A stretch of 64,000 bases of DNA from an uncultured Gemmatimonadales bacterium (lineage in GTDB: Bacteria > Gemmatimonadota > Gemmatimonadetes > Gemmatimonadales > GWC2-71-9): contig CAWBHB010000004.1 in the NCBI GenBank assembly GCA_963788625.1, positions 71,358-135,357 of the forward strand, read 5' to 3'. The position numbers and the translations under genes were made by a program. This document shows positions 1 to 64,000 of this stretch, one piece after another (position 1 is the stretch's first letter; each line of letters opens with the position of its first letter). The notes under the pieces are model-generated. The model was not told where the DNA came from. It searched no databases and was given only the letters and a program-made list of their open reading frames with translations.

Positions 1-91
1 ACTTCCGGTGGCGGGAGCAGGGTTACAGGTCAGGGTAAGGAGACCCCACGCGACCAGGAGGAGTTTGCGGGAGAACGCGGCTCGCACGAAC

Positions 92-596
92 TCAGCCGCG
101 GTAGTTGCCGAACTTGAGCTCCAGCTCGAAATCCCCGCCCCGCAGGAAGGCGATCACCTCCTGCAGCTCGTCCTTGGACGGCGCGGTGACCCGGATCTCC
201 TCGCCCTGAATGCTGGTCTGGACCTTCTTGAATCCCTGGTCCTTGATGGCCTTCACGATCTTCTTGGCGGTGTCCTGGGGAATTCCCTGCGCGATGCCGA
301 TGGTCCGTCGTACCGAGGTGCCGGCACCGGGAACCGGATCACCGATCCGGAGGTTCCGAACCGGGACTCCTCGTTTGACCAGCTTGGTCCGCAGGATGTC
401 GAGCAGCGCGTCCATCCGGAACTCGTTGTCGGCCGTCAGGCGGATCTCGGCCTTGGGCCGATCGAGCTCGATGGTGCAGTGGCTGCCCTTGAAGTCGTAG
501 CGCTGGCGCGACCTCTTTCACCGCCTGGTTGACCGCGTTGTCGACCTCCTGGAGGTCGGCGCCGGTCGAAACATCAAAGGAAGGATTGGCAGCCAT
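92..596 (-). CDS. yajQ: YajQ/UPF0234 family nucleotide (c-di-GMP)-binding protein, frame broken in this sequence
   Basis: ORFs 339..665(-) and 92..415(-) join to MAANPSFDVSTGADLQEVDNAVNQAVKEV ... DALLDILRTKLVKRGVPVRNL ... FGNYRG. Removing one base in gcgccagcgc (rc, ~505-515) restores VAQRYDFKGSHCTIELDRPKAEIRL. Confidence 0.85.
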
Positions 597-678
597 CGAG
601 GGATCAGGAATGTGAGATGGAGTCGGTTTCGAGCTGAAATGTAGTCCGCCTCCTACGCATTTCATCCCAAGCGCTCGC

Positions 679-707
679 TTGACAGGATTCCCGAGTAGTC
701 ATAGGTT
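679..707 (+). promoter_or_regulatory. candidate sigma-70 promoter for the metY leader (TTGACA-N17-TAGGTT)
   Basis: TTGACA at 679-684, 17-nt spacer, TAGGTT at 702-707. It lies in the divergent yajQ/metY intergenic region and faces metY. Confidence 0.3.
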
Positions 708-713
708 GATTTC

Positions 714-3412
<2,699 letters not shown>

Positions 3413-3442
3413 CCCGGAGCTCACACTCCCGAGGAGGTTACC

Positions 3443-3965
3443 ATGTCGGAGATCGATGAAGTCCTCAAGAAGAATCGGCGCTTCTCGGGCGAGCGGGCAC
3501 CCGTGCTGCTGCCCCTACCCCCGTCTCGGCACCTCGCGATCGTGACCTGCATGGATGCGAGGCTCGATCCCGCCACGGCGTTCGGCCTCGCCGAGGGCGA
3601 TGCTCACGTCATTCGCAATGCCGGCGGACGAGCGCAGGACGCGCTCCGCTCACTGGTGATATCGCAGCGACTTACTGGGTACCACGGCGATCACCGTGGT
3701 TCACCACACCGAGTGCGGGATGCTCACCTTCGCCAATGACGACCTCTACAAGAAGGTGGAGAAGGACCTCGGTTCCGACGCGAGCAAGATCGACTTCCTT
3801 CCCTTCCCCGACCTCGACAAGAGCGTCCGGGATGACGTCGAGTTCCTGCGCAAGAGCCGACTGATCGCGCCGGATACCGAGATCCGGGGATTCGTCTACG
3901 ACGTGAAGACCGGGCAGCTCTCGGAAGTGGCTACCGCCGTCGCAACGGCCGGGAGCACGCGGTGA
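3443..3965 (+). CDS. beta-class carbonic anhydrase, one frame break near 3680
   Basis: [14 protein letters not shown]...[11 protein letters not shown] (3443..3739) continues as VVHHTECGM...[13 protein letters not shown] (3696..3965). Cys/Asp-x-Arg/His/Cys zinc-site pattern. Confidence 0.85.
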
Positions 3966-4015
3966 CACCCGGACGATGTCCCGCGGCTGGCGGCGGGGTG
4001 GAAGGCGGAGCGAGC

Positions 4016-5168
4016 ATGACGCTTTCCCCTGCCCCCGTCGCGCCAGTCCGCGATCTCCCGCTGGGAGATTTCCGCACCGAGCGGGGCGACACGATTCGCA
4101 ACGCCAGGCTTCGCTATCGGACTTATGGCGATCCCGGAGTTGGGTGCCGAGCGAGGCTGGGCACTGGTGTTTCATGCGCTCACCGGGAGCCACGAGGTGC
4201 ACCAGTGGTGGGCGCCGCTCCTCGAACCGGGCAAACCGCTCGATCCTTCTCGCCGGCCCGATTCTCGCGGCCAATCTGCTGGGAGGCTGTTACGGATCGA
4301 GCGGGCCATCCCGGGAATCCGAGCGCGGATCATTTCCCCGACCTCACCAGCGGCGACCTGGCCCGGGCCCACGGCCCGCTGCTCGAAGAACTGGGCATCA
4401 CCCGGCTGGCACTAGCCACCGGTGGTTCGCTCGGCGGGATGGTCGCGCTCCAGTGGGCGAGGCTGGCAACGGTTCCCACCGAGTGTGTGGTGGTCTTCGC
4501 CGCACCCGCGAGGACTTCGGCCCAGGCCATCGGCTGGAATGCCGCACAGCGACTGGCCATCGAGGCCGATCCCCGCTGGCAGGGAGGCCATTACGCGCGC
4601 GGGCGAAGGCCCAGCGGCCGGACTCGCCGCGGCCCGGGCGATCGCGATGATCACCTACCGGAGCGCTATCGAGTTCGAGACGCGCTTCAGCCGCCGGGAA
4701 ACCCGCCGCCCTGGGCAGTTCGATGCCGAGTACTACCTGAGACGTCAGGGCGAAAAGCTGGTCGCGAGATTCGACGCCGCGAGCTACGTCAGCCTGATGC
4801 GCAGCATGGATCTCCACGACGTGGGAGATCTCAGTGTCGCTGCCCGGGAGACGGGACTCCGCGTCAACCGCATCATCGGGGTGGGAATCGACACCGACAT
4901 CCTCTACTACCCCGCCGAGGTGGAGCAGTGGGTCGCGGAATACGCGGCTGCTGGACTCGACGCCCGGTACCGGGAGCTCGCGTCACCCTACGGGCACGAC
5001 GCGTTCCTGATTGAGTGGGATGGGGTGGAGGGGGTGCTGAGGGAGGCGTTGGAGGGATTTGAGATTGAAGATTGTAAGATTGAAGATTGGCCTGCGGCTA
5101 CTGCGAGCTTTCCAATCTTCAATCTTACATCTTCAATCTTCAATGACACGGATCGTCAACTACGCTAA
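4016..5168 (+). CDS. metX: homoserine O-acetyltransferase (alpha/beta hydrolase), several frame breaks; the 3' end reads through a repeat hairpin
   Basis: [47 protein letters not shown] (Ser elbow), [35 protein letters not shown], spread over ORFs 3962..5014, 4125..4415 and 4422..5168. Homology ends near 5050; the true stop is uncertain. Confidence 0.85.
5061..5144. repeat. heptamer-armed hairpin (unit GATTGAA)
   Basis: Left arm gagattgaagattgtaagattgaagattgg (5061-5090), 21-nt loop, right arm ccaatcttcaatcttacatcttcaatcttcaat (5112-5144). Lies between convergent metX and the sigma-factor gene. Confidence 0.9.
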
Positions 5169-6029
5169 AAAGCTCTCCAGCGCTCTCGCCCGGCTTACGT
5201 GGCGCAGCCGGGTAAGGGCCTTCTCCTTGATCTGCCGGACCCGCTCGCGGGTGATCCCGAGCAGGCTGCCGATTTCTTCCAGCGTCATCGGCTCGGGGCC
5301 GTCGAGTCCGAAGTAGAGCCGCAGGATCTTGGCCTCCCGTTCCTTCAGCGTCCCCAGTACCTCCTCGATCGATTCGCTCAGGGCGTGCTCGAAGGTGTCG
5401 GCATCGGGGCCCGGGTTCTGAGTGTCGGGGAGATAATCGAGCAGCTTGTTGTCTTCGCCCGGAGTGAGCGGCGCGTCGAGCGACAGGTGATTCTGGGAGA
5501 TGGAGAGGGTCTTCTGTACCTCTTCCATCGAGATGTCCATGCCCTCGGCGATCTCGGACGGGGTGGGCTCGCGGCCCAGCTCCTGGAGCAGCGCGGACGA
5601 CCGCTTGCCGATCCGATGCAGGGTACCGGCCCGGTTGAGCGGAACCCGGACGATACGGCTCTGCTCCGCCAGGGCCTGAAGAATCGCCTGACGGATCCAC
5701 CAGACCGCGTAGGAGATGAACTTGATGCCCTTGGTCTCGTCGAACTTGTGGGCGGCGCGGATCAGGCCGAGGTTGCCTTCGTTGATGAGGTCGGCGAGGG
5801 AGACGCCCTGATTCTGGTATTTCTTGGCGACCGAGACCACGAAGCGGAGATTGCTGCGGACCAGCTTGTCGAGCGCCTCCTCGTCCCCGGTACGGATCCG
5901 CTGGGCCAGGGTGACCTCTTCCTCCTGCGGGATCAGCGGATACTTGCTGATCTCCCGGAGATACTGATCCAGCGAACCTTCATCGAATGAGTGGCCACGC
6001 TTGCCGGTGCCGACTCGCATTGGGCGCAT
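5160..6029 (-). CDS. RNA polymerase sigma-70 family factor (RpoD-like, regions 1.2-4, compact 289 aa)
   Basis: Uninterrupted ORF. DLINEGNLGLIRAAHKFD (region 2), YAVWWIRQAI, TLEEIGSLLGITRERVRQIKEKAL (region 4 HTH). Confidence 0.9.
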   Translation of the reverse strand: MRPMRVGTGKRGHSFDEGSLDQYLREISKYPLIPQEEEVTLAQRIRTGDEEALDKLVRSNLRFVVSVAKKYQNQGVSLADLINEGNLGLIRAAHKFDETKGIKFISYAVWWIRQAILQALAEQSRIVRVPLNRAGTLHRIGKRSSALLQELGREPTPSEIAEGMDISMEEVQKTLSISQNHLSLDAPLTPGEDNKLLDYLPDTQNPGPDADTFEHALSESIEEVLGTLKEREAKILRLYFGLDGPEPMTLEEIGSLLGITRERVRQIKEKALTRLRHVSRARALESFLA

Positions 6030-6119
6030 CAGACTCGACCTCGGGGCGGGCAGAGGGAGGAATGACTTGAGAACCTTAGCCCCGCTCTATCGGAGGCGCA
6101 AGCCGGGCAGAGCCGGATA

Positions 6120-7621
6120 TCACACTTCATAGTTATCGATCTGCGCGCGTTGCAGCGTACCGGAAAAATCCGCATAGCCGACTTTGGTCTCGGAGTAGAA
6201 TTCGAACACTTCCCAGCCTCCTTCGCGATGGCCATTGCCGGTCTGCTTGACGCCTCCGAACGGCAGGTGGGCCTCTGCTCCGATGGTCGGTGCGTTCACG
6301 TAGGTGATTCCGTTGTCCAGTTCCTGAAGCGCCCGGAATGCGCTGTTCACGTTGCGGGTGTAGATCGAGCTGGAAAGCCCGTACCGCACCCCGTTGTTGA
6401 CCCGGATCGCCTCTTCCAGAGAGCCGACCCGGATGACGGCCAGGACCGGGCCGAAAATTTCCTCCTGCTCCAGCCGGCTGCCTGGTTTTACCCCGGCGAA
6501 CACGGTCGGCTGGTAGAACCAACCACGATTCAGCCTGGCGCCCCGGGGCCGCGAGCCACCCAGCGACCAGCTCGGCGCCTTCGTCGAGACCCAGAGCGCG
6601 ACGTAGCGCTCGACTTTGTCCCGCGAAGCCTGGTGAATCAGCGGACCAACGTCGGTGCCCCGCTTCCGGCCGTCGCCCAGTCTCAGCGCTCCGGCGGCCG
6701 TGACGAGTTTCGCAACGAACCGGTCGTGAATCTTCCTGTGCAGGATGAGACGGCTCGTCGCGGTGCAGCGTTGTCCGGTCGTGCCGAAAGCGCCCCAGAG
6801 CACGCCCTCGAGCGCCAGGTCGAGGTCGGCGTCGTCCATCACGATCATCGCGTTCTTGCCGCCCATCTCGAGCGAGACTCGCTTGTGCATCCGTCCGCCG
6901 GCTTCGGCGATCGTCGAGCCGGTCGTGGTCGAGCCGGTGAAGGAGATGAGCGGAACGTCGGGATGCTCGACCAGCGCCCGACCCGCGACTTCGCCTCGTC
7001 CGTGCACCAACTGGATCACTTCGGGCGGGAATCCCGCCTCGAGTGCCAGCTCGACCAGGCGGTGTGCACTGTGAGGGACGTCTTCCGACGGCTTCAGCAC
7101 CACGCTGTTTCCGCACAGCAACGCGGGAAACATTTTCCAGGTGGGAATCGCCATCGGAAAATTGAATGGCGTGACCAGGCCCGCGACACCGATCGGCCGG
7201 CGATAGCTCATGGCCCACTTGCTGCGCAGCTCCGAGGGTACCGTGCGGCCGAACAGGCGACGCCCCTCACCGGCGGCGTAGTAGGCGGTGTCGATCCCTT
7301 CCTGCACGTCGCCCCGAGTCTCCGCCAGCACCTTGCCCATCTCCCGGGTCATGCCGGCGGCAAGCTCTTCCTTCTTCTCGACGAGCAGGTCGCCCAGCCC
7401 GACGGAGCAGGTCGCCCCTCGCTGGAGGCGGTACGGCCCTCCACGCCTCGAATCCACGACGGGCGGAACGGACCGCGGCGGTCGACGTCTTCCGGACCCG
7501 GAATCAGGGAACCGGCCGATGAGATCGCGAAGTGTCCGCCGGATTCCGGTTCTCGAACTACGCCCCGGAAAGCGGCGGCACCCATTTCCCGCCGATGAAG
7601 ATTCTTGAACGTGGTTGGCAT
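6120..7621 (-). CDS. NAD(P)-dependent aldehyde dehydrogenase, frame broken in the N-terminal ~80 codons
   Basis: VTPFNFP, FTGSTTTG, LEMGGKNA, GQRCTA (catalytic Cys), EEIFGPV in ORF 6120..7895. The N-terminus MPTTFKN is in ORF 7349..7621. Confidence 0.9.
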
Positions 7622-7630
7622 GCGGGAAGG

Positions 7631-8058
7631 TCAGGAGCAGACCCAGTAGGCGAGGTGCTTGGCGTAGCCGACGCGAGGCAGAATCTCCCGGCCAGCGAGG
7701 AAGATGCCCCACAAGACGACCAACAGAGACAGGGTATGGGCCCAGCCGAGTCGGCGGTACCAGGAGGAGATGCCGCTCCAGACTCCGGCCACGATCACAG
7801 TGAGTGCGGCAGCCGAGATAGACGAAGAGCTCGAGTCCGCACTGATGGGCGTACGGCCACTGGGTCATCGCCCCGGCCAGGATCAACCCCAGCAAGACCC
7901 GAAGCCAGGTGGCGAACGCGGCGCGCTTCGGTCACCGCCGCGGGCGAGGCGGAACCCTTGGTCGCGACGGGCGCTCCGGCAGCCGGCGCCGGGCCTCGCG
8001 CCATGGCCTTGTCGATCGCCGCCAGCTCCTTGTCCCAGTCCCGCGGCTGGTCGCTCAT
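7631..8058 (-). CDS. hypothetical small membrane protein, two frame breaks
   Basis: MSDQPRDWDKELAAIDKAM... (7795..8058) continues in other frames as ...LGLILAGAMTQWPYAHQCGLELFVYLG... and ends ...HLAYWVCS* (stop at 7631-7633). No family recognised. Its start overlaps the NtrC-like gene stop. Confidence 0.5.
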
Positions 8059-9433
8059 GGAGTCTCCCGGCTCAGGCCGTAGCGCTCGATCTTCTTGTAG
8101 AGATTGGAGCGCGGCATTTTGAGCGAACGCGCGGTCTCCGACACGTTCCAGTCATGCTCGCGAAGCTTGGAAGCGAGGAACGACCGCTCCGCCTCGTGCT
8201 TGAAGGCCTCGAAGGTACCGTCCGGAGGCGCTCCCGCCGCTTCGACCACCTCGCTGACCGTGCTGTCGCCCAGCAGACGGCTCACATCGGCCGCAGTCAC
8301 CGTCTTGCCCGGTGCCAGGATCAGCAGTCGCTCCACCGCGTTGCGCAGCTCGCGCACGTTCCCCGGCCATTGCCGCGACTGCAGCCGCTGGACCGCGGTC
8401 TCCTCGAAGCGGCGGCCTGGCACGCCACCGTTCGCCGCGAGCTGTTGGGCGAAATGCTGCACCAGCGCCGGAATGTCTTCCCGTCGCTCGCGCCAGGGCC
8501 GGCACGCGAATGGGGACCACGTTGAGGCGATAAAAGAGATCGTCGCGGAAGCGGCCCTCGGCGATTTCTTCGGCGCAGGTCCTTGTTGGTCGCGGCGATG
8601 ACGCGAACGTCCACCTCGATCGGCTTGGATCCGCCGATCCGGGTGACGATCGCCTTCCTGCGAGCGCGCGCAGCACCTTGGCCTGCGCCGACGGAGCCAT
8701 GTCGCCGATCTCGTCCAGGAAGAGCGTGCCTTCGTCCGCCAGCTCGAACTTCCCTTCCCGGTCGGTAACCGCGCCGGTGAACGAGCCCTTCATGTGGCCG
8801 AAGAGCTCGCTCTCGATCAGCTCCGAGGGAATCGCGGCGCAGTTCACCTCGACGAATGCCTTTCGCTTCCGCGGCGAGGCTTCATGGATCGCCCGCGCGA
8901 CCAGCTCCTTGCCGGTGCCGTTTTCTCCGGTGATCGAGCACGCGCGCCGGCGTCGGGCCCGACCCGATCGATCAGGGCGCGCACTTCCTTGAGCGGCGGG
9001 ACTGTCCCCGACCATCGCGTGGCGAGCGTCCACCGCTCCGCGCAGGCGGCGATTCTCGCCGACCAGGCCGGACTGGTCGAGCGCGTTGCGCACCGTCACC
9101 AGCAAACGGTCGGTATCGAGCGGCTTCTCGAGGAAATCGAAGGCGCCACGTTGCGGTCGCCTGCACCGCGGTTGAGATGGTCCCGTGACCCGAGATCATC
9201 ACTACCACGGCGCCGGGATCCAGCTCCCGCAGCCGGGTGAGGGTCTCCAGCCCGTCGAGTCCCGCCATCTTTACGTCGAGAAACACCAGGTGGGGGCGGA
9301 ACTCGGGGTAGACCGTGATTGCTTCGCCGCCGGAGCCCGCGCTGCGGACCGTGTGGCCCTCGTACTCGAGGACCTGCTTCAGCGCCTCGCGGATACCGGG
9401 TTCGTCGTCAATCACCAGAATGCGCTGGGTCAT
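8055..9433 (-). CDS. sigma-54-dependent response regulator (receiver + AAA+ + Fis-type HTH), multiple frame breaks
   Basis: ILVIDDEPGIREAL...VFLDVKMAGLDG (8972..9433); TGENGTGKELVARAIH, ESELFGHMKGSFTGA (8152..9105); WPGNVRELRNAVERL, ARSLKMPRSNLYKKIERYGL (8055..8462). Confidence 0.9.
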
Positions 9434-10059
9434 TGCTTCTGCGCCGGGTAGAGGATGGCCTTGTCAGGCTGGATCCTGAGACCGCCGATGCCCGCCGGTA
9501 AAGGTATTCGAATCCGGCTATCACGTGTGGCGAATATCCGCTGGGCGATGTTCTGCGAAATCGACCGAGGAAGCATAATTCCCCTGATGGTGACTTGTTC
9601 GACCGTCCAGTCGGCAAATCCCGGCTTGGGCACGGAGACCGGCCCGGCCGCGGCTACCGGCTCCCACGGATTCAGCACGCTGGCGAAGGGACCCAGTTGG
9701 TCCTTCGGAATGACCCTGGTGTCGAGCCGGCCGTGCAGCTCGAGACGATTCTCGCCGAGGGTGACGCCGAGGCTGTCCACGTGCGAGCGGGCTTCGGCAG
9801 GCAGTCCCGCGGTCACGAGAGAGGCAAGCTCGGCCGGGCTCAGGATGACTGAGTCCGCCTTCCAGCCGTGCAACGAATCAACCCGGTCATGGGCCTTCGC
9901 CAGCGCGTTGGCGCTGGGGCGGGCAACGCCCATCCCTTCGGACTCCTCGGTCTGTGTCTTCGACCGAGCAATTCTCATGAGGTCTCCACGGAAGAGCCAG
10001 GCTGCGCTGACCAGCGCCGCAAGAATCAGAATTCCAAGAATGCGAAACAGGAATCGCAC
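9430..10059 (-). CDS. hypothetical membrane-anchored protein (N-terminal TM helix)
   Basis: Uninterrupted 209-aa ORF starting MRFLFRILGILILAALVSAAWLF. Its stop overlaps the NtrC-like gene start (9430-9433). No family recognised. Confidence 0.6.
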   Translation of the reverse strand: MRFLFRILGILILAALVSAAWLFRGDLMRIARSKTQTEESEGMGVARPSANALAKAHDRVDSLHGWKADSVILSPAELASLVTAGLPAEARSHVDSLGVTLGENRLELHGRLDTRVIPKDQLGPFASVLNPWEPVAAAGPVSVPKPGFADWTVEQVTIRGIMLPRSISQNIAQRIFATRDSRIRIPLPAGIGGLRIQPDKAILYPAQKQ

Positions 10060-10065
10060 GGTGGC

Positions 10066-10621
10066 CTAGTGGGACAGGGGAAAGTTCGCCAGCGGAGTGT
10101 GAACCGCGCCTCCCGGTCCAAGCCGGCTGACAAACAGAACCATCGCGTCGAGCACGAAGGGGATTGAAGGGCGGATTGTGGAGAGTCGCCTGAGGGAAAA
10201 ACGGTCGAGACGGGCTCCGTCCTTGATCCGGCCAAGGGTAATGTGGGGATGAAAGACTCTGGCCTCGCCGGGGAATCCCAGCGCCTCACATTCCTGCTCC
10301 ACTCGATGGGCGAGCAGTTCGAGAGCGGGTGGGGCGTCGAGTCCGATCCAGACTACCCGGGCCCGTTCCAGCGCGGGGAAACCGTTCAACTCGTTCGCCG
10401 TCACGGCGAGCGGCGACATGCCGGCCGTGGTGCGACCCAGTGCGGTTGAGATCTCGGGGAACTCTTGTCTCCTCAACCTCGCCGAAAAACTTGAGGGTGA
10501 GGTGCAACCCCTCTTCTCGCACCCAGCGCACCGGCGAGTCGGGCACCGCGAAGTCCTTGATCAGATCTCCGATCGCCTGCTGCGCTGCACGAGGAACTGG
10601 AAGCGCCACAAACAGCCTCAT
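10066..10621 (-). CDS. thpR: RNA 2',3'-cyclic phosphodiesterase (2H / LigT-ThpR family), one frame break near 10460
   Basis: Two H-x-T-x motifs, HLTLKF (10286..10621) and HITLGR (10066..10476), with typical MRLFVALPVP start. Confidence 0.8.
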
Positions 10622-11430
10622 CCGCTCAACACCGGCAGTTCGGTCAGCAATCCGCCACGGCGGTAGCCTCTCGGATCCAACCGCACATCGGCGACGCCGA
10701 GCGCCTGGAAGCCCGAGAGGACTCGAGGCCAGCTAGCGCTCAACCAGGGGGATTTGTTCCGGAGGCTACCTCGATCCGGACGTGATCGCCGTGATGGCGG
10801 GCCCGCAGGTCGCCCGATACGCCGATCTCTCGAAGCAGCGCCTCGCCCGCTTCGACCTGACGTAACCGCTCGACGGTAACCGGCAGTCCATACTTCACCC
10901 GGCTGGAGAGACAGGGCGCGGCTGGAGCATCCCAAATCGGAATGCCCAAGTTCCTTCGCGGCCTCGCGAATCATCGGCTTGGACCAACCCAGCTCAGCGA
11001 GAGGGGAGCGGATGCTCATGCTCGCGCGCGGCGCCCATGCCCGGACGATGTTCCCCGAGGTCGTCGGCGTTGGTCCCATCGATGATGGTGTCGAATCACG
11101 GATGGTCGCGATCAGTCGCAGGCGACGCCACAGCTCCTGTTTGCAGAAGTAGCAGCGATTGATCGGATTGGCGACGTAGTCCGGATCCTCCATCTCGTCG
11201 GTCGCCACCTCGAGGAGCGGCACGTCGAACTCTCGAGCGACCCGAATCGCCGCGGCATACTGCACTGCGGGATAGGACGGGCTCCGACCGATCACGGCGA
11301 GGAATCGATCCGGACCCGCGGCACGCGCACCGATCACCGCGAGCAGCGCCGAGTCCACACCGCCCGAGTATCCCAGCAGCACACGACCGAGGCCCTGGAG
11401 ATGACTGGTCAGGGACGAGAGATCGACCAT
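10618..11430 (-). CDS. PP-loop ATP-utilising enzyme (LarE-like / TIGR00268-type adenine nucleotide alpha-hydrolase), several frame breaks
   Basis: LLGYSGGVDSALLA PP-loop, NRCYFCK, PCLSSRVKYG (ORF 10740..10949), C-terminal GVADVRLDPRGYRRG. Confidence 0.75.
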   Translation of the reverse strand: MVDLSSLTSHLQGLGRVLLGYSGGVDSALLAVIGARAAGPDRFLAVIGRSPSYPAVQYAAAIRVAREFDVPLLEVATDEMEDPDYVANPINRCYFCKQELWRRLRLIATIRDSTPSSMGPTPTTSGNIVRAWAPRASMSIRSPLAELGWSKPMIREAAKELGHSDLGCSSRALSLQPGEVWTAGYRRAVTSGRSGRGAASRDRRIGRPAGPPSRRSRPDRGSLRNKSPWLSASWPRVLSGFQALGVADVRLDPRGYRRGGLLTELPVLSG

Positions 11431-11460
11431 GGCGGTAACGTACTAGGGTTGACGGGATGG

Positions 11461-11618
11461 GCGCCATAAGCCGTCAGCCTCAGCCGTCAGCCGTCGGTTA
11501 GCGGTTAGCTATAAGCCTTAGGCCGTAGGCCTTAAGCTTAAGTGCTTACGGCTTACGGCTTATGGCTCCGCGTTACGGCTTTTCGCTGATGGCTGACGGC
11601 TAATGGCTGACGGCTAAC
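11461..11618. repeat. complex heptamer array / nested palindrome filling the larE-like/arfB divergent intergenic region
   Basis: gccataagc (11463-71) pairs with gcttatggc (11561-69). ccgtcagcc copies on the left pair with ggctgacgg copies (11588-11618). Central 7-nt phased run ataagcc|ttaggcc|gtaggcc|ttaagct|taagtgc|ttacggc|ttacggc|ttatggc. Confidence 0.9.
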
Positions 11619-12061
11619 ATGACCCAACCACAACAGCTGGAAATCAACGATCGGGTCTCCATTCCACTCAGCGAGCTGTCCTTCCGCGCCTCGCGCTCCG
11701 GAGGGCCGGGGGGACAGCACGTGAACACGTCCTCGACCAGGATCGAACTCTGGTGGGACCTGGCCGCGAGCCCCAGTCTCGACGACGAGTCTCGCGCCAG
11801 AGTGGCGAGTCGGCTGGCCACTCGTCTGGTGGACGACGGCCGCCTGCTGCGTCTGGTCTCCAGCGGCAGCCGAAGCCAGGCCCAGAATCGCGCCGAGGTG
11901 ATCGAGCGGTTTCGCACCGTCCTGGCCGGAGCGCTGCGAGGAGGTCAAGCCACGCAAGCGGACCCGTCCGACCAAGGCCTCGAAGGAACAACGCCTGGCA
12001 CGGCAAACGGCAACGGGGAGAAACCAAGCGCCAGCGCCGGCCGCCCGGTCACGATGAGTAG
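11619..12061 (+). CDS. arfB: alternative ribosome-rescue factor ArfB (peptidyl-tRNA hydrolase, GGQ), C-terminal tail frame-broken
   Basis: SRSGGPGGQHVNTSSTRIEL, SQAQNRAEVIERF. The basic tail KPRKRTRPTKASKEQRLA / KRQRGETKRQRR is split over two frames after ~11935. Confidence 0.85.
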
Positions 12062-12075
12062 CGGCCCTCCCCACC

Positions 12076-13076
12076 ATGAGCATCGTCGCGGTCAATCCGA
12101 CGGCACCGGATCCGGAGGTGATCTCGCAGGCCGCTGACCTGCTACGCCGCGGCGAGACTCGTGGCCTTCCCGACCGAAACGGTCTACGGGCTCGGCGCCA
12201 ATGCGCTCCAGGAAGCCGCAGTGCGTCGCATCTTCGAAGCGAAGGGGCGGCCCGCGCACAATCCTCTCATCGTTCACGTGGCCAGCATCGAGGCGGCTCG
12301 TGCACTCACGCCCGCTGGTCCGAATCCGCCGAGACGTCTGGCCCTGACGTTCTGGCCGGGACCGCTCACCCTTGTGCTTCCCAAGGCCGCGCAGATTCCC
12401 GATCTGGTTACCGCCGGCCTTCCGACTGTCGGGATCCGGGTGCCCCACCATCCGGTGACCCATGCCCTGCTCTCCGCCGTCGACCTGCCGATCGCCGCAC
12501 CGAGTGCCAACCGTTCGGGAGAGGTCTCGCCGACCACGGCCCAGCACGTCGCACGGAGCCTGGGCGACCGTGTCCCTCTCATTCTCGACGCCGGACCTAC
12601 CGACATCGGAATCGAGTCAACGGTGGTGGACGTGAGTGGAGGGGAGGCGACCCTGCTTCGCCCCGGAGTCATCTCCTCCGAGCAGTTGGCGGAGTTGGTC
12701 GGACCCCTGAGGACCGTCTCGACGGCCACCGGAGACGGCTCCGCTGCCCTCTCCCGGAATGCTGGACCGCCACTATGCGCCGAAGACTCCGCTCCGGTTG
12801 TTCGATCCGGCGGAGCGAGGCGCCGCTGAAGCCGAGATTCGGCAGGCCAGGGGTCGGGGGGAACGGGTGGGTGTCATGGCCTGGAGCAAGGAGGTGAACG
12901 GCGGCGACCCTCTAATTATCCTCCCGTCAAGTCCGCTGGCGGCCGGCCGCATCCTTTATGCGATCCTGCACCAGCTGGATGAAGCAGGATGCGCCTTGAT
13001 CCTGGCGGAGCGGCCTCCGAGCGAACCTCGGTGGGCCGCGATACGGGATCGGCTGGAGCGCGCAGCGCGACCCTGA
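12076..13076 (+). CDS. tsaC: L-threonylcarbamoyladenylate synthase (Sua5/YwlC/TsaC long form), two frame breaks
   Basis: VAFPTETVYGLGANAL, FEAKGRPAHNPLIVHV, APSANRSGEVSPT (12161..12829); Sua5-type C-terminal domain in 12759..13076; N-terminus in 12076.. Confidence 0.85.
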
Positions 13077-13150
13077 CCGGACATTCTGTCAGCTTGGGAC
13101 AGGATGTCGCGGCTACGGGCACTTTGTTCGAGCGCTTGCCGGGGCGGAAG

Positions 13151-13166
13151 TGGCATGCTCCCTGCC
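13151..13166 (+). promoter_or_regulatory. candidate sigma-54 (-24/-12) promoter upstream of the kinase/regulator pair
   Basis: TGGCATGctccCTGCc. GG (13152-53) and GC (13164-65) have the canonical spacing of TGGCACG-N4-TTGCW. It sits 44 nt before the likely ATG at 13210. Confidence 0.5.
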
Positions 13167-13209
13167 TTTCGGCGAATTCACACGCCGGGGGCAGAAATGG
13201 ACCGTTCGC

Positions 13210-14670
13210 ATGGACCTCATCCACCGTTTGGCTGTTCTCACGGCCGCAATGGCCATCCTGCTGGTTTTGGGTTCCACCGAGATCGCGCTGTCCTGGTCCG
13301 AACGGTCCCGACTGGATGACCTGCGTAGTGAATCGGTCGCCTTGGCCGAGACCTGGGCCAAGTACATCACCCGTCTCGCTCCAACCGGCGACTCCACCGC
13401 AATTGCACAAGGCCTCGCCGGGTGGCCAAGCCAGCACATCACCGCGACATCGGCGGCGGTCTGGAAACGGGATGGAGACCGGCTCACGCTGGTTGCCACG
13501 AGTGGAATCCTCGGTGATCCCGTCGCGACCAGCGAGGAGTATCAGGCCATCCAATCCAATGCATTGCGAACCTGGCAAGTTCGGGATTCTGCTCCTGCAT
13601 GGAGAGTGGCGAAGCCGCTTGGTGGAGTCAGGCCTTATGGTGTGCTGAGTGTCGAAGTCTCGACTCGGACCCTGCAGTCCTGGGCTCGATTGGAACGGAA
13701 ACGGAGCTACAGTTTTGCCGTAATCGCGGCATTGCTGCTCGCGGGAGGGGTGGCCTGGCTCACCGCCCAATGGGTGGGGAAGCCACTTAGCGCACTGGGA
13801 CACACCCTGGATCAGGCCCACGCGGGAGTCGAGTCCGCTCCCCCGGCGAGAGAGTTCGGTCCCAATGAATTCCGGGGGCTGGCTCGACGATACAATGATC
13901 TGCGAGAAGCGTTGTCGGCACGGCAAAAGGAAAGCGAAGCCCGCGGCGCGCTGCTTTCATTGGAAGAGAAAGCGCGAGGATTGGACCGGCTGGCGTTGAC
14001 GGAGGAGACAGCGGCAGCGTTCGCCCACGAGATCGGCACCCCACTCAACACGTTGAGCGGGCATCTGCAGTTACTGCGCGACGATCTTCGGGCCGCCGGT
14101 TCTCCACTGGCGTTGGAGCGGGTGCATCTACTGCTGGGGCAGCTGGACCGGCTCACCGGGATCGTTCGGAGCCGGCTGGAGCGGCGGGCCTGGCCCACGC
14201 CGGTCCTCCGTCCCACGGACTTGGGCGGTGTCGCAGAACGGGTGCTCCGCTTCTTCGAGCCCACCATGGCCGAACAGGGAGTTCGAGCCGGGTTGGCGCC
14301 GGCCGTGGCAGCCCTGGGGAAGCCCATGGCGATGTCTGACGGTGCGCTGGTGGAGCAGATCCTGCTCAATCTGGTCAAGAACGCGATCGAAGCGATGCCC
14401 CACGGTGGCAAGATCGAAGTTCGGGCCGGCGGCTCGGCCTCGGAGGCGTGGCTCGAGATTCGCGATACCGGTCCCGGCCTGGCGCCGGAAGCGCGGCGCC
14501 ACCTGTTCAATCCCTTTGTGACGACCAAGGGACAGGCGGGCACGGGGCTGGGGCTGGCGGTGAGCCAGCGGCTGGCCCGGAGCCTGGGTGGTGATCTCGA
14601 ACACATTCCCACCGATCACGGTACGGCGTGGCGGCTTTCACTTCCTTCTGCCCTGGAACGGACGGCCTGA
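13210..14670 (+). CDS. sensor histidine kinase (TM - periplasmic region - HAMP-like - HisKA - HATPase)
   Basis: Uninterrupted ORF. H-box HEIGTPLNTLSGHLQLL, N-box LLNLVKNAIEAM, DTGPGL, GTGLGLAV. I prefer the start at MDLIHRLAVLTAAMAILLVLG; the GTG at 13150 lies inside the promoter motif. Confidence 0.9.
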   Translation: MDLIHRLAVLTAAMAILLVLGSTEIALSWSERSRLDDLRSESVALAETWAKYITRLAPTGDSTAIAQGLAGWPSQHITATSAAVWKRDGDRLTLVATSGILGDPVATSEEYQAIQSNALRTWQVRDSAPAWRVAKPLGGVRPYGVLSVEVSTRTLQSWARLERKRSYSFAVIAALLLAGGVAWLTAQWVGKPLSALGHTLDQAHAGVESAPPAREFGPNEFRGLARRYNDLREALSARQKESEARGALLSLEEKARGLDRLALTEETAAAFAHEIGTPLNTLSGHLQLLRDDLRAAGSPLALERVHLLLGQLDRLTGIVRSRLERRAWPTPVLRPTDLGGVAERVLRFFEPTMAEQGVRAGLAPAVAALGKPMAMSDGALVEQILLNLVKNAIEAMPHGGKIEVRAGGSASEAWLEIRDTGPGLAPEARRHLFNPFVTTKGQAGTGLGLAVSQRLARSLGGDLEHIPTDHGTAWRLSLPSALERTA

Positions 14671-14671
14671 C

Positions 14672-16084
14672 GTGGCTCTGAGCGTGGCGCTATCTCCCCG
14701 CCTGCTGTTGGTGGACGATGATGAGGCGGCCTGCCGCCTCCTTTCTGAAGTGTTGGAGCGGGAGAGTTACCAGATCGTGCGCGCTCTCTCGGCCTCCGAG
14801 GGGTTGGCCAAGCTGGGACGCGAAGGCCCCTTCGATGCCGTGCTCACCGATCTCCGGATGCCGGGATCGAGCGGCCTCGATCTGCTGCGGGTCCTGCGGG
14901 AACGTGATCCCAACGCGATCGTCATCGTACTGACCGCGTTCGGCGATGCCGGCACCGCGGGAGAGGCGATCCGTGCCGGAGCCCACGACTTCATCAGCAA
15001 GCCGTATGACATCGGAGAGCTGCGGCTGGTGCTGTCTCGCGCGCTCGAGCGGCGGCGACTCCAGGTTTCCCGCAGCGACGAGCCGTTCCGGGGAGGCGAC
15101 GGACGTCAGGAACTTGAGCCGGAATTAGTGGGCCATAGCCCGGCCATCATCGGCGTGATGAAAACTGTGGCACGAGTGGCGCCGAGTCAGGCGAGTGTCC
15201 TGGTCTTCGGCGAGACCGGGACCGGCAAGGAGCTGGTCGCACGCACGGTGCATCGCTACTCGGAACGGGGCCGCGGGAAATTTGTCGCGGTGAATTGCTC
15301 GGCTCTCGCCGAGGGCCTGTTGGAGAGCGAACTGTTCGGTCACGTCCGAGGCGCCTTCACCGGGGCGCAGAGCGCGCGGCCTGGACTGTTTCGTGAAGCG
15401 GATCGAGGGACGCTCTTCCTGGACGAAATCGGGGATATCACTCCAGCCCTGCAATCCCGCCTGCTGCGGGTGCTGCAGGAACAGGAGATCGTACCGGTCG
15501 GCGCGGAAACTCCGGTGCGAGTGGATGTCCGGGTGATCGCCGCGACCCATCGTGACCTCCCGGCCCTGGTGCGGGAGGGGCGCTTCCGGGAGGATCTGTA
15601 CTACCGGCTCAACGTAGTAACGATCATGCTGCCTCCGCTGCGGGAGCGGCGCCAGGATATCCCGGTCCTGATCGACGATTTCCTGCGACGGCTGGGAGCC
15701 CGCCACGAGCGGGGGCCAGTCGCGGTGGATCCCGAGGCGCAGCGTGCCCTGCTGGCCTACGACTGGCCTGGCAATGTTCGCGAGCTGCTGAATGTGCTGG
15801 AGCGGGCCCTGGTGCTGGCCGCGCAGGATGTGATTGGGCCGGAGCACCTATCGGAGGAGATACGGGATGCGCTGGCGCCTCACGCCGTGCCGAGCGTCGG
15901 CGCGGCACCCGTCACCCAGGGGGCCGAGCTGATTCCGTTGGCGGCGGTGGAGAAGCGGCATGTGCTGGCAGTGCTCGCGGCGTGTGACGGTAATCGCGAA
16001 CGCGCCGCGCGGGTGCTCCAGATTTCCCGCCGTACGCTGTCGCGGATGCTGCAGCGCTGGGGGATGTCGGCGCCGCGATCCTGA
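14672..16084 (+). CDS. sigma-54-dependent Fis-family response regulator (NtrC type), intact
   Basis: LLLVDDDEAACRLL...VLTDLRMPG receiver; GETGTGKELVARTVH, ESELFGHVRGAFTGA, RVIAATHRDL; C-terminal HTH RAARVLQISRRTLSRMLQRWG. GTG start sits 2 nt after the kinase stop. Confidence 0.92.
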   Translation: MALSVALSPRLLLVDDDEAACRLLSEVLERESYQIVRALSASEGLAKLGREGPFDAVLTDLRMPGSSGLDLLRVLRERDPNAIVIVLTAFGDAGTAGEAIRAGAHDFISKPYDIGELRLVLSRALERRRLQVSRSDEPFRGGDGRQELEPELVGHSPAIIGVMKTVARVAPSQASVLVFGETGTGKELVARTVHRYSERGRGKFVAVNCSALAEGLLESELFGHVRGAFTGAQSARPGLFREADRGTLFLDEIGDITPALQSRLLRVLQEQEIVPVGAETPVRVDVRVIAATHRDLPALVREGRFREDLYYRLNVVTIMLPPLRERRQDIPVLIDDFLRRLGARHERGPVAVDPEAQRALLAYDWPGNVRELLNVLERALVLAAQDVIGPEHLSEEIRDALAPHAVPSVGAAPVTQGAELIPLAAVEKRHVLAVLAACDGNRERAARVLQISRRTLSRMLQRWGMSAPRS

Positions 16085-16229
16085 TCACAAGAATTTTCTT
16101 CGCGTGAGGCGGACGGACATCCTGTCCCATTTGTCAACTCCGCCCGGCCAGCCTGTCGCTTCAGTTTCATCTATTCACTGAAAACCCCGCTTTCGCCGCT
16201 GATTCACGCCTCATCGGGTGAATTTCACG

Positions 16230-16245
16230 TGGCACCCCGCTTGCC
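16230..16245 (+). promoter_or_regulatory. candidate sigma-54 (-24/-12) promoter
   Basis: TGGCACcccgcTTGCc, a near-perfect TGGCAC-N5-TTGC. It lies ~75 nt upstream of the ATG at 16322 and directly downstream of the NtrC-type regulator. Confidence 0.65.
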
Positions 16246-16321
16246 CAAGACTCCATCGTCGAAAGCAGGACCAGTAGGACAGTCCCGGCGTCGGCCGGGC
16301 TCATTCCCATGGAGGATGCAT

Positions 16322-16663
16322 ATGCTCAAGCAGTTGGCGCTGGCTGGTGTGTTCGTGCTGGCAGCGGGGACGCTCAACGCGCAGTCGACGACGGCTCCCG
16401 CCGCTCCGACGACTCACGCCGCAGCGACGGCGCCCGCCAAAAAGCATGAACCCACCAAGCAGGAAATCACGATGGCCCAGCAGACCCTCAGCAAGGCGGG
16501 CCTCTACAAGGGCAAGCAGGACGGTCAGTGGAACAACGACCTGTCTAACGCGATCAAGAAGTACCAGACCCAGAACAAGCTGAAGGCGACTGGCAAGCTC
16601 GACGAAGAGACCCTGCACAAGATGCAGCCGCCCGCCCCGGCGACGGCACCAGCCAGTCCGTAA
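16322..16663 (+). CDS. small secreted protein with a peptidoglycan-binding (PG_binding_1-like) domain
   Basis: GGAGGA sits 5 nt before the ATG. Signal peptide MLKQLALAGVFVLAAGTLNAQ, then AQQTLSKAGLYKGKQDGQWNNDLSNAIKKYQTQNKLKATGKLDEETL. Confidence 0.75.
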   Translation: MLKQLALAGVFVLAAGTLNAQSTTAPAAPTTHAAATAPAKKHEPTKQEITMAQQTLSKAGLYKGKQDGQWNNDLSNAIKKYQTQNKLKATGKLDEETLHKMQPPAPATAPASP

Positions 16664-16723
16664 GGGCGAGAAACAACCTCCCACGGGACGAACGCGGTCA
16701 ACATCCTTCCCAGTCCCGTGTTT

Positions 16724-16756
16724 AACGCCTCTCCGCAAGGGGAGGCGTTTTCTCGT
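16724..16756. terminator. intrinsic (bidirectional) terminator between convergent genes
   Basis: aacgcctctcc - GCAA loop - ggggaggcgtt, followed by tttctcgtt. Lies between the PG-binding gene (+) and the comM-like gene (-). Confidence 0.7.
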
Positions 16757-16766
16757 TGGTGGCACC

Positions 16767-18326
16767 TCAGCGACGAGCCACCGAAGTCGGCGCCATCCGG
16801 TGGGTCCGATCGAGGCTCCGATACTGGATCGCCTCGCTGATGTGGGGCACGCCGATCTCCCCCGCTCCAGCCAAGTCCGCAATGGTCCGCGCCAGCTTGA
16901 GGACCCGGTGATAGGCCCGGGCCGACAGTCCCAGTCGCGTGATAGCGGTGCGAAGGAGGCCCTCGACCGGTTCCGCCAGGCGGCAGTATCGCCGGATGTC
17001 GCGCGAGGCCATGTGCGCATTGGCGAAGAGGCCCGGCTGTTCACGGAACCTGGCTTGCTGCCTCCCCCGCGCTTCTTCCACCCGGGTGCGGACCGCAACA
17101 CTCGGCTCCTCCGATCGCTCGCCAGCCAACTCCGCGCAGGGCACGGCAGGCACCGCGAGATGAATGTCGATCCGGTCGAGCAACGGCCCGGAGACCCGGC
17201 CGAGGTAGCGCTCGACCGCTATGGGATCGCAGCGGCAGTGATGGGTGGGATCGCCGGCGTAGCCGCAGGGACAGGGGTTCATTGCCGCCGCGAGCATGAG
17301 CCTGGCGGGATAGGTGAGACTGGTCGCGGCGCGGCTCAGGGTGACGATCCCGTCCTCCAAGGGTTGGCGCAGCACTTCAAGCACATTCTTCCGGAATTCC
17401 GGCAGCTCATCCAGGAAGAGGACCCCGCCGTGGGCGAGGCTCACCTCCCCCGGACGCGGGTTGGATCCTCCGCCGATCAAGCCGGCGTCGCTGATGGTGT
17501 GGTGTGGGGCGCGGAAGGGACGCGTGGTGCAGAGCGAGCGTCCTCCAGTGAGCAATCCCGCGACACTGTGGATACGCGTTGTCTCGAGTGCCTCCTCCAG
17601 CGTCATCGGCGGCAGGATCGTGGGGAGACGGCGGGCCAGCATGGTCTTCCCCGAGCCCGGTGGACCGATCAACAAAATGTTGTGCGATCCAGCCGCGGCG
17701 ACCTCGAGCGCCCGCTTCGCGGCGGCTTGCCCTCTCACATCGGCGAAGTCCACCAGGTCGTGATCCCGCCGCGCCATGAGCTCCGCCACGTCGCACTGGG
17801 CAGGCGCGATCGAACACTCTCCGGTCAGGTGGGCGCAGACTTCGAGCAGCGTCCGTGCCCCGTACACCGCGATTCCCTCCACCACCGACGACTCGGCCAC
17901 ATTCTCGGCCGGCAGCAAGACGCCACTCAGTCCCGCGGACCGAGCGGCCAGCGTCATGGAGAGCGCGCCCCGCACCGGCCGCAGATCGCCTTCGAGCCCC
18001 AGCTCGCCCAAGAGCAGGAGATGGTCAACGCCTTCCGCGGCGACCTGATTGCTCGCCATCAGCAGGGCGATCGCGATGGGCAGATCGAAGGCAGACCCGT
18101 CTTTACGGACGTCCGCCGGGGCAAGGTTGATCGTGATCCGTTTGAGGGGATAGTTGTAGCCGGCGTTCACCATCGCGGCACAGACCCGCTCTCGCCCTTC
18201 TTTCACGGCGCCCTGCGGAAGCCCCACGGTCGAGAACGAGGGAAGGCCGTTGGTCAGATCGGCTTCCACCTCGACCAGGTAGGCATCAATGCCGAGTACT
18301 GCGGCGGAGCGGACCCGAGCGAGCAT
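16767..18326 (-). CDS. YifB/ComM family Mg-chelatase-like AAA+ ATPase
   Basis: Uninterrupted 519 aa. MLARVRSAAVLGIDAYLVEVEADL, Walker A GPPGSGKT, GVLFLDELPEF, C-terminal ARAYHRVLKLARTIADL. Confidence 0.92.
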   Translation of the reverse strand: MLARVRSAAVLGIDAYLVEVEADLTNGLPSFSTVGLPQGAVKEGRERVCAAMVNAGYNYPLKRITINLAPADVRKDGSAFDLPIAIALLMASNQVAAEGVDHLLLLGELGLEGDLRPVRGALSMTLAARSAGLSGVLLPAENVAESSVVEGIAVYGARTLLEVCAHLTGECSIAPAQCDVAELMARRDHDLVDFADVRGQAAAKRALEVAAAGSHNILLIGPPGSGKTMLARRLPTILPPMTLEEALETTRIHSVAGLLTGGRSLCTTRPFRAPHHTISDAGLIGGGSNPRPGEVSLAHGGVLFLDELPEFRKNVLEVLRQPLEDGIVTLSRAATSLTYPARLMLAAAMNPCPCGYAGDPTHHCRCDPIAVERYLGRVSGPLLDRIDIHLAVPAVPCAELAGERSEEPSVAVRTRVEEARGRQQARFREQPGLFANAHMASRDIRRYCRLAEPVEGLLRTAITRLGLSARAYHRVLKLARTIADLAGAGEIGVPHISEAIQYRSLDRTHRMAPTSVARR

Positions 18327-18448
18327 GCGGTGAATAGAGTGAGTGACCGCAGAGTGTATCGCTCCAGGGCTGGTGCCCGGGTATTGTTTCAGTGCGGACG
18401 GTTACGAAATAGTGCGGGAATCACAGCCCCGGATATCTTCTCAACCTC

Positions 18449-19678
18449 ATGAGCCTCCGACTCCTTGTCTTCACCGCTCTTCTTGTCTCTCCTCTTCGCG
18501 CCCAAACTCAGACCGCTACGGTCCGCGCGGCGCTCGACTCGGTGCGAGCCCACAATGACTGGACCCTGGCCGAACAGGCCTCGATCTGCGAGATCGAGGC
18601 TCCACCGTTCAAAGAGGCAGGGCGCGCCGCCGAGCTGAAACGACGGTTCACCGCCCTCGGGCTCGAGAGGGTGCGGCTCGACGCCGTGGGCAACGTGATC
18701 GGAGAACGGCCCGGGCGGGCCGGCCGGCCGGTAGTAGTGTTGTCCGGGCATCTCGACACGGTATTCCCCGAGAGCACTGATGTACGGGTGCGGCGCAGCG
18801 GCACGGTGATGCGTGGACCCGGCATCGCGGATGACTGCCGCGGCCTCGCGATTCTTCTTGTGGTTGCCCGAACTCTGAGGGAGGCCGCGGTCGTCACCAG
18901 CGGGAACATCGTGTTCGTGGGCACGGTCGGCGAAGAGGGGCTCGGAAACAGCCGGGGCGTGCGGCATCTGGTCGAGAGGGAGTTGCCCAAGCAGGTGGAC
19001 TACTTCGTCACCATTGATCTCAACCAGTTCGATGTAGCCACTCGCAGCGTTGGGAGCCACCGCTACCAAGTGACCTATTTCGGACCGGGTGGACACAGCT
19101 TCGGCGCGTTCGGCATGCCGAACCCGGTCCATGCACTGGGGCGAGCGATGGCGAAGATCGCCGACTTCCAGGTTCCCCAGACACCCAAGACGACCTTCAA
19201 CATCGGCATCGTGAAGGGCGGGACAGCGGTCAATGCCATTGCTTCGTCTGCGGCGATGGTAGTCGACTTGAGGTCGGAGTCGACCGCTGAACTCGAAGGG
19301 CTGGACTCCCGGTTCAAGACCGCTGTCAATCAGGCGATGGCCGAGGAGCTCCGCCGCTGGCCGGACTCCAAGGTGGCCCTGACAGTCAGGTTCGATACTC
19401 TGGGCATCCGCCCCGCCGGCACTGTGCCCGACTCGGCGCCGATCCACCGGGCGGTACTGAGCACCGCCCGAAGCCTTGGCATCGGACCCTTCTTCACGGC
19501 CGCGGCGACCGACGCGAATATTCCCATCAGTCTCGGTATCCCCTCCATTGCCATCGGGCACGGCGGCAACGCGACAGGCGAGCACTCGCTCTCCGAGAGC
19601 TACGACGATGGGGAGCGCGGCTGGCTCGGCCCTCAGTGGGCGCTGCTCCTCGGCGTGACGCTGGCCGGCACCGAGTAG
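18449..19678 (+). CDS. secreted M20-family metallopeptidase (peptidase T / acetylornithine deacetylase-like)
   Basis: Uninterrupted 409 aa. Signal peptide ...SPLRAQ, SGHLDTVFPE, GTVGEEGLGNSRG, C-terminal GHGGNATGEHSLSESY. Confidence 0.85.
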   Translation: MSLRLLVFTALLVSPLRAQTQTATVRAALDSVRAHNDWTLAEQASICEIEAPPFKEAGRAAELKRRFTALGLERVRLDAVGNVIGERPGRAGRPVVVLSGHLDTVFPESTDVRVRRSGTVMRGPGIADDCRGLAILLVVARTLREAAVVTSGNIVFVGTVGEEGLGNSRGVRHLVERELPKQVDYFVTIDLNQFDVATRSVGSHRYQVTYFGPGGHSFGAFGMPNPVHALGRAMAKIADFQVPQTPKTTFNIGIVKGGTAVNAIASSAAMVVDLRSESTAELEGLDSRFKTAVNQAMAEELRRWPDSKVALTVRFDTLGIRPAGTVPDSAPIHRAVLSTARSLGIGPFFTAAATDANIPISLGIPSIAIGHGGNATGEHSLSESYDDGERGWLGPQWALLLGVTLAGTE

Positions 19679-19955
19679 GACGGAATTTTTCGGACGGCTT
19701 CAAGTGCAGCGACAACCGCCCTCCAGTGACCCTCAGATTCAGGCTCTCGATGGACATTCCAGGCCGCCCCGCTAGAGCATGGGTGATCCCCGTGGCGCAG
19801 CCACGGCCTGCCGAGCCGCGAGGAACGAGCGAGCATGCCACGAGCACCGGTGTGTGGTCGCCGATTGTATTCTGGTACGAGGCGGTGTGATGTACGGAAG
19901 TAATGCTGAGCGGGACAAACTACTCAGTCCTCAGTCCTTTCCACTCGTCACTGGT

Positions 19956-20418
19956 TCAGTGCGGCCACCCATCCGGCCGAATATCGGTGAGCAGAATGAT
20001 GGGCGCGTTGAGATCGCCGGCGAAGATGCTCGATTCGAGCGGTTGGGTGCGCTCGAGATCGTCCCGACTGGTGCCGATGCACAGTGTGAGACCGACCCGC
20101 AGCACCGGCTGATCGAGCAGCGCCGCCGGGATCACGCGCGGCGGACCGTAGGTCAGGCCCTCCCGCACCGTCGCGGGGATTCGACCCGAGACGTAGACCG
20201 GAACCTCCACCAGCGACTGTAGCATCCGGTAAGTCAGAACTGTTGATTCCCCGCCACTCGTCGCGATGCCGAAAACCGGCGCGCCAAACCGTCCTGTTCG
20301 GGGGAAAATGGCAATCCCGTAGCCCAGGCCGCTGCCGCTATCTCTAGAGGCTGCAAGCGTTTCCCGCAATAGATCGTGAACGGCGACCAGATCCTGCGGA
20401 ATGGGTTCGGTGCTCATT
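19956..20418 (-). CDS. hypothetical protein, family not recognised
   Basis: Coding-like frame from MSTEPIPQDLVAVHDLL (ATG 20416-20418, preceded by aggatcctcc) to the stop at 19956. The upstream part of ORF 19956..20645 looks non-coding. Confidence 0.45.
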
Positions 20419-20571
20419 TGGAGGATCCTGTGAACGCGGCAGTTGGGCCAGCATTTCAGGCACAGGGCTAGTTTTGCAGAAGTCGGGCCGCCCTCCGGGT
20501 ATGCCCTCCGGCCCGGCCAGGCCGGGGCAAACCGGCCGATAGCATGCACTGCGGAAAGAGAGTGCGCAACC

Positions 20572-21532
20572 ATGCTGCACATCCATGGCGGTGATGAGGT
20601 CCTCGAGCGCCTCGCGCGCGCCGGAATCGCCGGCGAACGGCTCAACTGGCGCGAAGTGCTCTGCGATGGACCGACCCCGCGCTGCGACTCCCGTCAGGAA
20701 TGGCGCCGGATCCGCTCGGAATTCCTCTCCCGGGTTTACCACGCGGAACCAGGTGGGACCGATCTCCTCGTGGAACAGGAAGAAGCGCTGGAGCGCGCGC
20801 TGGCTGAGCAGGACGAGATCGTGCTCTGGTTCAGCAGCGACTGGTTCTGCCAGGCCGTTCTGCTCTCTCTACTCGGCCTGTTGCACCAGAAGCCGAGGCG
20901 TCGGGCGCGGCTCTCACTCGTAGCACCGGTCGGCTGGCCGAACGTCCCGGAGAATTCGGGTTGCACGCTGGCCTATCGTGCCCGAAGCGGAACTGTCCGG
21001 CCTGCTCGCCCGGAGAAAGGAATTGACTCCCTCCCTGCTGCATCTCGGCAGCACGGCCTGGGACGCCATGTGCGCTGGGGACCCTCGCGAAGTTGCAGTC
21101 CTGGCGGCGCAAGACCTCTCGGACCCGAGCTTTCCTTCGCTCAGAGAGGGACTCCGCATCCATCTCTGCGAGCTTCCTTCCGCTACGAATGGACTGGCGT
21201 TCAGCGAAGAACGCGCCCTGGCCGCTCTCAGTGATTCTCCCCAGGAACTGAACGCGGCGTACCACGCCTTTGAGCGCGCAGAGAGTCGCCCCTGGATTAC
21301 CGACATGATGTTTGCGACCCGCCTCCAGGGGTTGAATGGCGTCTCCTCACCGTTGGTCGAATGGAGCGCCCACGGTCAAAATGTCCGTCGCACCGCGCTG
21401 GGCGGCGAGGTCCTTGCAGGACGGCGGGACTGGTGTACCCTGACCCAGATGGACCGTTGGGTCGGCGGGGTGCACCTTTCTCCTGACAACTTGTGGCGAA
21501 TCGATCGCAGTAGTCTGGCTCTCACCCGTTAG
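20572..21532 (+). CDS. DUF1835-domain protein (with DUF3658-like C-terminus), one frame break near 20970
   Basis: MLHIHGGDEVLERLARAGI...EIVLWFSSDWFCQAVLLSLL (20443..21234 frame), then LTPSLLHLGSTAWDAM...RWVGGVHL (20978..21532). Assignment is from memory of the family N-terminus. Confidence 0.6.
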
Positions 21533-21555
21533 AGGTCAGGCCGAAGGAGGCGTCA

Positions 21556-23418
21556 GTGAGTCGCGAGAAAGTCAGCCTACCACCGCTGGATGTTCTCCTC
21601 GTCGGGCTGTGGTGTGCCTTCATTTTCGGCCTGCTCGAGATTGGAATCATGGCGTTACTCGAGAGGGGCGACGAGAAGTTGGGCACCTTCATGAGCCCGG
21701 ATTTCGCCTGGATGACGCCGGTGGCCAATTCGATGCTGCTCCTGGCAGCCGGGACTCTCGTACTCCTGGTCGCATGGCTGGCCCGGGGACGAATCGGTTG
21801 GCCGGCAGTGCTCTGGACCTACGGGTTCCTCGCGGTTCTCTCCATTCTCTTCCGCTTTCCCTCGGTGGATCGTCGGGCGTGGGTCATCCTCGCAGCAGGG
21901 ATAGCACTCCAACTCCAGCGATGGATTGCGCCGCGGATGACTGAGTTTCGCCGGCTGGCGCGAAGGTCCCTGCCCTGGCTGGCGGGCCTTATCCTCTGTC
22001 TTGGCGTGGGTCGTCACGCCTGGCTGGCTTGGCAGGAGCGACGCGGCGTCGCAGCACTTCCTCCCGCAGACTCGGCAGCGCCCAATGTGCTGCTCATTAT
22101 CCTGGATACGGTTCGCGCGCTCGACCTTAGCGTGTACGGCTACCACCGCGCCACCACTCCCTTCCTGGAGCGCTTCGCCGCTCGCAGTGTGGTGTTCGAC
22201 CACGCCCTGGTCAATGCGCCTTGGACTCTCCCGTCTCACGCCTCGATCTTCACGGGACGGGTGCCCCACGAGAACAGCGCGGATTGGGTCACGCCGCTGG
22301 ACGATACCCACCCGGTGGTAGCCGAGGCCTTTGCGGCACAGGGATATGCCACCGCAGGGTTCGTGGCGAACCGGCGCTACACCGGGCGCCGGACTGGACT
22401 CGACCGGGGGTTCCACCACTATGCCGATTTCCTGGTTAATGAGGGTGAGCTGATCCACAGCAGCTCGATCGGCAGCTATTATCTCGACCAGAGCTGGTTC
22501 CGGGGGCTGTTTCGGTACTACGATCTGCCAGGGAGGAAGCGCGGGGACCGGGTCACCAAGGAAGTCCTGAACTGGCTGGAGCACCGCTCTGGGCGCCCCT
22601 ATTTCGTATTCCTCAACTACTTCGACGCGCACACCCCATTGCTCCCGGTGGCGCCGTACGACACGCTCTTCGTTCGGGGCGGCAGGACCCAGTTGGAACA
22701 GATGCTGGCTGCGAGTTATGCAGACAAAAAACCTTCGAGTGAGGAGCTCGAAATCCGGCGCGATGCCTATGATGGCACCATCGCCTATCTCGACCAGCAG
22801 ATTGAAGAGTTGCTCGGCGCGCTCGAACGGCGGGGCGACCTGGACCGGACGATCGTCGTCGTCACGTCCGACCATGGTGACCTGTTCGGCGAGAAGGGCG
22901 CCACCGGGCATGGCAACGATCTGTTTCGCCCCGCGGTCGACGTGCCGCTTCTCGTTTCCTATCCTCCCAAAGTTCCTCGCGGACGCCGCGTGACGACCGC
23001 CGTCTCGCTCCACGATCTCGCGGCCACAATGCTGTCGCTGGCCGGGGTGAACCAGCATCCGCTCCCGGGGCGCTCGCTCGAGCGTTTCTGGGGGGACCAC
23101 CCTCCGACCGGCATCACTGGCGGGGACACGCTCGTCATGGAGCTCAGCTACAACAAGCGGCTGCCGAAGAAAACGCAGGTGGCGAAAGGTGCGATGGCCT
23201 CCATCGTGCTCGATCGTTACCGCCTGGTCCGCAACGGCGATGGCTCGACGGAGTTGTACGATTTCCTGAATGACCCCGAGGAAACTACCGATCTGAGTCA
23301 GGCGCCGGAATTCGCCGAGGTGCTGACCCGGTTGAAGGCGGCGTTGCAGGTCGTCGCCGGGCCTCCCACGGGACGGGGGCCGCGTTACCGGGGAACCGCA
23401 GCGCTCGCCGGACCCTGA
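21556..23418 (+). CDS. membrane-anchored sulfatase-like hydrolase/transferase (alkaline-phosphatase superfamily)
   Basis: Uninterrupted 620 aa. N-terminal hydrophobic helices, NVLLIILDTVRALD, APWTLPSHASIFTG (Thr where FGly-type sulfatases have Cys/Ser), SDHGDLFGEKGATGHG. Confidence 0.85.
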   Translation: MSREKVSLPPLDVLLVGLWCAFIFGLLEIGIMALLERGDEKLGTFMSPDFAWMTPVANSMLLLAAGTLVLLVAWLARGRIGWPAVLWTYGFLAVLSILFRFPSVDRRAWVILAAGIALQLQRWIAPRMTEFRRLARRSLPWLAGLILCLGVGRHAWLAWQERRGVAALPPADSAAPNVLLIILDTVRALDLSVYGYHRATTPFLERFAARSVVFDHALVNAPWTLPSHASIFTGRVPHENSADWVTPLDDTHPVVAEAFAAQGYATAGFVANRRYTGRRTGLDRGFHHYADFLVNEGELIHSSSIGSYYLDQSWFRGLFRYYDLPGRKRGDRVTKEVLNWLEHRSGRPYFVFLNYFDAHTPLLPVAPYDTLFVRGGRTQLEQMLAASYADKKPSSEELEIRRDAYDGTIAYLDQQIEELLGALERRGDLDRTIVVVTSDHGDLFGEKGATGHGNDLFRPAVDVPLLVSYPPKVPRGRRVTTAVSLHDLAATMLSLAGVNQHPLPGRSLERFWGDHPPTGITGGDTLVMELSYNKRLPKKTQVAKGAMASIVLDRYRLVRNGDGSTELYDFLNDPEETTDLSQAPEFAEVLTRLKAALQVVAGPPTGRGPRYRGTAALAGP

Positions 23419-26400
23419 GCACTGCCATCGGGCCAACCGATGGCGACTGTCGTGCCTCGCCGTGGCACACTCTGGACCTCGACGGCCGCACCCCAGCTTT
23501 CGACGAGACGCTTCACGATGGCGAGCCCCAGCCCCGAGCCGCTCGTGGTGGTCGAGAACCTGGGCTCGAAGATGCGCGGGAGCAGCTCGGCTGGTATCCC
23601 ACGCCCGTTGTCTTTCACGGAAAAACCCGGGTTGGCCACGGACAGTTCAATCGAGCTCGCTCCGGCATTCCGGGCATTCTCCACCAGATTCCCCAGTACC
23701 TCCTTGAGCTCGTCGCGACGGGCCGGACGCCAGAGCGGTCCGTTCCCCTTCACCGATACCGAGACCCCTTCCCCGGTGAGCCGGTAAAGCTCCGCTACTT
23801 CGCGCGCGGTCGCGAGAAGGTCGACACTCTCCAGTGGAGCGGCATCTTCGACCGGCAACCCGAACCGGCTGAACCCCCGGGCAATCGTGTCCAACCGGTC
23901 GATCTCCGCCAGGATTCGACTCGATGTGGTCTCCAGTGTCTCGTCGAACTCGCCACGACGTTCGCGGTAGACCCGCCGCAGGTGCTGGATGCCGAGCCGG
24001 AGCGGTGTCAGCGGGTTCTTGATTTCGTGCGCGACTTGTCGCGCCATCTCGCCCCACGCCAGCACCCGCTCCGCCTGCGTGACGTCGGTGATGTCGTTGA
24101 GCGAAAGCACGATGCCGCCCACATCCGTCCCCAGGCGCTCCAACTGGAAGCGCAGCCGGCGTCCTTCGATCTCCAGCTCGCCCGCGGCAGGGCCTTCCTG
24201 GCTGAAGTTGAGCATCGCGGAGGCCAGCGGCGCCCACGCCGCGCCCAGCCCCGCGGCAAGGCCCTCGCCTTCCACCAGCGAATGTCCCAGCATTTCTCTC
24301 GCCCGGGGATTGGCGATGATCACGATCCCCCGCGCGTCCAGAGCCAGCACTCCGGTGGCAACGTCCGCCAGCACCGCCGCGGTTCGCCGCCGGGCGCTTT
24401 CCAATGCCGCCTGACTCGAGCGCACGTCGGAGGACATTCGCGCGAACGCGCCGAACAACTCCTCGAACTCGACAGGAGGCGTCCCCGGTGGGGGTGGTGT
24501 CTCTCCCCGTCCCAGTGAAAGCGCCGAGGTTCGGAGATCCGCGACCGGGCGCGCCAGCGCCCGAGCTACTACCTGTGCAGCCGCGACCGCGGCGGCGATT
24601 CCGACTAGTGTCGCCAACAGCAGGAAGAAGGCGAGGTCACGCTGGGTCTCGGCCAGGAACCAGTCGTCCGCCACTTGAGGCGTGGCCAGAATCCCGATCC
24701 CACCCGGAGGTCCGCTTTGGACGACGCGATAGCCCACCCGCACCGGAGACATGTAGGTCGTCCCATTTCGGATTTGCGCTATTTCGTCACCCAGCCCCAG
24801 ACGGACGAACACCCTGGGATCCACCAGCGGCTCGACCAATCCAAGATCGTGGAGGATGGGCGCGCTGGTGGCGAGCAAGGTACCGCCGCTGTAGAGCGCG
24901 AGATCGGCATCGAGACGGTCGGAAAGCTCCTGCAGGCCGAACGTCAGGATGTCGCCCGGACCGCGCAGCAGACCGCCCGCGGTGAACACCGCATCGCGCA
25001 GCACCTGGGAAATCAGCAAGTCGCGACTTCGGGCAGCCTCGGCGTCGAACCGGGAGAAATTCCAGGCGGCAAAGCCTGCGGCGGGCACCACGAAGAACAC
25101 CGCCAGGGTCGCAGCCAGACGGACTTGGAATGACCGGGCCGCACGCTTGAACGACCAGCGGCGTCTCGGACCCTCCAGCCGGACCGTGGTGAGGAGCCAG
25201 ACGCCGACCACGAGAGTCGCGTCCAGCAGGATGAGGAGCGCCCCGCGCACCGCGAGTGAGAGCGGCGCATGGAGCGATACCGATGCGTGGGCATGCCGCA
25301 CTGCGCCGAAGAGGGTCAGGGGACGGTCGTTGCGAACCTCCCATCCTACCCGGCGCCAGCCGACCAGCGCCGGTTCACCCGCAGTGCTGACCCCGGGAGG
25401 AGTCAGGGCCAGGTCGTACAACGGCGCGCCTTCCGCAGGAGGGCGCAGCAACCGTGAAAGCCGAGTCGGTGTGATCAGCCGGGTCCGCGGTCCGATGGCC
25501 GCGGTAAACACATTGCCATCATCCAACCGTTGCAGCAGGATGTAGTGCAGACCCGGGACTCGCGCGGCGCGGGTGATGGTGCGCGGCGTACTGCTGTCCA
25601 TTCCCTGCACCAGCGCCGATAACAACGGAGTCGGAAGGTCCAGGGAATCGAGCGCGAGATCGGCCTCGGCGGTCGCCCCGTGTCCCCCACAGGCTGAGCC
25701 GCACCGGATAGTCCTGCTCTCCCAGATAGGAGGTGCGCCAGAGGGCATACATCTCCGCCGTGGTCTGCACTCCGCCCTGGGCCGCGAGCTGCTCCCCCAA
25801 CCGCTCGAGCAGCGGCTCGGCCAGTGGATCCTCTACCGCACCAAGCCGTCCCATGGTCTCGCTGCGCGACAGCTATGCGACCATTGAGCACCGCCGCCCA
25901 GGTCACCAGCGATGCCGCACTCCCCGCGACCATCGCGATGGCGACGACGGTTCCCCAGCGCGGCGTCGAGCGAGCGACCAGAAATAGCGCCGGCAGCCAT
26001 AGCAGCGTATACCATCCGGGATAACCGAGGGGCGGACTCCACACCCGGAGCCCGATCAGCGCGGCCGAGAGCGCGAGTCCCACTCCCAGCAACAAGCCGC
26101 GGTCGTTCGAGGCGGCTGGGTTCGAGGAGCCGGTCGCAGACACGCAGCGGCGAGGACAATGACCGCACTCGCGGCCAGCGCCAGGACCACCTGCCAGGTT
26201 GTCCACAGCTGCGCGGAGACGCCATTCAACGGAGGTGTGATTCCGCGCCCCAGCTCGGTGAGAAAAGACGGTGCCGCGCCGAGCAGGAGCAGCCCGACTA
26301 ACCAATGCCACGGCCGGCGTGGCACGTTGCGACGCCAGAGCCAGAAGGCTCCGAGCAGGAGGAGCAGACTCGAGAGTCCCAGAGCCCCGGCCGAGGTGGT

Positions 26401-27419
26401 AAACGGGCCGAAGGATGCACGGAAGAAGGTGGCGGGGGAGAACAGGTCATCGAACCCGAGCGCGGATCCCGCGGGAGAGCGGAGGCCGAGCCAGAGGAGT
26501 GCCGGCGAGCGAAGCAAGCAGAGTGGCCGGGCCCGCCGCTCCGAGTACTCCGATCAGGAGCACCAGCACAGTCGCGGCAGCGACCCCTCGACTCGCCACC
26601 GCAAGCTCCCTCTCCTTGGCCTCGCCCTGGTCGGGCGGAACCGGCAGGACGCTGAAGAGGAGCCGGGGGCCCGCCGTGGTCGGCTCCTCGAAATCGAACA
26701 GGTCGGACTGGCGCGGGGCGGTACCAGGCGGGAAGACTTCGAGACCGACTCGGGTCCGAGCGGCGAACCGGGCGCTCAGGCTTCGTTCAGGACGGGGCGC
26801 GGTCGGGTGGGCCCAGATCAGGGTGCTCGCCACCACCACCCGGCCCTCCGGCGAGTGGCGGCGCGTCTCCAGCACGACGTAATATCCATCGGCTCGTACG
26901 GCGATCGAGTCGCCCTCGGCGTCGGGCAGCAACCGATGTCGCCCCGCCCAGGCCCACGGCGTTCCCGTTGCTTCGAGGATGGCGACGCCAAGCTCAGGTC
27001 CGGGCCGGAGTTGGTCGATTGGTCCAGTGAACGGAACGCTGCGACGCGATCACCCTTGGCGACCTCGAGCGCCTTCGCGGTCGCATCGTCGGCCCGGTGC
27101 AGCGCCTGGCGAAGTTCGGTTTCGAGCTGTTGGGAGGCTTGGGTGACGAAACGCTCGCGTACCACCGACCACTGGTGTTCGATGGAACTCAGCCGACGCC
27201 CGCCGATGGCCATGGCCAGTGTGAGGACGGCAAGCGCGCCGGAAAGAGCGACCGTCCACCGCTGCCGCCACGGCCGCGAGAGGTATATCGCGCCAAGCAG
27301 GAGGACCGCGACAGCGAAGGCCCAGATCGGTGCGGGACGGCGCAGCCATTCCGCGCCGCGGCCACGGCCGTCGCGCCAAGGATTACCGACCAGCCATGAC
27401 GATGGATCAGAACGGACAT
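23385..27419 (-). CDS. very large multi-pass sensor histidine kinase (NtrY-like HAMP-PAS-HisKA-HATPase C-terminus); N-terminal half frame-broken many times
   Basis: C-terminal 787 aa are uninterrupted (HEIKNPLTPLRLGIQHL, NLVENARNA, DNGRGI, GSGLGLAIV). Upstream fragments 25475..26311, 26056..26517, 26447..26932, 26818..27213 and 27189..27524 read on as one membrane/periplasmic N-terminus from MSVLIHRHGW (27419). Confidence 0.8.
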
Positions 27420-28058
27420 CCGTTGTGCCTCAAAGACCTGACCGCTGGAGCAGTGCGCGGTCTGGTCGCCGCCCGGCCGTGGCTCATCATCCCGGTGGGA
27501 ACCCTCGAGGGACACGCACCCCATCTCCCGCTGGGAGTCATCGGGGTACTGGTCGAGCGTCTGGCGGACGATCTTTCGGCTCGGTTTCGCGTGGTGCGGT
27601 CGCCTCTCATTTCATTCGGGGTCAACCGGCCCGATACCTCCTGCCTTCCCGGTTCGGCCGGCCTCCAGCGCAAGACGTTGCACCGGGTCATGAACGAACT
27701 TATCGCGTCTTGGGAAGCGTCGGCAGGGATCGAGGAGTTCGTGGTGCTCTCCGCCCAGGTCCTACGATCCCCATCTCGAGGCCCTCGGAACCATCCGCCC
27801 GCTCAAGGCCCGGCTTGCAGGTGGTGGACCTCTCCACCTTCGATCCGGCGGAGTTTGCCGGCGACGCCCGCCGGCAGCATCACGCCGCTGGCCGCAGAAA
27901 CGTCGCTCGCGCTCTACCTCGCCGGCGGACAGGTATGGCAGGATCAGAACGTGACGATTCCCGACGGCGCCACAGCCGAGCTGGGCCAGCGGATTTATAC
28001 TTTCATGCTGGATCGAGTGGCATCCCGCTGCTTCCCCTTTCCCCATGGCCAGGCATGA
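27396..28058 (+). CDS. creatininase-family amidohydrolase, frame broken near 27770-27880
   Basis: WLIIPVGTLEGHAPHLPLGV, LHRVMNELIASW; the tail returns to the first frame (AELGQRIYTFMLDRV). Confidence 0.7.
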   Translation: MTMDQNGHPLCLKDLTAGAVRGLVAARPWLIIPVGTLEGHAPHLPLGVIGVLVERLADDLSARFRVVRSPLISFGVNRPDTSCLPGSAGLQRKTLHRVMNELIASWEASAGIEEFVVLSAQVLRSPSRGPRNHPPAQGPACRWWTSPPSIRRSLPATPAGSITPLAAETSLALYLAGGQVWQDQNVTIPDGATAELGQRIYTFMLDRVASRCFPFPHGQA

Positions 28059-28733
28059 CTGCTTCCCTGCGGATCTTTCCGTTAGTAGCGTGCCTCGCCG
28101 CCGGTGCCGTGCCGGCATCAGCGCAAAACGATCAGGGAGTTCTCATCATCAGCAGGGCTGGACAGGAAATCGGGCGGGAGTCATTCCGGCGGGTGGTTAA
28201 CAAAGCCGACCCGAGCGTAGTGGACAGCTTCACCTCGATCGCCCGATTTCCCGCCACCAAGCCGGGGCTCGAACTGAGCGCTGTTTGGGGCCGCAGCGGT
28301 CCCGATGCGTTTACCCTCTTGCTGGACCGGCGCGGGAAAACGGAGGCCACCAGCCAAATCCTGGTGGCGGGAGGGCGCAATCGGATCACGGTGCGAGTAG
28401 TAGGGCGCGGTGGCGAGAGCGCGCAACGAGTTTCCCGGCGGGCCTGGGGTTGTCATACTGGAAGACAGCCTTTTCGCACCGTATCTCCAGATCGTGGCAC
28501 TGGCCGGTGAAAAAGCCACACCGATGACCGCGCTCTTCCCCCGTTCGGGCCGCAGGCTCGCCTTTCATGCGGAGCGGGTGTCGGGATCCACAACCAACCC
28601 CCCGGATCCGGCTGCCATCCAACAGATCCGGCTGACCGGGGGCTTGATCGGAGAGATCCAGTTGGACGCGGGAGGAAGGCTGATTCGGATCGTGCGACCC
28701 GATTTCGGAGTTGAGGCGTCCCGCGCGCCCTAG
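28055..28733 (+). CDS. hypothetical secreted protein, one frame break near 28430
   Basis: MTASLRIFPLVACLAAGAVPASAQ signal peptide (tail of artefact ORF 26159..28510), continued by 28410..28733. The ATG overlaps the preceding stop. Confidence 0.5.
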
Positions 28734-28849
28734 CAATCCTGCCTCGTCTGGCGCATCCGTTGACGGGTTTGTCCCAAGCTGAAACTGCCTGGATGCACCC
28801 TCCGTATGAGGGGCAGCCGCGTTCTCCACCAATCATTTGGGATGCTAAC

Positions 28850-30394
28850 ATGCGACGCAGCTGGACCCTTTCCGCCAGCCTGATCCTGCTTGTTGTGTGC
28901 GGCAACGCGGCGTCGGCGCAGACGCCTGATTCGACGGTCCCACCTCCGACTGCCACGCTTTCCCTCGAGGAGGCGCTGACCCAGGCAAGGACCAGCAGCC
29001 CGGAGTATCGCCAGGTTCTCAACAACGAAGGGCCCGCGAAGTGGGCCTTGAGGAACGCCTACGGCAATCTGCTCCCCGGAGCGGATGTTGAGCGGCGGAG
29101 TTGGATACACCGGTACTGGCCAGGCCAACCTGGGGCAGGGATTCACCCAGCAAACTTCGGCCTTCGTCCAGTCGAACTGGCAAGCGAGACTCACCTACCA
29201 GCTGGACGGCGCCCGACTGATCGGGCCCGGCCAGCAGAAGGCAAACCTCAAGGCCACGGATGAAGAGATCGACAACGAGGCGCGTGACACTGCGGTTCAA
29301 CATCACGAACCAATACCTGATCGCGCGCGGCCACGTGCCGCGCAGGTGGCGGTCTCCCGCCAGCAGGTGGAACGCAACCAGAGTTTCCTGGAGCTGGCGC
29401 AGGCCCGCTTCAAGGTGGGCCAGGGTACCCTGATCGAGGTGCGGCAGGCCGAGGTGCAAAAAGGCACCGCCGACGTCCAGTTGCTGCGTGACCAGCAGGC
29501 GGAGAACGAGGCCAAGCTGGAGTTGTTCCGCCAGATGGGCGTTGCACCTCCGGTTGAGGTGCAACACATCGCGCTGACCGACTCGTTTCCGGTGACCGAG
29601 CCTACCTTCGAGTTGGACGACGCTGTTGCAGATGGCTGCGGAGGAAAACCCGGCCCTCCGGGCGTTGCGCTACCGGCGGGACGCGGCGTCGTCCGGCGTC
29701 GGCGTCGCCAAGTCGCCGTTCTTTCCCTCGCTCTTTGCGTCGGCCGCGTGGGGAGGGTTCACCAACCAGCAGACCGATGAGGGCCTGTTGCTGCAGCAGG
29801 CAACGCTCGGCGCACAGGGGCAGGCCCAGGGCTGCGTCTTTGAGGATTCGGTGCGATCGGCGCTTGCCTTCCCCGGTGTAATTGGCTCTGCCGGCTGCTT
29901 TCAGCGCGCCGGCCTCAATGCCGACGGGAACCGCGTTGACCCCCGCCGCAAAGGACCGGATCCTCGACGCCAACGGAACCTTCCCGGGACACTTCATCAA
30001 GAACCCCTTCCAGTTTCAAGTCGGCGTTTCCCTGCCGATCTTCACCGGGTTTGGCCGGTCACTGCAGCTCTCCCAGGCGAGGGAGCTCGAGGATGACGCG
30101 GATGAGAACGTTCGCGCCGCGGCCCTCCGGATCCAGACCGAGGTGAACACGCGGTATCTCGCCTTGAATGCGGCCTACAAGGCCATCGGGGTTCAGGCTC
30201 AAAGCCGGGAGGCAGCCCGCGACCAGCTCCGGCTGGCGCAGGATCGCTACCGGCTGGGCAGTGGCAGCTCACTCGAGGTCACCGATGCACAGAACGCGGT
30301 GCAGCGGGCTGAAGGCGATTACATCGCCGCTACGTATGCGTATCACCGGGCCGTGGCGATCCTGGAGGCTGCGGTTGGTCGCCCGCTCCGCTAA
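28850..30394 (+). CDS. TolC-family outer-membrane efflux protein, several frame breaks
   Basis: Signal MRRSWTLSASLILLVVCGNAASAQ, LSLEEALTQARTSSPEYRQ, and C-terminal repeat LRLAQDRYRLGSGSSLEVTDAQNAVQRAEGDYIAATYAYHRAVAILEAAVG (29882..30394). Confidence 0.85.
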
Positions 30395-30411
30395 CCAAAC
30401 GAGGGTGTGAA

Positions 30412-31695
30412 ATGTCGCGTCGCATGAAGCTCAGTCTCGTCTTGATTGTGCTGCTGGTCCTCATCGGCGGCGTCGTCGCCCTCACCGCCGCCAAGAAGAA
30501 CAAGAAGGCGGTCGAAGTCCGGATGGAAGAGGTGGGGACGCGGGACCTGGTCTCGACCGTCACCGCCAGCGGGAAGATCGAGCCTGAGACCAAGGTCGAC
30601 ATCCTGAGCGACATCCAGGGACGCATCACCGAGATCGCCGTGAAAGAGGGCGACATGGTGAAGAAGGGCGAGTTCCTGCTCCAGATCGACCCGGGCCTCT
30701 ACCAGGCCGCCGTCTCCCGAGCCGAAGCGCTGCTCGCTTCCGCTCAGAGCGACCTGATCCGGAGTCGCGCCAACCTGGATCAGGCCGAGCGGGCCCTCAA
30801 ACGAGCCAAGGACCTGCAGTCATCGAACACGAGCCTCATATCCGAAGAGGCGGTGGAGCAGTCGGAGACCGCGCGCGACGTGGCCCAGGCCAACCTCGTG
30901 TCCAGCCAGGCCCAGGTGGATCAGGCCCGGGCCGGTCTCCAGGAAGCCCAGGACAACCTGCGCAAGACCCGATTGGTCGCGCCGATCTCCGGCCGGGTGA
31001 CCCGGCTCGAGGTCGAGGAAGGTGAAGTCGCCGTCCCGGGTACCTTCTCCCGCGACGTGGGCCTGCTGATGACCATCGCCGACATGTCGGTGATCCTGGC
31101 CAAGGTCCAGGTGGACGAGACCGATGTGGTCCGTCTGCAGGAAGGAGACTCGGTGGAAGTGAGCATCGATGCCTTCCCCGACACCAGCTTCCTCGGCCGG
31201 GTTACCAAGATCAGCAACAGCGCTCAGCTCACCGCGACCCAGACTGCATCGGGTTCCAACGACCGGGCGGTGGACTTCGATGTGGAAGTCACCTTGGCCA
31301 AGCCGCCGGCAGACATCCGCCCCGACCTGAGCTGCACCGCGCGGGTTATCACCGACGTGCGGAAGGGCGTGCTCAGCGTGCCCATCATCGCCCTGACGGT
31401 GCGGGAGAATGAGCCGGTGCCCAACGAATCGGCTCCGCGCGACACGCTCATGAAGCCCAGCGCCGGGAAGAAGAAGGAGACCGAGGGTGTCTTCGTGGTG
31501 AACAACGGCCTCGCCACCTTCCGGCCGGTCAAGGTCGGGATCGCGGGTGAGGAGTACTTCGAGGTCGTCGAGGGCGTGAAGTCGGGTGAGACCATCGTCT
31601 CCGGCAGCTACCAGGCGATCCGGGACCTCAAGGACGGCACCAAGGTCAAGAAGGCCGCGAGCGATTCGGGGAAGAAGGAGGAGAAGAAGTCATGA
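30412..31695 (+). CDS. efflux periplasmic adaptor (HlyD/MacA-type membrane fusion protein)
   Basis: Uninterrupted 427 aa. N-terminal TM, coiled-coil region, [19 protein letters not shown], beta-barrel/MP domains. Confidence 0.9.
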
Positions 31696-32393
31696 GCGAC
31701 CTGGTGATCCAGGTGGAGGATCTGGTCCGCGAGTATGACATGGGCGCGGAGAAGGTCCTGGCACTCAGGGGCCTCACCCTGGGCATCCGCCGCAACGAGT
31801 ACGTCGCCATCATGGGACCCTCGGGCTCCGGGAAGTCCACCTTCATGAACCTGCTGGGCTGTCTCGACACGCCCAATGGCGGCACCTACTGGCTCAATGG
31901 GCAGGAGGTGTCGCGGATGTCGGACGACGCCCTGGCCCGGGTCAGGAACCGGGAAATCGGCTTCGTGTTTCAGACGTTCAACCTCCTGCCCCGCGCCACC
32001 GCCCTCCACAACGTGGAGCTGCCTTTGGTCTACGCCGGGGTCTCGGCCGGGGAGCGGCGGCGGCGGGCCCGCCAGGCGTTGGAACGTGTCGGCCTCGGCG
32101 ATCGTATGGCACATCGTCCCAACGAGCTCTCCGGCGGGCAGCGTCAGCGGGTGGCGATCGCGCGGGCCCTGGTCAACAGCCCTTCCCTGCTCCTCGCGGA
32201 CGAGCCCACCGGAAACCTCGACAGCACCACGAGCGAGGAGATCATGGCCGTCTTCGGGGAGCTGCACAGCCAGGGACAGACCATCGTCGTGGTGACCCAT
32301 GAACCCTCGATCGCCCAGTACGCCGAGCGGGTGATCGTGTTGCGCGACGGGCGGCTCGACACCGACACCCGGAATACGAAGGCCGCAGCCTGA
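31692..32393 (+). CDS. ABC transporter ATP-binding protein (MacB/LolD type)
   Basis: GPSGSGKST Walker [28 protein letters not shown]. Start overlaps the adaptor stop. Confidence 0.93.
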
Positions 32394-32394
32394 G

Positions 32395-33636
32395 ATGCCG
32401 CTGTTCGAGGCGGTGCGGATGGCGCTCCGCACCATCGTCAATCAGAAGCTCAAGAGCTTCTTCTCGCTGATCGGGGTCCTGATCGGCGTCACCTTCCTCA
32501 TTGCGGTTGTCTCGATCGTGCAGGGCATGAACGTGTACATGGAGGATCAGTTCGCCAACCAGCTGATCGGACTGAACACCTTCACCCTCCGCCGTGCCCC
32601 CGGCATCAACACCGGTAACGTCACCGACGACGAATGGCGTGAATGGATGCGCCGCCCGCGGATCACCTATGACGATGCGGACTACGTCGCCGAGCGTTTG
32701 AGGACCCCCGCCACCTTCGCCCGCTTCTGCTCCGACCGGATGGTGATCAGCTACGGCACCAAGCAGGCGAAGGACATCGAGCTGATGGGGACCGAGCCCA
32801 GCTATTTCGACATCAAGAACATCGGGCTGGCCTCGGGCCGGATCTTCACCCCGCAGGAAGTCCGCGTCGGCGCGCCGGTCCTGGTGATCGGCGACCTGCT
32901 GGCCGAGAAACTCTTCGAGGGAATCGATCCGTTGGAGAAGGAAGTGCGGATCGCGGGGCTGCCCTACCGGGTGATCGGGGTCGCCGCGAAGCGCGGCACC
33001 CTGTTCGGCCTCTCACTGGACAAGTTCGCGGTGATGCCGTTCCGGGCGCCGGCTCGGCGACACATCTGCCCGATGAACGTCCTGGATGAACTCCAGATCA
33101 AGACCGCGAATCCGACCCAGATGCTGGTGGCAATGGGCGAGACGGAATCGCTGATGCGCAACAAGCGGCACCTGCGCCCGGGCCAGCAGAACAACTTCGC
33201 CCTGCAGTCGGCCGAGGGCGCCCTCGAGGGATGGAAGAGCATTTCCAAGATCCTGATCACGGCCCTGCCGATGCTGGTCGCGATATCGCTCGTCGTCGGC
33301 GGGATCGTGATCATGAACATCATGCTCATGGCCGTGGCGGAGCGCACCCGGGAGATCGGGATCCGGAAGGCGCTCGGCGCCAAGCGTCGCGACATCCTCG
33401 CCCAATTCGTGGTGGAGAGCGCTACGCTGGCGACGGTGGGAGCGGCCTTCGGAGTCGGGACCGGAATCGGGCTCGCCTTCCTGGTCCGCGGGCTCACTCC
33501 CCTGCCGGCCGCAGTGGCGCCCTGGTCGATCGCGGTCGGGGTGATTCTCGGCATGACGGTGGGCATTCTCGCCGGGGTGTACCCCGCGAGCCGGGCGTCC
33601 CGGCTCGACCCCATCGTCGCGCTCCGCGCCGAATAG
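32395..33636 (+). CDS. ABC transporter permease 1 (MacB_PCD + FtsX)
   Basis: Uninterrupted 413 aa with AERTREIGIRKALGAKRRDI and a C-terminal LDPIVALRAE. Confidence 0.9.
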   Translation: MPLFEAVRMALRTIVNQKLKSFFSLIGVLIGVTFLIAVVSIVQGMNVYMEDQFANQLIGLNTFTLRRAPGINTGNVTDDEWREWMRRPRITYDDADYVAERLRTPATFARFCSDRMVISYGTKQAKDIELMGTEPSYFDIKNIGLASGRIFTPQEVRVGAPVLVIGDLLAEKLFEGIDPLEKEVRIAGLPYRVIGVAAKRGTLFGLSLDKFAVMPFRAPARRHICPMNVLDELQIKTANPTQMLVAMGETESLMRNKRHLRPGQQNNFALQSAEGALEGWKSISKILITALPMLVAISLVVGGIVIMNIMLMAVAERTREIGIRKALGAKRRDILAQFVVESATLATVGAAFGVGTGIGLAFLVRGLTPLPAAVAPWSIAVGVILGMTVGILAGVYPASRASRLDPIVALRAE

Positions 33637-33646
33637 TGGAGATCCA

Positions 33647-34887
33647 GTGAACATCGGCCGCATGTTCGAGGGCGTGTCCATTGCGCTCGATTCGCTTCGG
33701 GCCAACAAGGTGCGCGCTGCCCTGACGATTCTGGGTGTGGCGATCGGCGTGATGGTGGTCATCGCGATGGCATCGGCGATTACCGGGATCAATCGCAGCG
33801 TATCGTCCATGCTCGAAACGCTGGGGCCCAAGACCTTCTTCGTCGAACGCTTCTTCCAGGGCGGTCTCACCATCAGCGACGGCTCGGACGAGCTTTCCCC
33901 CTGGCGCCGCAATCCCTGGCTGACCGTGGACGAAGCCAAGATGCTGCAGAAACTGAACACGGTGCGGGAAGTCACCTGGCGCGAGGGGACCAGCGGTCCC
34001 GTGGCCTACGGCGACGTGAATCTCACCAGTGTGGGGACCACCGGCTTCAGCCCGAGCTGGGTCCGCTCGGTGGGCGGGACCATCACCCAGGGACGCAACT
34101 ACACCGACCTGGAAGAGGCAGCGAGCGCGCGCGTCGCGGTGATCAACAACAAGCTCGCGGAGCAGCTCTTCCCCGGCCTCGATCCGATCGGCAAGCGGAT
34201 CAAGATCTCGGGTGAGCCGTTCGAGGTGGTGGGCCTCTACACCGAGCCGCAGAGCCTCTTCGGGGACAACGATTCCCCCAGCGTCACCATTCCCCATTCG
34301 ACCTTCACCAAGGTCTGCGATTACTGGAAGGGCTGGATGGAGATCGCCGTGAGCCCGCAGCCCTGGGCCTCGGTGGATCAGACCATGGACGACGTGACCG
34401 CGGCAATGCGCGCGACGCGAGGGCTCAAGCCGCCGAGGAGAATAATTTCGCCTTGGTCAGCCAGGACAAGATCCTCGACACCTGGAACAAGATCACCAGT
34501 GGCTTCTTCCTGGTGATGCTGGCGCTGTCGGGCGTCGGGTTGATGGTAGGCGGTGTCGGAGTGGTCGCCATCATGATGATCTCGGTTACCGAGCGGACCC
34601 GGGAAATCGGGGTGCGTAAGGCCCTGGGAGCCACTCGGCGCGAGATCATGTTCCAGTTCCTGGTGGAAGCCGCGACCCTTACCCTGGTCGGCTGCATCGT
34701 CGGCATGACGATGGGCGGCCTCATCGCCTGGGCCATCCGCTCCTTCACCTCGATTCCCGCCGCAGTCCCGCTGCTGTCGGTAGTCGCGGCGGTCATCATG
34801 TCGATTCTTACCGGAATCCTCTTCGGACTCTACCCCGCCAACCGGGCCAGCAAGCTGGATCCGGTCGAAGCCCTCAGGTACGAGTAG
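33647..34887 (+). CDS. ABC transporter permease 2 (MacB_PCD + FtsX), one frame break near 34440
   Basis: ORF 33647..34516 plus 34453..34887. TERTREIGVRKALGATRREI, LDPVEALRYE. Confidence 0.88.
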
Positions 34888-35026
34888 CGGGAGAAGGGAG
34901 ACGGGAAGCGGCGATTGAGGATTGATGATTTCAGATTGAAGATTGAGGGCCAGATGGGGCGAAAGACCCAATCTGAAATCTGCAATCTGAAATCTGCAAT
35001 CCCCTTCTCCCGTCTTCCGTCTCCCT
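34887..35026. repeat. nested heptamer-armed hairpin inside the permease operon
   Basis: Outer arms gcgggagaagggagacgggaagcgg (34887-34911) / ccccttctcccgtcttccgtctccc (35001-35025). Inner arms gattgaggattgatgatttcagattgaagattgaggg (34913-49) / cccaatctgaaatctgcaatctgaaatctgcaatcc (34967-35002). Confidence 0.9.
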
Positions 35027-35040
35027 TTGTATTTTGCAGC

Positions 35041-36285
35041 ATGCCCTTCTACGAAGCCTTCAAGCTGGCCGTACAGTCCATCCTCAGTGCCAAGCTTCGG
35101 TCCTTCTTCACCCTCCTGGGCATCATCGTCTCGGTAGGATTCCTGGTCACCGTGGTCGCGGTGATCCAGGGCATGAACGCGTACGTCAAGGAGAACATCA
35201 CGGGAGCGGTGATCGGGACGAACGCGTTTCAGGTCCGGAGAACACCAATCGCCGTCGGCCTGCTGAGCGACGACGAGCTGCGCGAGATCCAGAAGCGCCC
35301 ACGGCTCTCCCGGGAAGACGCAGCCGTCGTTCATCGCGCCATCCCCGACGCCCAGGCCGTCTCCCTCCAGTCCGGATGGCCTACCCCGACCACCGACGTG
35401 ACCTATCGGAACCGCACTGTCGGCGATGTGCTGATCTTCGGAGTCACTCCCCCCTACCAGGTGGTGCAGGACTATCGCTTCGTGGCGGGGGAGCCGCTCG
35501 CCGATCCCGACGTCCGGGAGCGGCGCTACGTGGTGGTCCTGGGCTACGATGTGGCCGACAAGCTGTTCGGGGGAGCGGACCTGGCTATCGGCCGGAGGAT
35601 CCGCCTGGCTGGGCGCGAGATGACGGTCAAAGCGGTCACCGCTAAGAAGGGCCGGGTCCTCGGCCAGTCATTCGACGGCTTCGCCCTGATGCCCATTTCG
35701 ACCTTCGAGGCGATCTACGGCCGGCGGAAGACAACAACCGTCTCGGTCAAGATGGCCAGCGCCGACCTGATCCCGTCAGCCATGGAACGGGCCGAGGAGG
35801 CGATGCGGGTCGCCCACCGACTGCGTCCCAACGAACCCAACGATTTCACGGTCGACAAGGCGGATGCCCTCGTCGCATTCTGGCGCAACCTCACCAAGGT
35901 GCTCTTCACCGTGGTCCCGGCGGTCGTCTGTATCGGCATCGTGGTCGGCGGTATCGTGATCATGAACATCATGCTGATGACGGTGACCGAACGCACCCGC
36001 GAAATCGGCATCCGGAAGTCACTCGGCGCGACTCGAGCGGATATCCGCCGCCAGTTCCTCATCGAGGCGATGGTGCTGGCCACACTCGGTGGCATCCAGG
36101 GCGTGATCGGGGGTTACCTCCTCTCGCTGGCGGTCTCGGCGTTTACCCCGCTCCCCGCCCGGGTGACCCTCTGGTCGATCGGTGTCGCACTGCTCCTCGG
36201 CGCCGGGACCGGAATCCTGTTCGGGGTTTATCCCGCGACGCGGGCGGCCCGCCTCGATCCGATCACCGCCCTCCGCGCCGAATGA
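35041..36285 (+). CDS. ABC transporter permease 3 (MacB_PCD + FtsX)
   Basis: Starts MPFYEAFKLAVQSILSAKLRSFFTLLGI; TERTREIGIRKSLGATRADI; LDPITALRAE. The upstream part of ORF 34915..36285 is translated repeat. Confidence 0.9.
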   Translation: MPFYEAFKLAVQSILSAKLRSFFTLLGIIVSVGFLVTVVAVIQGMNAYVKENITGAVIGTNAFQVRRTPIAVGLLSDDELREIQKRPRLSREDAAVVHRAIPDAQAVSLQSGWPTPTTDVTYRNRTVGDVLIFGVTPPYQVVQDYRFVAGEPLADPDVRERRYVVVLGYDVADKLFGGADLAIGRRIRLAGREMTVKAVTAKKGRVLGQSFDGFALMPISTFEAIYGRRKTTTVSVKMASADLIPSAMERAEEAMRVAHRLRPNEPNDFTVDKADALVAFWRNLTKVLFTVVPAVVCIGIVVGGIVIMNIMLMTVTERTREIGIRKSLGATRADIRRQFLIEAMVLATLGGIQGVIGGYLLSLAVSAFTPLPARVTLWSIGVALLLGAGTGILFGVYPATRAARLDPITALRAE

Positions 36286-36292
36286 CCTGTTC

Positions 36293-37531
36293 ATGATCCT
36301 TCGGAACGTCGACGAGGGAGTCGGCATCGCGCTGGACGCGCTGCGCTCCAACAAGCTCCGCTCCGCCCTCACCATTCTGGGAGTGGTGATCGGGGTCTCT
36401 ACCGTGATGGCGATGGCCTCGATCGTGGAAGGGATTCGCGGCCAGATCTTCAATGCCATGAACACCGCGGGACCCAGCGCCTTCTACGTTATGCGGTTCT
36501 TCAGCCAGACCCCGCTCAATCCTGACCATCTGCCCTATGAGGTCCGGATCCGGCCGGTTCTCACCGAGGAAGACGCAGTTGCCGTCCGGAACGTCCCCGA
36601 GATTCAGTACGCCGGGATTTGGGTTCAGATGTTCCTTCGCATGGAGTACCAGGGGATCTCGACCCAGACGGTCACCGTCTACGGCGCCGACGAGCACTAC
36701 ATGGAGATTCTCGGCGGCACCCTGCTTCGGGGACGGTTCTTTGCGCCATCGGAGCTGGATGGCGAACCGGTCGTCGTGCTGGAAGAGGAATCCGCGGACC
36801 GGCTGTTCGGGGAAATCGATCCGATGGGACGGCGGATCCGGGTGGGGGGAGTAGCACTCACGGTGATAGGCATCTACCAGCGGCCGGCGAATATCTTCGA
36901 GCCACCCGGGCAGCAGATCGGCGCCATCATGCCCTTCGTTACGGCGAAGCGGAACTATCGCTATGACGAGACCAACGGCCTGTTCCTTTCGGTGAAGGGA
37001 TGGCCCCGGATTTCGGTCCCGATCGCGAAGGATCTCACCATCGCGGCCCTGCGGCGGGAACGCCGGCTCCGGCCCGGCATGCCGAACACCTTCGACGTGA
37101 TCACCCAGGACCAGATCCTCGACACGATCAGCAATCTGACCACTGCTTTCTTCGGCGTGATGGTCGCCTTGTCGAGCGTCGCGCTCCTGGTGGGCGGAAT
37201 CGGAGTCATGGCCATCATGATGGTGTCGGTCACCGATCGCACCCGCGAAATCGGGCTCCGCAAGGCACTCGGTGCCACTCGTCAGGAGATCCTCTGGCAA
37301 TTCCTGGTCGAGTCGGCGACCCTCACCTTCATCGGCGGGCTACTGGGCATCGCCTTTGGCCTGGCCACGGGACATATCCTGAAGCGAGTGCTGGACCTGC
37401 AGTCTGGTGTTCCCTTGTGGAGCGCCGTCGTAGCCACCGTGGTAAGCATCCTGATCGGGCTGGTGTTCGGGCTCTATCCCGCCAATCGCGCCGCGACAAT
37501 GGATCCGGTCGAGGCCCTGCGACACGAATAG
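36293..37531 (+). CDS. ABC transporter permease 4 (MacB_PCD + FtsX)
   Basis: Starts MILRNVDEGVGIALDALRSNKLRSALTILGV; TDRTREIGLRKALGATRQEI; MDPVEALRHE. Confidence 0.9.
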   Translation: MILRNVDEGVGIALDALRSNKLRSALTILGVVIGVSTVMAMASIVEGIRGQIFNAMNTAGPSAFYVMRFFSQTPLNPDHLPYEVRIRPVLTEEDAVAVRNVPEIQYAGIWVQMFLRMEYQGISTQTVTVYGADEHYMEILGGTLLRGRFFAPSELDGEPVVVLEEESADRLFGEIDPMGRRIRVGGVALTVIGIYQRPANIFEPPGQQIGAIMPFVTAKRNYRYDETNGLFLSVKGWPRISVPIAKDLTIAALRRERRLRPGMPNTFDVITQDQILDTISNLTTAFFGVMVALSSVALLVGGIGVMAIMMVSVTDRTREIGLRKALGATRQEILWQFLVESATLTFIGGLLGIAFGLATGHILKRVLDLQSGVPLWSAVVATVVSILIGLVFGLYPANRAATMDPVEALRHE

Positions 37532-37534
37532 ACT

Positions 37535-37642
37535 GGAAAAGCGTGAGAAGTGAGAAGTGAGACGTGAGAAGGGGGTTCGGTATCGGGCTCCCCGTCGGGC
37601 TTTCCTTCTCACTTCTTACTTCTCACTTCTCACGCTGTTTCC
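37535..37642. repeat. heptamer-armed hairpin (unit GTGAGAA)
   Basis: ggaaaagcgtgagaagtgagaagtgagacgtgagaagg (37535-72) pairs with ccttctcacttcttacttctcacttctcacgctgtttcc (37604-42). Confidence 0.9.
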
Positions 37643-37711
37643 GTTCCTGCCGGTCTGTGCAATTCCTCGCCGCCCGGCGCATCCCCTCGCAACCCCTGAC
37701 CCGAGGACAAC

Positions 37712-38686
37712 ATGCGTTCCTGGATGGCAGCCGCATTCACCCTGACCGCGGTCGCGTGTCTGGCCCAGCGCGCCGCATTCGATGCGAAGAGCAAAGACGT
37801 AGCAGACGAGGTCCGCCGTGCCGAGTTGCAATCCAACGCGGCGCCAGTAGCGGCGGATGCACTGGCCGGAGGAAAGGTCGCCGAAGGAGACGTCGGGTAT
37901 GCCCAGCCGATCGCCCGCCCGTCCCTGCCGGGGGTGATGGTGATTCGGACCGGCCAGGCCAGCGTCGAGGTGGATTCATTGGAAAATTCAGTCGCTCAAT
38001 TACGGCAGCTCGCCGGACGGCTCGGCGGCTATCTCGCCAACAGTGCCTATCAGGCAGGGTCCGCCCAGTACCGCTCCGCGTCCATCGAACTCCGGGTGCC
38101 CTCGGAACGGTTCGACGAGCTGGTGAACGGAGTGTCACCGCTGGGAAAGGTGGAATACGTGAATGTGACCGCCCAGGACGTAGGCGAAGAGTACGCCGAC
38201 GTCGCGGCGCGCATCACTAATGGCAAGCGGCTCGAAGGCCGATTGATCGAGCTGTTGGCGAACCGCACGGGAAAGCTCCAGGATGTTCTCGAGGTGGAGC
38301 GGGAGCTGGCACGAGTGCGGGAAGAAATCGAGCGGTACGAGGGCCGGCTGCGGTACCTGGCGGCGCACGCCTCGATGAGCAGCCTGACCATCTCGCTGCA
38401 CGAGCCCCTGCCGATTCAGGGAGCATATCGCGGAAGCCCGGTTATCGCCGAAGCCTTCCAGCGGGCCTGGCGTAACTTCGTGAACCTGAACGCAGCGATC
38501 ATCTCTTCCCTGGGTGTGGTGCTGCCGCTCGGCCTGGTGGGAATGGCCGGGGTCCTCACGATTCGTCGCTGGTGGCGGAGACGGGGCTGTGGTCGTGGCC
38601 GGCTAGGTGTCGCAGGGGTCAGGTGTCAGGGATCAGGTGGACCGCTATCTCCCCTGACACCTGGCACCTCACACCTCTACGGCTGA
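37712..38686 (+). CDS. DUF4349-like lipoprotein/membrane protein; the 3' end reads through a repeat hairpin
   Basis: Uninterrupted ORF. MRSWMAAAFTLTAVACLAQ, coiled-coil region (RLEGRLIELLANRTGKLQDVLEVERELARVREEIERYEGRL), C-terminal TM helices. Residues after ~38590 are encoded by the hairpin. Confidence 0.65.
   Translation: MRSWMAAAFTLTAVACLAQRAAFDAKSKDVADEVRRAELQSNAAPVAADALAGGKVAEGDVGYAQPIARPSLPGVMVIRTGQASVEVDSLENSVAQLRQLAGRLGGYLANSAYQAGSAQYRSASIELRVPSERFDELVNGVSPLGKVEYVNVTAQDVGEEYADVAARITNGKRLEGRLIELLANRTGKLQDVLEVERELARVREEIERYEGRLRYLAAHASMSSLTISLHEPLPIQGAYRGSPVIAEAFQRAWRNFVNLNAAIISSLGVVLPLGLVGMAGVLTIRRWWRRRGCGRGRLGVAGVRCQGSGGPLSPLTPGTSHLYG
38604..38677. repeat. heptamer-armed hairpin (unit TCAGGTG/CAGGTGT), copy 1
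   Basis: aggtgtcgcaggggtcaggtgtcagggatcaggtgg (38605-40) pairs with cccctgacacctggcacctcacacctc (38651-77). Confidence 0.85.
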
Positions 38687-39256
38687 ACCTGACTGGCACT
38701 CTGTGCCACAAGGGAATCCATAGCCGCAAGGAAGACTTCCTCAAACTTGCCCTTGCTCTCGCAATCCACCCATGTCACTTGTCCCTCATCCATTTCCGAT
38801 TGAGCGGCCCGCACTCCCAATCGCAGTGCGACGCTGTCTGGAACAACTGGCCGCAATTGTATCCGCAAGCTCAACGAAGCCGTGTTCTGGACTTCTCCAG
38901 TGGTCAGGCTGATCTGGGCTCCAGCAGGAGCTGTGCGGGCAGGTCATGTAGTCCTTGGAACGCCACTTCTTCTGCGATTTTCCCGTCTTGTCCTGCTTAT
39001 TCCAACGCCCTTCAAAGTAGAGCGCGGTCGTTCTTTTCCAGGGAGAATCCGGCTTCAGCTTCACATCAAGCGATTGTGCAACCTGACGCACGGCTGCGGC
39101 TACGGTACCCGTATCGGCCTGATAGACTCTGGCAACCGGGTATTCCACCGGAGCAACGCCGCCCGGACCACAGCCAAGGCACAGCCCCAAGGCCATGGCA
39201 GCATGTTGCCAGAGGGCCCTCGACGAGCGTGGGAGTGAATCAGAATCGGGGGACAT
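38677..39256 (-). CDS. hypothetical lipoprotein, one frame break near 38875
   Basis: GGGAGG RBS; MSPDSDSLPRSSRALWQHAAMALGLCLGCGPGG (lipobox-like LGC). The C-terminal part is in ORF 38677..38874 (VALRLGVRAAQSEMDEGQVTWVDCESKGKFEEVFLAAMDSL). No family recognised. Confidence 0.55.
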
Positions 39257-39297
39257 TGGCCTCCCTTCCGTGCGGGCTGAGCTGGCAGGGGCCAGGC

Positions 39298-39370
39298 TTA
39301 AGGTGTCGGAGATCAGGTTGAAGAGTATCTTGGAATCCGTTTCCTGACACCTGACTCCTGACACCTGAAC
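39298..39370. repeat. heptamer-armed hairpin (unit TCAGGTG/CAGGTGT), copy 2
   Basis: aggtgtcggagatcaggt (39301-18) pairs with cctgacacctgactcctgacacct (39343-66). Same orientation as the 38604 copy, with arms ~80-85% identical to it. Confidence 0.85.
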
Positions 39371-39374
39371 CCTC

Positions 39375-40091
39375 ATGTCCGTCCACCTGCTTGCCATCGC
39401 CGCGCATCGGGACGACACCGAGCTCACCTGCGCCGGCACCCTCCTCAAGGCTGTGGATCAGGGGTATCGAACCGGGATCCTCGACCTCACCGCGGGCGAA
39501 AGTGGCACCCATGGCAGTGCATCACTGCGGGGCCAGGAAGCGGAACGGGCCGCCAAGATTCTGGGAGTGACGGAGCGTCGCAATGCCGGGCTGCCCGACG
39601 CGCATCTCGAAAACAGCGAGGAGGCACGCCGAATCGTCGTGGAACACATTCGGCACTTCGCTCCAAGGGTGGTGATTCTGCCCTTTCCCATCGGTCGCCA
39701 TCCGGACCACCGGATCGCGTCGGATCTGGGCCGAGATGCCTGCTTTCTCGCCGGCCTGGCCAAGTACGATGCTCCGGGCGACCCGCACCGCCCTCACAAG
39801 ATCCTGTACTCCCTCGCCTACCGTGAAGACCCGGTGAAACCGACGTTCGTGGTTGATATCTCGGCCCAGTTCGAACGGAAGCTGGCCGCGATCAAGTGCT
39901 ATTCCAGCCAGTTCGATGGGGCGAAGAATGCGGGCGAGATCTTCCCTACCGGTCAGGATCTCTATTCCCTCGTTGAGACCCAGAATGCCCATTACGGCTC
40001 CCTCATCCGTACTCGGTACGGGGAGCCTTTCTTTACTCAGGAGACGATGCGGGTGGATAACGTCGTGAGCCTGGAGGTCCAGAGCATGTAG
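39375..40091 (+). CDS. bshB1: PIG-L/LmbE-family deacetylase, bacillithiol biosynthesis BshB1-like
   Basis: Uninterrupted 238 aa. LLAIAAHRDDTELTCAGTLLK, ILDLTAGE.GT, HPDH, IKCYSSQF. Confidence 0.8.
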   Translation: MSVHLLAIAAHRDDTELTCAGTLLKAVDQGYRTGILDLTAGESGTHGSASLRGQEAERAAKILGVTERRNAGLPDAHLENSEEARRIVVEHIRHFAPRVVILPFPIGRHPDHRIASDLGRDACFLAGLAKYDAPGDPHRPHKILYSLAYREDPVKPTFVVDISAQFERKLAAIKCYSSQFDGAKNAGEIFPTGQDLYSLVETQNAHYGSLIRTRYGEPFFTQETMRVDNVVSLEVQSM

Positions 40092-40220
40092 GACGGGAGA
40101 AGGGAGACGGGAGACGGGCAGTGTCATTCCGAGGGAGCGAAGTGACCGAGGAATCCCAATGGCGATCTGGGCATCGGGATTCCTCGCTTTGCTCGGAATG
40201 ACACCTTCGCCGTCTCCCTG
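40091..40220. repeat. nested hairpin: GGGAGAC-type outer arms and GTCATTCCGAGG...GGAATCCC inner arms
   Basis: Outer ggacgggagaagggagacgggagacggg (40091-118) / cgccgtctccctg (40209-20). Inner gtcattccgagggagcgaagtgaccgaggaatccc (40123-57) / gggattcctcgctttgctcggaatgac (40176-202). Confidence 0.9.
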
Positions 40221-40272
40221 CGTTGGTCTGCCATCCTTTCTCCAACCCCACATCCGCCGCTATTTTCCCCGC

Positions 40273-41451
40273 ATGTCTCACGGTCCCGTTTACCTCGATC
40301 ACGCTGCCACCACCCCGGTTCGCCCGGAGGTGCTGGAGGCCATGCTGCCCTACCTGGGCGCCGCGGCTTTCGGGAATCCTTCGAGTGCGCACCGCTTTGG
40401 CCGCGCGGCCCGGGCCGGGTTAGAGCAGGCACGGCGTGAAGTGGCCGAGGCTCTCGGGGCTGAGCCGGGGCAGGTCGTGTTCACCTCAGGTGGCACCGAG
40501 GCCGACAATCTGGCGGTGATCGGTTCCTGCCTGGCCGCCCGGCACCGGGGGCAGCCCATGATCGCCGCCATCTGCGCCACCGAGCACAAGGCCGTGCTGG
40601 CCGCGGCCCACGCGGTTCAGGGCCTGGGTGGTGAAGAGCGTGTCCTGCCGGTAGACCCAGGGGGGCGAGTCGAGCTGGATGCTCTGGACCGCACCCTGCG
40701 CGAGCGTCCGGCGGTGGTTTCCGTGATGTGGGTGAACAACGAAGTCGGGACGGTACAGCCGATTCCCACGATCGCAGCCCGGTGTTCCGAGGCCGGAGCG
40801 CTCATGCACACCGATGCGGTACAGGCATTCGGTAAGATCCCGATCCGATTCCGCGAGCTGCACTGCACCATGCTGACGATCTCCGGACACAAGGTCGGGG
40901 CGCCGAAGGGTGTGGGTGCGCTCATCGTGCGGGAGCGGAAGGCACTCGACGCCATCATCCACGGCGGCGGTCAGCAGTTCGGCATCAGACCCGGCACCGA
41001 GAATGTGGCGGGCGCGGTTGGTCTGGGCCGTGCCGCCGCCCTCGTGGTGGCGGAACTCGACTCGACTGTCGCTCGTATGCGAACGCTGCGGGATCGCCTC
41101 CTCGGCAAGCTGCGCGAGGGCGTCCCCGAGCTGCATGTCTGCGGCGATTCGGCGGAACGGGCCCCTCACATACTGAACGTCCTGGTATCCGGCACCGACA
41201 GCGAGGCGCTGCTGATGCACCTCGACCTGGCCGGCGTAGCGGCTTCGGGCGGATCGGCCTGCTCCACCGGAGCCGTCGAACCGTCCCACGTCCTCACGGC
41301 GATGGGCGTTCCGCGAGATTTGGCCCTGGGCGCGTTGCGCTTCAGCCTGGGGCACGAGACCACTGAGACCGACATCGATCGCGCGGCAGAGGTGTTCCCC
41401 ACCGTGGTGAGAAAGGTCCGCAAGCTGTCGGAGGCCCTGGGTCGTGCTTAA
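40273..41451 (+). CDS. cysteine desulfurase (class V aminotransferase, IscS/NifS type)
   Basis: [38 protein letters not shown] (PLP Lys), SGGSACSTG (catalytic Cys). The upstream part of ORF 40159.. is translated repeat. Confidence 0.92.
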
Positions 41452-42532
41452 TCGCATTCGCGGAGGTCGAGGCAAGGCTGATCGGGTTCTCGTCGCCATG
41501 TCGGGCGGGGTAGACAGCTCGGTTGCGGCGGCTGCGCTGGTGGAACAGGGTTTCGACGTGGTGGGCGCCACGATGAAGCTGTTCTGCTACGGCGATTCGG
41601 TGCCTGACCGGCCCTGCTGCTCCCTCGACTCGATCAACGACGCCAAGGACGTCGCTCACAAGCTGGGGATTCCGCATTACGTGCTGAATCTGGAGGATCG
41701 CTTCAACCTCCACGTGATTCAGAACTTCGTGCAGGAGTACAGTCACGGCCGCACGCCCATTCCCTGTGTTCGCTGTAACTCCTTCACCAAGTTCCGCGAT
41801 TTGCTGGCGCACGCCGATGCCCTCGACTGCGGCCACATCGCGACCGGACACTACGCGATCGCCAGGGACGGTGCCCTGTATCGCGGCGCCGATCCTGGCA
41901 AGGATCAGAGCTACTTCCTGTGGGGGATCGACCGCGCCGTGGTAGCCCGCATGCTGACGCCGGTGGGTGGGCTGACCAAGCTGGAGACCCGCGCGATCGC
42001 CCGGAAGCTCCGCCTCCGTACTGCGGACAAGCCCGAGTCGGTCGAGATCTGCTTCGTGCCGGACGACGATTACGTGACCGTCCTGGAGCGCCATCTCCCG
42101 GAGGAGGCCCCTGCCCTGAGTCCCGGACCGCTGGTAAGCACCAGTGGTGAGGTGCTGGGCGAGCATCGCGGCTTCGCTCGATTCACCATTGGCCAGAGGA
42201 AAGGTCTCCCCGGTGGCAGTGCGGAGCCTCGGTACGTGGTCGCCATCCGGCCGGAGACTCGCGAGGTGGTCGTCGGCTCGGCCGATGAGTTGCTGGGCCA
42301 CACGGTCGAGTTGTCCGAGCTCAACTGGCTGGCGGACCCGCTGCCGGTCGGTGGGGACTGCCAGGTGCAGCTGCGCTATCGCTCCCGCGCCGTGACGGCG
42401 ACCGTGACCGCGCAGGAAGATGATCGCATCAGGCTCGCGCTGGAGACTCCCATCCGTGCCATCTCGCCCGGACAGTCCGGAGTGTTGTATTCCCCCGAGG
42501 GTCGCGTGCTCGGCGGGGGGGTGATCGTTTGA
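41444..42532 (+). CDS. mnmA: tRNA 2-thiouridine(34) synthase MnmA
   Basis: Uninterrupted 362 aa. [17 protein letters not shown]-loop, PCVRCN, DQSYFLW. Overlaps the desulfurase stop. Confidence 0.93.
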
Positions 42533-44541
42533 AACTGCGGTCCATCCTGCTGCTCGCGGCGGCACTGCCCGGCCCGCTCCACGCGCAGAGCAAGAAGCCC
42601 CTCACGATCGACCAGTTCGTCACCATGCCCACCGTGGGCGACCCGCAGCTGTCGCCTGACGGCAAGCTCGTGGCCTACACCATCTCCACGCCTTCATTGG
42701 AGGAGAACCGCTCCACCACCCGAATCTGGCTGGTCGATGTTGTCAGCGGCGAAACCTGGCAGGCCACGACCGGCGCGGGCAGCGACCGGGCACCACGCTG
42801 GTCGCCGGACGGACGGACCCTGGGATTCATCTCGACCCGGGAAGGCGGCGCTCAGATCTGGCGGCTGCCGGCACGGGGCGGCGAGCCCACCAAGCTCACC
42901 AAGTTCGAGCCCGGAGTCGCCGATTTTCTCTGGTCGCCCGACGGCAAGGGATTGTTCTTCTGGTCCGACGTGAAATGGCCGGACTCCACCGAGGCGGAGA
43001 AGCGAGGCGGGAAGTATTCAACCGACGCGAAGATCTGGACCGACCTGTTCTATCGCCACTGGAATGAGTGGCGGATCGGGATCAGGCAACACGTCTTCAG
43101 AGTCTCCCTTCCGGACGGCGCCGTCACCGACCTGACGCCGATCGATCGCGACGTGCCGACTCTCGCCCTGGGCGGAGCCGACGTGGCAATTTCGCCGGTG
43201 GCGACGGAAGTAGCTGTGGTCTTCAATCCCGACTCCAATCTCGCTTCGACCACCAACAACGACATCTTCGTCATGGGCCCGGACGGCTCAACCCGTCAGG
43301 CCATTACGAGCAGCCCCGCCAACGACAACAGCCCGCTGTACTCGCCGGACAGCCGCTACATCGCCTATCTCGCGATGACGTCGCCGGGTTTCGAGGCCGA
43401 CCGCCAGAGCTGATGGTCTACGAGCGCGCCACGGGGCGCCGCGCGGCGGTGACGGCGAAGTGGGATCTCAGCATCCAGGCCTTCCAGTGGATGCCGGATT
43501 CCCGGGGAGTGATCGCCGAGGTCGAGGAACGCGGTGGCCACAATCTCTACCGCATCGAGGTCCCTGGCAGGCCGAACGACCCGCATCGTCAGCGGCGGGC
43601 TCAACACCGCGGTGCAGGTCCCGACCAAGGGCGAGTCGATGGTGTTCCTGCGCGAGTCTGCCACTCATCCCAAGGAGGTTTTCCTCTCCGGGCTCGACGG
43701 CAACAGGATGAAGCAGCTCACCAAGGTTCACGATGCGGCTCTCGCCGAGCTGGACCTGCCTCCGATGGACACCCTCCGTTTTGTCGGGGCTCAGGGCGAC
43801 TCGATCTTCGGCTGGCTGATCAAGCCGCCAGGCTTCGACTCCACGAAGCAGTATCCCCTGGTCTACCTGATTCACGGCGGTCCGCAGTCGGCCTGGCTCG
43901 ACCAATGGCATGCCCGTTGGAATTACGCCCTGTTTGCTTCGCGCGGATACGTCGTTGCGGCGGTCAACTTCCACGGCTCCACGGGCTACGGCCAGCTCTT
44001 CACCAACAGCATTTCCCGGAACTGGGGCGGGATTCCCTACGAAGACCTGATGAAGGGCCTGGATGTCGTCGCGGCGTTGCCCTTCGTGGACAAGGATCGG
44101 ATGGGGGCCGCGGGCGCGTCGTACGGCGGCTACATGATCTATTGGATGGCCGGCCAGACCGACCGGTTCAAGGTCCTGGTGGCCCACGACGGAATACTCA
44201 ATCCTTTGAGCATGACGGGAACCACGGAAGAGTTGTGGTTCCCGGCCTGGGAATTCGGCGGAACGCAATTGTCACAGGTGGCGCGTGCCGGCATGGAGAA
44301 GTGGTCTCCGGCGAACTACCTCGACAAATGGAAGACTCCCATGCTGGTGGTGCACGGCCAGCTCGACTATCGGGTGGATTTATCCGAGGGACTCCAGGCG
44401 TTCACCGCACTGCGCCTGCGCCACGTGCCGTCCAAGTTCCTGTACTTCCCCGACGAGGGGCACTGGGTCCTCGCAGCCCGAAACCGCCGCCTCTGGTGGA
44501 GCACTGTGCTGGACTGGCTGGATCAGTATCTTCGCCCGTAA
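42529..44541 (+). CDS. secreted S9-family serine peptidase (beta-propeller + alpha/beta hydrolase), two frame breaks (~43400, ~43570)
   Basis: Signal ...[32 protein letters not shown] (42529..43413); GASYGGYM nucleophile and [10 protein letters not shown] (43534..44541). Confidence 0.88.
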
Positions 44542-44577
44542 GCACGTTCAGACTTGGGGAGGGCGGGAAACCTGGCG

Positions 44578-44958
44578 ATGCGATCTCTCTTCATACGTTG
44601 GCTGATCAACACCCTGGCGCTCTACGTCGCGGTGCAGGTCGTGGATGGGCTGCACTACGACAAGGGACCCGTCGGCCTGCTGATCGTTGCCGCCATCTTC
44701 GGGCTGGTGAACAGTACTCTCCGGCCCATTCTTACCGTTCTCACCTGTCCTCTTGTGCTGCTCACGCTGGGACTCTTTACCCTGGTGATCAATGCCGTTC
44801 TCCTCATGATCACCGCCTGGCTCTCGGCGCAGTTCGATTTGGGTTTCCGAGTGGACGGCTTCTGGCCCGCGTTCTGGGCCGGACTCCTGATCGGCCTCGT
44901 GAGTGTGTTCCTCTCTCTGGCTGTAGGCGAAAAAGAGGTCAAAATCGACCGGGGGTGA
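44578..44958 (+). CDS. DUF360 / phage-holin-4_2-like small membrane protein
   Basis: MRSLFIRWLINTLALYVAVQVVDGL...STLRPILTVLTCPLVLLTLGLFTLVINA. Confidence 0.75.
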   Translation: MRSLFIRWLINTLALYVAVQVVDGLHYDKGPVGLLIVAAIFGLVNSTLRPILTVLTCPLVLLTLGLFTLVINAVLLMITAWLSAQFDLGFRVDGFWPAFWAGLLIGLVSVFLSLAVGEKEVKIDRG

Positions 44959-44960
44959 CC

Positions 44961-44988
44961 CCGTTACCCATCCGTTACACACCGTATT
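44961..44988 (+). promoter_or_regulatory. three phased direct repeats CCGT(T/A)(A/T)(C/T) upstream of ppk1, candidate winged-helix (PhoB/OmpR-type) regulator site
   Basis: ccgttac (44961-67), ccgttac (44972-78), ccgtatt (44982-88), giving spacings of 11 and 10 nt. They lie 38-65 nt before the ppk1 GTG. Confidence 0.25.
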
Positions 44989-45025
44989 CGCCCCCCATCA
45001 GCGGGCGGACATAGATTTTTTTCCT

Positions 45026-47191
45026 GTGACCGACCTGCATCTGACGGCCCCGCTCGGCGAAGCCGACCCCCCCGGTGATCTCCGTCACCCTTCGCTGTTT
45101 CTCAACCGCGAATTGTCCTGGCTGGAGTTCAATCGCCGGGTATTGCATGAGGCCCAGGATGCCCGCACGCCGCTGCTGGAGCGGCTCAAGTTTCTGGGGA
45201 TTTTCAGCTCGAACCTGGACGAGTTCTTCCAGATCCGGGTCGCCGGGCTCAAGGAACAGCTGGCGGCCGGCTACAGCGAGCGTACTCCCGACGGCCTGAC
45301 CCCGGAGCAGCAGCTCAAGGCCATTCGCGGCGTGGTCAGGGAAATGCTGCGCGAGCACTCCAAGTGCCTGCACGATGAAGTGCTTCCCGGGCTGGCCCGG
45401 CAGGGCCTGGCGGTACTCAATATTGCCGACTTGGCAGTGGAGGAGCGTCGCGCCCTGGATCGGTATTTCCAGTCCAATGTCTTCCCGGTACTGACTCCGT
45501 TGGTGGTAGATCCTGCCCATCCTTTCCCCTACATCTCGAATCTGAGCCTGTCACTCGCGGTGATTCTGCGCGGACAGGACGGTGAAGAGCGCTTCGCCCG
45601 GGTGAAGGTACCCAAGATCCTGCCCCGCTGGGTCCCGCTGGACTCGCCCCAGCGCTATGTACCGCTCGAGCAACTGATCAGCGCGAACATCGAGGCGTTG
45701 TTCCCCGGAGTGGAGATCCTGGGTTGTTCTCCGTTCCGGATCACCCGGAATACCGACTTCGAAGTGGATCACGACGAGGCGGAAGACCTGCTCAGCACCA
45801 TCCAGGAGAACCTGCGGAACCGCCGGTTTGGCGCGGTGGTCCGGCTCGAGGTAGCACCGGATCTTCCCCACTCGGTGCGCGATGTGCTCCTCGCGGAATT
45901 CAACGACGACCAGGCGGCAGCCGATTCGCCGCTCTCCCGGGACGACGTGTACGAAGTCGCCGGCCTGCTGGACACCGCCGATCTGCTCTCTCTGGCCTCG
46001 GCCGACATCCCGGCTCTTCGGGATCCGGTGTTCCATCCGGTCACCCAGCCGCGCCTCGCCGCGGGCCGCAACATGTTCGAGGTGATCCGCGAGGGAGATC
46101 TGCTGGTCCACCATCCCTACGACAGCTTCGCCACCTCGGTCGAGCGTTTCATCCAGGCCGCGGTGGATGATCCCGACGTGGTGGCCATCAAGCTCACGCT
46201 CTACCGCACCGGCGGTGATTCCAACATCGCGCGGATGCTGTGCCAGGCGGCGGAACGCGGCAAGCAGGTGGCGGTGCTGATCGAGTTGCAGGCCCGGTTC
46301 GACGAGGAGAACAACATCAGCTGGGCCAAGCGGCTGGAAGACGTGGGAGTGCACGTGAGCTACGGCGTGGCGGGACTCAAGACCCACAGCAAGGTGATGC
46401 TGGTGGTGCGCCGTGAGGGCGACGGCATGCGGCGCTACGTTCATCTGGGAACCGGCAACTACCACCCGAAGACATCCCGCCTCTACACCGACTTCGGGCT
46501 GTTCTCCTGCAATCCCGAGCTGGGCGCCGACCTCACCGACTTGTTCAACGTGCTCACCGGCTTTGCTTCGCCCACTCAGTACCGGAAGCTGATCGTGGCG
46601 CCAAAGGGCATGCGGGACGGCTTCCTGATGATGATCCATCGGGAGATCCAGCATGCGAGGACCGGCGCGCCCGCCCGGATCCTCGCGAAGATGAATGCGC
46701 TCACCGACCCGGAAATCATCACCGCGCTGTACGAGGCGTCCCGCGCTGGCGTAGAGGTCGATCTGATCGTCCGCGGGATCTGTTGCCTCCGCCCGGGTAC
46801 CCCCGGCGTGAGCGACCGGATCCGGGTGATCAGTATCATCGGCCGCTTCCTCGAGCACTCGCGGGCCTTCTGGTTCCTGAACGGCGGCAGCGAGGAGGTC
46901 TACATCGGGTCGGCGGACTGGATGCCGCGTAACCTTGACCGGCGGATCGAGGCGGTGGTGCCGGTGGAGGACCCGGTGCATCGTGCGGCCCTGCGGGACC
47001 TGCTTTCACTCATGTGGGCAGACAACCGGCAGGCCTGGGTGCTCGGCTCCGATGGGACCTACAGTCAGCGGCGGCCGCCGGCCGGGGAAGACGAGCGCGG
47101 CACTCACCGGCTGCTCACCGATGCGTGCCGCGACGGGGGACGCTCTCCGACCGCGGAATTCTCCGCGGCTGCTCGCGCCTCTAGTACCTGA
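45026..47191 (+). CDS. ppk1: polyphosphate kinase 1
   Basis: Uninterrupted 721 aa. FLNRELSWLEFNRRVL, FSSNLDEFFQIRVAG, HSKVMLVVRRE, GSADWMPRNLDRRIE. Confidence 0.95.
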   Translation: MTDLHLTAPLGEADPPGDLRHPSLFLNRELSWLEFNRRVLHEAQDARTPLLERLKFLGIFSSNLDEFFQIRVAGLKEQLAAGYSERTPDGLTPEQQLKAIRGVVREMLREHSKCLHDEVLPGLARQGLAVLNIADLAVEERRALDRYFQSNVFPVLTPLVVDPAHPFPYISNLSLSLAVILRGQDGEERFARVKVPKILPRWVPLDSPQRYVPLEQLISANIEALFPGVEILGCSPFRITRNTDFEVDHDEAEDLLSTIQENLRNRRFGAVVRLEVAPDLPHSVRDVLLAEFNDDQAAADSPLSRDDVYEVAGLLDTADLLSLASADIPALRDPVFHPVTQPRLAAGRNMFEVIREGDLLVHHPYDSFATSVERFIQAAVDDPDVVAIKLTLYRTGGDSNIARMLCQAAERGKQVAVLIELQARFDEENNISWAKRLEDVGVHVSYGVAGLKTHSKVMLVVRREGDGMRRYVHLGTGNYHPKTSRLYTDFGLFSCNPELGADLTDLFNVLTGFASPTQYRKLIVAPKGMRDGFLMMIHREIQHARTGAPARILAKMNALTDPEIITALYEASRAGVEVDLIVRGICCLRPGTPGVSDRIRVISIIGRFLEHSRAFWFLNGGSEEVYIGSADWMPRNLDRRIEAVVPVEDPVHRAALRDLLSLMWADNRQAWVLGSDGTYSQRRPPAGEDERGTHRLLTDACRDGGRSPTAEFSAAARASST

Positions 47192-48278
47192 GGTTCGCCG
47201 CTTCGGCGAACTTCTTGAACAGTTCCTCCTGCTCCGGCGTCATCTGCTCAGGTACCTCCACCTGTATCTGCACCAGTTGATCGCCTTTGCGACCTCCCTT
47301 CTCCAACCCCAAGCCCTTGATCCGGAATTTCCGGCCGGACTGAGTGCCGGCGGGAACCTTCAGCACGACTTTCTTGCCATCCAGGGTCCGCACCCGTAGC
47401 CGGGTTCCCAGGGCGGCCTGGGCGACATTGATCGGAACCTCGCAGACCAGGTCGAGCCCATCGCGGTGGAAGAAACGATCCGGTTGCACCTGGAAGGTGA
47501 CGAGCAGGTCCCCGGGCGGCTCGCCGGGGCGGGCTGAACCACCCTGCCCCTTGAGGCGGATTCGCGCCCCGGTCTCGGTGCCCGGTGGAACCGTGATCAG
47601 CACCTGACGTTCGACTCGCGTCTCCCCCGCACCATGACAGACCGGGCATGGCGTGCTGGGGATCTTGCCGCGGCCCCGGCATTTGGGGCAGGGCCGGCTC
47701 ACGGCGAAGCTCCCCTGTCCGAAGGTCACGGTGCCGCGGCCGTTGCACTCGGGACAAGTCTGCAGCTTGGCGCCCTTCGCGGCGCCACTCCCACCACACT
47801 CCGAACAGGTCTCATTGACCGGCAGGGTGACGGGAACCTTGCCTCCCAGTGCCGCTACCCGGAAGGGAATCTCGACCAGGGTCTCCAGCGTTTCGCTGAC
47901 CGGCTCGTCCCGGCGGGTGCGACCGAAGATGGACGAGAAAATGTCGCCCAGACCACCCAGGCCACTGAGGTCGCTGACATCGAAGTCCTCGACACTCGGC
48001 CCCGCGCCCGGACCCCCACTCCTGCGGCCGGCACCACTGGAAGGGCGCTGCGGGTCGAACGCGCCATAGCGGCGCATCGCGTCGTAATGCTTTCGCTTGT
48101 CCGGGTCGGACAGCACGGTGTGCGCCTCGGAAACCTCCTTGAAGCGCTCAGCCGCCGACGGATTGTTGGGATTGGCGTCGGGGTGATACTGCTTGGCGAG
48201 TCGCCGGTAGGCCTTCTTGACGTCCTCGGGAGTCGCCGTGTCCGGGACGCCGAGGACCTGGTAGAAGTCCTTCGCCAC
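47181..48278 (-). CDS. dnaJ: molecular chaperone DnaJ
   Basis: Uninterrupted 365 aa. J-domain DFYQVLGV...YHPDAN, G-rich linker, four CxxCxGxG repeats (CSECGGSG, CPECNGRG, CPKCRGRG, CPVCHGAG). Confidence 0.93.
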   Translation of the reverse strand: MAKDFYQVLGVPDTATPEDVKKAYRRLAKQYHPDANPNNPSAAERFKEVSEAHTVLSDPDKRKHYDAMRRYGAFDPQRPSSGAGRRSGGPGAGPSVEDFDVSDLSGLGGLGDIFSSIFGRTRRDEPVSETLETLVEIPFRVAALGGKVPVTLPVNETCSECGGSGAAKGAKLQTCPECNGRGTVTFGQGSFAVSRPCPKCRGRGKIPSTPCPVCHGAGETRVERQVLITVPPGTETGARIRLKGQGGSARPGEPPGDLLVTFQVQPDRFFHRDGLDLVCEVPINVAQAALGTRLRVRTLDGKKVVLKVPAGTQSGRKFRIKGLGLEKGGRKGDQLVQIQVEVPEQMTPEQEELFKKFAEAANLRY

Positions 48279-48280
48279 GT

Positions 48281-48862
48281 TTAGACGTGTCCTTCGCTGG
48301 AGAAGACCTGAACCCGGGCCGGCCGGAGCAGCGACCCCTTGAAGCGATAACCCGGCTGGAACGTGGCGCTCACGGTGTGGTCGCTCGCCGGATCAGGCGC
48401 GGGAACTACCGAGACCGCCTCGTGAAGACTCGGATCGAAGGGGGCGCCGACGGGATCGATTCGCTCAAGACCGGCGGCCTCGAGTTCTTTCCGGAGTTTT
48501 CTCTCGATGAGAATCAAAGCCTGCTGCACCACGTCGCTCTCACTCAGCTGGCCGCCGCTTTCAACGCGGTCGAGGTCATCCAGTACATCCAGCAGCTTTC
48601 CAGCGAGCGTGGCCTGTGCGCGATCGGTGAGCTCGAGCCGTTCCCTGGCCACGCGCTTCCGGAAATTGTCGTACTCGGCAGCCAGGCGGACATGGCGGTC
48701 GCGCAATTCGTCGAGTTCTGCTTCCAGCCGCTTTACCGCCTCTTCGCTCAATTCTGCGGGCAGGCCCACCGCCCCTACGGCAGTCTCCGGAGGTGTCTGC
48801 TCCCCATCAGGAGGTGGAACGCCCTCCGGCCCCTCGCTGCTAACATGCGGTTTCTTCATCAC
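48281..48862 (-). CDS. grpE: nucleotide exchange factor GrpE
   Basis: Uninterrupted 193 aa. LRLAAEYDNFRKR, DPSLHEAV. Its stop is 2 nt before the dnaJ start. Confidence 0.92.
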   Translation of the reverse strand: MMKKPHVSSEGPEGVPPPDGEQTPPETAVGAVGLPAELSEEAVKRLEAELDELRDRHVRLAAEYDNFRKRVARERLELTDRAQATLAGKLLDVLDDLDRVESGGQLSESDVVQQALILIERKLRKELEAAGLERIDPVGAPFDPSLHEAVSVVPAPDPASDHTVSATFQPGYRFKGSLLRPARVQVFSSEGHV

Positions 48863-49109
48863 TTAAGCTCTCAATGTTGACCGACTTTGCTCCGAAAGAT
48901 AGCAGTGCGCGGAAGGGGTCGAAATGTAGGCCAAGGTGGCACTCAAGAGGAGTACGACCCAGAGGCTGCTGGCGCGAGAAACCCCCAGAAGCTATGAGTA
49001 GTACCGGGTCACCCCCTTTCGGGGCGGCGTTACATCCCGCCATTACCGCCAACTCAACGCTCCGGAGAGGTCCCGGAGGTCACCCAGCCTTGGAAACCAC
49101 GGAGCGACC

Positions 49110-50193
49110 ATGACAGAGGCCCCTCGCGAACTTCCGCGAACGACCATCGCGGTAGTCACTATCCTCTTCCTGCTGATCTCGTCCCTCTATCATCGTGCAG
49201 CCGCTGCTGGGAGCAGTCATCTGGGCCACGATGATCGTGGTCGCGACCTGGCCTGTGTTCATTAGTCTCCAGCGACGGCTTTGGGGAAAGCGGGCACTTG
49301 CCGTCACGGGCATGACTCTCGCCTTGTTCCTGCTGTTTGCGGTCCCGATCGGGCTGGCAGTCGGTTCCGTCGCCGGCCGTCTGGGAGAGATGGAGTCGGG
49401 GGGACTCAACAAAATCACGGTTCCCGCCCCTCCGGCGTGGGTGCATGGTGTGCCGCTGATTGGTCCCAAGCTTGATGCTGCGTGGCAAGAGGTTTTCTCC
49501 GGCAAGGTGGATTTCGCTACCAAGGTCCAACCGTACCTCAAGAACGTCGTCGCGTGGCTGGGCCGCAAGGCAGGAAGCTTCCTGGCACTGGTGGTCCAAT
49601 TGATCGTCATCGTGATAGCCGCAGCAATCCTCTACGCCAATGGAGAGACGGCAGCTACCGGGGTGCGACGATTCGCCGAGCGTCTGGCCGGCGAGCGAGG
49701 AGACCGGGTGATCGTTCTGGCGGGACAGGCCATCCGTGGTGTGGCTCTGGGAGTGGTGGTGACCGCGATATTGCAGACAGCGCTGAGCGGGCTCGGCCTG
49801 TGGCTCTTCGGTATTCCACAGGCGGCATTCCTCACCGCCATCATCTTCATGTTCTGCGTCGCACAGATTGGCCCTGCGCTCATCATGTTTCCCGCGGTCG
49901 CCTGGATGTACTACAGCGCCTCATCGGGGAAGGCCACGCTGTTTCTCCTTTGGACCCTGGTTTGCGTCACCATGGACAACATCCTCCGGCCCATCCTGAT
50001 CAAACGGGGCGCCGACCTGCCGTTGCCGCTGGTCTTCCTCGGCGTGATCGGAGGACTGATCGGGTTCGGGATAATTGGGATCTTCGTAGGGCCCGTGGTG
50101 CTCGCGGTGACCTACACCCTGCTGATCTGGTGGGTGAAGGAGGTCCCGGTCGGGGAATCCCCCAAGGAGTCAGCCCCACCGGCACAGGGCTGA
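49110..50193 (+). CDS. AI-2E family transporter (PerM-like permease), one frame break near 49185
   Basis: MTEAPRELPRTTIAVVTILFLLI (ATG 49110), then ORF 49195..50193 with ILRPILIKRGADLPLPLVFLGVIGGLIGFGIIGIFVGPVVLAV. Confidence 0.85.
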
Positions 50194-50211
50194 ATCCCAA
50201 CGGAGAGCCTC

Positions 50212-50880
50212 TCAGCCGCCGAGCGCAAGAGTGAGCGCGGCCAGCACGACGCCGAAACCTGCCATCAGAAGCCCGCCCCGCAGGGCTGGTTGCCCGGTGG
50301 TCCGCCCATAGGCCGCGCCGAGCACAAAGAGCATTACCAGCGCGATGGCGTGAGAGAGGCGCAGCGCGCGGTGAATCTCGGTCATGAACACGAAGGGTGC
50401 GATCAGCGGAAGGGTCGAGAGAAAAACCAGCAGGAACACGACGCCGGCTCCTCGAAGATCGCTCCAATTGAGGTGGGGAGCCGGCGCTTGCGGCATGGTG
50501 CGCAGCTTCCGGATCATGTGGTCGAGATGGGCCGGCTCGAGTAACGCCACCGCCTCGCTGGGCAGCCAGTTCCTCAGGGCCTCGATGGCCGAGGCTTCGC
50601 CTGTGGCCTCGCGGATGGCCCGCCCGACGAGGTACGTCCGGCGCCGTTCCGCCACCCGGAACATCACGAGAATGAAGCCGTCGACGATTCCCCACGCGAT
50701 GTTGCAACCCAAGGCACCGCGCAGCATCTCCTGCACGTCAGCCTGTCCCGCCTCGGCGACACTGAGCGATCCGGTAAACGTCAGAACCATGATGACGCCG
50801 AACAGCACCTCCGAGATCCGGTCTGCCGGATCGAGAATGCTTCCGAAGGATGCGGGTGAGTGCGGGTGCACGTGGACCAT
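50212..50880 (-). CDS. VIT1/CCC1-family (iron/manganese transporter-like) membrane protein
   Basis: Uninterrupted 222 aa. ISEVLFGVIMVLTFTGSLS..., C-terminal helices LRLSHAIALVMLFVLGAAYG. Confidence 0.65.
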   Translation of the reverse strand: MVHVHPHSPASFGSILDPADRISEVLFGVIMVLTFTGSLSVAEAGQADVQEMLRGALGCNIAWGIVDGFILVMFRVAERRRTYLVGRAIREATGEASAIEALRNWLPSEAVALLEPAHLDHMIRKLRTMPQAPAPHLNWSDLRGAGVVFLLVFLSTLPLIAPFVFMTEIHRALRLSHAIALVMLFVLGAAYGRTTGQPALRGGLLMAGFGVVLAALTLALGG

Positions 50881-50948
50881 GAGGATCTCGTGTCGGTAGG
50901 TAGGATCTCACCGTCGTGAATGGCAACTGCATGGTGCGCGGGTGACCG

Positions 50949-52205
50949 TCACCCTGGTGACGGGCTCACTCCTTCCAGCAGCCGCCAGAGCTGGAAGAGC
51001 GCGGCCTGAGCAGCCCGGCCCCGAACGTCGTCTCGACTGCCAGGGAACTGGTAGCGCAGGCAGGTGCTCTCGCCCCCGACTGCCGCCGCGACGTAGACCA
51101 GTCCCACCGGTTTCTCCGGCGTGCCTCCGCCCGGCCCCGCGATCCCGGTGACCGCCATCGCGGCATCCGCGCCCAGAACCTGGACGGCTCCCGTCGCCAT
51201 CGCGCGAGCCACTCGCTCACTCACCGCGCCTTCCTCGACGATGAGCTGCGCCGACACGTTCAGCTCTCCCACCTTCGCGGCATTACTGTAGGCGACAATA
51301 CCACCGAGGTAGACCTCGGAGCTCCCGGGAACTTCGGTGAGTCGGGCACCGACCAGCCCTCCGGTACAGGACTCGGCGGTAGCGAGAGAGAGGCCGAGCC
51401 GTCGGGCCTGATTGAGGAGCAATGCCGCGAGGTCGTCCTCGTCCTCGCCGTAGACCGGATCGCCAATCCGGGATCGCAACAGTTGGATCCCCGCTTCGAG
51501 CCGGGTATCGGCCTCCGCCGCGGGAAGGTCCCACGCCGTGAGCCTGAGATCGACGCCGGTGATGCCCGGGAGATACGCAAGGGAGAGGGGGGCAACCTCG
51601 CTCTCGACAGCAGTCAATTTCTCGGCGAGGCTGGACTCGGGAACACCCCAGGTGCGTACCGCCCGGGAGCGGACCACTCCGGTACCTGCGCGAGTGGAGA
51701 GCCGGGGCAGCACCTCGTGGATGAGGAGGTTCCGCATCTCATTCGGCACCCCGGGAAGCAGGATTGCGACGCCGGGCGCTCCCTCGAGCCACAATCCTGG
51801 TGCGGTCCCCCAGCGATTGGGGAGGATGGTGGCACCCCGAGGCACCTCGGCCTGGCAGCGATTGGCCGGGGCCGGCACCCTTCCCATGCGAGCGAACCGT
51901 GCGACCAGCGCGTCCCAGACCGACTGCTGGAATTCGAGTGGCGCCTGAAACAGCTCGGCGACCGCCTTCTTGGTGACATCGTCCGCAGTGGGACCGAGGC
52001 CGCCGGTCACCAGGACGACTCCGGCCCGGGCGAGCGCTGACGCCACGGCATCCCGGATTGCCTCGGCGTCGTCACCCACCGTGGTGCGCCGAGCCACGCT
52101 GACTCCGGCCCCGGCGAGGGTGCGTCCGATCTCAGCCGAGTTGGTATCGACGGTGAAGCCGAGAAGCAGCTCGGTGCCGACGGTGAGAAGTTCGATGGAT
52201 GACAT
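50949..52205 (-). CDS. cinA: CinA (competence/damage-inducible protein; MoCF-binding + nicotinamide-nucleotide amidase domains)
   Basis: Uninterrupted 418 aa. IELLTVGTELLLGFTVDTNSAEIG, VLVTGGLGPTADDVT, TAESCTGGL. Confidence 0.92.
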   Translation of the reverse strand: MSSIELLTVGTELLLGFTVDTNSAEIGRTLAGAGVSVARRTTVGDDAEAIRDAVASALARAGVVLVTGGLGPTADDVTKKAVAELFQAPLEFQQSVWDALVARFARMGRVPAPANRCQAEVPRGATILPNRWGTAPGLWLEGAPGVAILLPGVPNEMRNLLIHEVLPRLSTRAGTGVVRSRAVRTWGVPESSLAEKLTAVESEVAPLSLAYLPGITGVDLRLTAWDLPAAEADTRLEAGIQLLRSRIGDPVYGEDEDDLAALLLNQARRLGLSLATAESCTGGLVGARLTEVPGSSEVYLGGIVAYSNAAKVGELNVSAQLIVEEGAVSERVARAMATGAVQVLGADAAMAVTGIAGPGGGTPEKPVGLVYVAAAVGGESTCLRYQFPGSRDDVRGRAAQAALFQLWRLLEGVSPSPG

Positions 52206-52210
52206 GCAGA

Positions 52211-52283
52211 GATGGCCGTCAGCCGTCAGCCGTCAGCGAGAAGCTGTTCAGTACCGAAGGCTGAGGGCTGATGGCTAACGGCC
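52211..52283. repeat. heptamer-armed hairpin (unit GCCGTCA)
   Basis: gatggccgtcagccgtcagccgtcagc (52211-37) pairs with ggctgagggctgatggctaacggcc (52259-83). Same unit as the 11461 locus. The right arm overlaps the pgsA stop. Confidence 0.88.
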
Positions 52284-52910
52284 CTTATGGAACAGAGTCC
52301 GGTAGTGGTACATGTAGACCACGAACGAATACACCGTCAGCACGGTCGCCAGGGCGAGGGTGAGGGCCACCACACCGCCGTGGAATTCATTCCAGTACTC
52401 GGCGATCCGGTTGTGCTCCCAGCCCATCGGTTTGCGGGCATCGCGGAAGGTGAACCACAGAAAGGTGGCGCCGATGTAAATGTTCTGGATCGTGGCCTTG
52501 AGCTTCCCGGCGGTGCCGGCGGGGATCACCACGCCCTGCCGCTGGGCCCACCAGCGGAACCCGGTCATCGCGACTTCGCGGCCGATCAGCAGCAGGCAGA
52601 CCCAGAGTGGGATGCTGCCCCAGACCGGAATGTCGTACAGGTCGTGCCGGGTGCGGGAGATCCAGTAGATGGGAATGATGGTGGCGAAGAGGAGCAGCTT
52701 GTCCGCGATGGGGTCGAGCAGTTTGCCGAGGTCAGTGACCAGGTTGCGGCTGCGGGCGAGATAACCGTCGATGATGTCGGTAACGGCGGCGAAGATGAAA
52801 ATCGCGAAGCAGATCAGCTTGGGCCAGTAACCGTCAATGAACGGCAGGAGCGCGATGACCGGGGTGAGCCCGATGCGGATCAGGGTGAGGATGTTGGGGA
52901 GGTTCCACAT
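52275..52910 (-). CDS. pgsA: CDP-diacylglycerol--glycerol-3-phosphate 3-phosphatidyltransferase
   Basis: Uninterrupted 211 aa. NLPNILTLIRI, AAVTDIIDGYLAR...GKLLDPIADKLL (CDP-alcohol phosphatidyltransferase motif). Confidence 0.92.
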   Translation of the reverse strand: MWNLPNILTLIRIGLTPVIALLPFIDGYWPKLICFAIFIFAAVTDIIDGYLARSRNLVTDLGKLLDPIADKLLLFATIIPIYWISRTRHDLYDIPVWGSIPLWVCLLLIGREVAMTGFRWWAQRQGVVIPAGTAGKLKATIQNIYIGATFLWFTFRDARKPMGWEHNRIAEYWNEFHGGVVALTLALATVLTVYSFVVYMYHYRTLFHKGR

Positions 52911-52917
52911 CTTTTAT

Positions 52918-53028
52918 CCGAGTACCTGGTACCGAGTACCGGGTACCGAGTACTTCCAGCGAGATGACCTAGCAACAAGTGGGTGAGACGCCTGCCATCA
53001 CTGATACGCGGTACTCGGTACTCGGTAC
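52918..53028. repeat. heptamer-armed hairpin (units CCGAGTA / CCnGGTA)
   Basis: ccgagtacctggtaccgagtaccgggtaccgagtac (52918-53) pairs with gtactcggtactcggtac (53011-28). Confidence 0.88.
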
Positions 53029-53036
53029 TTTGACAG

Positions 53037-53715
53037 CTACGACCCCAGGGTTTTCAGAACGAGCTTGCTGACCGCCTTGAGCGTGTCGAACACGCCGTCG
53101 CCGTTCATCGCGACCGCTTCAAAGTAGGGCGCCCGCTCGATCCACTGTCCGTCCACCAGCTCCACCAGTTGCTCGCCCTCGTGGTAAGGATCCGGGAGCG
53201 GCGCGCTGTTTGGCCGCATCCTCGACCGGCCACCCCGGATTCAACGCCGCCTGCAGCTCACTGATGGTAGCCGCGTTCGGGAGATCTCGTTTGTTGTACT
53301 GCACCAGGAAGGGGATCGTCGTCAAATTATAGCCGTGCTGGGCCATGTTGTCGTACAGGTTCTGCATCGACTCGATGTTGGCTTCCATCCGCTCGATCTG
53401 GCTGTCGGCCACGAACACGACTCCGTCCACGCCCTTGAGGATCAGTTTCCGGGACGCATTGTAGTAGACCTGACCCGGGACGGTGTACAGGTGGAAGCGG
53501 GTCTTGAACCCACGGATGGTGCCGAGGTCCACCGGGAGGAAGTCGAAGAACAGGGTGCGTTCGGTCTCAGTCGCGAGGGAGATCAGCTTGCCGCGTGAAT
53601 TCGGCGAGACCTTGTTGTAGACGAACTCGAGATTCGTCGTCTTGCCGCCGAGGCCGGGCCCGTAATAGACCAGCTTGCAGTTGATCTCACGGGACGCGTA
53701 GTTGATCATCGACAT
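53037..53715 (-). CDS. mglA: MglA-type Ras-like small GTPase, one frame break near 53215 plus an internal insertion
   Basis: [58 protein letters not shown] (53119..53715). C-terminus [26 protein letters not shown] (53037..53219). Confidence 0.9.
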
Positions 53716-53730
53716 GCGCTAATACTCCGC

Positions 53731-54222
53731 TCACGCCCCGAAGAGCTTGTCAATCTCATCTTCCGCCTCGCCGAGGAACGCCGCTTCGACCTGGGTAGTG
53801 GACGCGGTGCCCCGTGTGAACATTTCGTGAAAGACCTGGGTAAGGTCCAGGACGGTCTGCTTCACCCGGAGCTTGACCAGCCCGAGCGTGGTCCGGTTGT
53901 CGAACAGCACCACGAGGATGACCCGCCGCGCGATATCGGCGAGATACATCGATTCTTTCTCCCCCTGGTGGAACAGCGCACCGAACTCGGGCTCGCCGAT
54001 CATCCGGGCCAGCTGGTCGTTGGCGCTGAAATCGGCGGCGGTGAGGGAGGCGAAGGCCGTGGGGTCGAATACCGGTTCCTCGCCGACCACGGCCACCATC
54101 TGGCCCGTACGATCGACGATCATCGCCGTGCGGGCGTTGGATTCCCGGAGGAATTGGTTCAGCAACCCGTGGATGCGGGTCGCGTCCTCTTCCCGGAATG
54201 ACCAGCTGGACGCACCGGACAT
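53731..54222 (-). CDS. mglB: MglB (Roadblock/LC7-domain GTPase-activating partner of MglA)
   Basis: MSGASSWSFREEDATRIHGLLNQFLRESNARTAMIVDRTGQMVAVVGE...LFHQGEKESMYLADI...; immediately upstream of mglA. Confidence 0.85.
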   Translation of the reverse strand: MSGASSWSFREEDATRIHGLLNQFLRESNARTAMIVDRTGQMVAVVGEEPVFDPTAFASLTAADFSANDQLARMIGEPEFGALFHQGEKESMYLADIARRVILVVLFDNRTTLGLVKLRVKQTVLDLTQVFHEMFTRGTASTTQVEAAFLGEAEDEIDKLFGA

Positions 54223-54236
54223 CGATTCCCCTGTGG

Positions 54237-54506
54237 TTACCCGAGGGCAGCTTCGAGGCGGCGAAGGATTCCCTCCGCGCGCCGCCGAAGCATCGGCTGC
54301 GATTCCCACTCCAGATAATCCCGCAGCAGGCGAACGGTCTCGACGCCTTCCCTGGCAGCAAGGTGGCCAAGGGCCGCGAGGCGGCGGAGCGGGCGCGGAC
54401 TGAACAGGTCTTCCTGATGCTCCCGCATGTGCCGCTGGGCCAGCATCCATCCCAAGGCAGCTCCCCCGGCGACGCCCAGAGCCACCGCGAGAGAGCGGGC
54501 CCGCAT
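54237..54506 (-). CDS. small membrane-anchored protein with a HEAT-like repeat
   Basis: 89 aa. N-terminal TM LAVALGVAGGAALGWML, then RRLAALGHLAAREGVETVRLLRDYLEWESQPMLRRRA. Its start overlaps the recR stop (TAATG). Confidence 0.5.
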   Translation of the reverse strand: MRARSLAVALGVAGGAALGWMLAQRHMREHQEDLFSPRPLRRLAALGHLAAREGVETVRLLRDYLEWESQPMLRRRAEGILRRLEAALG

Positions 54507-55096
54507 TACCGCACTTCCTGTCGTGCCATGAGAGCGTGAGCCAGGGTGACGCCGTCCACGTACTCCAAATCCCCCCCCATCGGCAAACCGCGGGCCAGCC
54601 GGGTCACCCGGACGGGCTGGCCTTCGAGCAACTGCTGGACGTAGGTCGCGGTGACCTCACCCTCCATCGAGGGGTTGGTCGCCAGGATGACTTCCTGCAC
54701 CTGCCCACCCGCGACGCGCCGCACCAGGAGATCAAGCCGCAGCGATTCGGGACCAACCCCGGCCAGGGGATCGAGATGACCGCCCAGGACGTGGTAGCGG
54801 CCCCGAAACTCGCCGGCCCGCTCGACCACGGCGACTGCCGACGGCTCCTCCACCACACAGAGCGTCCCGCCGTCCCGGCGCGGATCGCGGCAGATCTCGC
54901 AAAGCTCTCCTTCGGCGAGATTGCCGCACTCGGTACAGGGGCGCACCCGTTCGGCGACCCCCACCAAGGCCGCCGCCAGGCGGGTCAGGCGTTCCGCCGG
55001 CTGCTGCAGCAGGTGGAAGGTCAGGCGTTGGGCGGTCTTCCGCCCGATGCCTGGGAGCTTCGCGAATTCGGTTATGAGATCGTCGACGGCGCTCAC
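54506..55096 (-). CDS. recR: recombination protein RecR
   Basis: Uninterrupted 196 aa. LPGIGRKTAQRLTFHLL, C4 zinc finger CTECGNLAEGELCEIC, Toprim VVEEPSAVAVVE. Confidence 0.95.
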   Translation of the reverse strand: MSAVDDLITEFAKLPGIGRKTAQRLTFHLLQQPAERLTRLAAALVGVAERVRPCTECGNLAEGELCEICRDPRRDGGTLCVVEEPSAVAVVERAGEFRGRYHVLGGHLDPLAGVGPESLRLDLLVRRVAGGQVQEVILATNPSMEGEVTATYVQQLLEGQPVRVTRLARGLPMGGDLEYVDGVTLAHALMARQEVR

Positions 55097-55099
55097 GGC

Positions 55100-55408
55100 T
55101 CAGAGCGGCAGAGACAGCGGAAGCGACGGCATCTTCCGCATCTCGGCCTGGAGCGACTCTGCCGCCCGGCGTTGGCCCTCGGCGATGGCTGACAGGATGA
55201 GGTCGGCCAGCAACTCCTCGTCCCGTCCTTCGAACGCGGCGCGATCGATTGTCAGGCCCCGCACGGTGCCTCGTCCGTCCAGCGTCACCCGCACCATGCC
55301 ACCACCGACCTGGACTTCGATCGTCTGATCTGCCAGATCCCGTTGCAATTGTTGCAGCCGGCCCTGCACCTGCTGGCTCAGCTGGAGAAGCTGCTGAAAA
55401 TCGGCCAT
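55100..55408 (-). CDS. ybaB: YbaB/EbfC family nucleoid-associated protein
   Basis: Uninterrupted 102 aa. QQVQGRLQQLQRDLADQTIEVQVGGGMVRVTLDGRGTVRGLTID. Confidence 0.9.
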   Translation of the reverse strand: MADFQQLLQLSQQVQGRLQQLQRDLADQTIEVQVGGGMVRVTLDGRGTVRGLTIDRAAFEGRDEELLADLILSAIAEGQRRAAESLQAEMRKMPSLPLSLPL

Positions 55409-55488
55409 AGGGTATCGCTAAGTCCCTGCAACGCTTGAGGAAAGTACGGGTCCACCCCGCCGCCCCGCAACCCGCCGGAGGCCCCCGG

Positions 55489-57200
55489 CTATTCGAGGGC
55501 CTCCAAATCTAAGCCCTCGGCAGCGGCTTCGAGGGTAGGGTCCTTGGTCCGCAGGATCCGAAGCCGTTCGGCCCGCGCCTGGCCCTCGGAGAGGCGCCGG
55601 ACGGGCCGTTCTGCCGGCTCCGGTTCGACTCCCATGCGGACCTGGACTGATGACCCGACCAGCTGACCGATCAGTCCCTCGACGGCCTTCAGCTGATGCT
55701 GCAGCCCTTCGGCGAGCGTCGGATTTCCTTCCGTGGACAACCAGACCACCGGTGGCGCCACTTCGGTGATGGTCGCCGCCGCCAACGCTTCGCTCAGGAA
55801 GCGGCTCTGCTGCCGGGCAGCGGCCATCAGGTGGGGCCAGGCGTCGGTGAGACCGGCCAGAGTGAACTCGGCGGACAGGGTAGATAGGGCAGGCGAGGCG
55901 GTCGGGGCGGACGAAGCGGTTGGGGCGGACGAGATCGAGGACCTGGTCCGGGGCACAGAAGGTACCTGGTTGCGCACGTCTCCTGGGGCACTCCGTCGAC
56001 CGCCCTGATCGCCCTGCCCGCCCCGTTCGCTTGTCCTCCCTGATCGCCCTGTCCGCCTTGTCCGCCCCGTATCACGGCCTCCAAGTCCACGGTCCGATCC
56101 ATCAGCGCCCAGCGGAGCAGCATCGTCTCCACCACGAGCCGGGGGGTCCCGCTGCGACGAATCGATGGTTCGCCCTCGGCGAACAGCTTGAGCATCCGCA
56201 GGAGATCTCCGGCCGGGAGCCGATCCCGCACCGCGGCCACGGCGTGACGCATTCCCTCGGTGATCCCCTCGGGATCGCCACCCAGCTGGGTGAGCAGGAC
56301 GGCCCGAAGCGCCTCGGCGGCGCCCGCGATGAATTCGATCAGGTCGGCGCCGCTGTCCACCAGGCGGTCGAGCAGAGGAAAGACCGCCGCGGGATTCCGC
56401 GCCGCGACCAGCTCGAGCAGTTCGGCGTAGGCCTCGTCGGTCACCAGGCCCAGGACCTCGCGCACCCGGGCGGCGCGTCACCACACCTTCCCCGAAACTC
56501 AGACACTGATCGAGCACCGAGAGCGCGTCGCGCATGCCGCCGTCGGCCTGGCGCGCGATCAGGGTCAGCGCATCCTCGTCGGCCTGGATCTGCTCGGCCG
56601 CGAGCACGGCGCGCAGCCGGTCACGGATCGCCGCGGTCCCGATCCGCCGGAAGTCGAACCGCTGCAACCGGGAGAGAACCGGCGCCGCCTGCTGCGCGAT
56701 TTTCTGGGGTTCGGTCGTGGCAAAGACGAAGACCACTCCCGGCGGCGGCTCCTCCAGAATCTTGAGCAGCGCGTTCCAGGCCTCCCGGGTGAGCATGTGG
56801 GCTTCGTCTACGATGTAGACCTTGTGGTGGTCCGGCGCGGGAGGCGGCGTACATCGCGCGCTCCCGGAGGTCCCGCGCGTCGTCCACGCCGCGGTTGCTG
56901 GCGGCGTCGATCTCCACCACGTCGAGATTGGCGTTCCCGTTCCAGATCCGGACGCAGCTCTCGCACTCGCCGCAGGGCTCGCCCTGGCCGGCTGGGCGTG
57001 CCCTTCCGCTCGCAGTTGAGCGCCATGGCCAGGATGCGCGCCGCGGTGGTCTTCCCCACCCCGCGGGGACCGGTCAGCAGGTAGCCGTGCCCCACCCGGT
57101 TCTTCACCACCGCGCCGCGCAGCACCTCGGCGACATGGTCCTGAACCAGCAGATCACTGAAACGTTTGGGGCGGTATTTGCGGGCGAGAGCCAAAGCCAT
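55489..57200 (-). CDS. dnaX: DNA polymerase III subunit gamma/tau, several frame breaks
   Basis: [23 protein letters not shown]...[19 protein letters not shown] (56808..57200); [18 protein letters not shown] (56621..56920); [35 protein letters not shown] (55489..56796); domain IV/V parts in 55827..56465. G/Q/D- and P/T/S-rich linker near 55880-56070. Confidence 0.9.
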
Positions 57201-57246
57201 GGGAGAAAACTAACGGGGTAGGAAAGGGGGCGTCAGGCGTGAAAAC

Positions 57247-57274
57247 GTGGGACGTGGGACGTGGGACGTGGGAC
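57247..57274. repeat. perfect tandem repeat (GTGGGAC)x4 with no inverted partner
   Basis: gtgggacgtgggacgtgggacgtgggac, between the dnaX start (57200) and the 3' end of the SRP RNA. Confidence 0.95.
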
Positions 57275-57293
57275 ATAGGAGGGGAAAGAAAAA

Positions 57294-57396
57294 TGCCCCA
57301 GGCACCCCGAAGCGACACCGGACATCGCTTAGCGCTGCTACCGGCGAGGTCCTGACGCGGTTCGCGCGCCAGCGCCCTTCGGACCTGGGGCGAGCC
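57294..57396 (-). ncRNA. ffs: signal recognition particle RNA (small bacterial 4.5S type)
   Basis: The minus-strand RNA GGCUCGCCCCAGGUCCGAAGG...CGCGUCAGGACCUCGCCGGUAGCAGCGCUAAGCG...CUUCGGGGUGCCUGGGGCA folds as one long hairpin (GCCCCAGG/CCUGGGGC, CCGAAG/CUUCGG). It carries the domain IV motifs GUCAGG ... AGCAGC and an AA bulge, is followed by a U-run, and sits directly upstream of dnaX as in many bacteria. Confidence 0.8.
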
Positions 57397-57409
57397 AAAT
57401 ATAACCGAA

Positions 57410-57655
57410 GGAGACGGGAGAAAGGAGATGGGAGACAGGAAAACGGATCGGGGAACGGGAGATGACGGGCTGACGAGCCGAATGACTGTCATTCCGAGGA
57501 AGCGAAGCGACCGAGGAATCCCAATGTTAGAGTGTCCGTCAATCGATTGGCGTTGGGATTCCTCGCTGCCGCTCGGAATGACAGCACCTCAACCCCTCTC
57601 CTTTCCCCTCCCTTTTCTTTCTCCGGTCTCCCTTCTCCTTTCTCCCGTCTCCCTC
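57410..57655. repeat. large nested hairpin: GGAGAnn heptamer outer arms and GTCATTCCGAGG...GGAATCCCA inner arms
   Basis: Outer ggagacgggagaaaggagatgggagacagg (57410-39) / cctctcctttcccctcccttttctttctccggtctcccttctcctttctcccgtctccctc (57595-655). Inner gtcattccgaggaagcgaagcgaccgaggaatcccaa (57488-524) / ttgggattcctcgctgccgctcggaatgac (57553-82). Confidence 0.9.
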
Positions 57656-57689
57656 TAACGTTCGGCCTGCCTTCCACGGAGCCATTTGC

Positions 57690-59488
57690 ATGCAGCTCAC
57701 AACGCTCGATTGGGCGATTGTCGCGGCATCCATCCTCATCTCCTTCCTGCCGGCGCTGTTCTTCTGGCGGCGGGCCAGCTCGAGCACCGGCGAGTTCTTC
57801 ACCTCGGGACGCGCGGCGCCGTGGTGGCTGGTCGGCATCTCGATGGTGGCGACCACCTTCAGCACCGACACGCCGAACCTCGTCACCAACCTGGTGCGCG
57901 AGCGCGGCGTGGCCGAGAACTGGCTGTGGTGGTCGTTCCTGCTGACCGGGCATGATGACGGTGTTCTTCTACGCCCGGCTCTGGCGGCGTTCCGGCGTGC
58001 TCACCGACCTCGAGTTCTACGAGATCCGCTATTCCGGCCCGGCCGCACGCCTGCTCCGCGGCTTCCGCGCGGTCTACCTCGGGCTGTTCTTCAACTGCGT
58101 CATCATGGCGACCGTGAATCTCGCCGCCGCCAAGATCGCCAACGTGCGTGCTGGGCTGGCCGATGGAGCGCACGCTGCTGGTCTGCTCCGTCATGACGAT
58201 CTTCTTCGCGTCGGTCTCGGGGCTGTGGGGCGTGCTGGTCACCGACTCGATCCAGTTCATGATCACGATGACCGGGACCTTCGCCGTCGCCTACTTCGCG
58301 CTGCAGCAGCCCGAGGTCGGCGGGCTGCAGCGGCCTGCTCGCCAAGGTCCCCCCGCAGTACGCTCGCATCTGCTGCCCGACTTCGGCGACTGGGGCACGG
58401 CGCTCACCGTGTTCATCATTCCGATCACGGTGCAGTGGTGGTCGGTGTGGTATCCCGGCGCCGAGCCGGGCGGCGGCAGCTACATCGCGCAGCGCATGCT
58501 CGCGTCGCAAGACCGAGAAGGACGCGGTGATCGGCACGCTGCTCTTCAACGTCATGCACTACGCGCTGCGCCCCTGGCCCTGGATCATCATGGCGCTCGT
58601 GCTCGACGCTGGTCTATCCCCAGCTCTCCGATATCGCCACGGCGTTCCCGTACGTGGATGCCGTCGCTGCATCGGGCACGACATCGCCTATCCGGCGATG
58701 ATGCGCTTCCTGCCCGCGGGATTTCTCGGCCTCGTCGTCGCCGGCACGCTCGCGGCGTATCGCTCGACGATCGAGACCCATCTCAACTGGGGCACGTCGT
58801 ACCTGGTGCACGATTTCTACCGCCGCTTCCTGCAGCCCGACGCGGAACGAGCGGCACTACGTGCTTCGTGGGCCGGCTCACGACCGCGGGACTGATGGTC
58901 GTGCGCCGCGCTGCATGACCTACGCGCTCGAGCACCGCGAAGGAGGCGTTCGATCTGATTCTGTCGATCGGCGCCGGCACCGGACTGCTCTACCTGCTGC
59001 GCTGGTTCTGGTGGCGGGTGAACGCCTGGAGCGAGATCGCGGCGATGGTCTCGACTTCGTCGTCGCGCTCGGTTTCCATCTGCTGGGCCGGACGGGCCAT
59101 CCGGTTCCCGGGCCCGTCATGCTGCTGCTCAGCGTTGCGATCACCACGATCGTCTGGGTCGCGACCACGTTTCTCGACCGAGCCAACCGACCGCGCGACC
59201 GGTTGCTCGAGCTTCTATCGCCTGGTCCGGCCCGCCGGTCCCGGATGGAACCAGATGCGCGCGGAAGCCGGCGTGACCGCCTCCCCCGACAGCCTGCCGC
59301 AGGCGCTGCTCGGCTGGGTGCTCGGAATCGCCTTCGTGTACTCCGCGCTGTTCGGTACCGGGAGTTTTCTCTACGGCCGAAGCACTCTCGGCTTGTTCTG
59401 GCTGGTGATTTTCGTGGTGAGCGGAATCGGTTTATTGCGAGTGGTGCCCCGGATGTGGCGACTGCCTCAGGGTTCCCAGAGCACCTGA
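57690..59488 (+). CDS. sodium:solute symporter (SSS) family transporter, heavily frame-broken
   Basis: MQLTTLDWAIVAASILISFLPALFFWRRASSSTGEFFTSGR...STDTPNLV (57690..), FYARLWRRSGVLTDLEFYEIRYSG (57952..), VTDSIQFMITMTGTF, PGAEPGGGSYIAQRMLAS (58148..), LLFNVMHYALRPWPWIIMAL, and fragments to 59488. Confidence 0.8.
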
Positions 59489-60351
59489 GGATATTCGCCG
59501 GCCTGCACACGGCGGCGTAGCGTGGCCGCGACCTGCGGCTTGTCGTCGGGATGGGTGAGACCACACCCGATGCTGCGCGTCGGAATGACTTGCACCTGAA
59601 CCGCGCCCTGCTGCAGCAGCCGATCGATCGCCTCGGGCAGCACGTATTCCTGGTCCGGGCCCGGGCCTGAGGCCACGAATTCCGCGAAGCTCCGTTCCAG
59701 CAGCGGGAAGATGGCCGGGGTGAAGGCCCAGAGGTTCATCGAGATCAGCGTGTCACCGGGATACTCGCGGGTCGCGCCGTCCTCAAGACCGGTGAACCGA
59801 TCTTCTTCTCCTGGCCGGAGCTGGCGCGCTTCGGCAATGGAACGAAGTCTTCCGGCCTGGTCCATCCGCAGGATCGCGCGGTTCACCCCTCGCGCACTGC
59901 TCACTGTATTCTCCAGCCGATAGCCGAGCACCGCGACCTGCGGGGCTTCGGGAGTCACCTGATCCAGAAAGCGGAACGCGGCGTCCACCGCCTCGCGACC
60001 GTAGAAGTCGTCCGCATTCAGGACCCCGAAGGGCCCGGAAACCAGCGGCCGGGCCATGAGCAGCGCGTGGACCGTTCCCCAGGGACGGGTCCGCGGTGCG
60101 GAGTGCAGCGAGATGTCGTCGCCCTGGAAGGCGAACTTCACGTCGGCGTGAGAGGAATACCTGCGGAACCAGCGCTCGAGCAGCGCGGGATCGGTGTCGG
60201 GCTGGACGACGAAAATCAGACGATCGATGCCGGTCCGGACTGCGTCGTAGATGGAATACTCCATCAGTGTCGCACCGCCCGGACCAACCGGCTCCAATTG
60301 CTTCAGACCGCCGAACCGGCTTCCTGCACCGGCGGCCAGGATGACGAGAGT
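59467..60351 (-). CDS. sugar-phosphate nucleotidyltransferase-family protein; start codon unresolved
   Basis: In-frame TLVILAAGAGSRFGGLKQLEPVGPGG (glycine-rich NTP-transferase signature) runs straight from the upstream stop at 60352-54, then DAVRTGIDRLIFVV and GVLNADDFYG. No canonical start is visible. Confidence 0.7.
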   Translation of the reverse strand, partial: TLVILAAGAGSRFGGLKQLEPVGPGGATLMEYSIYDAVRTGIDRLIFVVQPDTDPALLERWFRRYSSHADVKFAFQGDDISLHSAPRTRPWGTVHALLMARPLVSGPFGVLNADDFYGREAVDAAFRFLDQVTPEAPQVAVLGYRLENTVSSARGVNRAILRMDQAGRLRSIAEARQLRPGEEDRFTGLEDGATREYPGDTLISMNLWAFTPAIFPLLERSFAEFVASGPGPDQEYVLPEAIDRLLQQGAVQVQVIPTRSIGCGLTHPDDKPQVAATLRRRVQAGEYPQVLWEP

Positions 60352-63066
60352 TCAGCGCTGCGGCCCCAGCAGGATCGCGTTGGTCAGCAACTTCGCCGTC
60401 CCGCGCCAGAATCCCCGATAGACCGGATTCTCGGCGAACAGGATCACGCGGCCGCTCGCCCTGATTCTCGACCGTGGCCCACACCGAGTTGCGGAGATAC
60501 TTCTCGGTGTTTTCCGGCCAGGTGAAGCCGGCGAGAGTGAGGTCCTTTCCGACGAACACGACCGGGATTGGCGCCCCGCTCCGAGGGCTTGAACAGCCGG
60601 CTCGACTCGATGAAGACCGGCAATTGGTCTCGCTCGTACCCGAAGGTGAGCCAGTGAGTGCGATCGAGCGTCGCGCGGAAGATCGCACCGGGAATGAACT
60701 CGGGCCGGGTTCCTCCAGGCGCGGACGGCGAGAACGAGCGGCGGAGCCGGCTTGGCGCTCTCACTGACGACGGTGTCGCGCACCGTCGTGTCTTTCGCGG
60801 CCTTGACCGCGTCGTGTCTTCCTCGCCGACAATCTTGAGTCCGCTCAGTTTGAGCTCCTTCCGCGCGAGCAGAGCCGGCAGCGTCCCCAATGGCGATGAC
60901 CGCCGCGCCCGACTCGACCCACGCCTTGAGCTTCTCGCCACCCTCGGTACCCAGCTCCTTCCACTGGTCGTCGTCATCACCCCCCGCGAGGATGAGGCAG
61001 TTGTAATCGGCCAGGTTGATCCGGCGCAGGCTGGACAGATTCACCGGCACCACCCGCATCCCTACCTCCCGCTCCAGATAGAACCAGACGGCGCCGAACG
61101 CGGTCTGATCGATGCCGTCCCCCGCAGCCAGCAGAACTCGGGGGCGATTCACCGCCTGGACGCTTTCGCTGCCGACGCCGGCGTCACCGCTATCGGGGAA
61201 CGCCGAGCTGACCGCGGCGACCGGCACGCCGAGCTCGCGGGCGAGCGCGCCGATCCGCTCGTGCAACGATGATGGGTTGCGCTGGATCCGAACGACGAAG
61301 GTGCCGCGCGGGTAGGTCTTGCCATCGGCCCTGAGCGGTTGAGTGGCCACCGCGACCCGGAAGCCTTCATCGAGCAGCCGGTAGGCGAGACTGGTCGCCG
61401 CCTGGGCCTCGTCGGCGAACACGTAGGCCGACTGAGCCCGCGGCGGTGCCGGCAATCGCGGGAAGCTGCGGCCTCGTGCGCCACCGTGTCGCCGACGACG
61501 GCCGGGGTGTCCTCGGTCCACCAGGCGTCGAGGCCCAGCGTGAGCGGAAGGGACCAGGCGGTGATGTCGTAGAAGTCGTACCCTCGCTGCCGGCCCGACG
61601 TCCGCGGACCTGGTTGCGGTCGTACTTGTCCAGCTCCTTCCGTACGAAAGCGGAATCGAACACCGCTTGGGCTCGAGGATGCTGGTAGCGAGCCGCGCCT
61701 CTGGCTGGGCCAGGTCCACCACGTAGCTGCCCGCAGGGAAGGTGCGCTGCGCGGCGGCTCCGCCCAGATACGAGTTGGCCTTGACCGCGGTGAACGGCTT
61801 CGTGGTCTGGGTGACCTGGATCTCCTCCCGAGCCAGGCGCCGGGCCAGCCAGCGAGCCCGCGGCGGGATCCGGCGATGCCGAGAACACGACGCGCTTCAT
61901 GGGCCGGTTGCGAGCGTCGGTCATGCCGGAGGACGTGGAACTGGTAGAAGTCCTGCAGCAGTTCGGCCCGACTCGCCGCCGCGGTCGCCAGGGTAGTCAG
62001 CGAGGCGATGTAGTGGTGAGCGATCGCCATTTCGAAGGTCATCCAGCTGCCGTCGTCCTTCCGCTTCTTGAGCTCAGGCCCACCGTCGGTCTCGAACGTC
62101 ATGCCGAGCCCGCCGCGCATCGTCGGCCACATGTCGATGTAGCCCGGGATAGAAGAAGTCGAAGACGTCGCGCACGTAGTATTGCCAGCCGTAGGCTGTC
62201 GAAGGCGCGACCGTTGTTGCGCCCGAAGCGCTCGAACCACTGATACGTGGTCGAGCGGCAGGTTCTGGTTGTGCGCCTCGGCCACCGGCGGGAAGAAGTA
62301 CTGCGACGTGGTGCTGTGCAGGTCGGCCATTACCTGGGGCCGCCAGCGGATGATACACGTCGCCCAGGGCCCGGCTCTCCGGCTGGGACTGGGCCAGCTG
62401 ATCCCGGTTCATGTCGAAGCGATAGTGGTTGTAGCGGCCCCAGATGGCCCACGGCTCGGTCTGCTCGACCGCCGCCGGGCTCGTCGGTGCCCACCGCCAC
62501 CGAGTTGTACCACGCCGCGAAGCGCTCGTGCCCGTCGGGGTTCTGCGACGGATTGAGCAGCACCACGCAGTTCTTGAGGATCTCCAGCGTCGCCGGCTCA
62601 TCGGAGGCGAGCAGCTGGTAGGCGGTCTGCATGACGGCCTCGAACCCCGCCGGTTCGTTGCCGTGGACCGAGTGGGTGAGCAGCACGGTGACCGGCGTGC
62701 GCTGGGCGATGGCCGGCGGCTTCCGGCGCCGTGGTCCGCCGGGGGTCCGCCAGCCGGGACAGGTCGGCCCGGATCTGATCCAGCCGCGCCAGGTTCTCGG
62801 GCGACGAAATGATCAGGAGCCGCATCACCTTCCCTTCGACGGAGCGGCCGATCACTTCGGTCCGGACTCGATCGGGTGCCGCCGCGATCATCCGGTCGAA
62901 GCACCTGCTGCTGCTGGTAGTACATCGTCTGCTGAGAACCGACGCGATATCCCAGGAGCGTCTCTGGACGCGGCACCGCGTTCCGATAGGGGCCGCGGGC
63001 GTAGAAGTCGAAATCCTGGGCGTGAAGAGTGGCGGGTACCAGGAGGGCAAGCAGCAGTAGACGCAT
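60352..63066 (-). CDS. secreted M14-family zinc carboxypeptidase-like protein with a C-terminal class-I-amidotransferase-like domain, heavily frame-broken
   Basis: Signal MRLLLLALLVPATLHAQ (62074..63066); HSVHGNEPAGFEAVM (HxxE zinc motif) and LLNPSQNPDGHERF (62330..62686); MTFETDGGPE (61149..62330); NCLILAGGDDDD... (60352..61722). Confidence 0.8.
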
Positions 63067-63223
63067 GAGGGAGTGCTAAGGAGTAGGGAGTAGGGATGGT
63101 AGTCGAGGTAGAGGTGTCAGGAAGTAGAATGTAGAATGCTCGGGAAGGTCGCTTGGAGTGGGGATCGGCGGCCATAGCTTCACGACCGCACCCTACTCCC
63201 CACAACCGACTCCCTACTCCCTC
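63067..63223. repeat. heptamer-armed hairpin (unit GGAGTAG), with internal GTAGAAT tandem
   Basis: gagggagtgctaaggagtagggagtagggatgg (63067-63100) pairs with ccctactccccacaaccgactccctactccctc (63191-223). The loop contains gtagaatgtagaatg. Confidence 0.85.
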
Positions 63224-63230
63224 TCAAAAA

Positions 63231-64000
63231 TTACGCGAGCACCGCTTCCTGCCGACGCTGACGGACCCGCAGGTCCCAGGTTTCGGCGATGACGCCGCCG
63301 AGCAGGAAGACGAGGGCCGTGTAGTAGAGCCAGACCACGAACAGAATCAGGGCGCCGATGTTCGCGTCCACCGAGACCGAGTTGACCAGGGCGAAGCGGA
63401 GATACCAGCTGAAGAGTCGCTTGGCTATCTCGAACAGCACGGCGGTGATCGCCGAGGCGAGCAAAGCCGCTCGCCAGGGCAGCCGCCGGATGCTGGCGTA
63501 CTTGTAGACCACGTAGAACAGGCTCACCGCCAGCAAGAAGGTCAGCAGCTGGGTCAGAGCCTGCCCCAGGCTGGTCACGAAGAAGCCGAGATACGGCATC
63601 GCTTCCGCGGCACGAGCTCCCTCGAGCCTGGAGAACGCCGAGCCCCGCGGCAACAGGGTGTTCCCAGGAGAAGCAGCAAGACGGTCAGAACCATGCCCGC
63701 GTCGCGCAGCTTGCCCGAGAATGTAGGCCAGCAGCGAAGTGCCGCCGGGACGCGTGGACCGAGACGTCGAAGATCTCGTTCAGCGCGGTGCGGATCGCGC
63801 TGAAGAGCCGGGTGCTGAACCAGATGAAGAGCGGGATCGAGTACAGCGAGATGGTCCCGCGGTGCTGGGTGACCCGCACCAGCAGGGCCTCGATCACCTC
63901 AAAGGGATCGTGGCCGGGTCTGGTGTCATGCCCCGGCAGGAAATGTTCCAGGATCGAGTTGAGCTCGCCAGGGGGAGCGGCCGAGCTGAGCCGCGCGGCG
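63231..64000 (-). CDS. YihY/BrkB (virulence factor BrkB / formerly RNase BN) family membrane protein, partial at window edge, frame-broken
   Basis: ORF 63231..63653 (FVVWLYYTALVFLLGGVIAE, typical family C-terminus) plus 63685..63897 (LYSIPLFIWFSTRLFSAIRTALNEIF). It continues beyond 64000. Confidence 0.7.

Follow-up and report, generated by a model that had tools for sequence, protein, structure and literature searches.

Do the hairpins with heptamer-repeat arms that lie between the genes of an uncultured Gemmatimonadales bacterium from soil form a genuine family, and how could they have arisen? The window analysed here, a single stretch of 64 kb, contains twelve loci to which a first-pass annotation had assigned one architecture, tandem 7-nt units followed by a loop and the reverse-complement units, with a different heptamer at different loci. 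We find that heptamer-repeat hairpins between genes are real and lineage-specific. The best explanation, in which we place about even confidence, is that some Gemmatimonadales lineages carry, in the spacer that separates a stop codon from the start or promoter of the following gene, heptanucleotide microsatellites that are hypervariable and come as inverted pairs.

Period-7 arrays and hairpins in the window

A strict scan detected nine period-7 arrays in the window, whereas 20 dinucleotide shuffles yielded 0.0; arrays of period 6 or 8–15 were absent. Tandem Repeats Finder reported a period-7 array at each of the claimed loci and, at most of them, a reverse-complement array downstream; the heptamer units named in the annotation were right. 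Upon folding of both strands with RNAfold, E1–E9 and E11 gave free energies of −30 to −145 kcal/mol with z about −4 to −13, and the longest inverted repeats of the window are mostly these hairpins. The period-7 excess and the stable folds bear out a dispersed family in which architecture and 7-nt phase are conserved. Ten of the twelve loci contain a very stable hairpin, whereas 63067–63223 folds weakly and 57247–57274 is an unpaired array, correctly described as a half element. The elements and the SRP RNA gene are as follows.

E1, 5056–5146: GATTGAA-type arms of about 4–5 units each, loop of ~21 nt; between the convergent ends of a hydrolase-like ORF (5014) and a sigma-70 gene (5160); dG −47.0 and −45.1, z −8.9 and −9.4.
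E2, 11457–11617: 159-nt hairpin, GCCGTCA outside, GCCGTAA and GCCTTAA variants inside; between the divergent starts of an NAD-synthase-like gene (11430, − strand) and an RF-1-domain gene (11619, + strand); dG −104.9, z −13.3.
E3, 34889–35027: nested hairpin, outer arms GGGAGAC/GGGAGAA (34889–34910 and 35002–35027), inner arms of GATTGAA type (34913–34946 and 34969–35001), the right inner arm being a perfect 14-nt higher-order repeat; starts 2 nt past the stop codon (34885–34887) of a MacB/FtsX permease gene; followed 3′ by TATTTTG (35030–35036) and an ATG at 35041.
E4, 37534–37643: GTGAGAA arms of 4 units each; starts 3–4 nt past the stop codon (37531) of a MacB-like permease gene; dG −74.8, z −13.6.
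E5, 38604–38681: hairpin with GGTGTCA/TCAGGTG-type arms, convergent with a small − strand ORF; its first bases, TAG (38604–38606), are the in-frame stop of the DUF4349 gene in the relatives L001 and L059.
E6, 39295–39371: hairpin whose units belong to the E5 family, with the PIG-L gene start (39375) just downstream; dG −29.9, z −4.4.
E7, 40092–40219: 5′ arm of 3.9 GGGAGAC/GGGAGAA units (40092–40118) beginning at the PIG-L stop codon; a foreign inverted repeat nested inside (40122–40203); 3′ arm (about 40206–40219) decayed, with about 1.5 units left in the window; followed 3′ by TATTTTC (40261–40267) and the aminotransferase ATG at 40273.
E8, 52211–52283: GCCGTCA hairpin forming the whole pgsA-to-cinA spacer (− strand genes); on the gene strand, the 5′ arm runs on from the final 7 nt of pgsA, among them the stop codon.
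E9, 52918–53030: GTACCGA/CCGAGTA hairpin forming the whole spacer from the GTPase gene to pgsA (− strand genes); true GTPase stop at 53037–53039, pgsA start at 52910.
E10, 57245–57274: 4.3 perfect copies of GTGGGAC between the SRP RNA and the dnaX start; a complementary partner array is absent.
SRP RNA gene, 57292–57391, − strand: RF00169, 45.9 bits, E = 9.6e-07; E10 and E11 lie on its two sides.
E11, 57407–57655: 249-nt hairpin with GGAGAnn-type outer arms (57408–57462 and 57590–57654) and a nested inverted repeat (57487–57583); adjoins the TATATTTG box (57396–57403, − strand) that precedes the SRP RNA; dG −140.5 and −144.6.
E12, 63067–63225: outer arms of GGAGTAG (2.4 units) and CCCTACT (4.6 units), enclosing a small GC hairpin and 2 units of GTAGAAT; bounded by the stop of a BrkB-family gene (63231) and the beginning of the following − strand ORF (63066); pairing confined to the outer arms, z −2.0 and −5.0.

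A nested inverted repeat inside the heptamer arms, unrelated to the heptamers, is common to E7 and E11.

Position relative to genes

Neighbours of each annotated kind are present in the window: convergent at E1 and E5 (5061 and 38604), divergent at E2 and E6 (11461 and 39298) and co-directional at E3, E4, E7, E8, E9 and E12 (34887, 37535, 40091, 52211, 52918 and 63067). E11 (57410) is possibly divergent; its right-hand ORF (57690–58196) is without Pfam match and unconfirmed as a gene. Relatives were surveyed over 1.1 Mb in all, ~22 kb per relative, and none of 60 elements lay inside a gene call. For the 60 elements, the median distance of the edge is 1 nt to the stop codon (interquartile range −3 to 6) and 18 nt to the next start. 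Their contexts (42 co-directional, 6 convergent, 1 divergent) match the background (680, 70 and 46), so the terminator-like placement could simply mark where spare DNA is tolerated.

At every locus with a TAnnTTT promoter-like box the order is stop codon, element, box, a placement that fits a transcript end. Most loci have no 3′ U-tract, as annotated, the exceptions being such boxes at 34887 (+ strand) and 57410 (− strand). The elements differ from canonical hairpin-plus-U terminators, whose number does not exceed chance (10 versus 10.4 expected).

Arrays in relatives and known heptamer repeats

Among arrays of at least three copies in the relatives, period 7 (n = 146) prevails over period 8 (n = 33) and period 5 (n = 17). 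A reverse-complement partner lies no more than 350 nt away in 102 of 151 heptamer arrays, compared with 2–8 in controls; lone arrays make up 32%. The copy-number distribution is non-monotonic with a mode of 4 units, and most 5′ arms are rich in G (G>C in 72, C>G in 15). The 7-nt unit, the four-unit mode, the G-rich 5′ arm and the recurrence of units (see below) are not explained by plain slippage.

The annotation had not recognised a described element class, but over-represented heptamer repeats are known in Xanthomonas, Geobacter metallireducens and Beggiatoaceae (PMC4692102, PMC2700814, PMC4679880). The closest precedent is Xanthomonas, with 70–75 pairs of convergent, closely spaced GGGAATC arrays; like the Gemmatimonadales pairs, these lie near the upstream gene and most commonly have four units (PMC4692102). 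Four units are also preferred in Geobacter (PMC2700814), and in Gemmatimonadales this holds even for units without G-tracts. Whereas the Xanthomonas pairs consist of GGGAATC, the Gemmatimonadales version uses many units. The elements are therefore not a new class; they are a lineage-specific, many-unit version of the heptamer repeats of Xanthomonas and cyanobacteria.

Turnover, seeding and covariation of the arms

The elements turn over fast: copy number varies, and arms appear, disappear or become homogenised. Orthologues of E3, E7 and E8 differ in copy number; the nested structure of E3 is kept in L001 with changed copy numbers, and the E7 orthologue in L059 has a full 3′ arm of five TCTCCCG units. 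E7 is wholly absent from L001 and E9 from L059, while E6, loop included, is conserved in both. At the place of E10, L059 carries GGGAGAC units, a replacement of the whole array that shows concerted evolution. The register-shifted pairing that had been predicted is seen in the L001 orthologue of E8 (52211), where pairing improves after a shift by one unit. Presence is patchy even at 95–96% pgsA identity, which argues against an important function and shows that each copy is dispensable.

Each of the two arms behaves as a microsatellite of its own. Their copy numbers correlate with only r = 0.16, and short degenerate arms stand opposite perfect arrays with 10 and 13.6 copies (3.4 versus 13.6 units in one pair), so a single arm can be perfectly homogenised while the other is not. 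The first 5′ unit is traceable to the terminal heptamer of the upstream gene: the pgsA end CCATTAG is continued in phase by the 5′ array in L006, L094, L142 and others, and L003 has this end and no array. After ppk, a core hairpin (CGACCCTCC..GGAGGGTCG) stands alone in L004, L005, L008 and L055; in L007 and L012 it has heptamer arms on either side.

Changes nevertheless occur in both arms together. The E9 unit is TACCGAG in the window and L001 and GACTGAG in L098, L081 and L092; both variable positions are changed in both arms (4 of 16 pairs two-sided). Two of 17 pairs are two-sided between the E8 alleles TCAG/CTGAC and TAAG/CTTAC. The E4 orthologue in L059, with a loop 20 nt shorter, has one compensatory pair (A>G in one arm, T>C in the other), and in E1 a variant unit (GTAA) holds mirrored positions in the two arms. 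Templated repeat addition followed by fold-back synthesis, the origin proposed earlier, does not fit as a single event, given the independence of the arms and the derivation of the first 5′ unit from the gene end; in a weaker form, as copying between arms, it agrees with the mirrored unit changes.

Replication slippage would first duplicate a 7-nt seed in tandem; this seed would come from the end of the upstream gene, often with the stop codon, or from sequence flanking a small hairpin that already exists. Each arm would then grow, shrink and homogenise independently as a microsatellite, with 14- and 21-nt blocks duplicated too, and this turnover would make the unit locus-specific. Complementarity may be kept by descent from the two sides of one helix. 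Alternatively, it may be kept by selection for pairing, or by arm-to-arm copying through intrastrand template switching, a mechanism known for quasipalindromes, which homogenises inverted-repeat arms (PMC7202029, PMC8604942). As to function, which is less certain, the transcript may fold into a 20–60 bp stem-loop right after the upstream cistron and so provide a generic transcript end without U-tract that would terminate transcription, block exonucleases or insulate. We predict that the elements probably act as dispensable 3′-end stem-loops of this kind.

Alternative explanations

Selection for long stems could drive all of this, if the elements are bidirectional terminators or mRNA 3′-end stabilisers without U-tract and a heptamer repeat is the cheapest mutational way to a longer stem. 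The adjoining stop codons, the promoter-like boxes downstream, the covariation of the arms, the chance level of canonical terminators and the ppk series, in which heptamer arms are added round a conserved terminator-like core, speak for it. We consider it unlikely, however. The more stable RNA is the sense strand in 11 elements and the antisense strand in 14, with 80 versus 92 G-U pairs, and without a sense-strand bias nothing is specific for selection at the RNA level. Divergent contexts (E2, E6), the unpaired third of the arrays, unequal arms that bring no gain in stem, patchiness between near-identical genomes and entire clades without elements also argue against it.

Array density varies about 25-fold among clades whose gene order is the same (1 array per 105 kb versus 21 per 79 kb and 36 per 104 kb), which hints at a trans-acting determinant that the microsatellite model does not name. 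Such a dedicated system, making or using the repeats, might be a protein reading single-stranded nucleic acid in 7-nt steps (OB-fold or cold-shock-like) or a polymerase or repair activity whose footprint is 7 nt. Heptamer phase, four-unit length and strand polarity would then be functional or mechanistic signatures and not accidents. The on/off density between sister clades, the four-unit peak shared with Xanthomonas and Geobacter, the G-rich 5′ arm, the heptamer preference in several phyla and a pattern common to the units (G-W-K-A-R-S-N, 4.5 bits versus 3.5–3.9 for shuffled units) would agree with this. The pattern is weak, however, period-8 arrays exist too, a candidate gene was not identified in the ~22 kb surveyed per relative, and a past burst followed by decay fits the clade pattern equally well; we regard such a system as rather improbable.

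That the sequence is not conserved, as the annotation had it, is true only in part: orthologous loci keep their unit family with about 84–90% nucleotide identity and units recur elsewhere (GCCGTCA in nine arrays and GGGAGAC in eight, at unrelated loci and genomes), but the elements do not look like a single sequence family of the REP or MITE type. Mobile REP/REPIN- or MITE-like hairpins, put at gene ends by a structure-recognising transposase and with the units as sub-families, would account for this recurrence at non-orthologous loci, for presence differing between close relatives (E7, E9), for different unit families in one spacer by lineage, for the nesting in E3, E7 and E11 and for a 610-bp insert bracketed by the same-family E5 and E6. 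We give this little credence, since same-unit elements have unrelated loops and flanks, filled and empty sites reveal neither target-site duplications nor clean boundaries, 5′ arrays derive in phase from the local gene end and arm lengths vary freely. Moreover, at least eight unit families per 64 kb would need many transposases or a sequence-blind one, and the E9 alleles GTACCGA and GGACTGA align unit by unit, as homologues do.

A non-B DNA structure (cruciform, G-quadruplex or i-motif) acting on supercoiling, replication or transcription would suit the absent strand bias, and four copies of GGGAGAC or GGGGAAC could form G-quadruplexes as GGGAATC does in vitro (PMC4692102). It is highly improbable: many units are without G-tracts (GATTGAA, GTACCGA, GCCGTCA), loops of 20–170 nt are unfavourable for cruciform extrusion, and functional data are reported for none of the systems.

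An artefact can practically be dismissed: several apparent frameshifts in conserved genes of the window may indicate an error-prone long-read assembly, but the elements recur at orthologous sites in many independently assembled genomes and metagenomes of different projects, and the differences between genomes are graded, as real evolution predicts.

Heptamer-armed hairpins in the window

The first-pass annotation had described intergenic hairpins with arms of tandem 7-nt repeats at twelve loci (E1 to E12), with heptamers that differ between loci. Tandem Repeats Finder detected period-7 arrays at every one of these loci, with the unit sequences assigned to them, and most arrays are followed by a reverse-complement array some tens of nucleotides downstream. 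A strict scan for runs in which base i equals base i+p gave nine arrays in the window at p = 7 and none at p = 6 or p = 8–15; dinucleotide-preserving shuffles (n = 20) gave 0.0 period-7 arrays. The arrays consist of head-to-tail 7-nt copies, at least about three in number and above chance, as expected of heptamer microsatellites.

Folding of both strands revealed very stable hairpins at ten loci, with −30 to −145 kcal/mol and z-scores of −4 to −13 against shuffles, and most of the longest inverted repeats of the window are heptamer hairpins. The hairpin architecture attributed to all twelve loci thus applies to ten. E10 (57245–57274) is a single GTGGGAC array of 4.3 copies without a partner, in agreement with its earlier description as a half element (57247–57274), and E12 (63067–63225) is weak (z-scores −2.0 and −5.0). 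U-tracts, reported as mostly absent, are indeed generally missing, with the qualification that T-rich tails are found at elements where a promoter-like box comes next, and only there. A search of the window against Rfam at gathering thresholds matched only the SRP RNA, so that the hairpins fall into no known RNA family; a tRNA scan of the window returned zero tRNAs. The observation itself is confirmed, while its interpretation is upheld in part. An assembly artefact can be excluded for the repeats because orthologous copies occur in many independent assemblies.

The window has a G+C content of 65%, and its polyphosphate kinase (45026–47191) shares 91–93% identity with proteins of uncultured Gemmatimonadales. 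For comparison, 80 related loci (numbered with the prefix L) were fetched. Gene calling based on GC3 and codon log-odds is approximate in this genome; it therefore served only the bulk statistics, and the genes flanking the elements of the window were established by Pfam searches.

Elements of the window and their gene contexts
E1, 5056–5146: between convergent genes, a hydrolase-like ORF and a sigma-70 gene
E2, 11457–11617: between divergent genes, an NAD-synthase-like gene and an RF-1-domain gene
E3, E4 and E7: co-directional, + strand, after + strand genes
E5: convergent, DUF4349 gene and a small − strand ORF
E6: divergent, PIG-L gene and the same small ORF as at E5
E8, E9 and E12: co-directional, − strand, after − strand genes
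E10 and E11: either side of the SRP RNA (57292–57391, − strand)

The first triplet of E5, TAG at 38604–38606, is a stop codon that is in-frame in relatives. The conserved C-terminus of the GTPase next to E9 ends at 53037–53039, so that E9 occupies the entire spacer. Several conserved genes appear to be split or frameshifted, namely those for a MacB/FtsX permease (33647–34887), dnaX (55489–57200), the Arf-like GTPase (53037–53715) and the DUF4349 protein (38560–38686), the last with one extra base ahead of its stop in the window. These are either indel errors of long-read assembly or pseudogenes. Within the dnaX region, tandem repeats with periods of 9, 18 and 26 also occur at 55870–56069, together with an inverted repeat that is imperfect and about 25 nt long.

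Census in related Gemmatimonadales

In the window and 54 related Gemmatimonadales loci (1.10 Mb together), we found 151 arrays of period 7 with 2.8 copies or more. A reverse-complement partner lies within 350 nt of 102 of them (68%), while control queries at equal score retrieved eight partners for the complement only, two for the reverse only and four for a direct copy. With a threshold of at least three copies, there are 146 period-7 and 33 period-8 arrays in 1.1 Mb, which shows that the preference for 7 nt is strong yet not absolute. Intergenic arrays with 8-nt units are found in some relatives (L036, 7201–7300; L028, about 6480–6520).

Merging of the arrays resulted in 60 hairpin elements, none of which (0 of 60) lies inside a gene call. 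As far as these approximate calls allow, all 60 elements, with a unit length that is not a multiple of 3, are thus confined to non-coding DNA. The copy numbers peak at four units (two: 63; three: 48; four: 65; five: 28), whereas periods 6, 8 and 9 show a steady fall-off with copy number. The 5′ arm is G-rich in 72 cases, C-rich in 15 and neutral in 15.

Counted as exact canonical heptamers, there are 75 distinct units in the 151 arrays; single-linkage clustering at one mismatch chains nearly all of them together. At least eight unit families occur within the 64-kb window alone. The most frequently recurring units are GCCGTCA (nine arrays), GGGAGAC (eight), GGGGAAC (seven) and GTGAGAA (six). 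A weak pattern, G-W-K-A-R-S-N, is common to the units (4.5 bits versus 3.5–3.9 bits for shuffled units). Choice of the units for stop codons is not supported for the 5′ arms as read (21 observed, 19 expected).

Position relative to genes and possible function

The elements start at the stop codon of the neighbouring gene: the median distance from the element edge is 1 nt to the stop codon (interquartile range −3 to 6) and 18 nt to the neighbouring start. Where present, a conserved TAnnTTT box precedes the ATG of the next gene by 4–5 nt, and the element is then always located between stop codon and box. Among about 45 genomes, the box was found upstream of the aminotransferase gene in nearly every relative. 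Further copies lie in front of the ATG at 35041 and 4–5 nt ahead of the SRP RNA 5′ end. Box coordinates in the window are 57396–57403 (− strand), 35030–35036 and 40261–40267. By their sequence and placement, these boxes suggest Bacteroidetes-like −7 promoters and leaderless mRNAs in Gemmatimonadales.

The position of the elements fits a transcript end. Transcribed, the stem-loop could act as a 3′-end barrier or as a terminator without U-tract, and one idea for the G-rich 5′ arm is that a G-rich arm coming first would keep a C-rich single strand from exposure to Rho. A stable stem-loop after the stop codon and before the next promoter is shared with intrinsic terminators, including the U-tract-free type proposed for GC-rich bacteria (PMC8355165). 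The elements differ in having no U-tract, stems of 25–60 rather than 5–14 pairs and arms made of repeats, and in that some copies lie between divergent genes. They are not classical Rho-independent terminators: sites with a short GC-rich stem followed by a U-tract occur at chance level (10 found versus 10.4 expected in shuffles), and none of them is an element.

The predicted RNA is more stable for the sense strand in 11 elements and for the antisense strand in 14, with 80 and 92 G-U pairs, respectively. As there is no strand bias, this comparison does not separate a reading at the RNA level from one at the DNA level. Contexts of the elements (42 co-directional, 6 convergent, 1 divergent) are no different from those of the background gene pairs (680, 70 and 46, respectively). 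The lack of strand bias, the background-like contexts and the fact that individual copies come and go among near-identical genomes mean that the data point only weakly to selection at the RNA level. A function of the elements is plausible, yet it would be dispensable. In a phylum almost without transcript-level annotation, the hairpins may be of use as putative markers of transcript boundaries.

Turnover of arrays at orthologous sites

The window is collinear with two of the related loci, L059 and L001 (nucleotide identity about 84%). Comparison with the orthologous spacers revealed slippage-like dynamics of the tandem 7-nt arrays, with copy-number polymorphism among relatives at E3, E7 and E8. 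The nesting of E3 is kept while its copy number is altered. In L059 the E4 loop is shorter by 20 nt. The 3′ arm of E7, the GGGAGAC-armed element after the PIG-L gene, has five units in L059 and is decayed in the window, and E7 is wholly missing from L001; E8 has lost one arm in L059. All units of E10 read GTGGGAC in the window and GGGAGAC in L059, and this switch throughout the array shows concerted evolution. Perfect arrays of 10 to 13.6 copies exist among relatives.

Three spacers were compared across about 45 genomes, and two of them also across 80 additional metagenomic loci. The spacer between the GTPase gene and pgsA, which contains E9 in the window, is 5–15 nt long in most lineages. It is filled by a GTACCGA hairpin in the window, L001 and L006, by GGACTGA units in L098, L081 and L092, and by CGTTCCG units in eight other genomes; L059 has no element, though its pgsA is 96.5% identical to that of L098. 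Within one clade (L009, L088, L090 and L104), the same spacer is occupied by a conserved, heptamer-free insert that is GC-rich and about 117 nt long; it includes ATG..GGAGCTGGTATGACC and may thus contain a short ORF.

Arrays are seeded from local sequence, as seen in the spacer between pgsA and cinA, where they occur in 7 of about 45 genomes and at 20 of 74 metagenomic loci. The 5′ array repeatedly continues, in phase, the final seven bases of pgsA including the stop codon; L006 reads GG-CCATTAG-CCATTAG-CCTTTAG (hyphens separate the units), and the identical gene end in L003 is followed by no array. Arrays also grow around pre-existing hairpins. The spacer after ppk contains a conserved small hairpin (CGACCCTCC..GGAGGGTCG), which stands by itself in four genomes, is enclosed by GCCGTCA arms in L007 and is flanked by ten perfect GCCGTTA units in L012.

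The two arms behave independently, as separate microsatellites. Copy numbers of 5′ and 3′ arms are hardly correlated (r = 0.16), the arms differ by two units or more in 9 of 41 elements (3.4 versus 13.6 copies in L094), and a perfect 14-nt higher-order repeat makes up the inner right arm of E3 but not the arm it pairs with. Unit identity is 0.848 within and 0.825 between arms (P = 0.08). The arms also covary in sequence. An A>G change in one arm of E4 is paired with T>C in the other. At E9, where TACCGAG is replaced by GACTGAG, the change affects both distinguishing positions in every unit of either arm, and 4 of 16 predicted pairs are changed on both sides. Of 17 pairs in E8, 2 are altered on both sides between the alleles TCAG/CTGAC and TAAG/CTTAC. 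Since L098 carries an E8 allele identical to that of the more distant L001, alleles are also moved by recombination between lineages.

Array density depends on the clade, within one shared gene neighbourhood. The clade of L002, L004, L005, L008 and L055 has one array in 105 kb, its sister clade 21 in 79 kb, and the window's own clade 36 in 104 kb.

A segment of about 610 bp (38687–39297) with the small − strand ORF is flanked by E5 and E6, which belong to one unit family. It is present in the window and L059 and absent from L001, where a single hairpin is left. This reflects either an insertion beside a hairpin or a deletion through recombination between two of them.

Origin of the elements

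We propose that replication slippage would drive the growth and homogenization of the arrays, while intrastrand template switching would copy one arm onto the other. Template switching, a mutational mechanism known from quasipalindromes and not an element family, corrects imperfect palindromes in this way (PMC7202029, PMC8604942). The compensatory-looking multi-nucleotide changes that result from such copying resemble those at E8 and E9, and template switching would account for these mirrored changes, for which selection for pairing is the alternative.

Four features are not explained by slippage: the 7-nt unit, the preference for four units, the G-rich 5′ arm, and the presence or near absence of arrays according to clade. 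For this reason a trans-acting factor stays a rival. On that reading a specific, heritable activity, advancing 7 nt at a time and with a preference for about four units, would produce or preserve the repeats, which would not be plain slippage products; we consider this improbable. As sister clades with the same gene order exist with or almost without repeats, a trans-acting cause can be tested by comparative genomics. If it were real, the array-rich and array-poor Gemmatimonadales clades would be a natural experiment to identify the activity, which would also explain the heptamer puzzle in cyanobacteria (STRR), Xanthomonas, Geobacter and Beggiatoaceae.

An origin from mobile elements is less likely. 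Abundant extragenic palindromes at gene ends, some in inverted pairs, are also formed by REP, BIME and REPIN sequences, which RAYT transposases mobilize, and REP palindromes can stabilize the upstream mRNA (PMC3116915, PMC2817692). However, those are conserved sequence families with a conserved head and a RAYT gene, and their arms are not tandem repeats, whereas the present elements have microsatellite arms and a sequence particular to each locus. Elements with the same unit have only the 7-mer in common, their loops and flanks being unrelated. Target-site duplications are absent; filled and empty E9 sites show neither duplication nor clean boundaries, and the arrays continue the local gene end, which speaks against MITEs as well. 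The distinction from REP/BIME and MITE families drawn by the first-pass annotation therefore stands. No transposase domain was seen among the 37 window ORFs searched.

Integron attC sites do not apply, as the flanking genes are housekeeping genes in an order that is constant across the whole order Gemmatimonadales, the arms are tandem repeats and the ORFs searched contain no integrase domain; a CRISPR array was considered and rejected.

Relation to known heptamer repeats

The first heptanucleotide repeats on record were cyanobacterial, and such repeats have since been noted as over-represented across many bacterial genomes; where they come from, why the unit has 7 nt and what they do are explicitly described as open questions in PMC4692102. 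The repeats described here belong to this known, poorly understood kind. A literature search for Gemmatimonadota combined with heptamer repeats found no paper.

The closest precedent is the convergent pairs of GGGAATC heptamers in Xanthomonas campestris and X. axonopodis (Rehm et al., 2015; PMC4692102). About 185 GGGAATC patterns have been reported there, with 70–75 cases of two close convergent arrays. They lie 28 nt from the upstream gene end and thus much nearer to it than to the next gene, most commonly have four units, are few between divergent genes and vary between species, and no function was found (PMC4692102). In both systems tandem 7-nt units are overwhelmingly intergenic and vary in length and sequence among close species, a G-rich array precedes its reverse complement (here 102 of 151 arrays are paired, with G exceeding C in 72 5′ arms and C exceeding G in 15), the upstream gene end is the nearer one (here medians of 1 nt to the stop and 18 nt to the start), four units are the mode and divergent contexts are rare. 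Xanthomonas, however, has essentially one unit, GGG(A)NTC, which was read as a G-quadruplex former. No such unit dominates here: there are at least eight families in 64 kb and 75 units in 151 arrays, most without G-tracts, as in GATTGAA, GCCGTCA, GTGAGAA, CCGAGTA and TCAGGTG. Hairpins dominate even for units unable to form G-quadruplexes, so that quadruplexes cannot explain the four-unit preference. In addition, arms may here be nested around other hairpins, and seeding from gene ends, covariation of arms and on/off behaviour of clades are documented.

The STRR sequences of Calothrix, Anabaena and Nostoc (as cited in PMC4692102) are likewise over-represented intergenic tandem heptamers. Together with the TAACTGA repeats of Beggiatoaceae and Microcystis (PMC4679880), they share several units per genome and a variable copy number, but are mostly direct arrays. 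A Beggiatoaceae genome contains 169 direct sets and one inverted set, mostly just upstream of start codons (PMC4679880). In our own scan, only 5 of 32 arrays from cyanobacterial loci have a complementary partner, versus 102 of 151 in Gemmatimonadales. In Geobacter metallireducens, heptamer families with four (GGACCGG) or five (MTYCTGA) tandem copies occur at dozens of sites, and a regulatory role has been proposed (PMC2700814). There, unlike here, the sequence of each family, identified by BLAST, is fixed, some copies are within genes, and a hairpin-arm arrangement is not described as the rule (PMC2700814).

Distinctive of Gemmatimonadales are the many coexisting unit families, the dominance of hairpins and an unusually clear evolutionary series. 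The lineage is a useful system, as many unit families are found side by side, mostly as hairpins, the birth of arrays from gene ends and older hairpins can be traced, and changes are mirrored in the arms. Its main interest is that the origin of bacterial heptamer repeats becomes testable. Metagenome-assembled genomes are likely to be especially prone to assembly error, deletion and recombination at the hairpins.

A second type of repeat was found inside GGGAGAC heptamer arms at two unrelated loci of the window (40122–40203 and 57487–57583). It is a double inverted repeat of about 80–100 nt, TGTCATTCCGAGGrAGCGAAGyGACCGAGGAATCCCAA ... GGGATTCCTCGCT..GCTCGGAATGACA, which is conserved at the orthologous site of L059 (5104–5185) and has variants (TGTCATCCCGAGC) in L017, L028, L044 and L052. 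It resembles a small mobile element, one that either inserts into heptamer hairpins or moves together with them.
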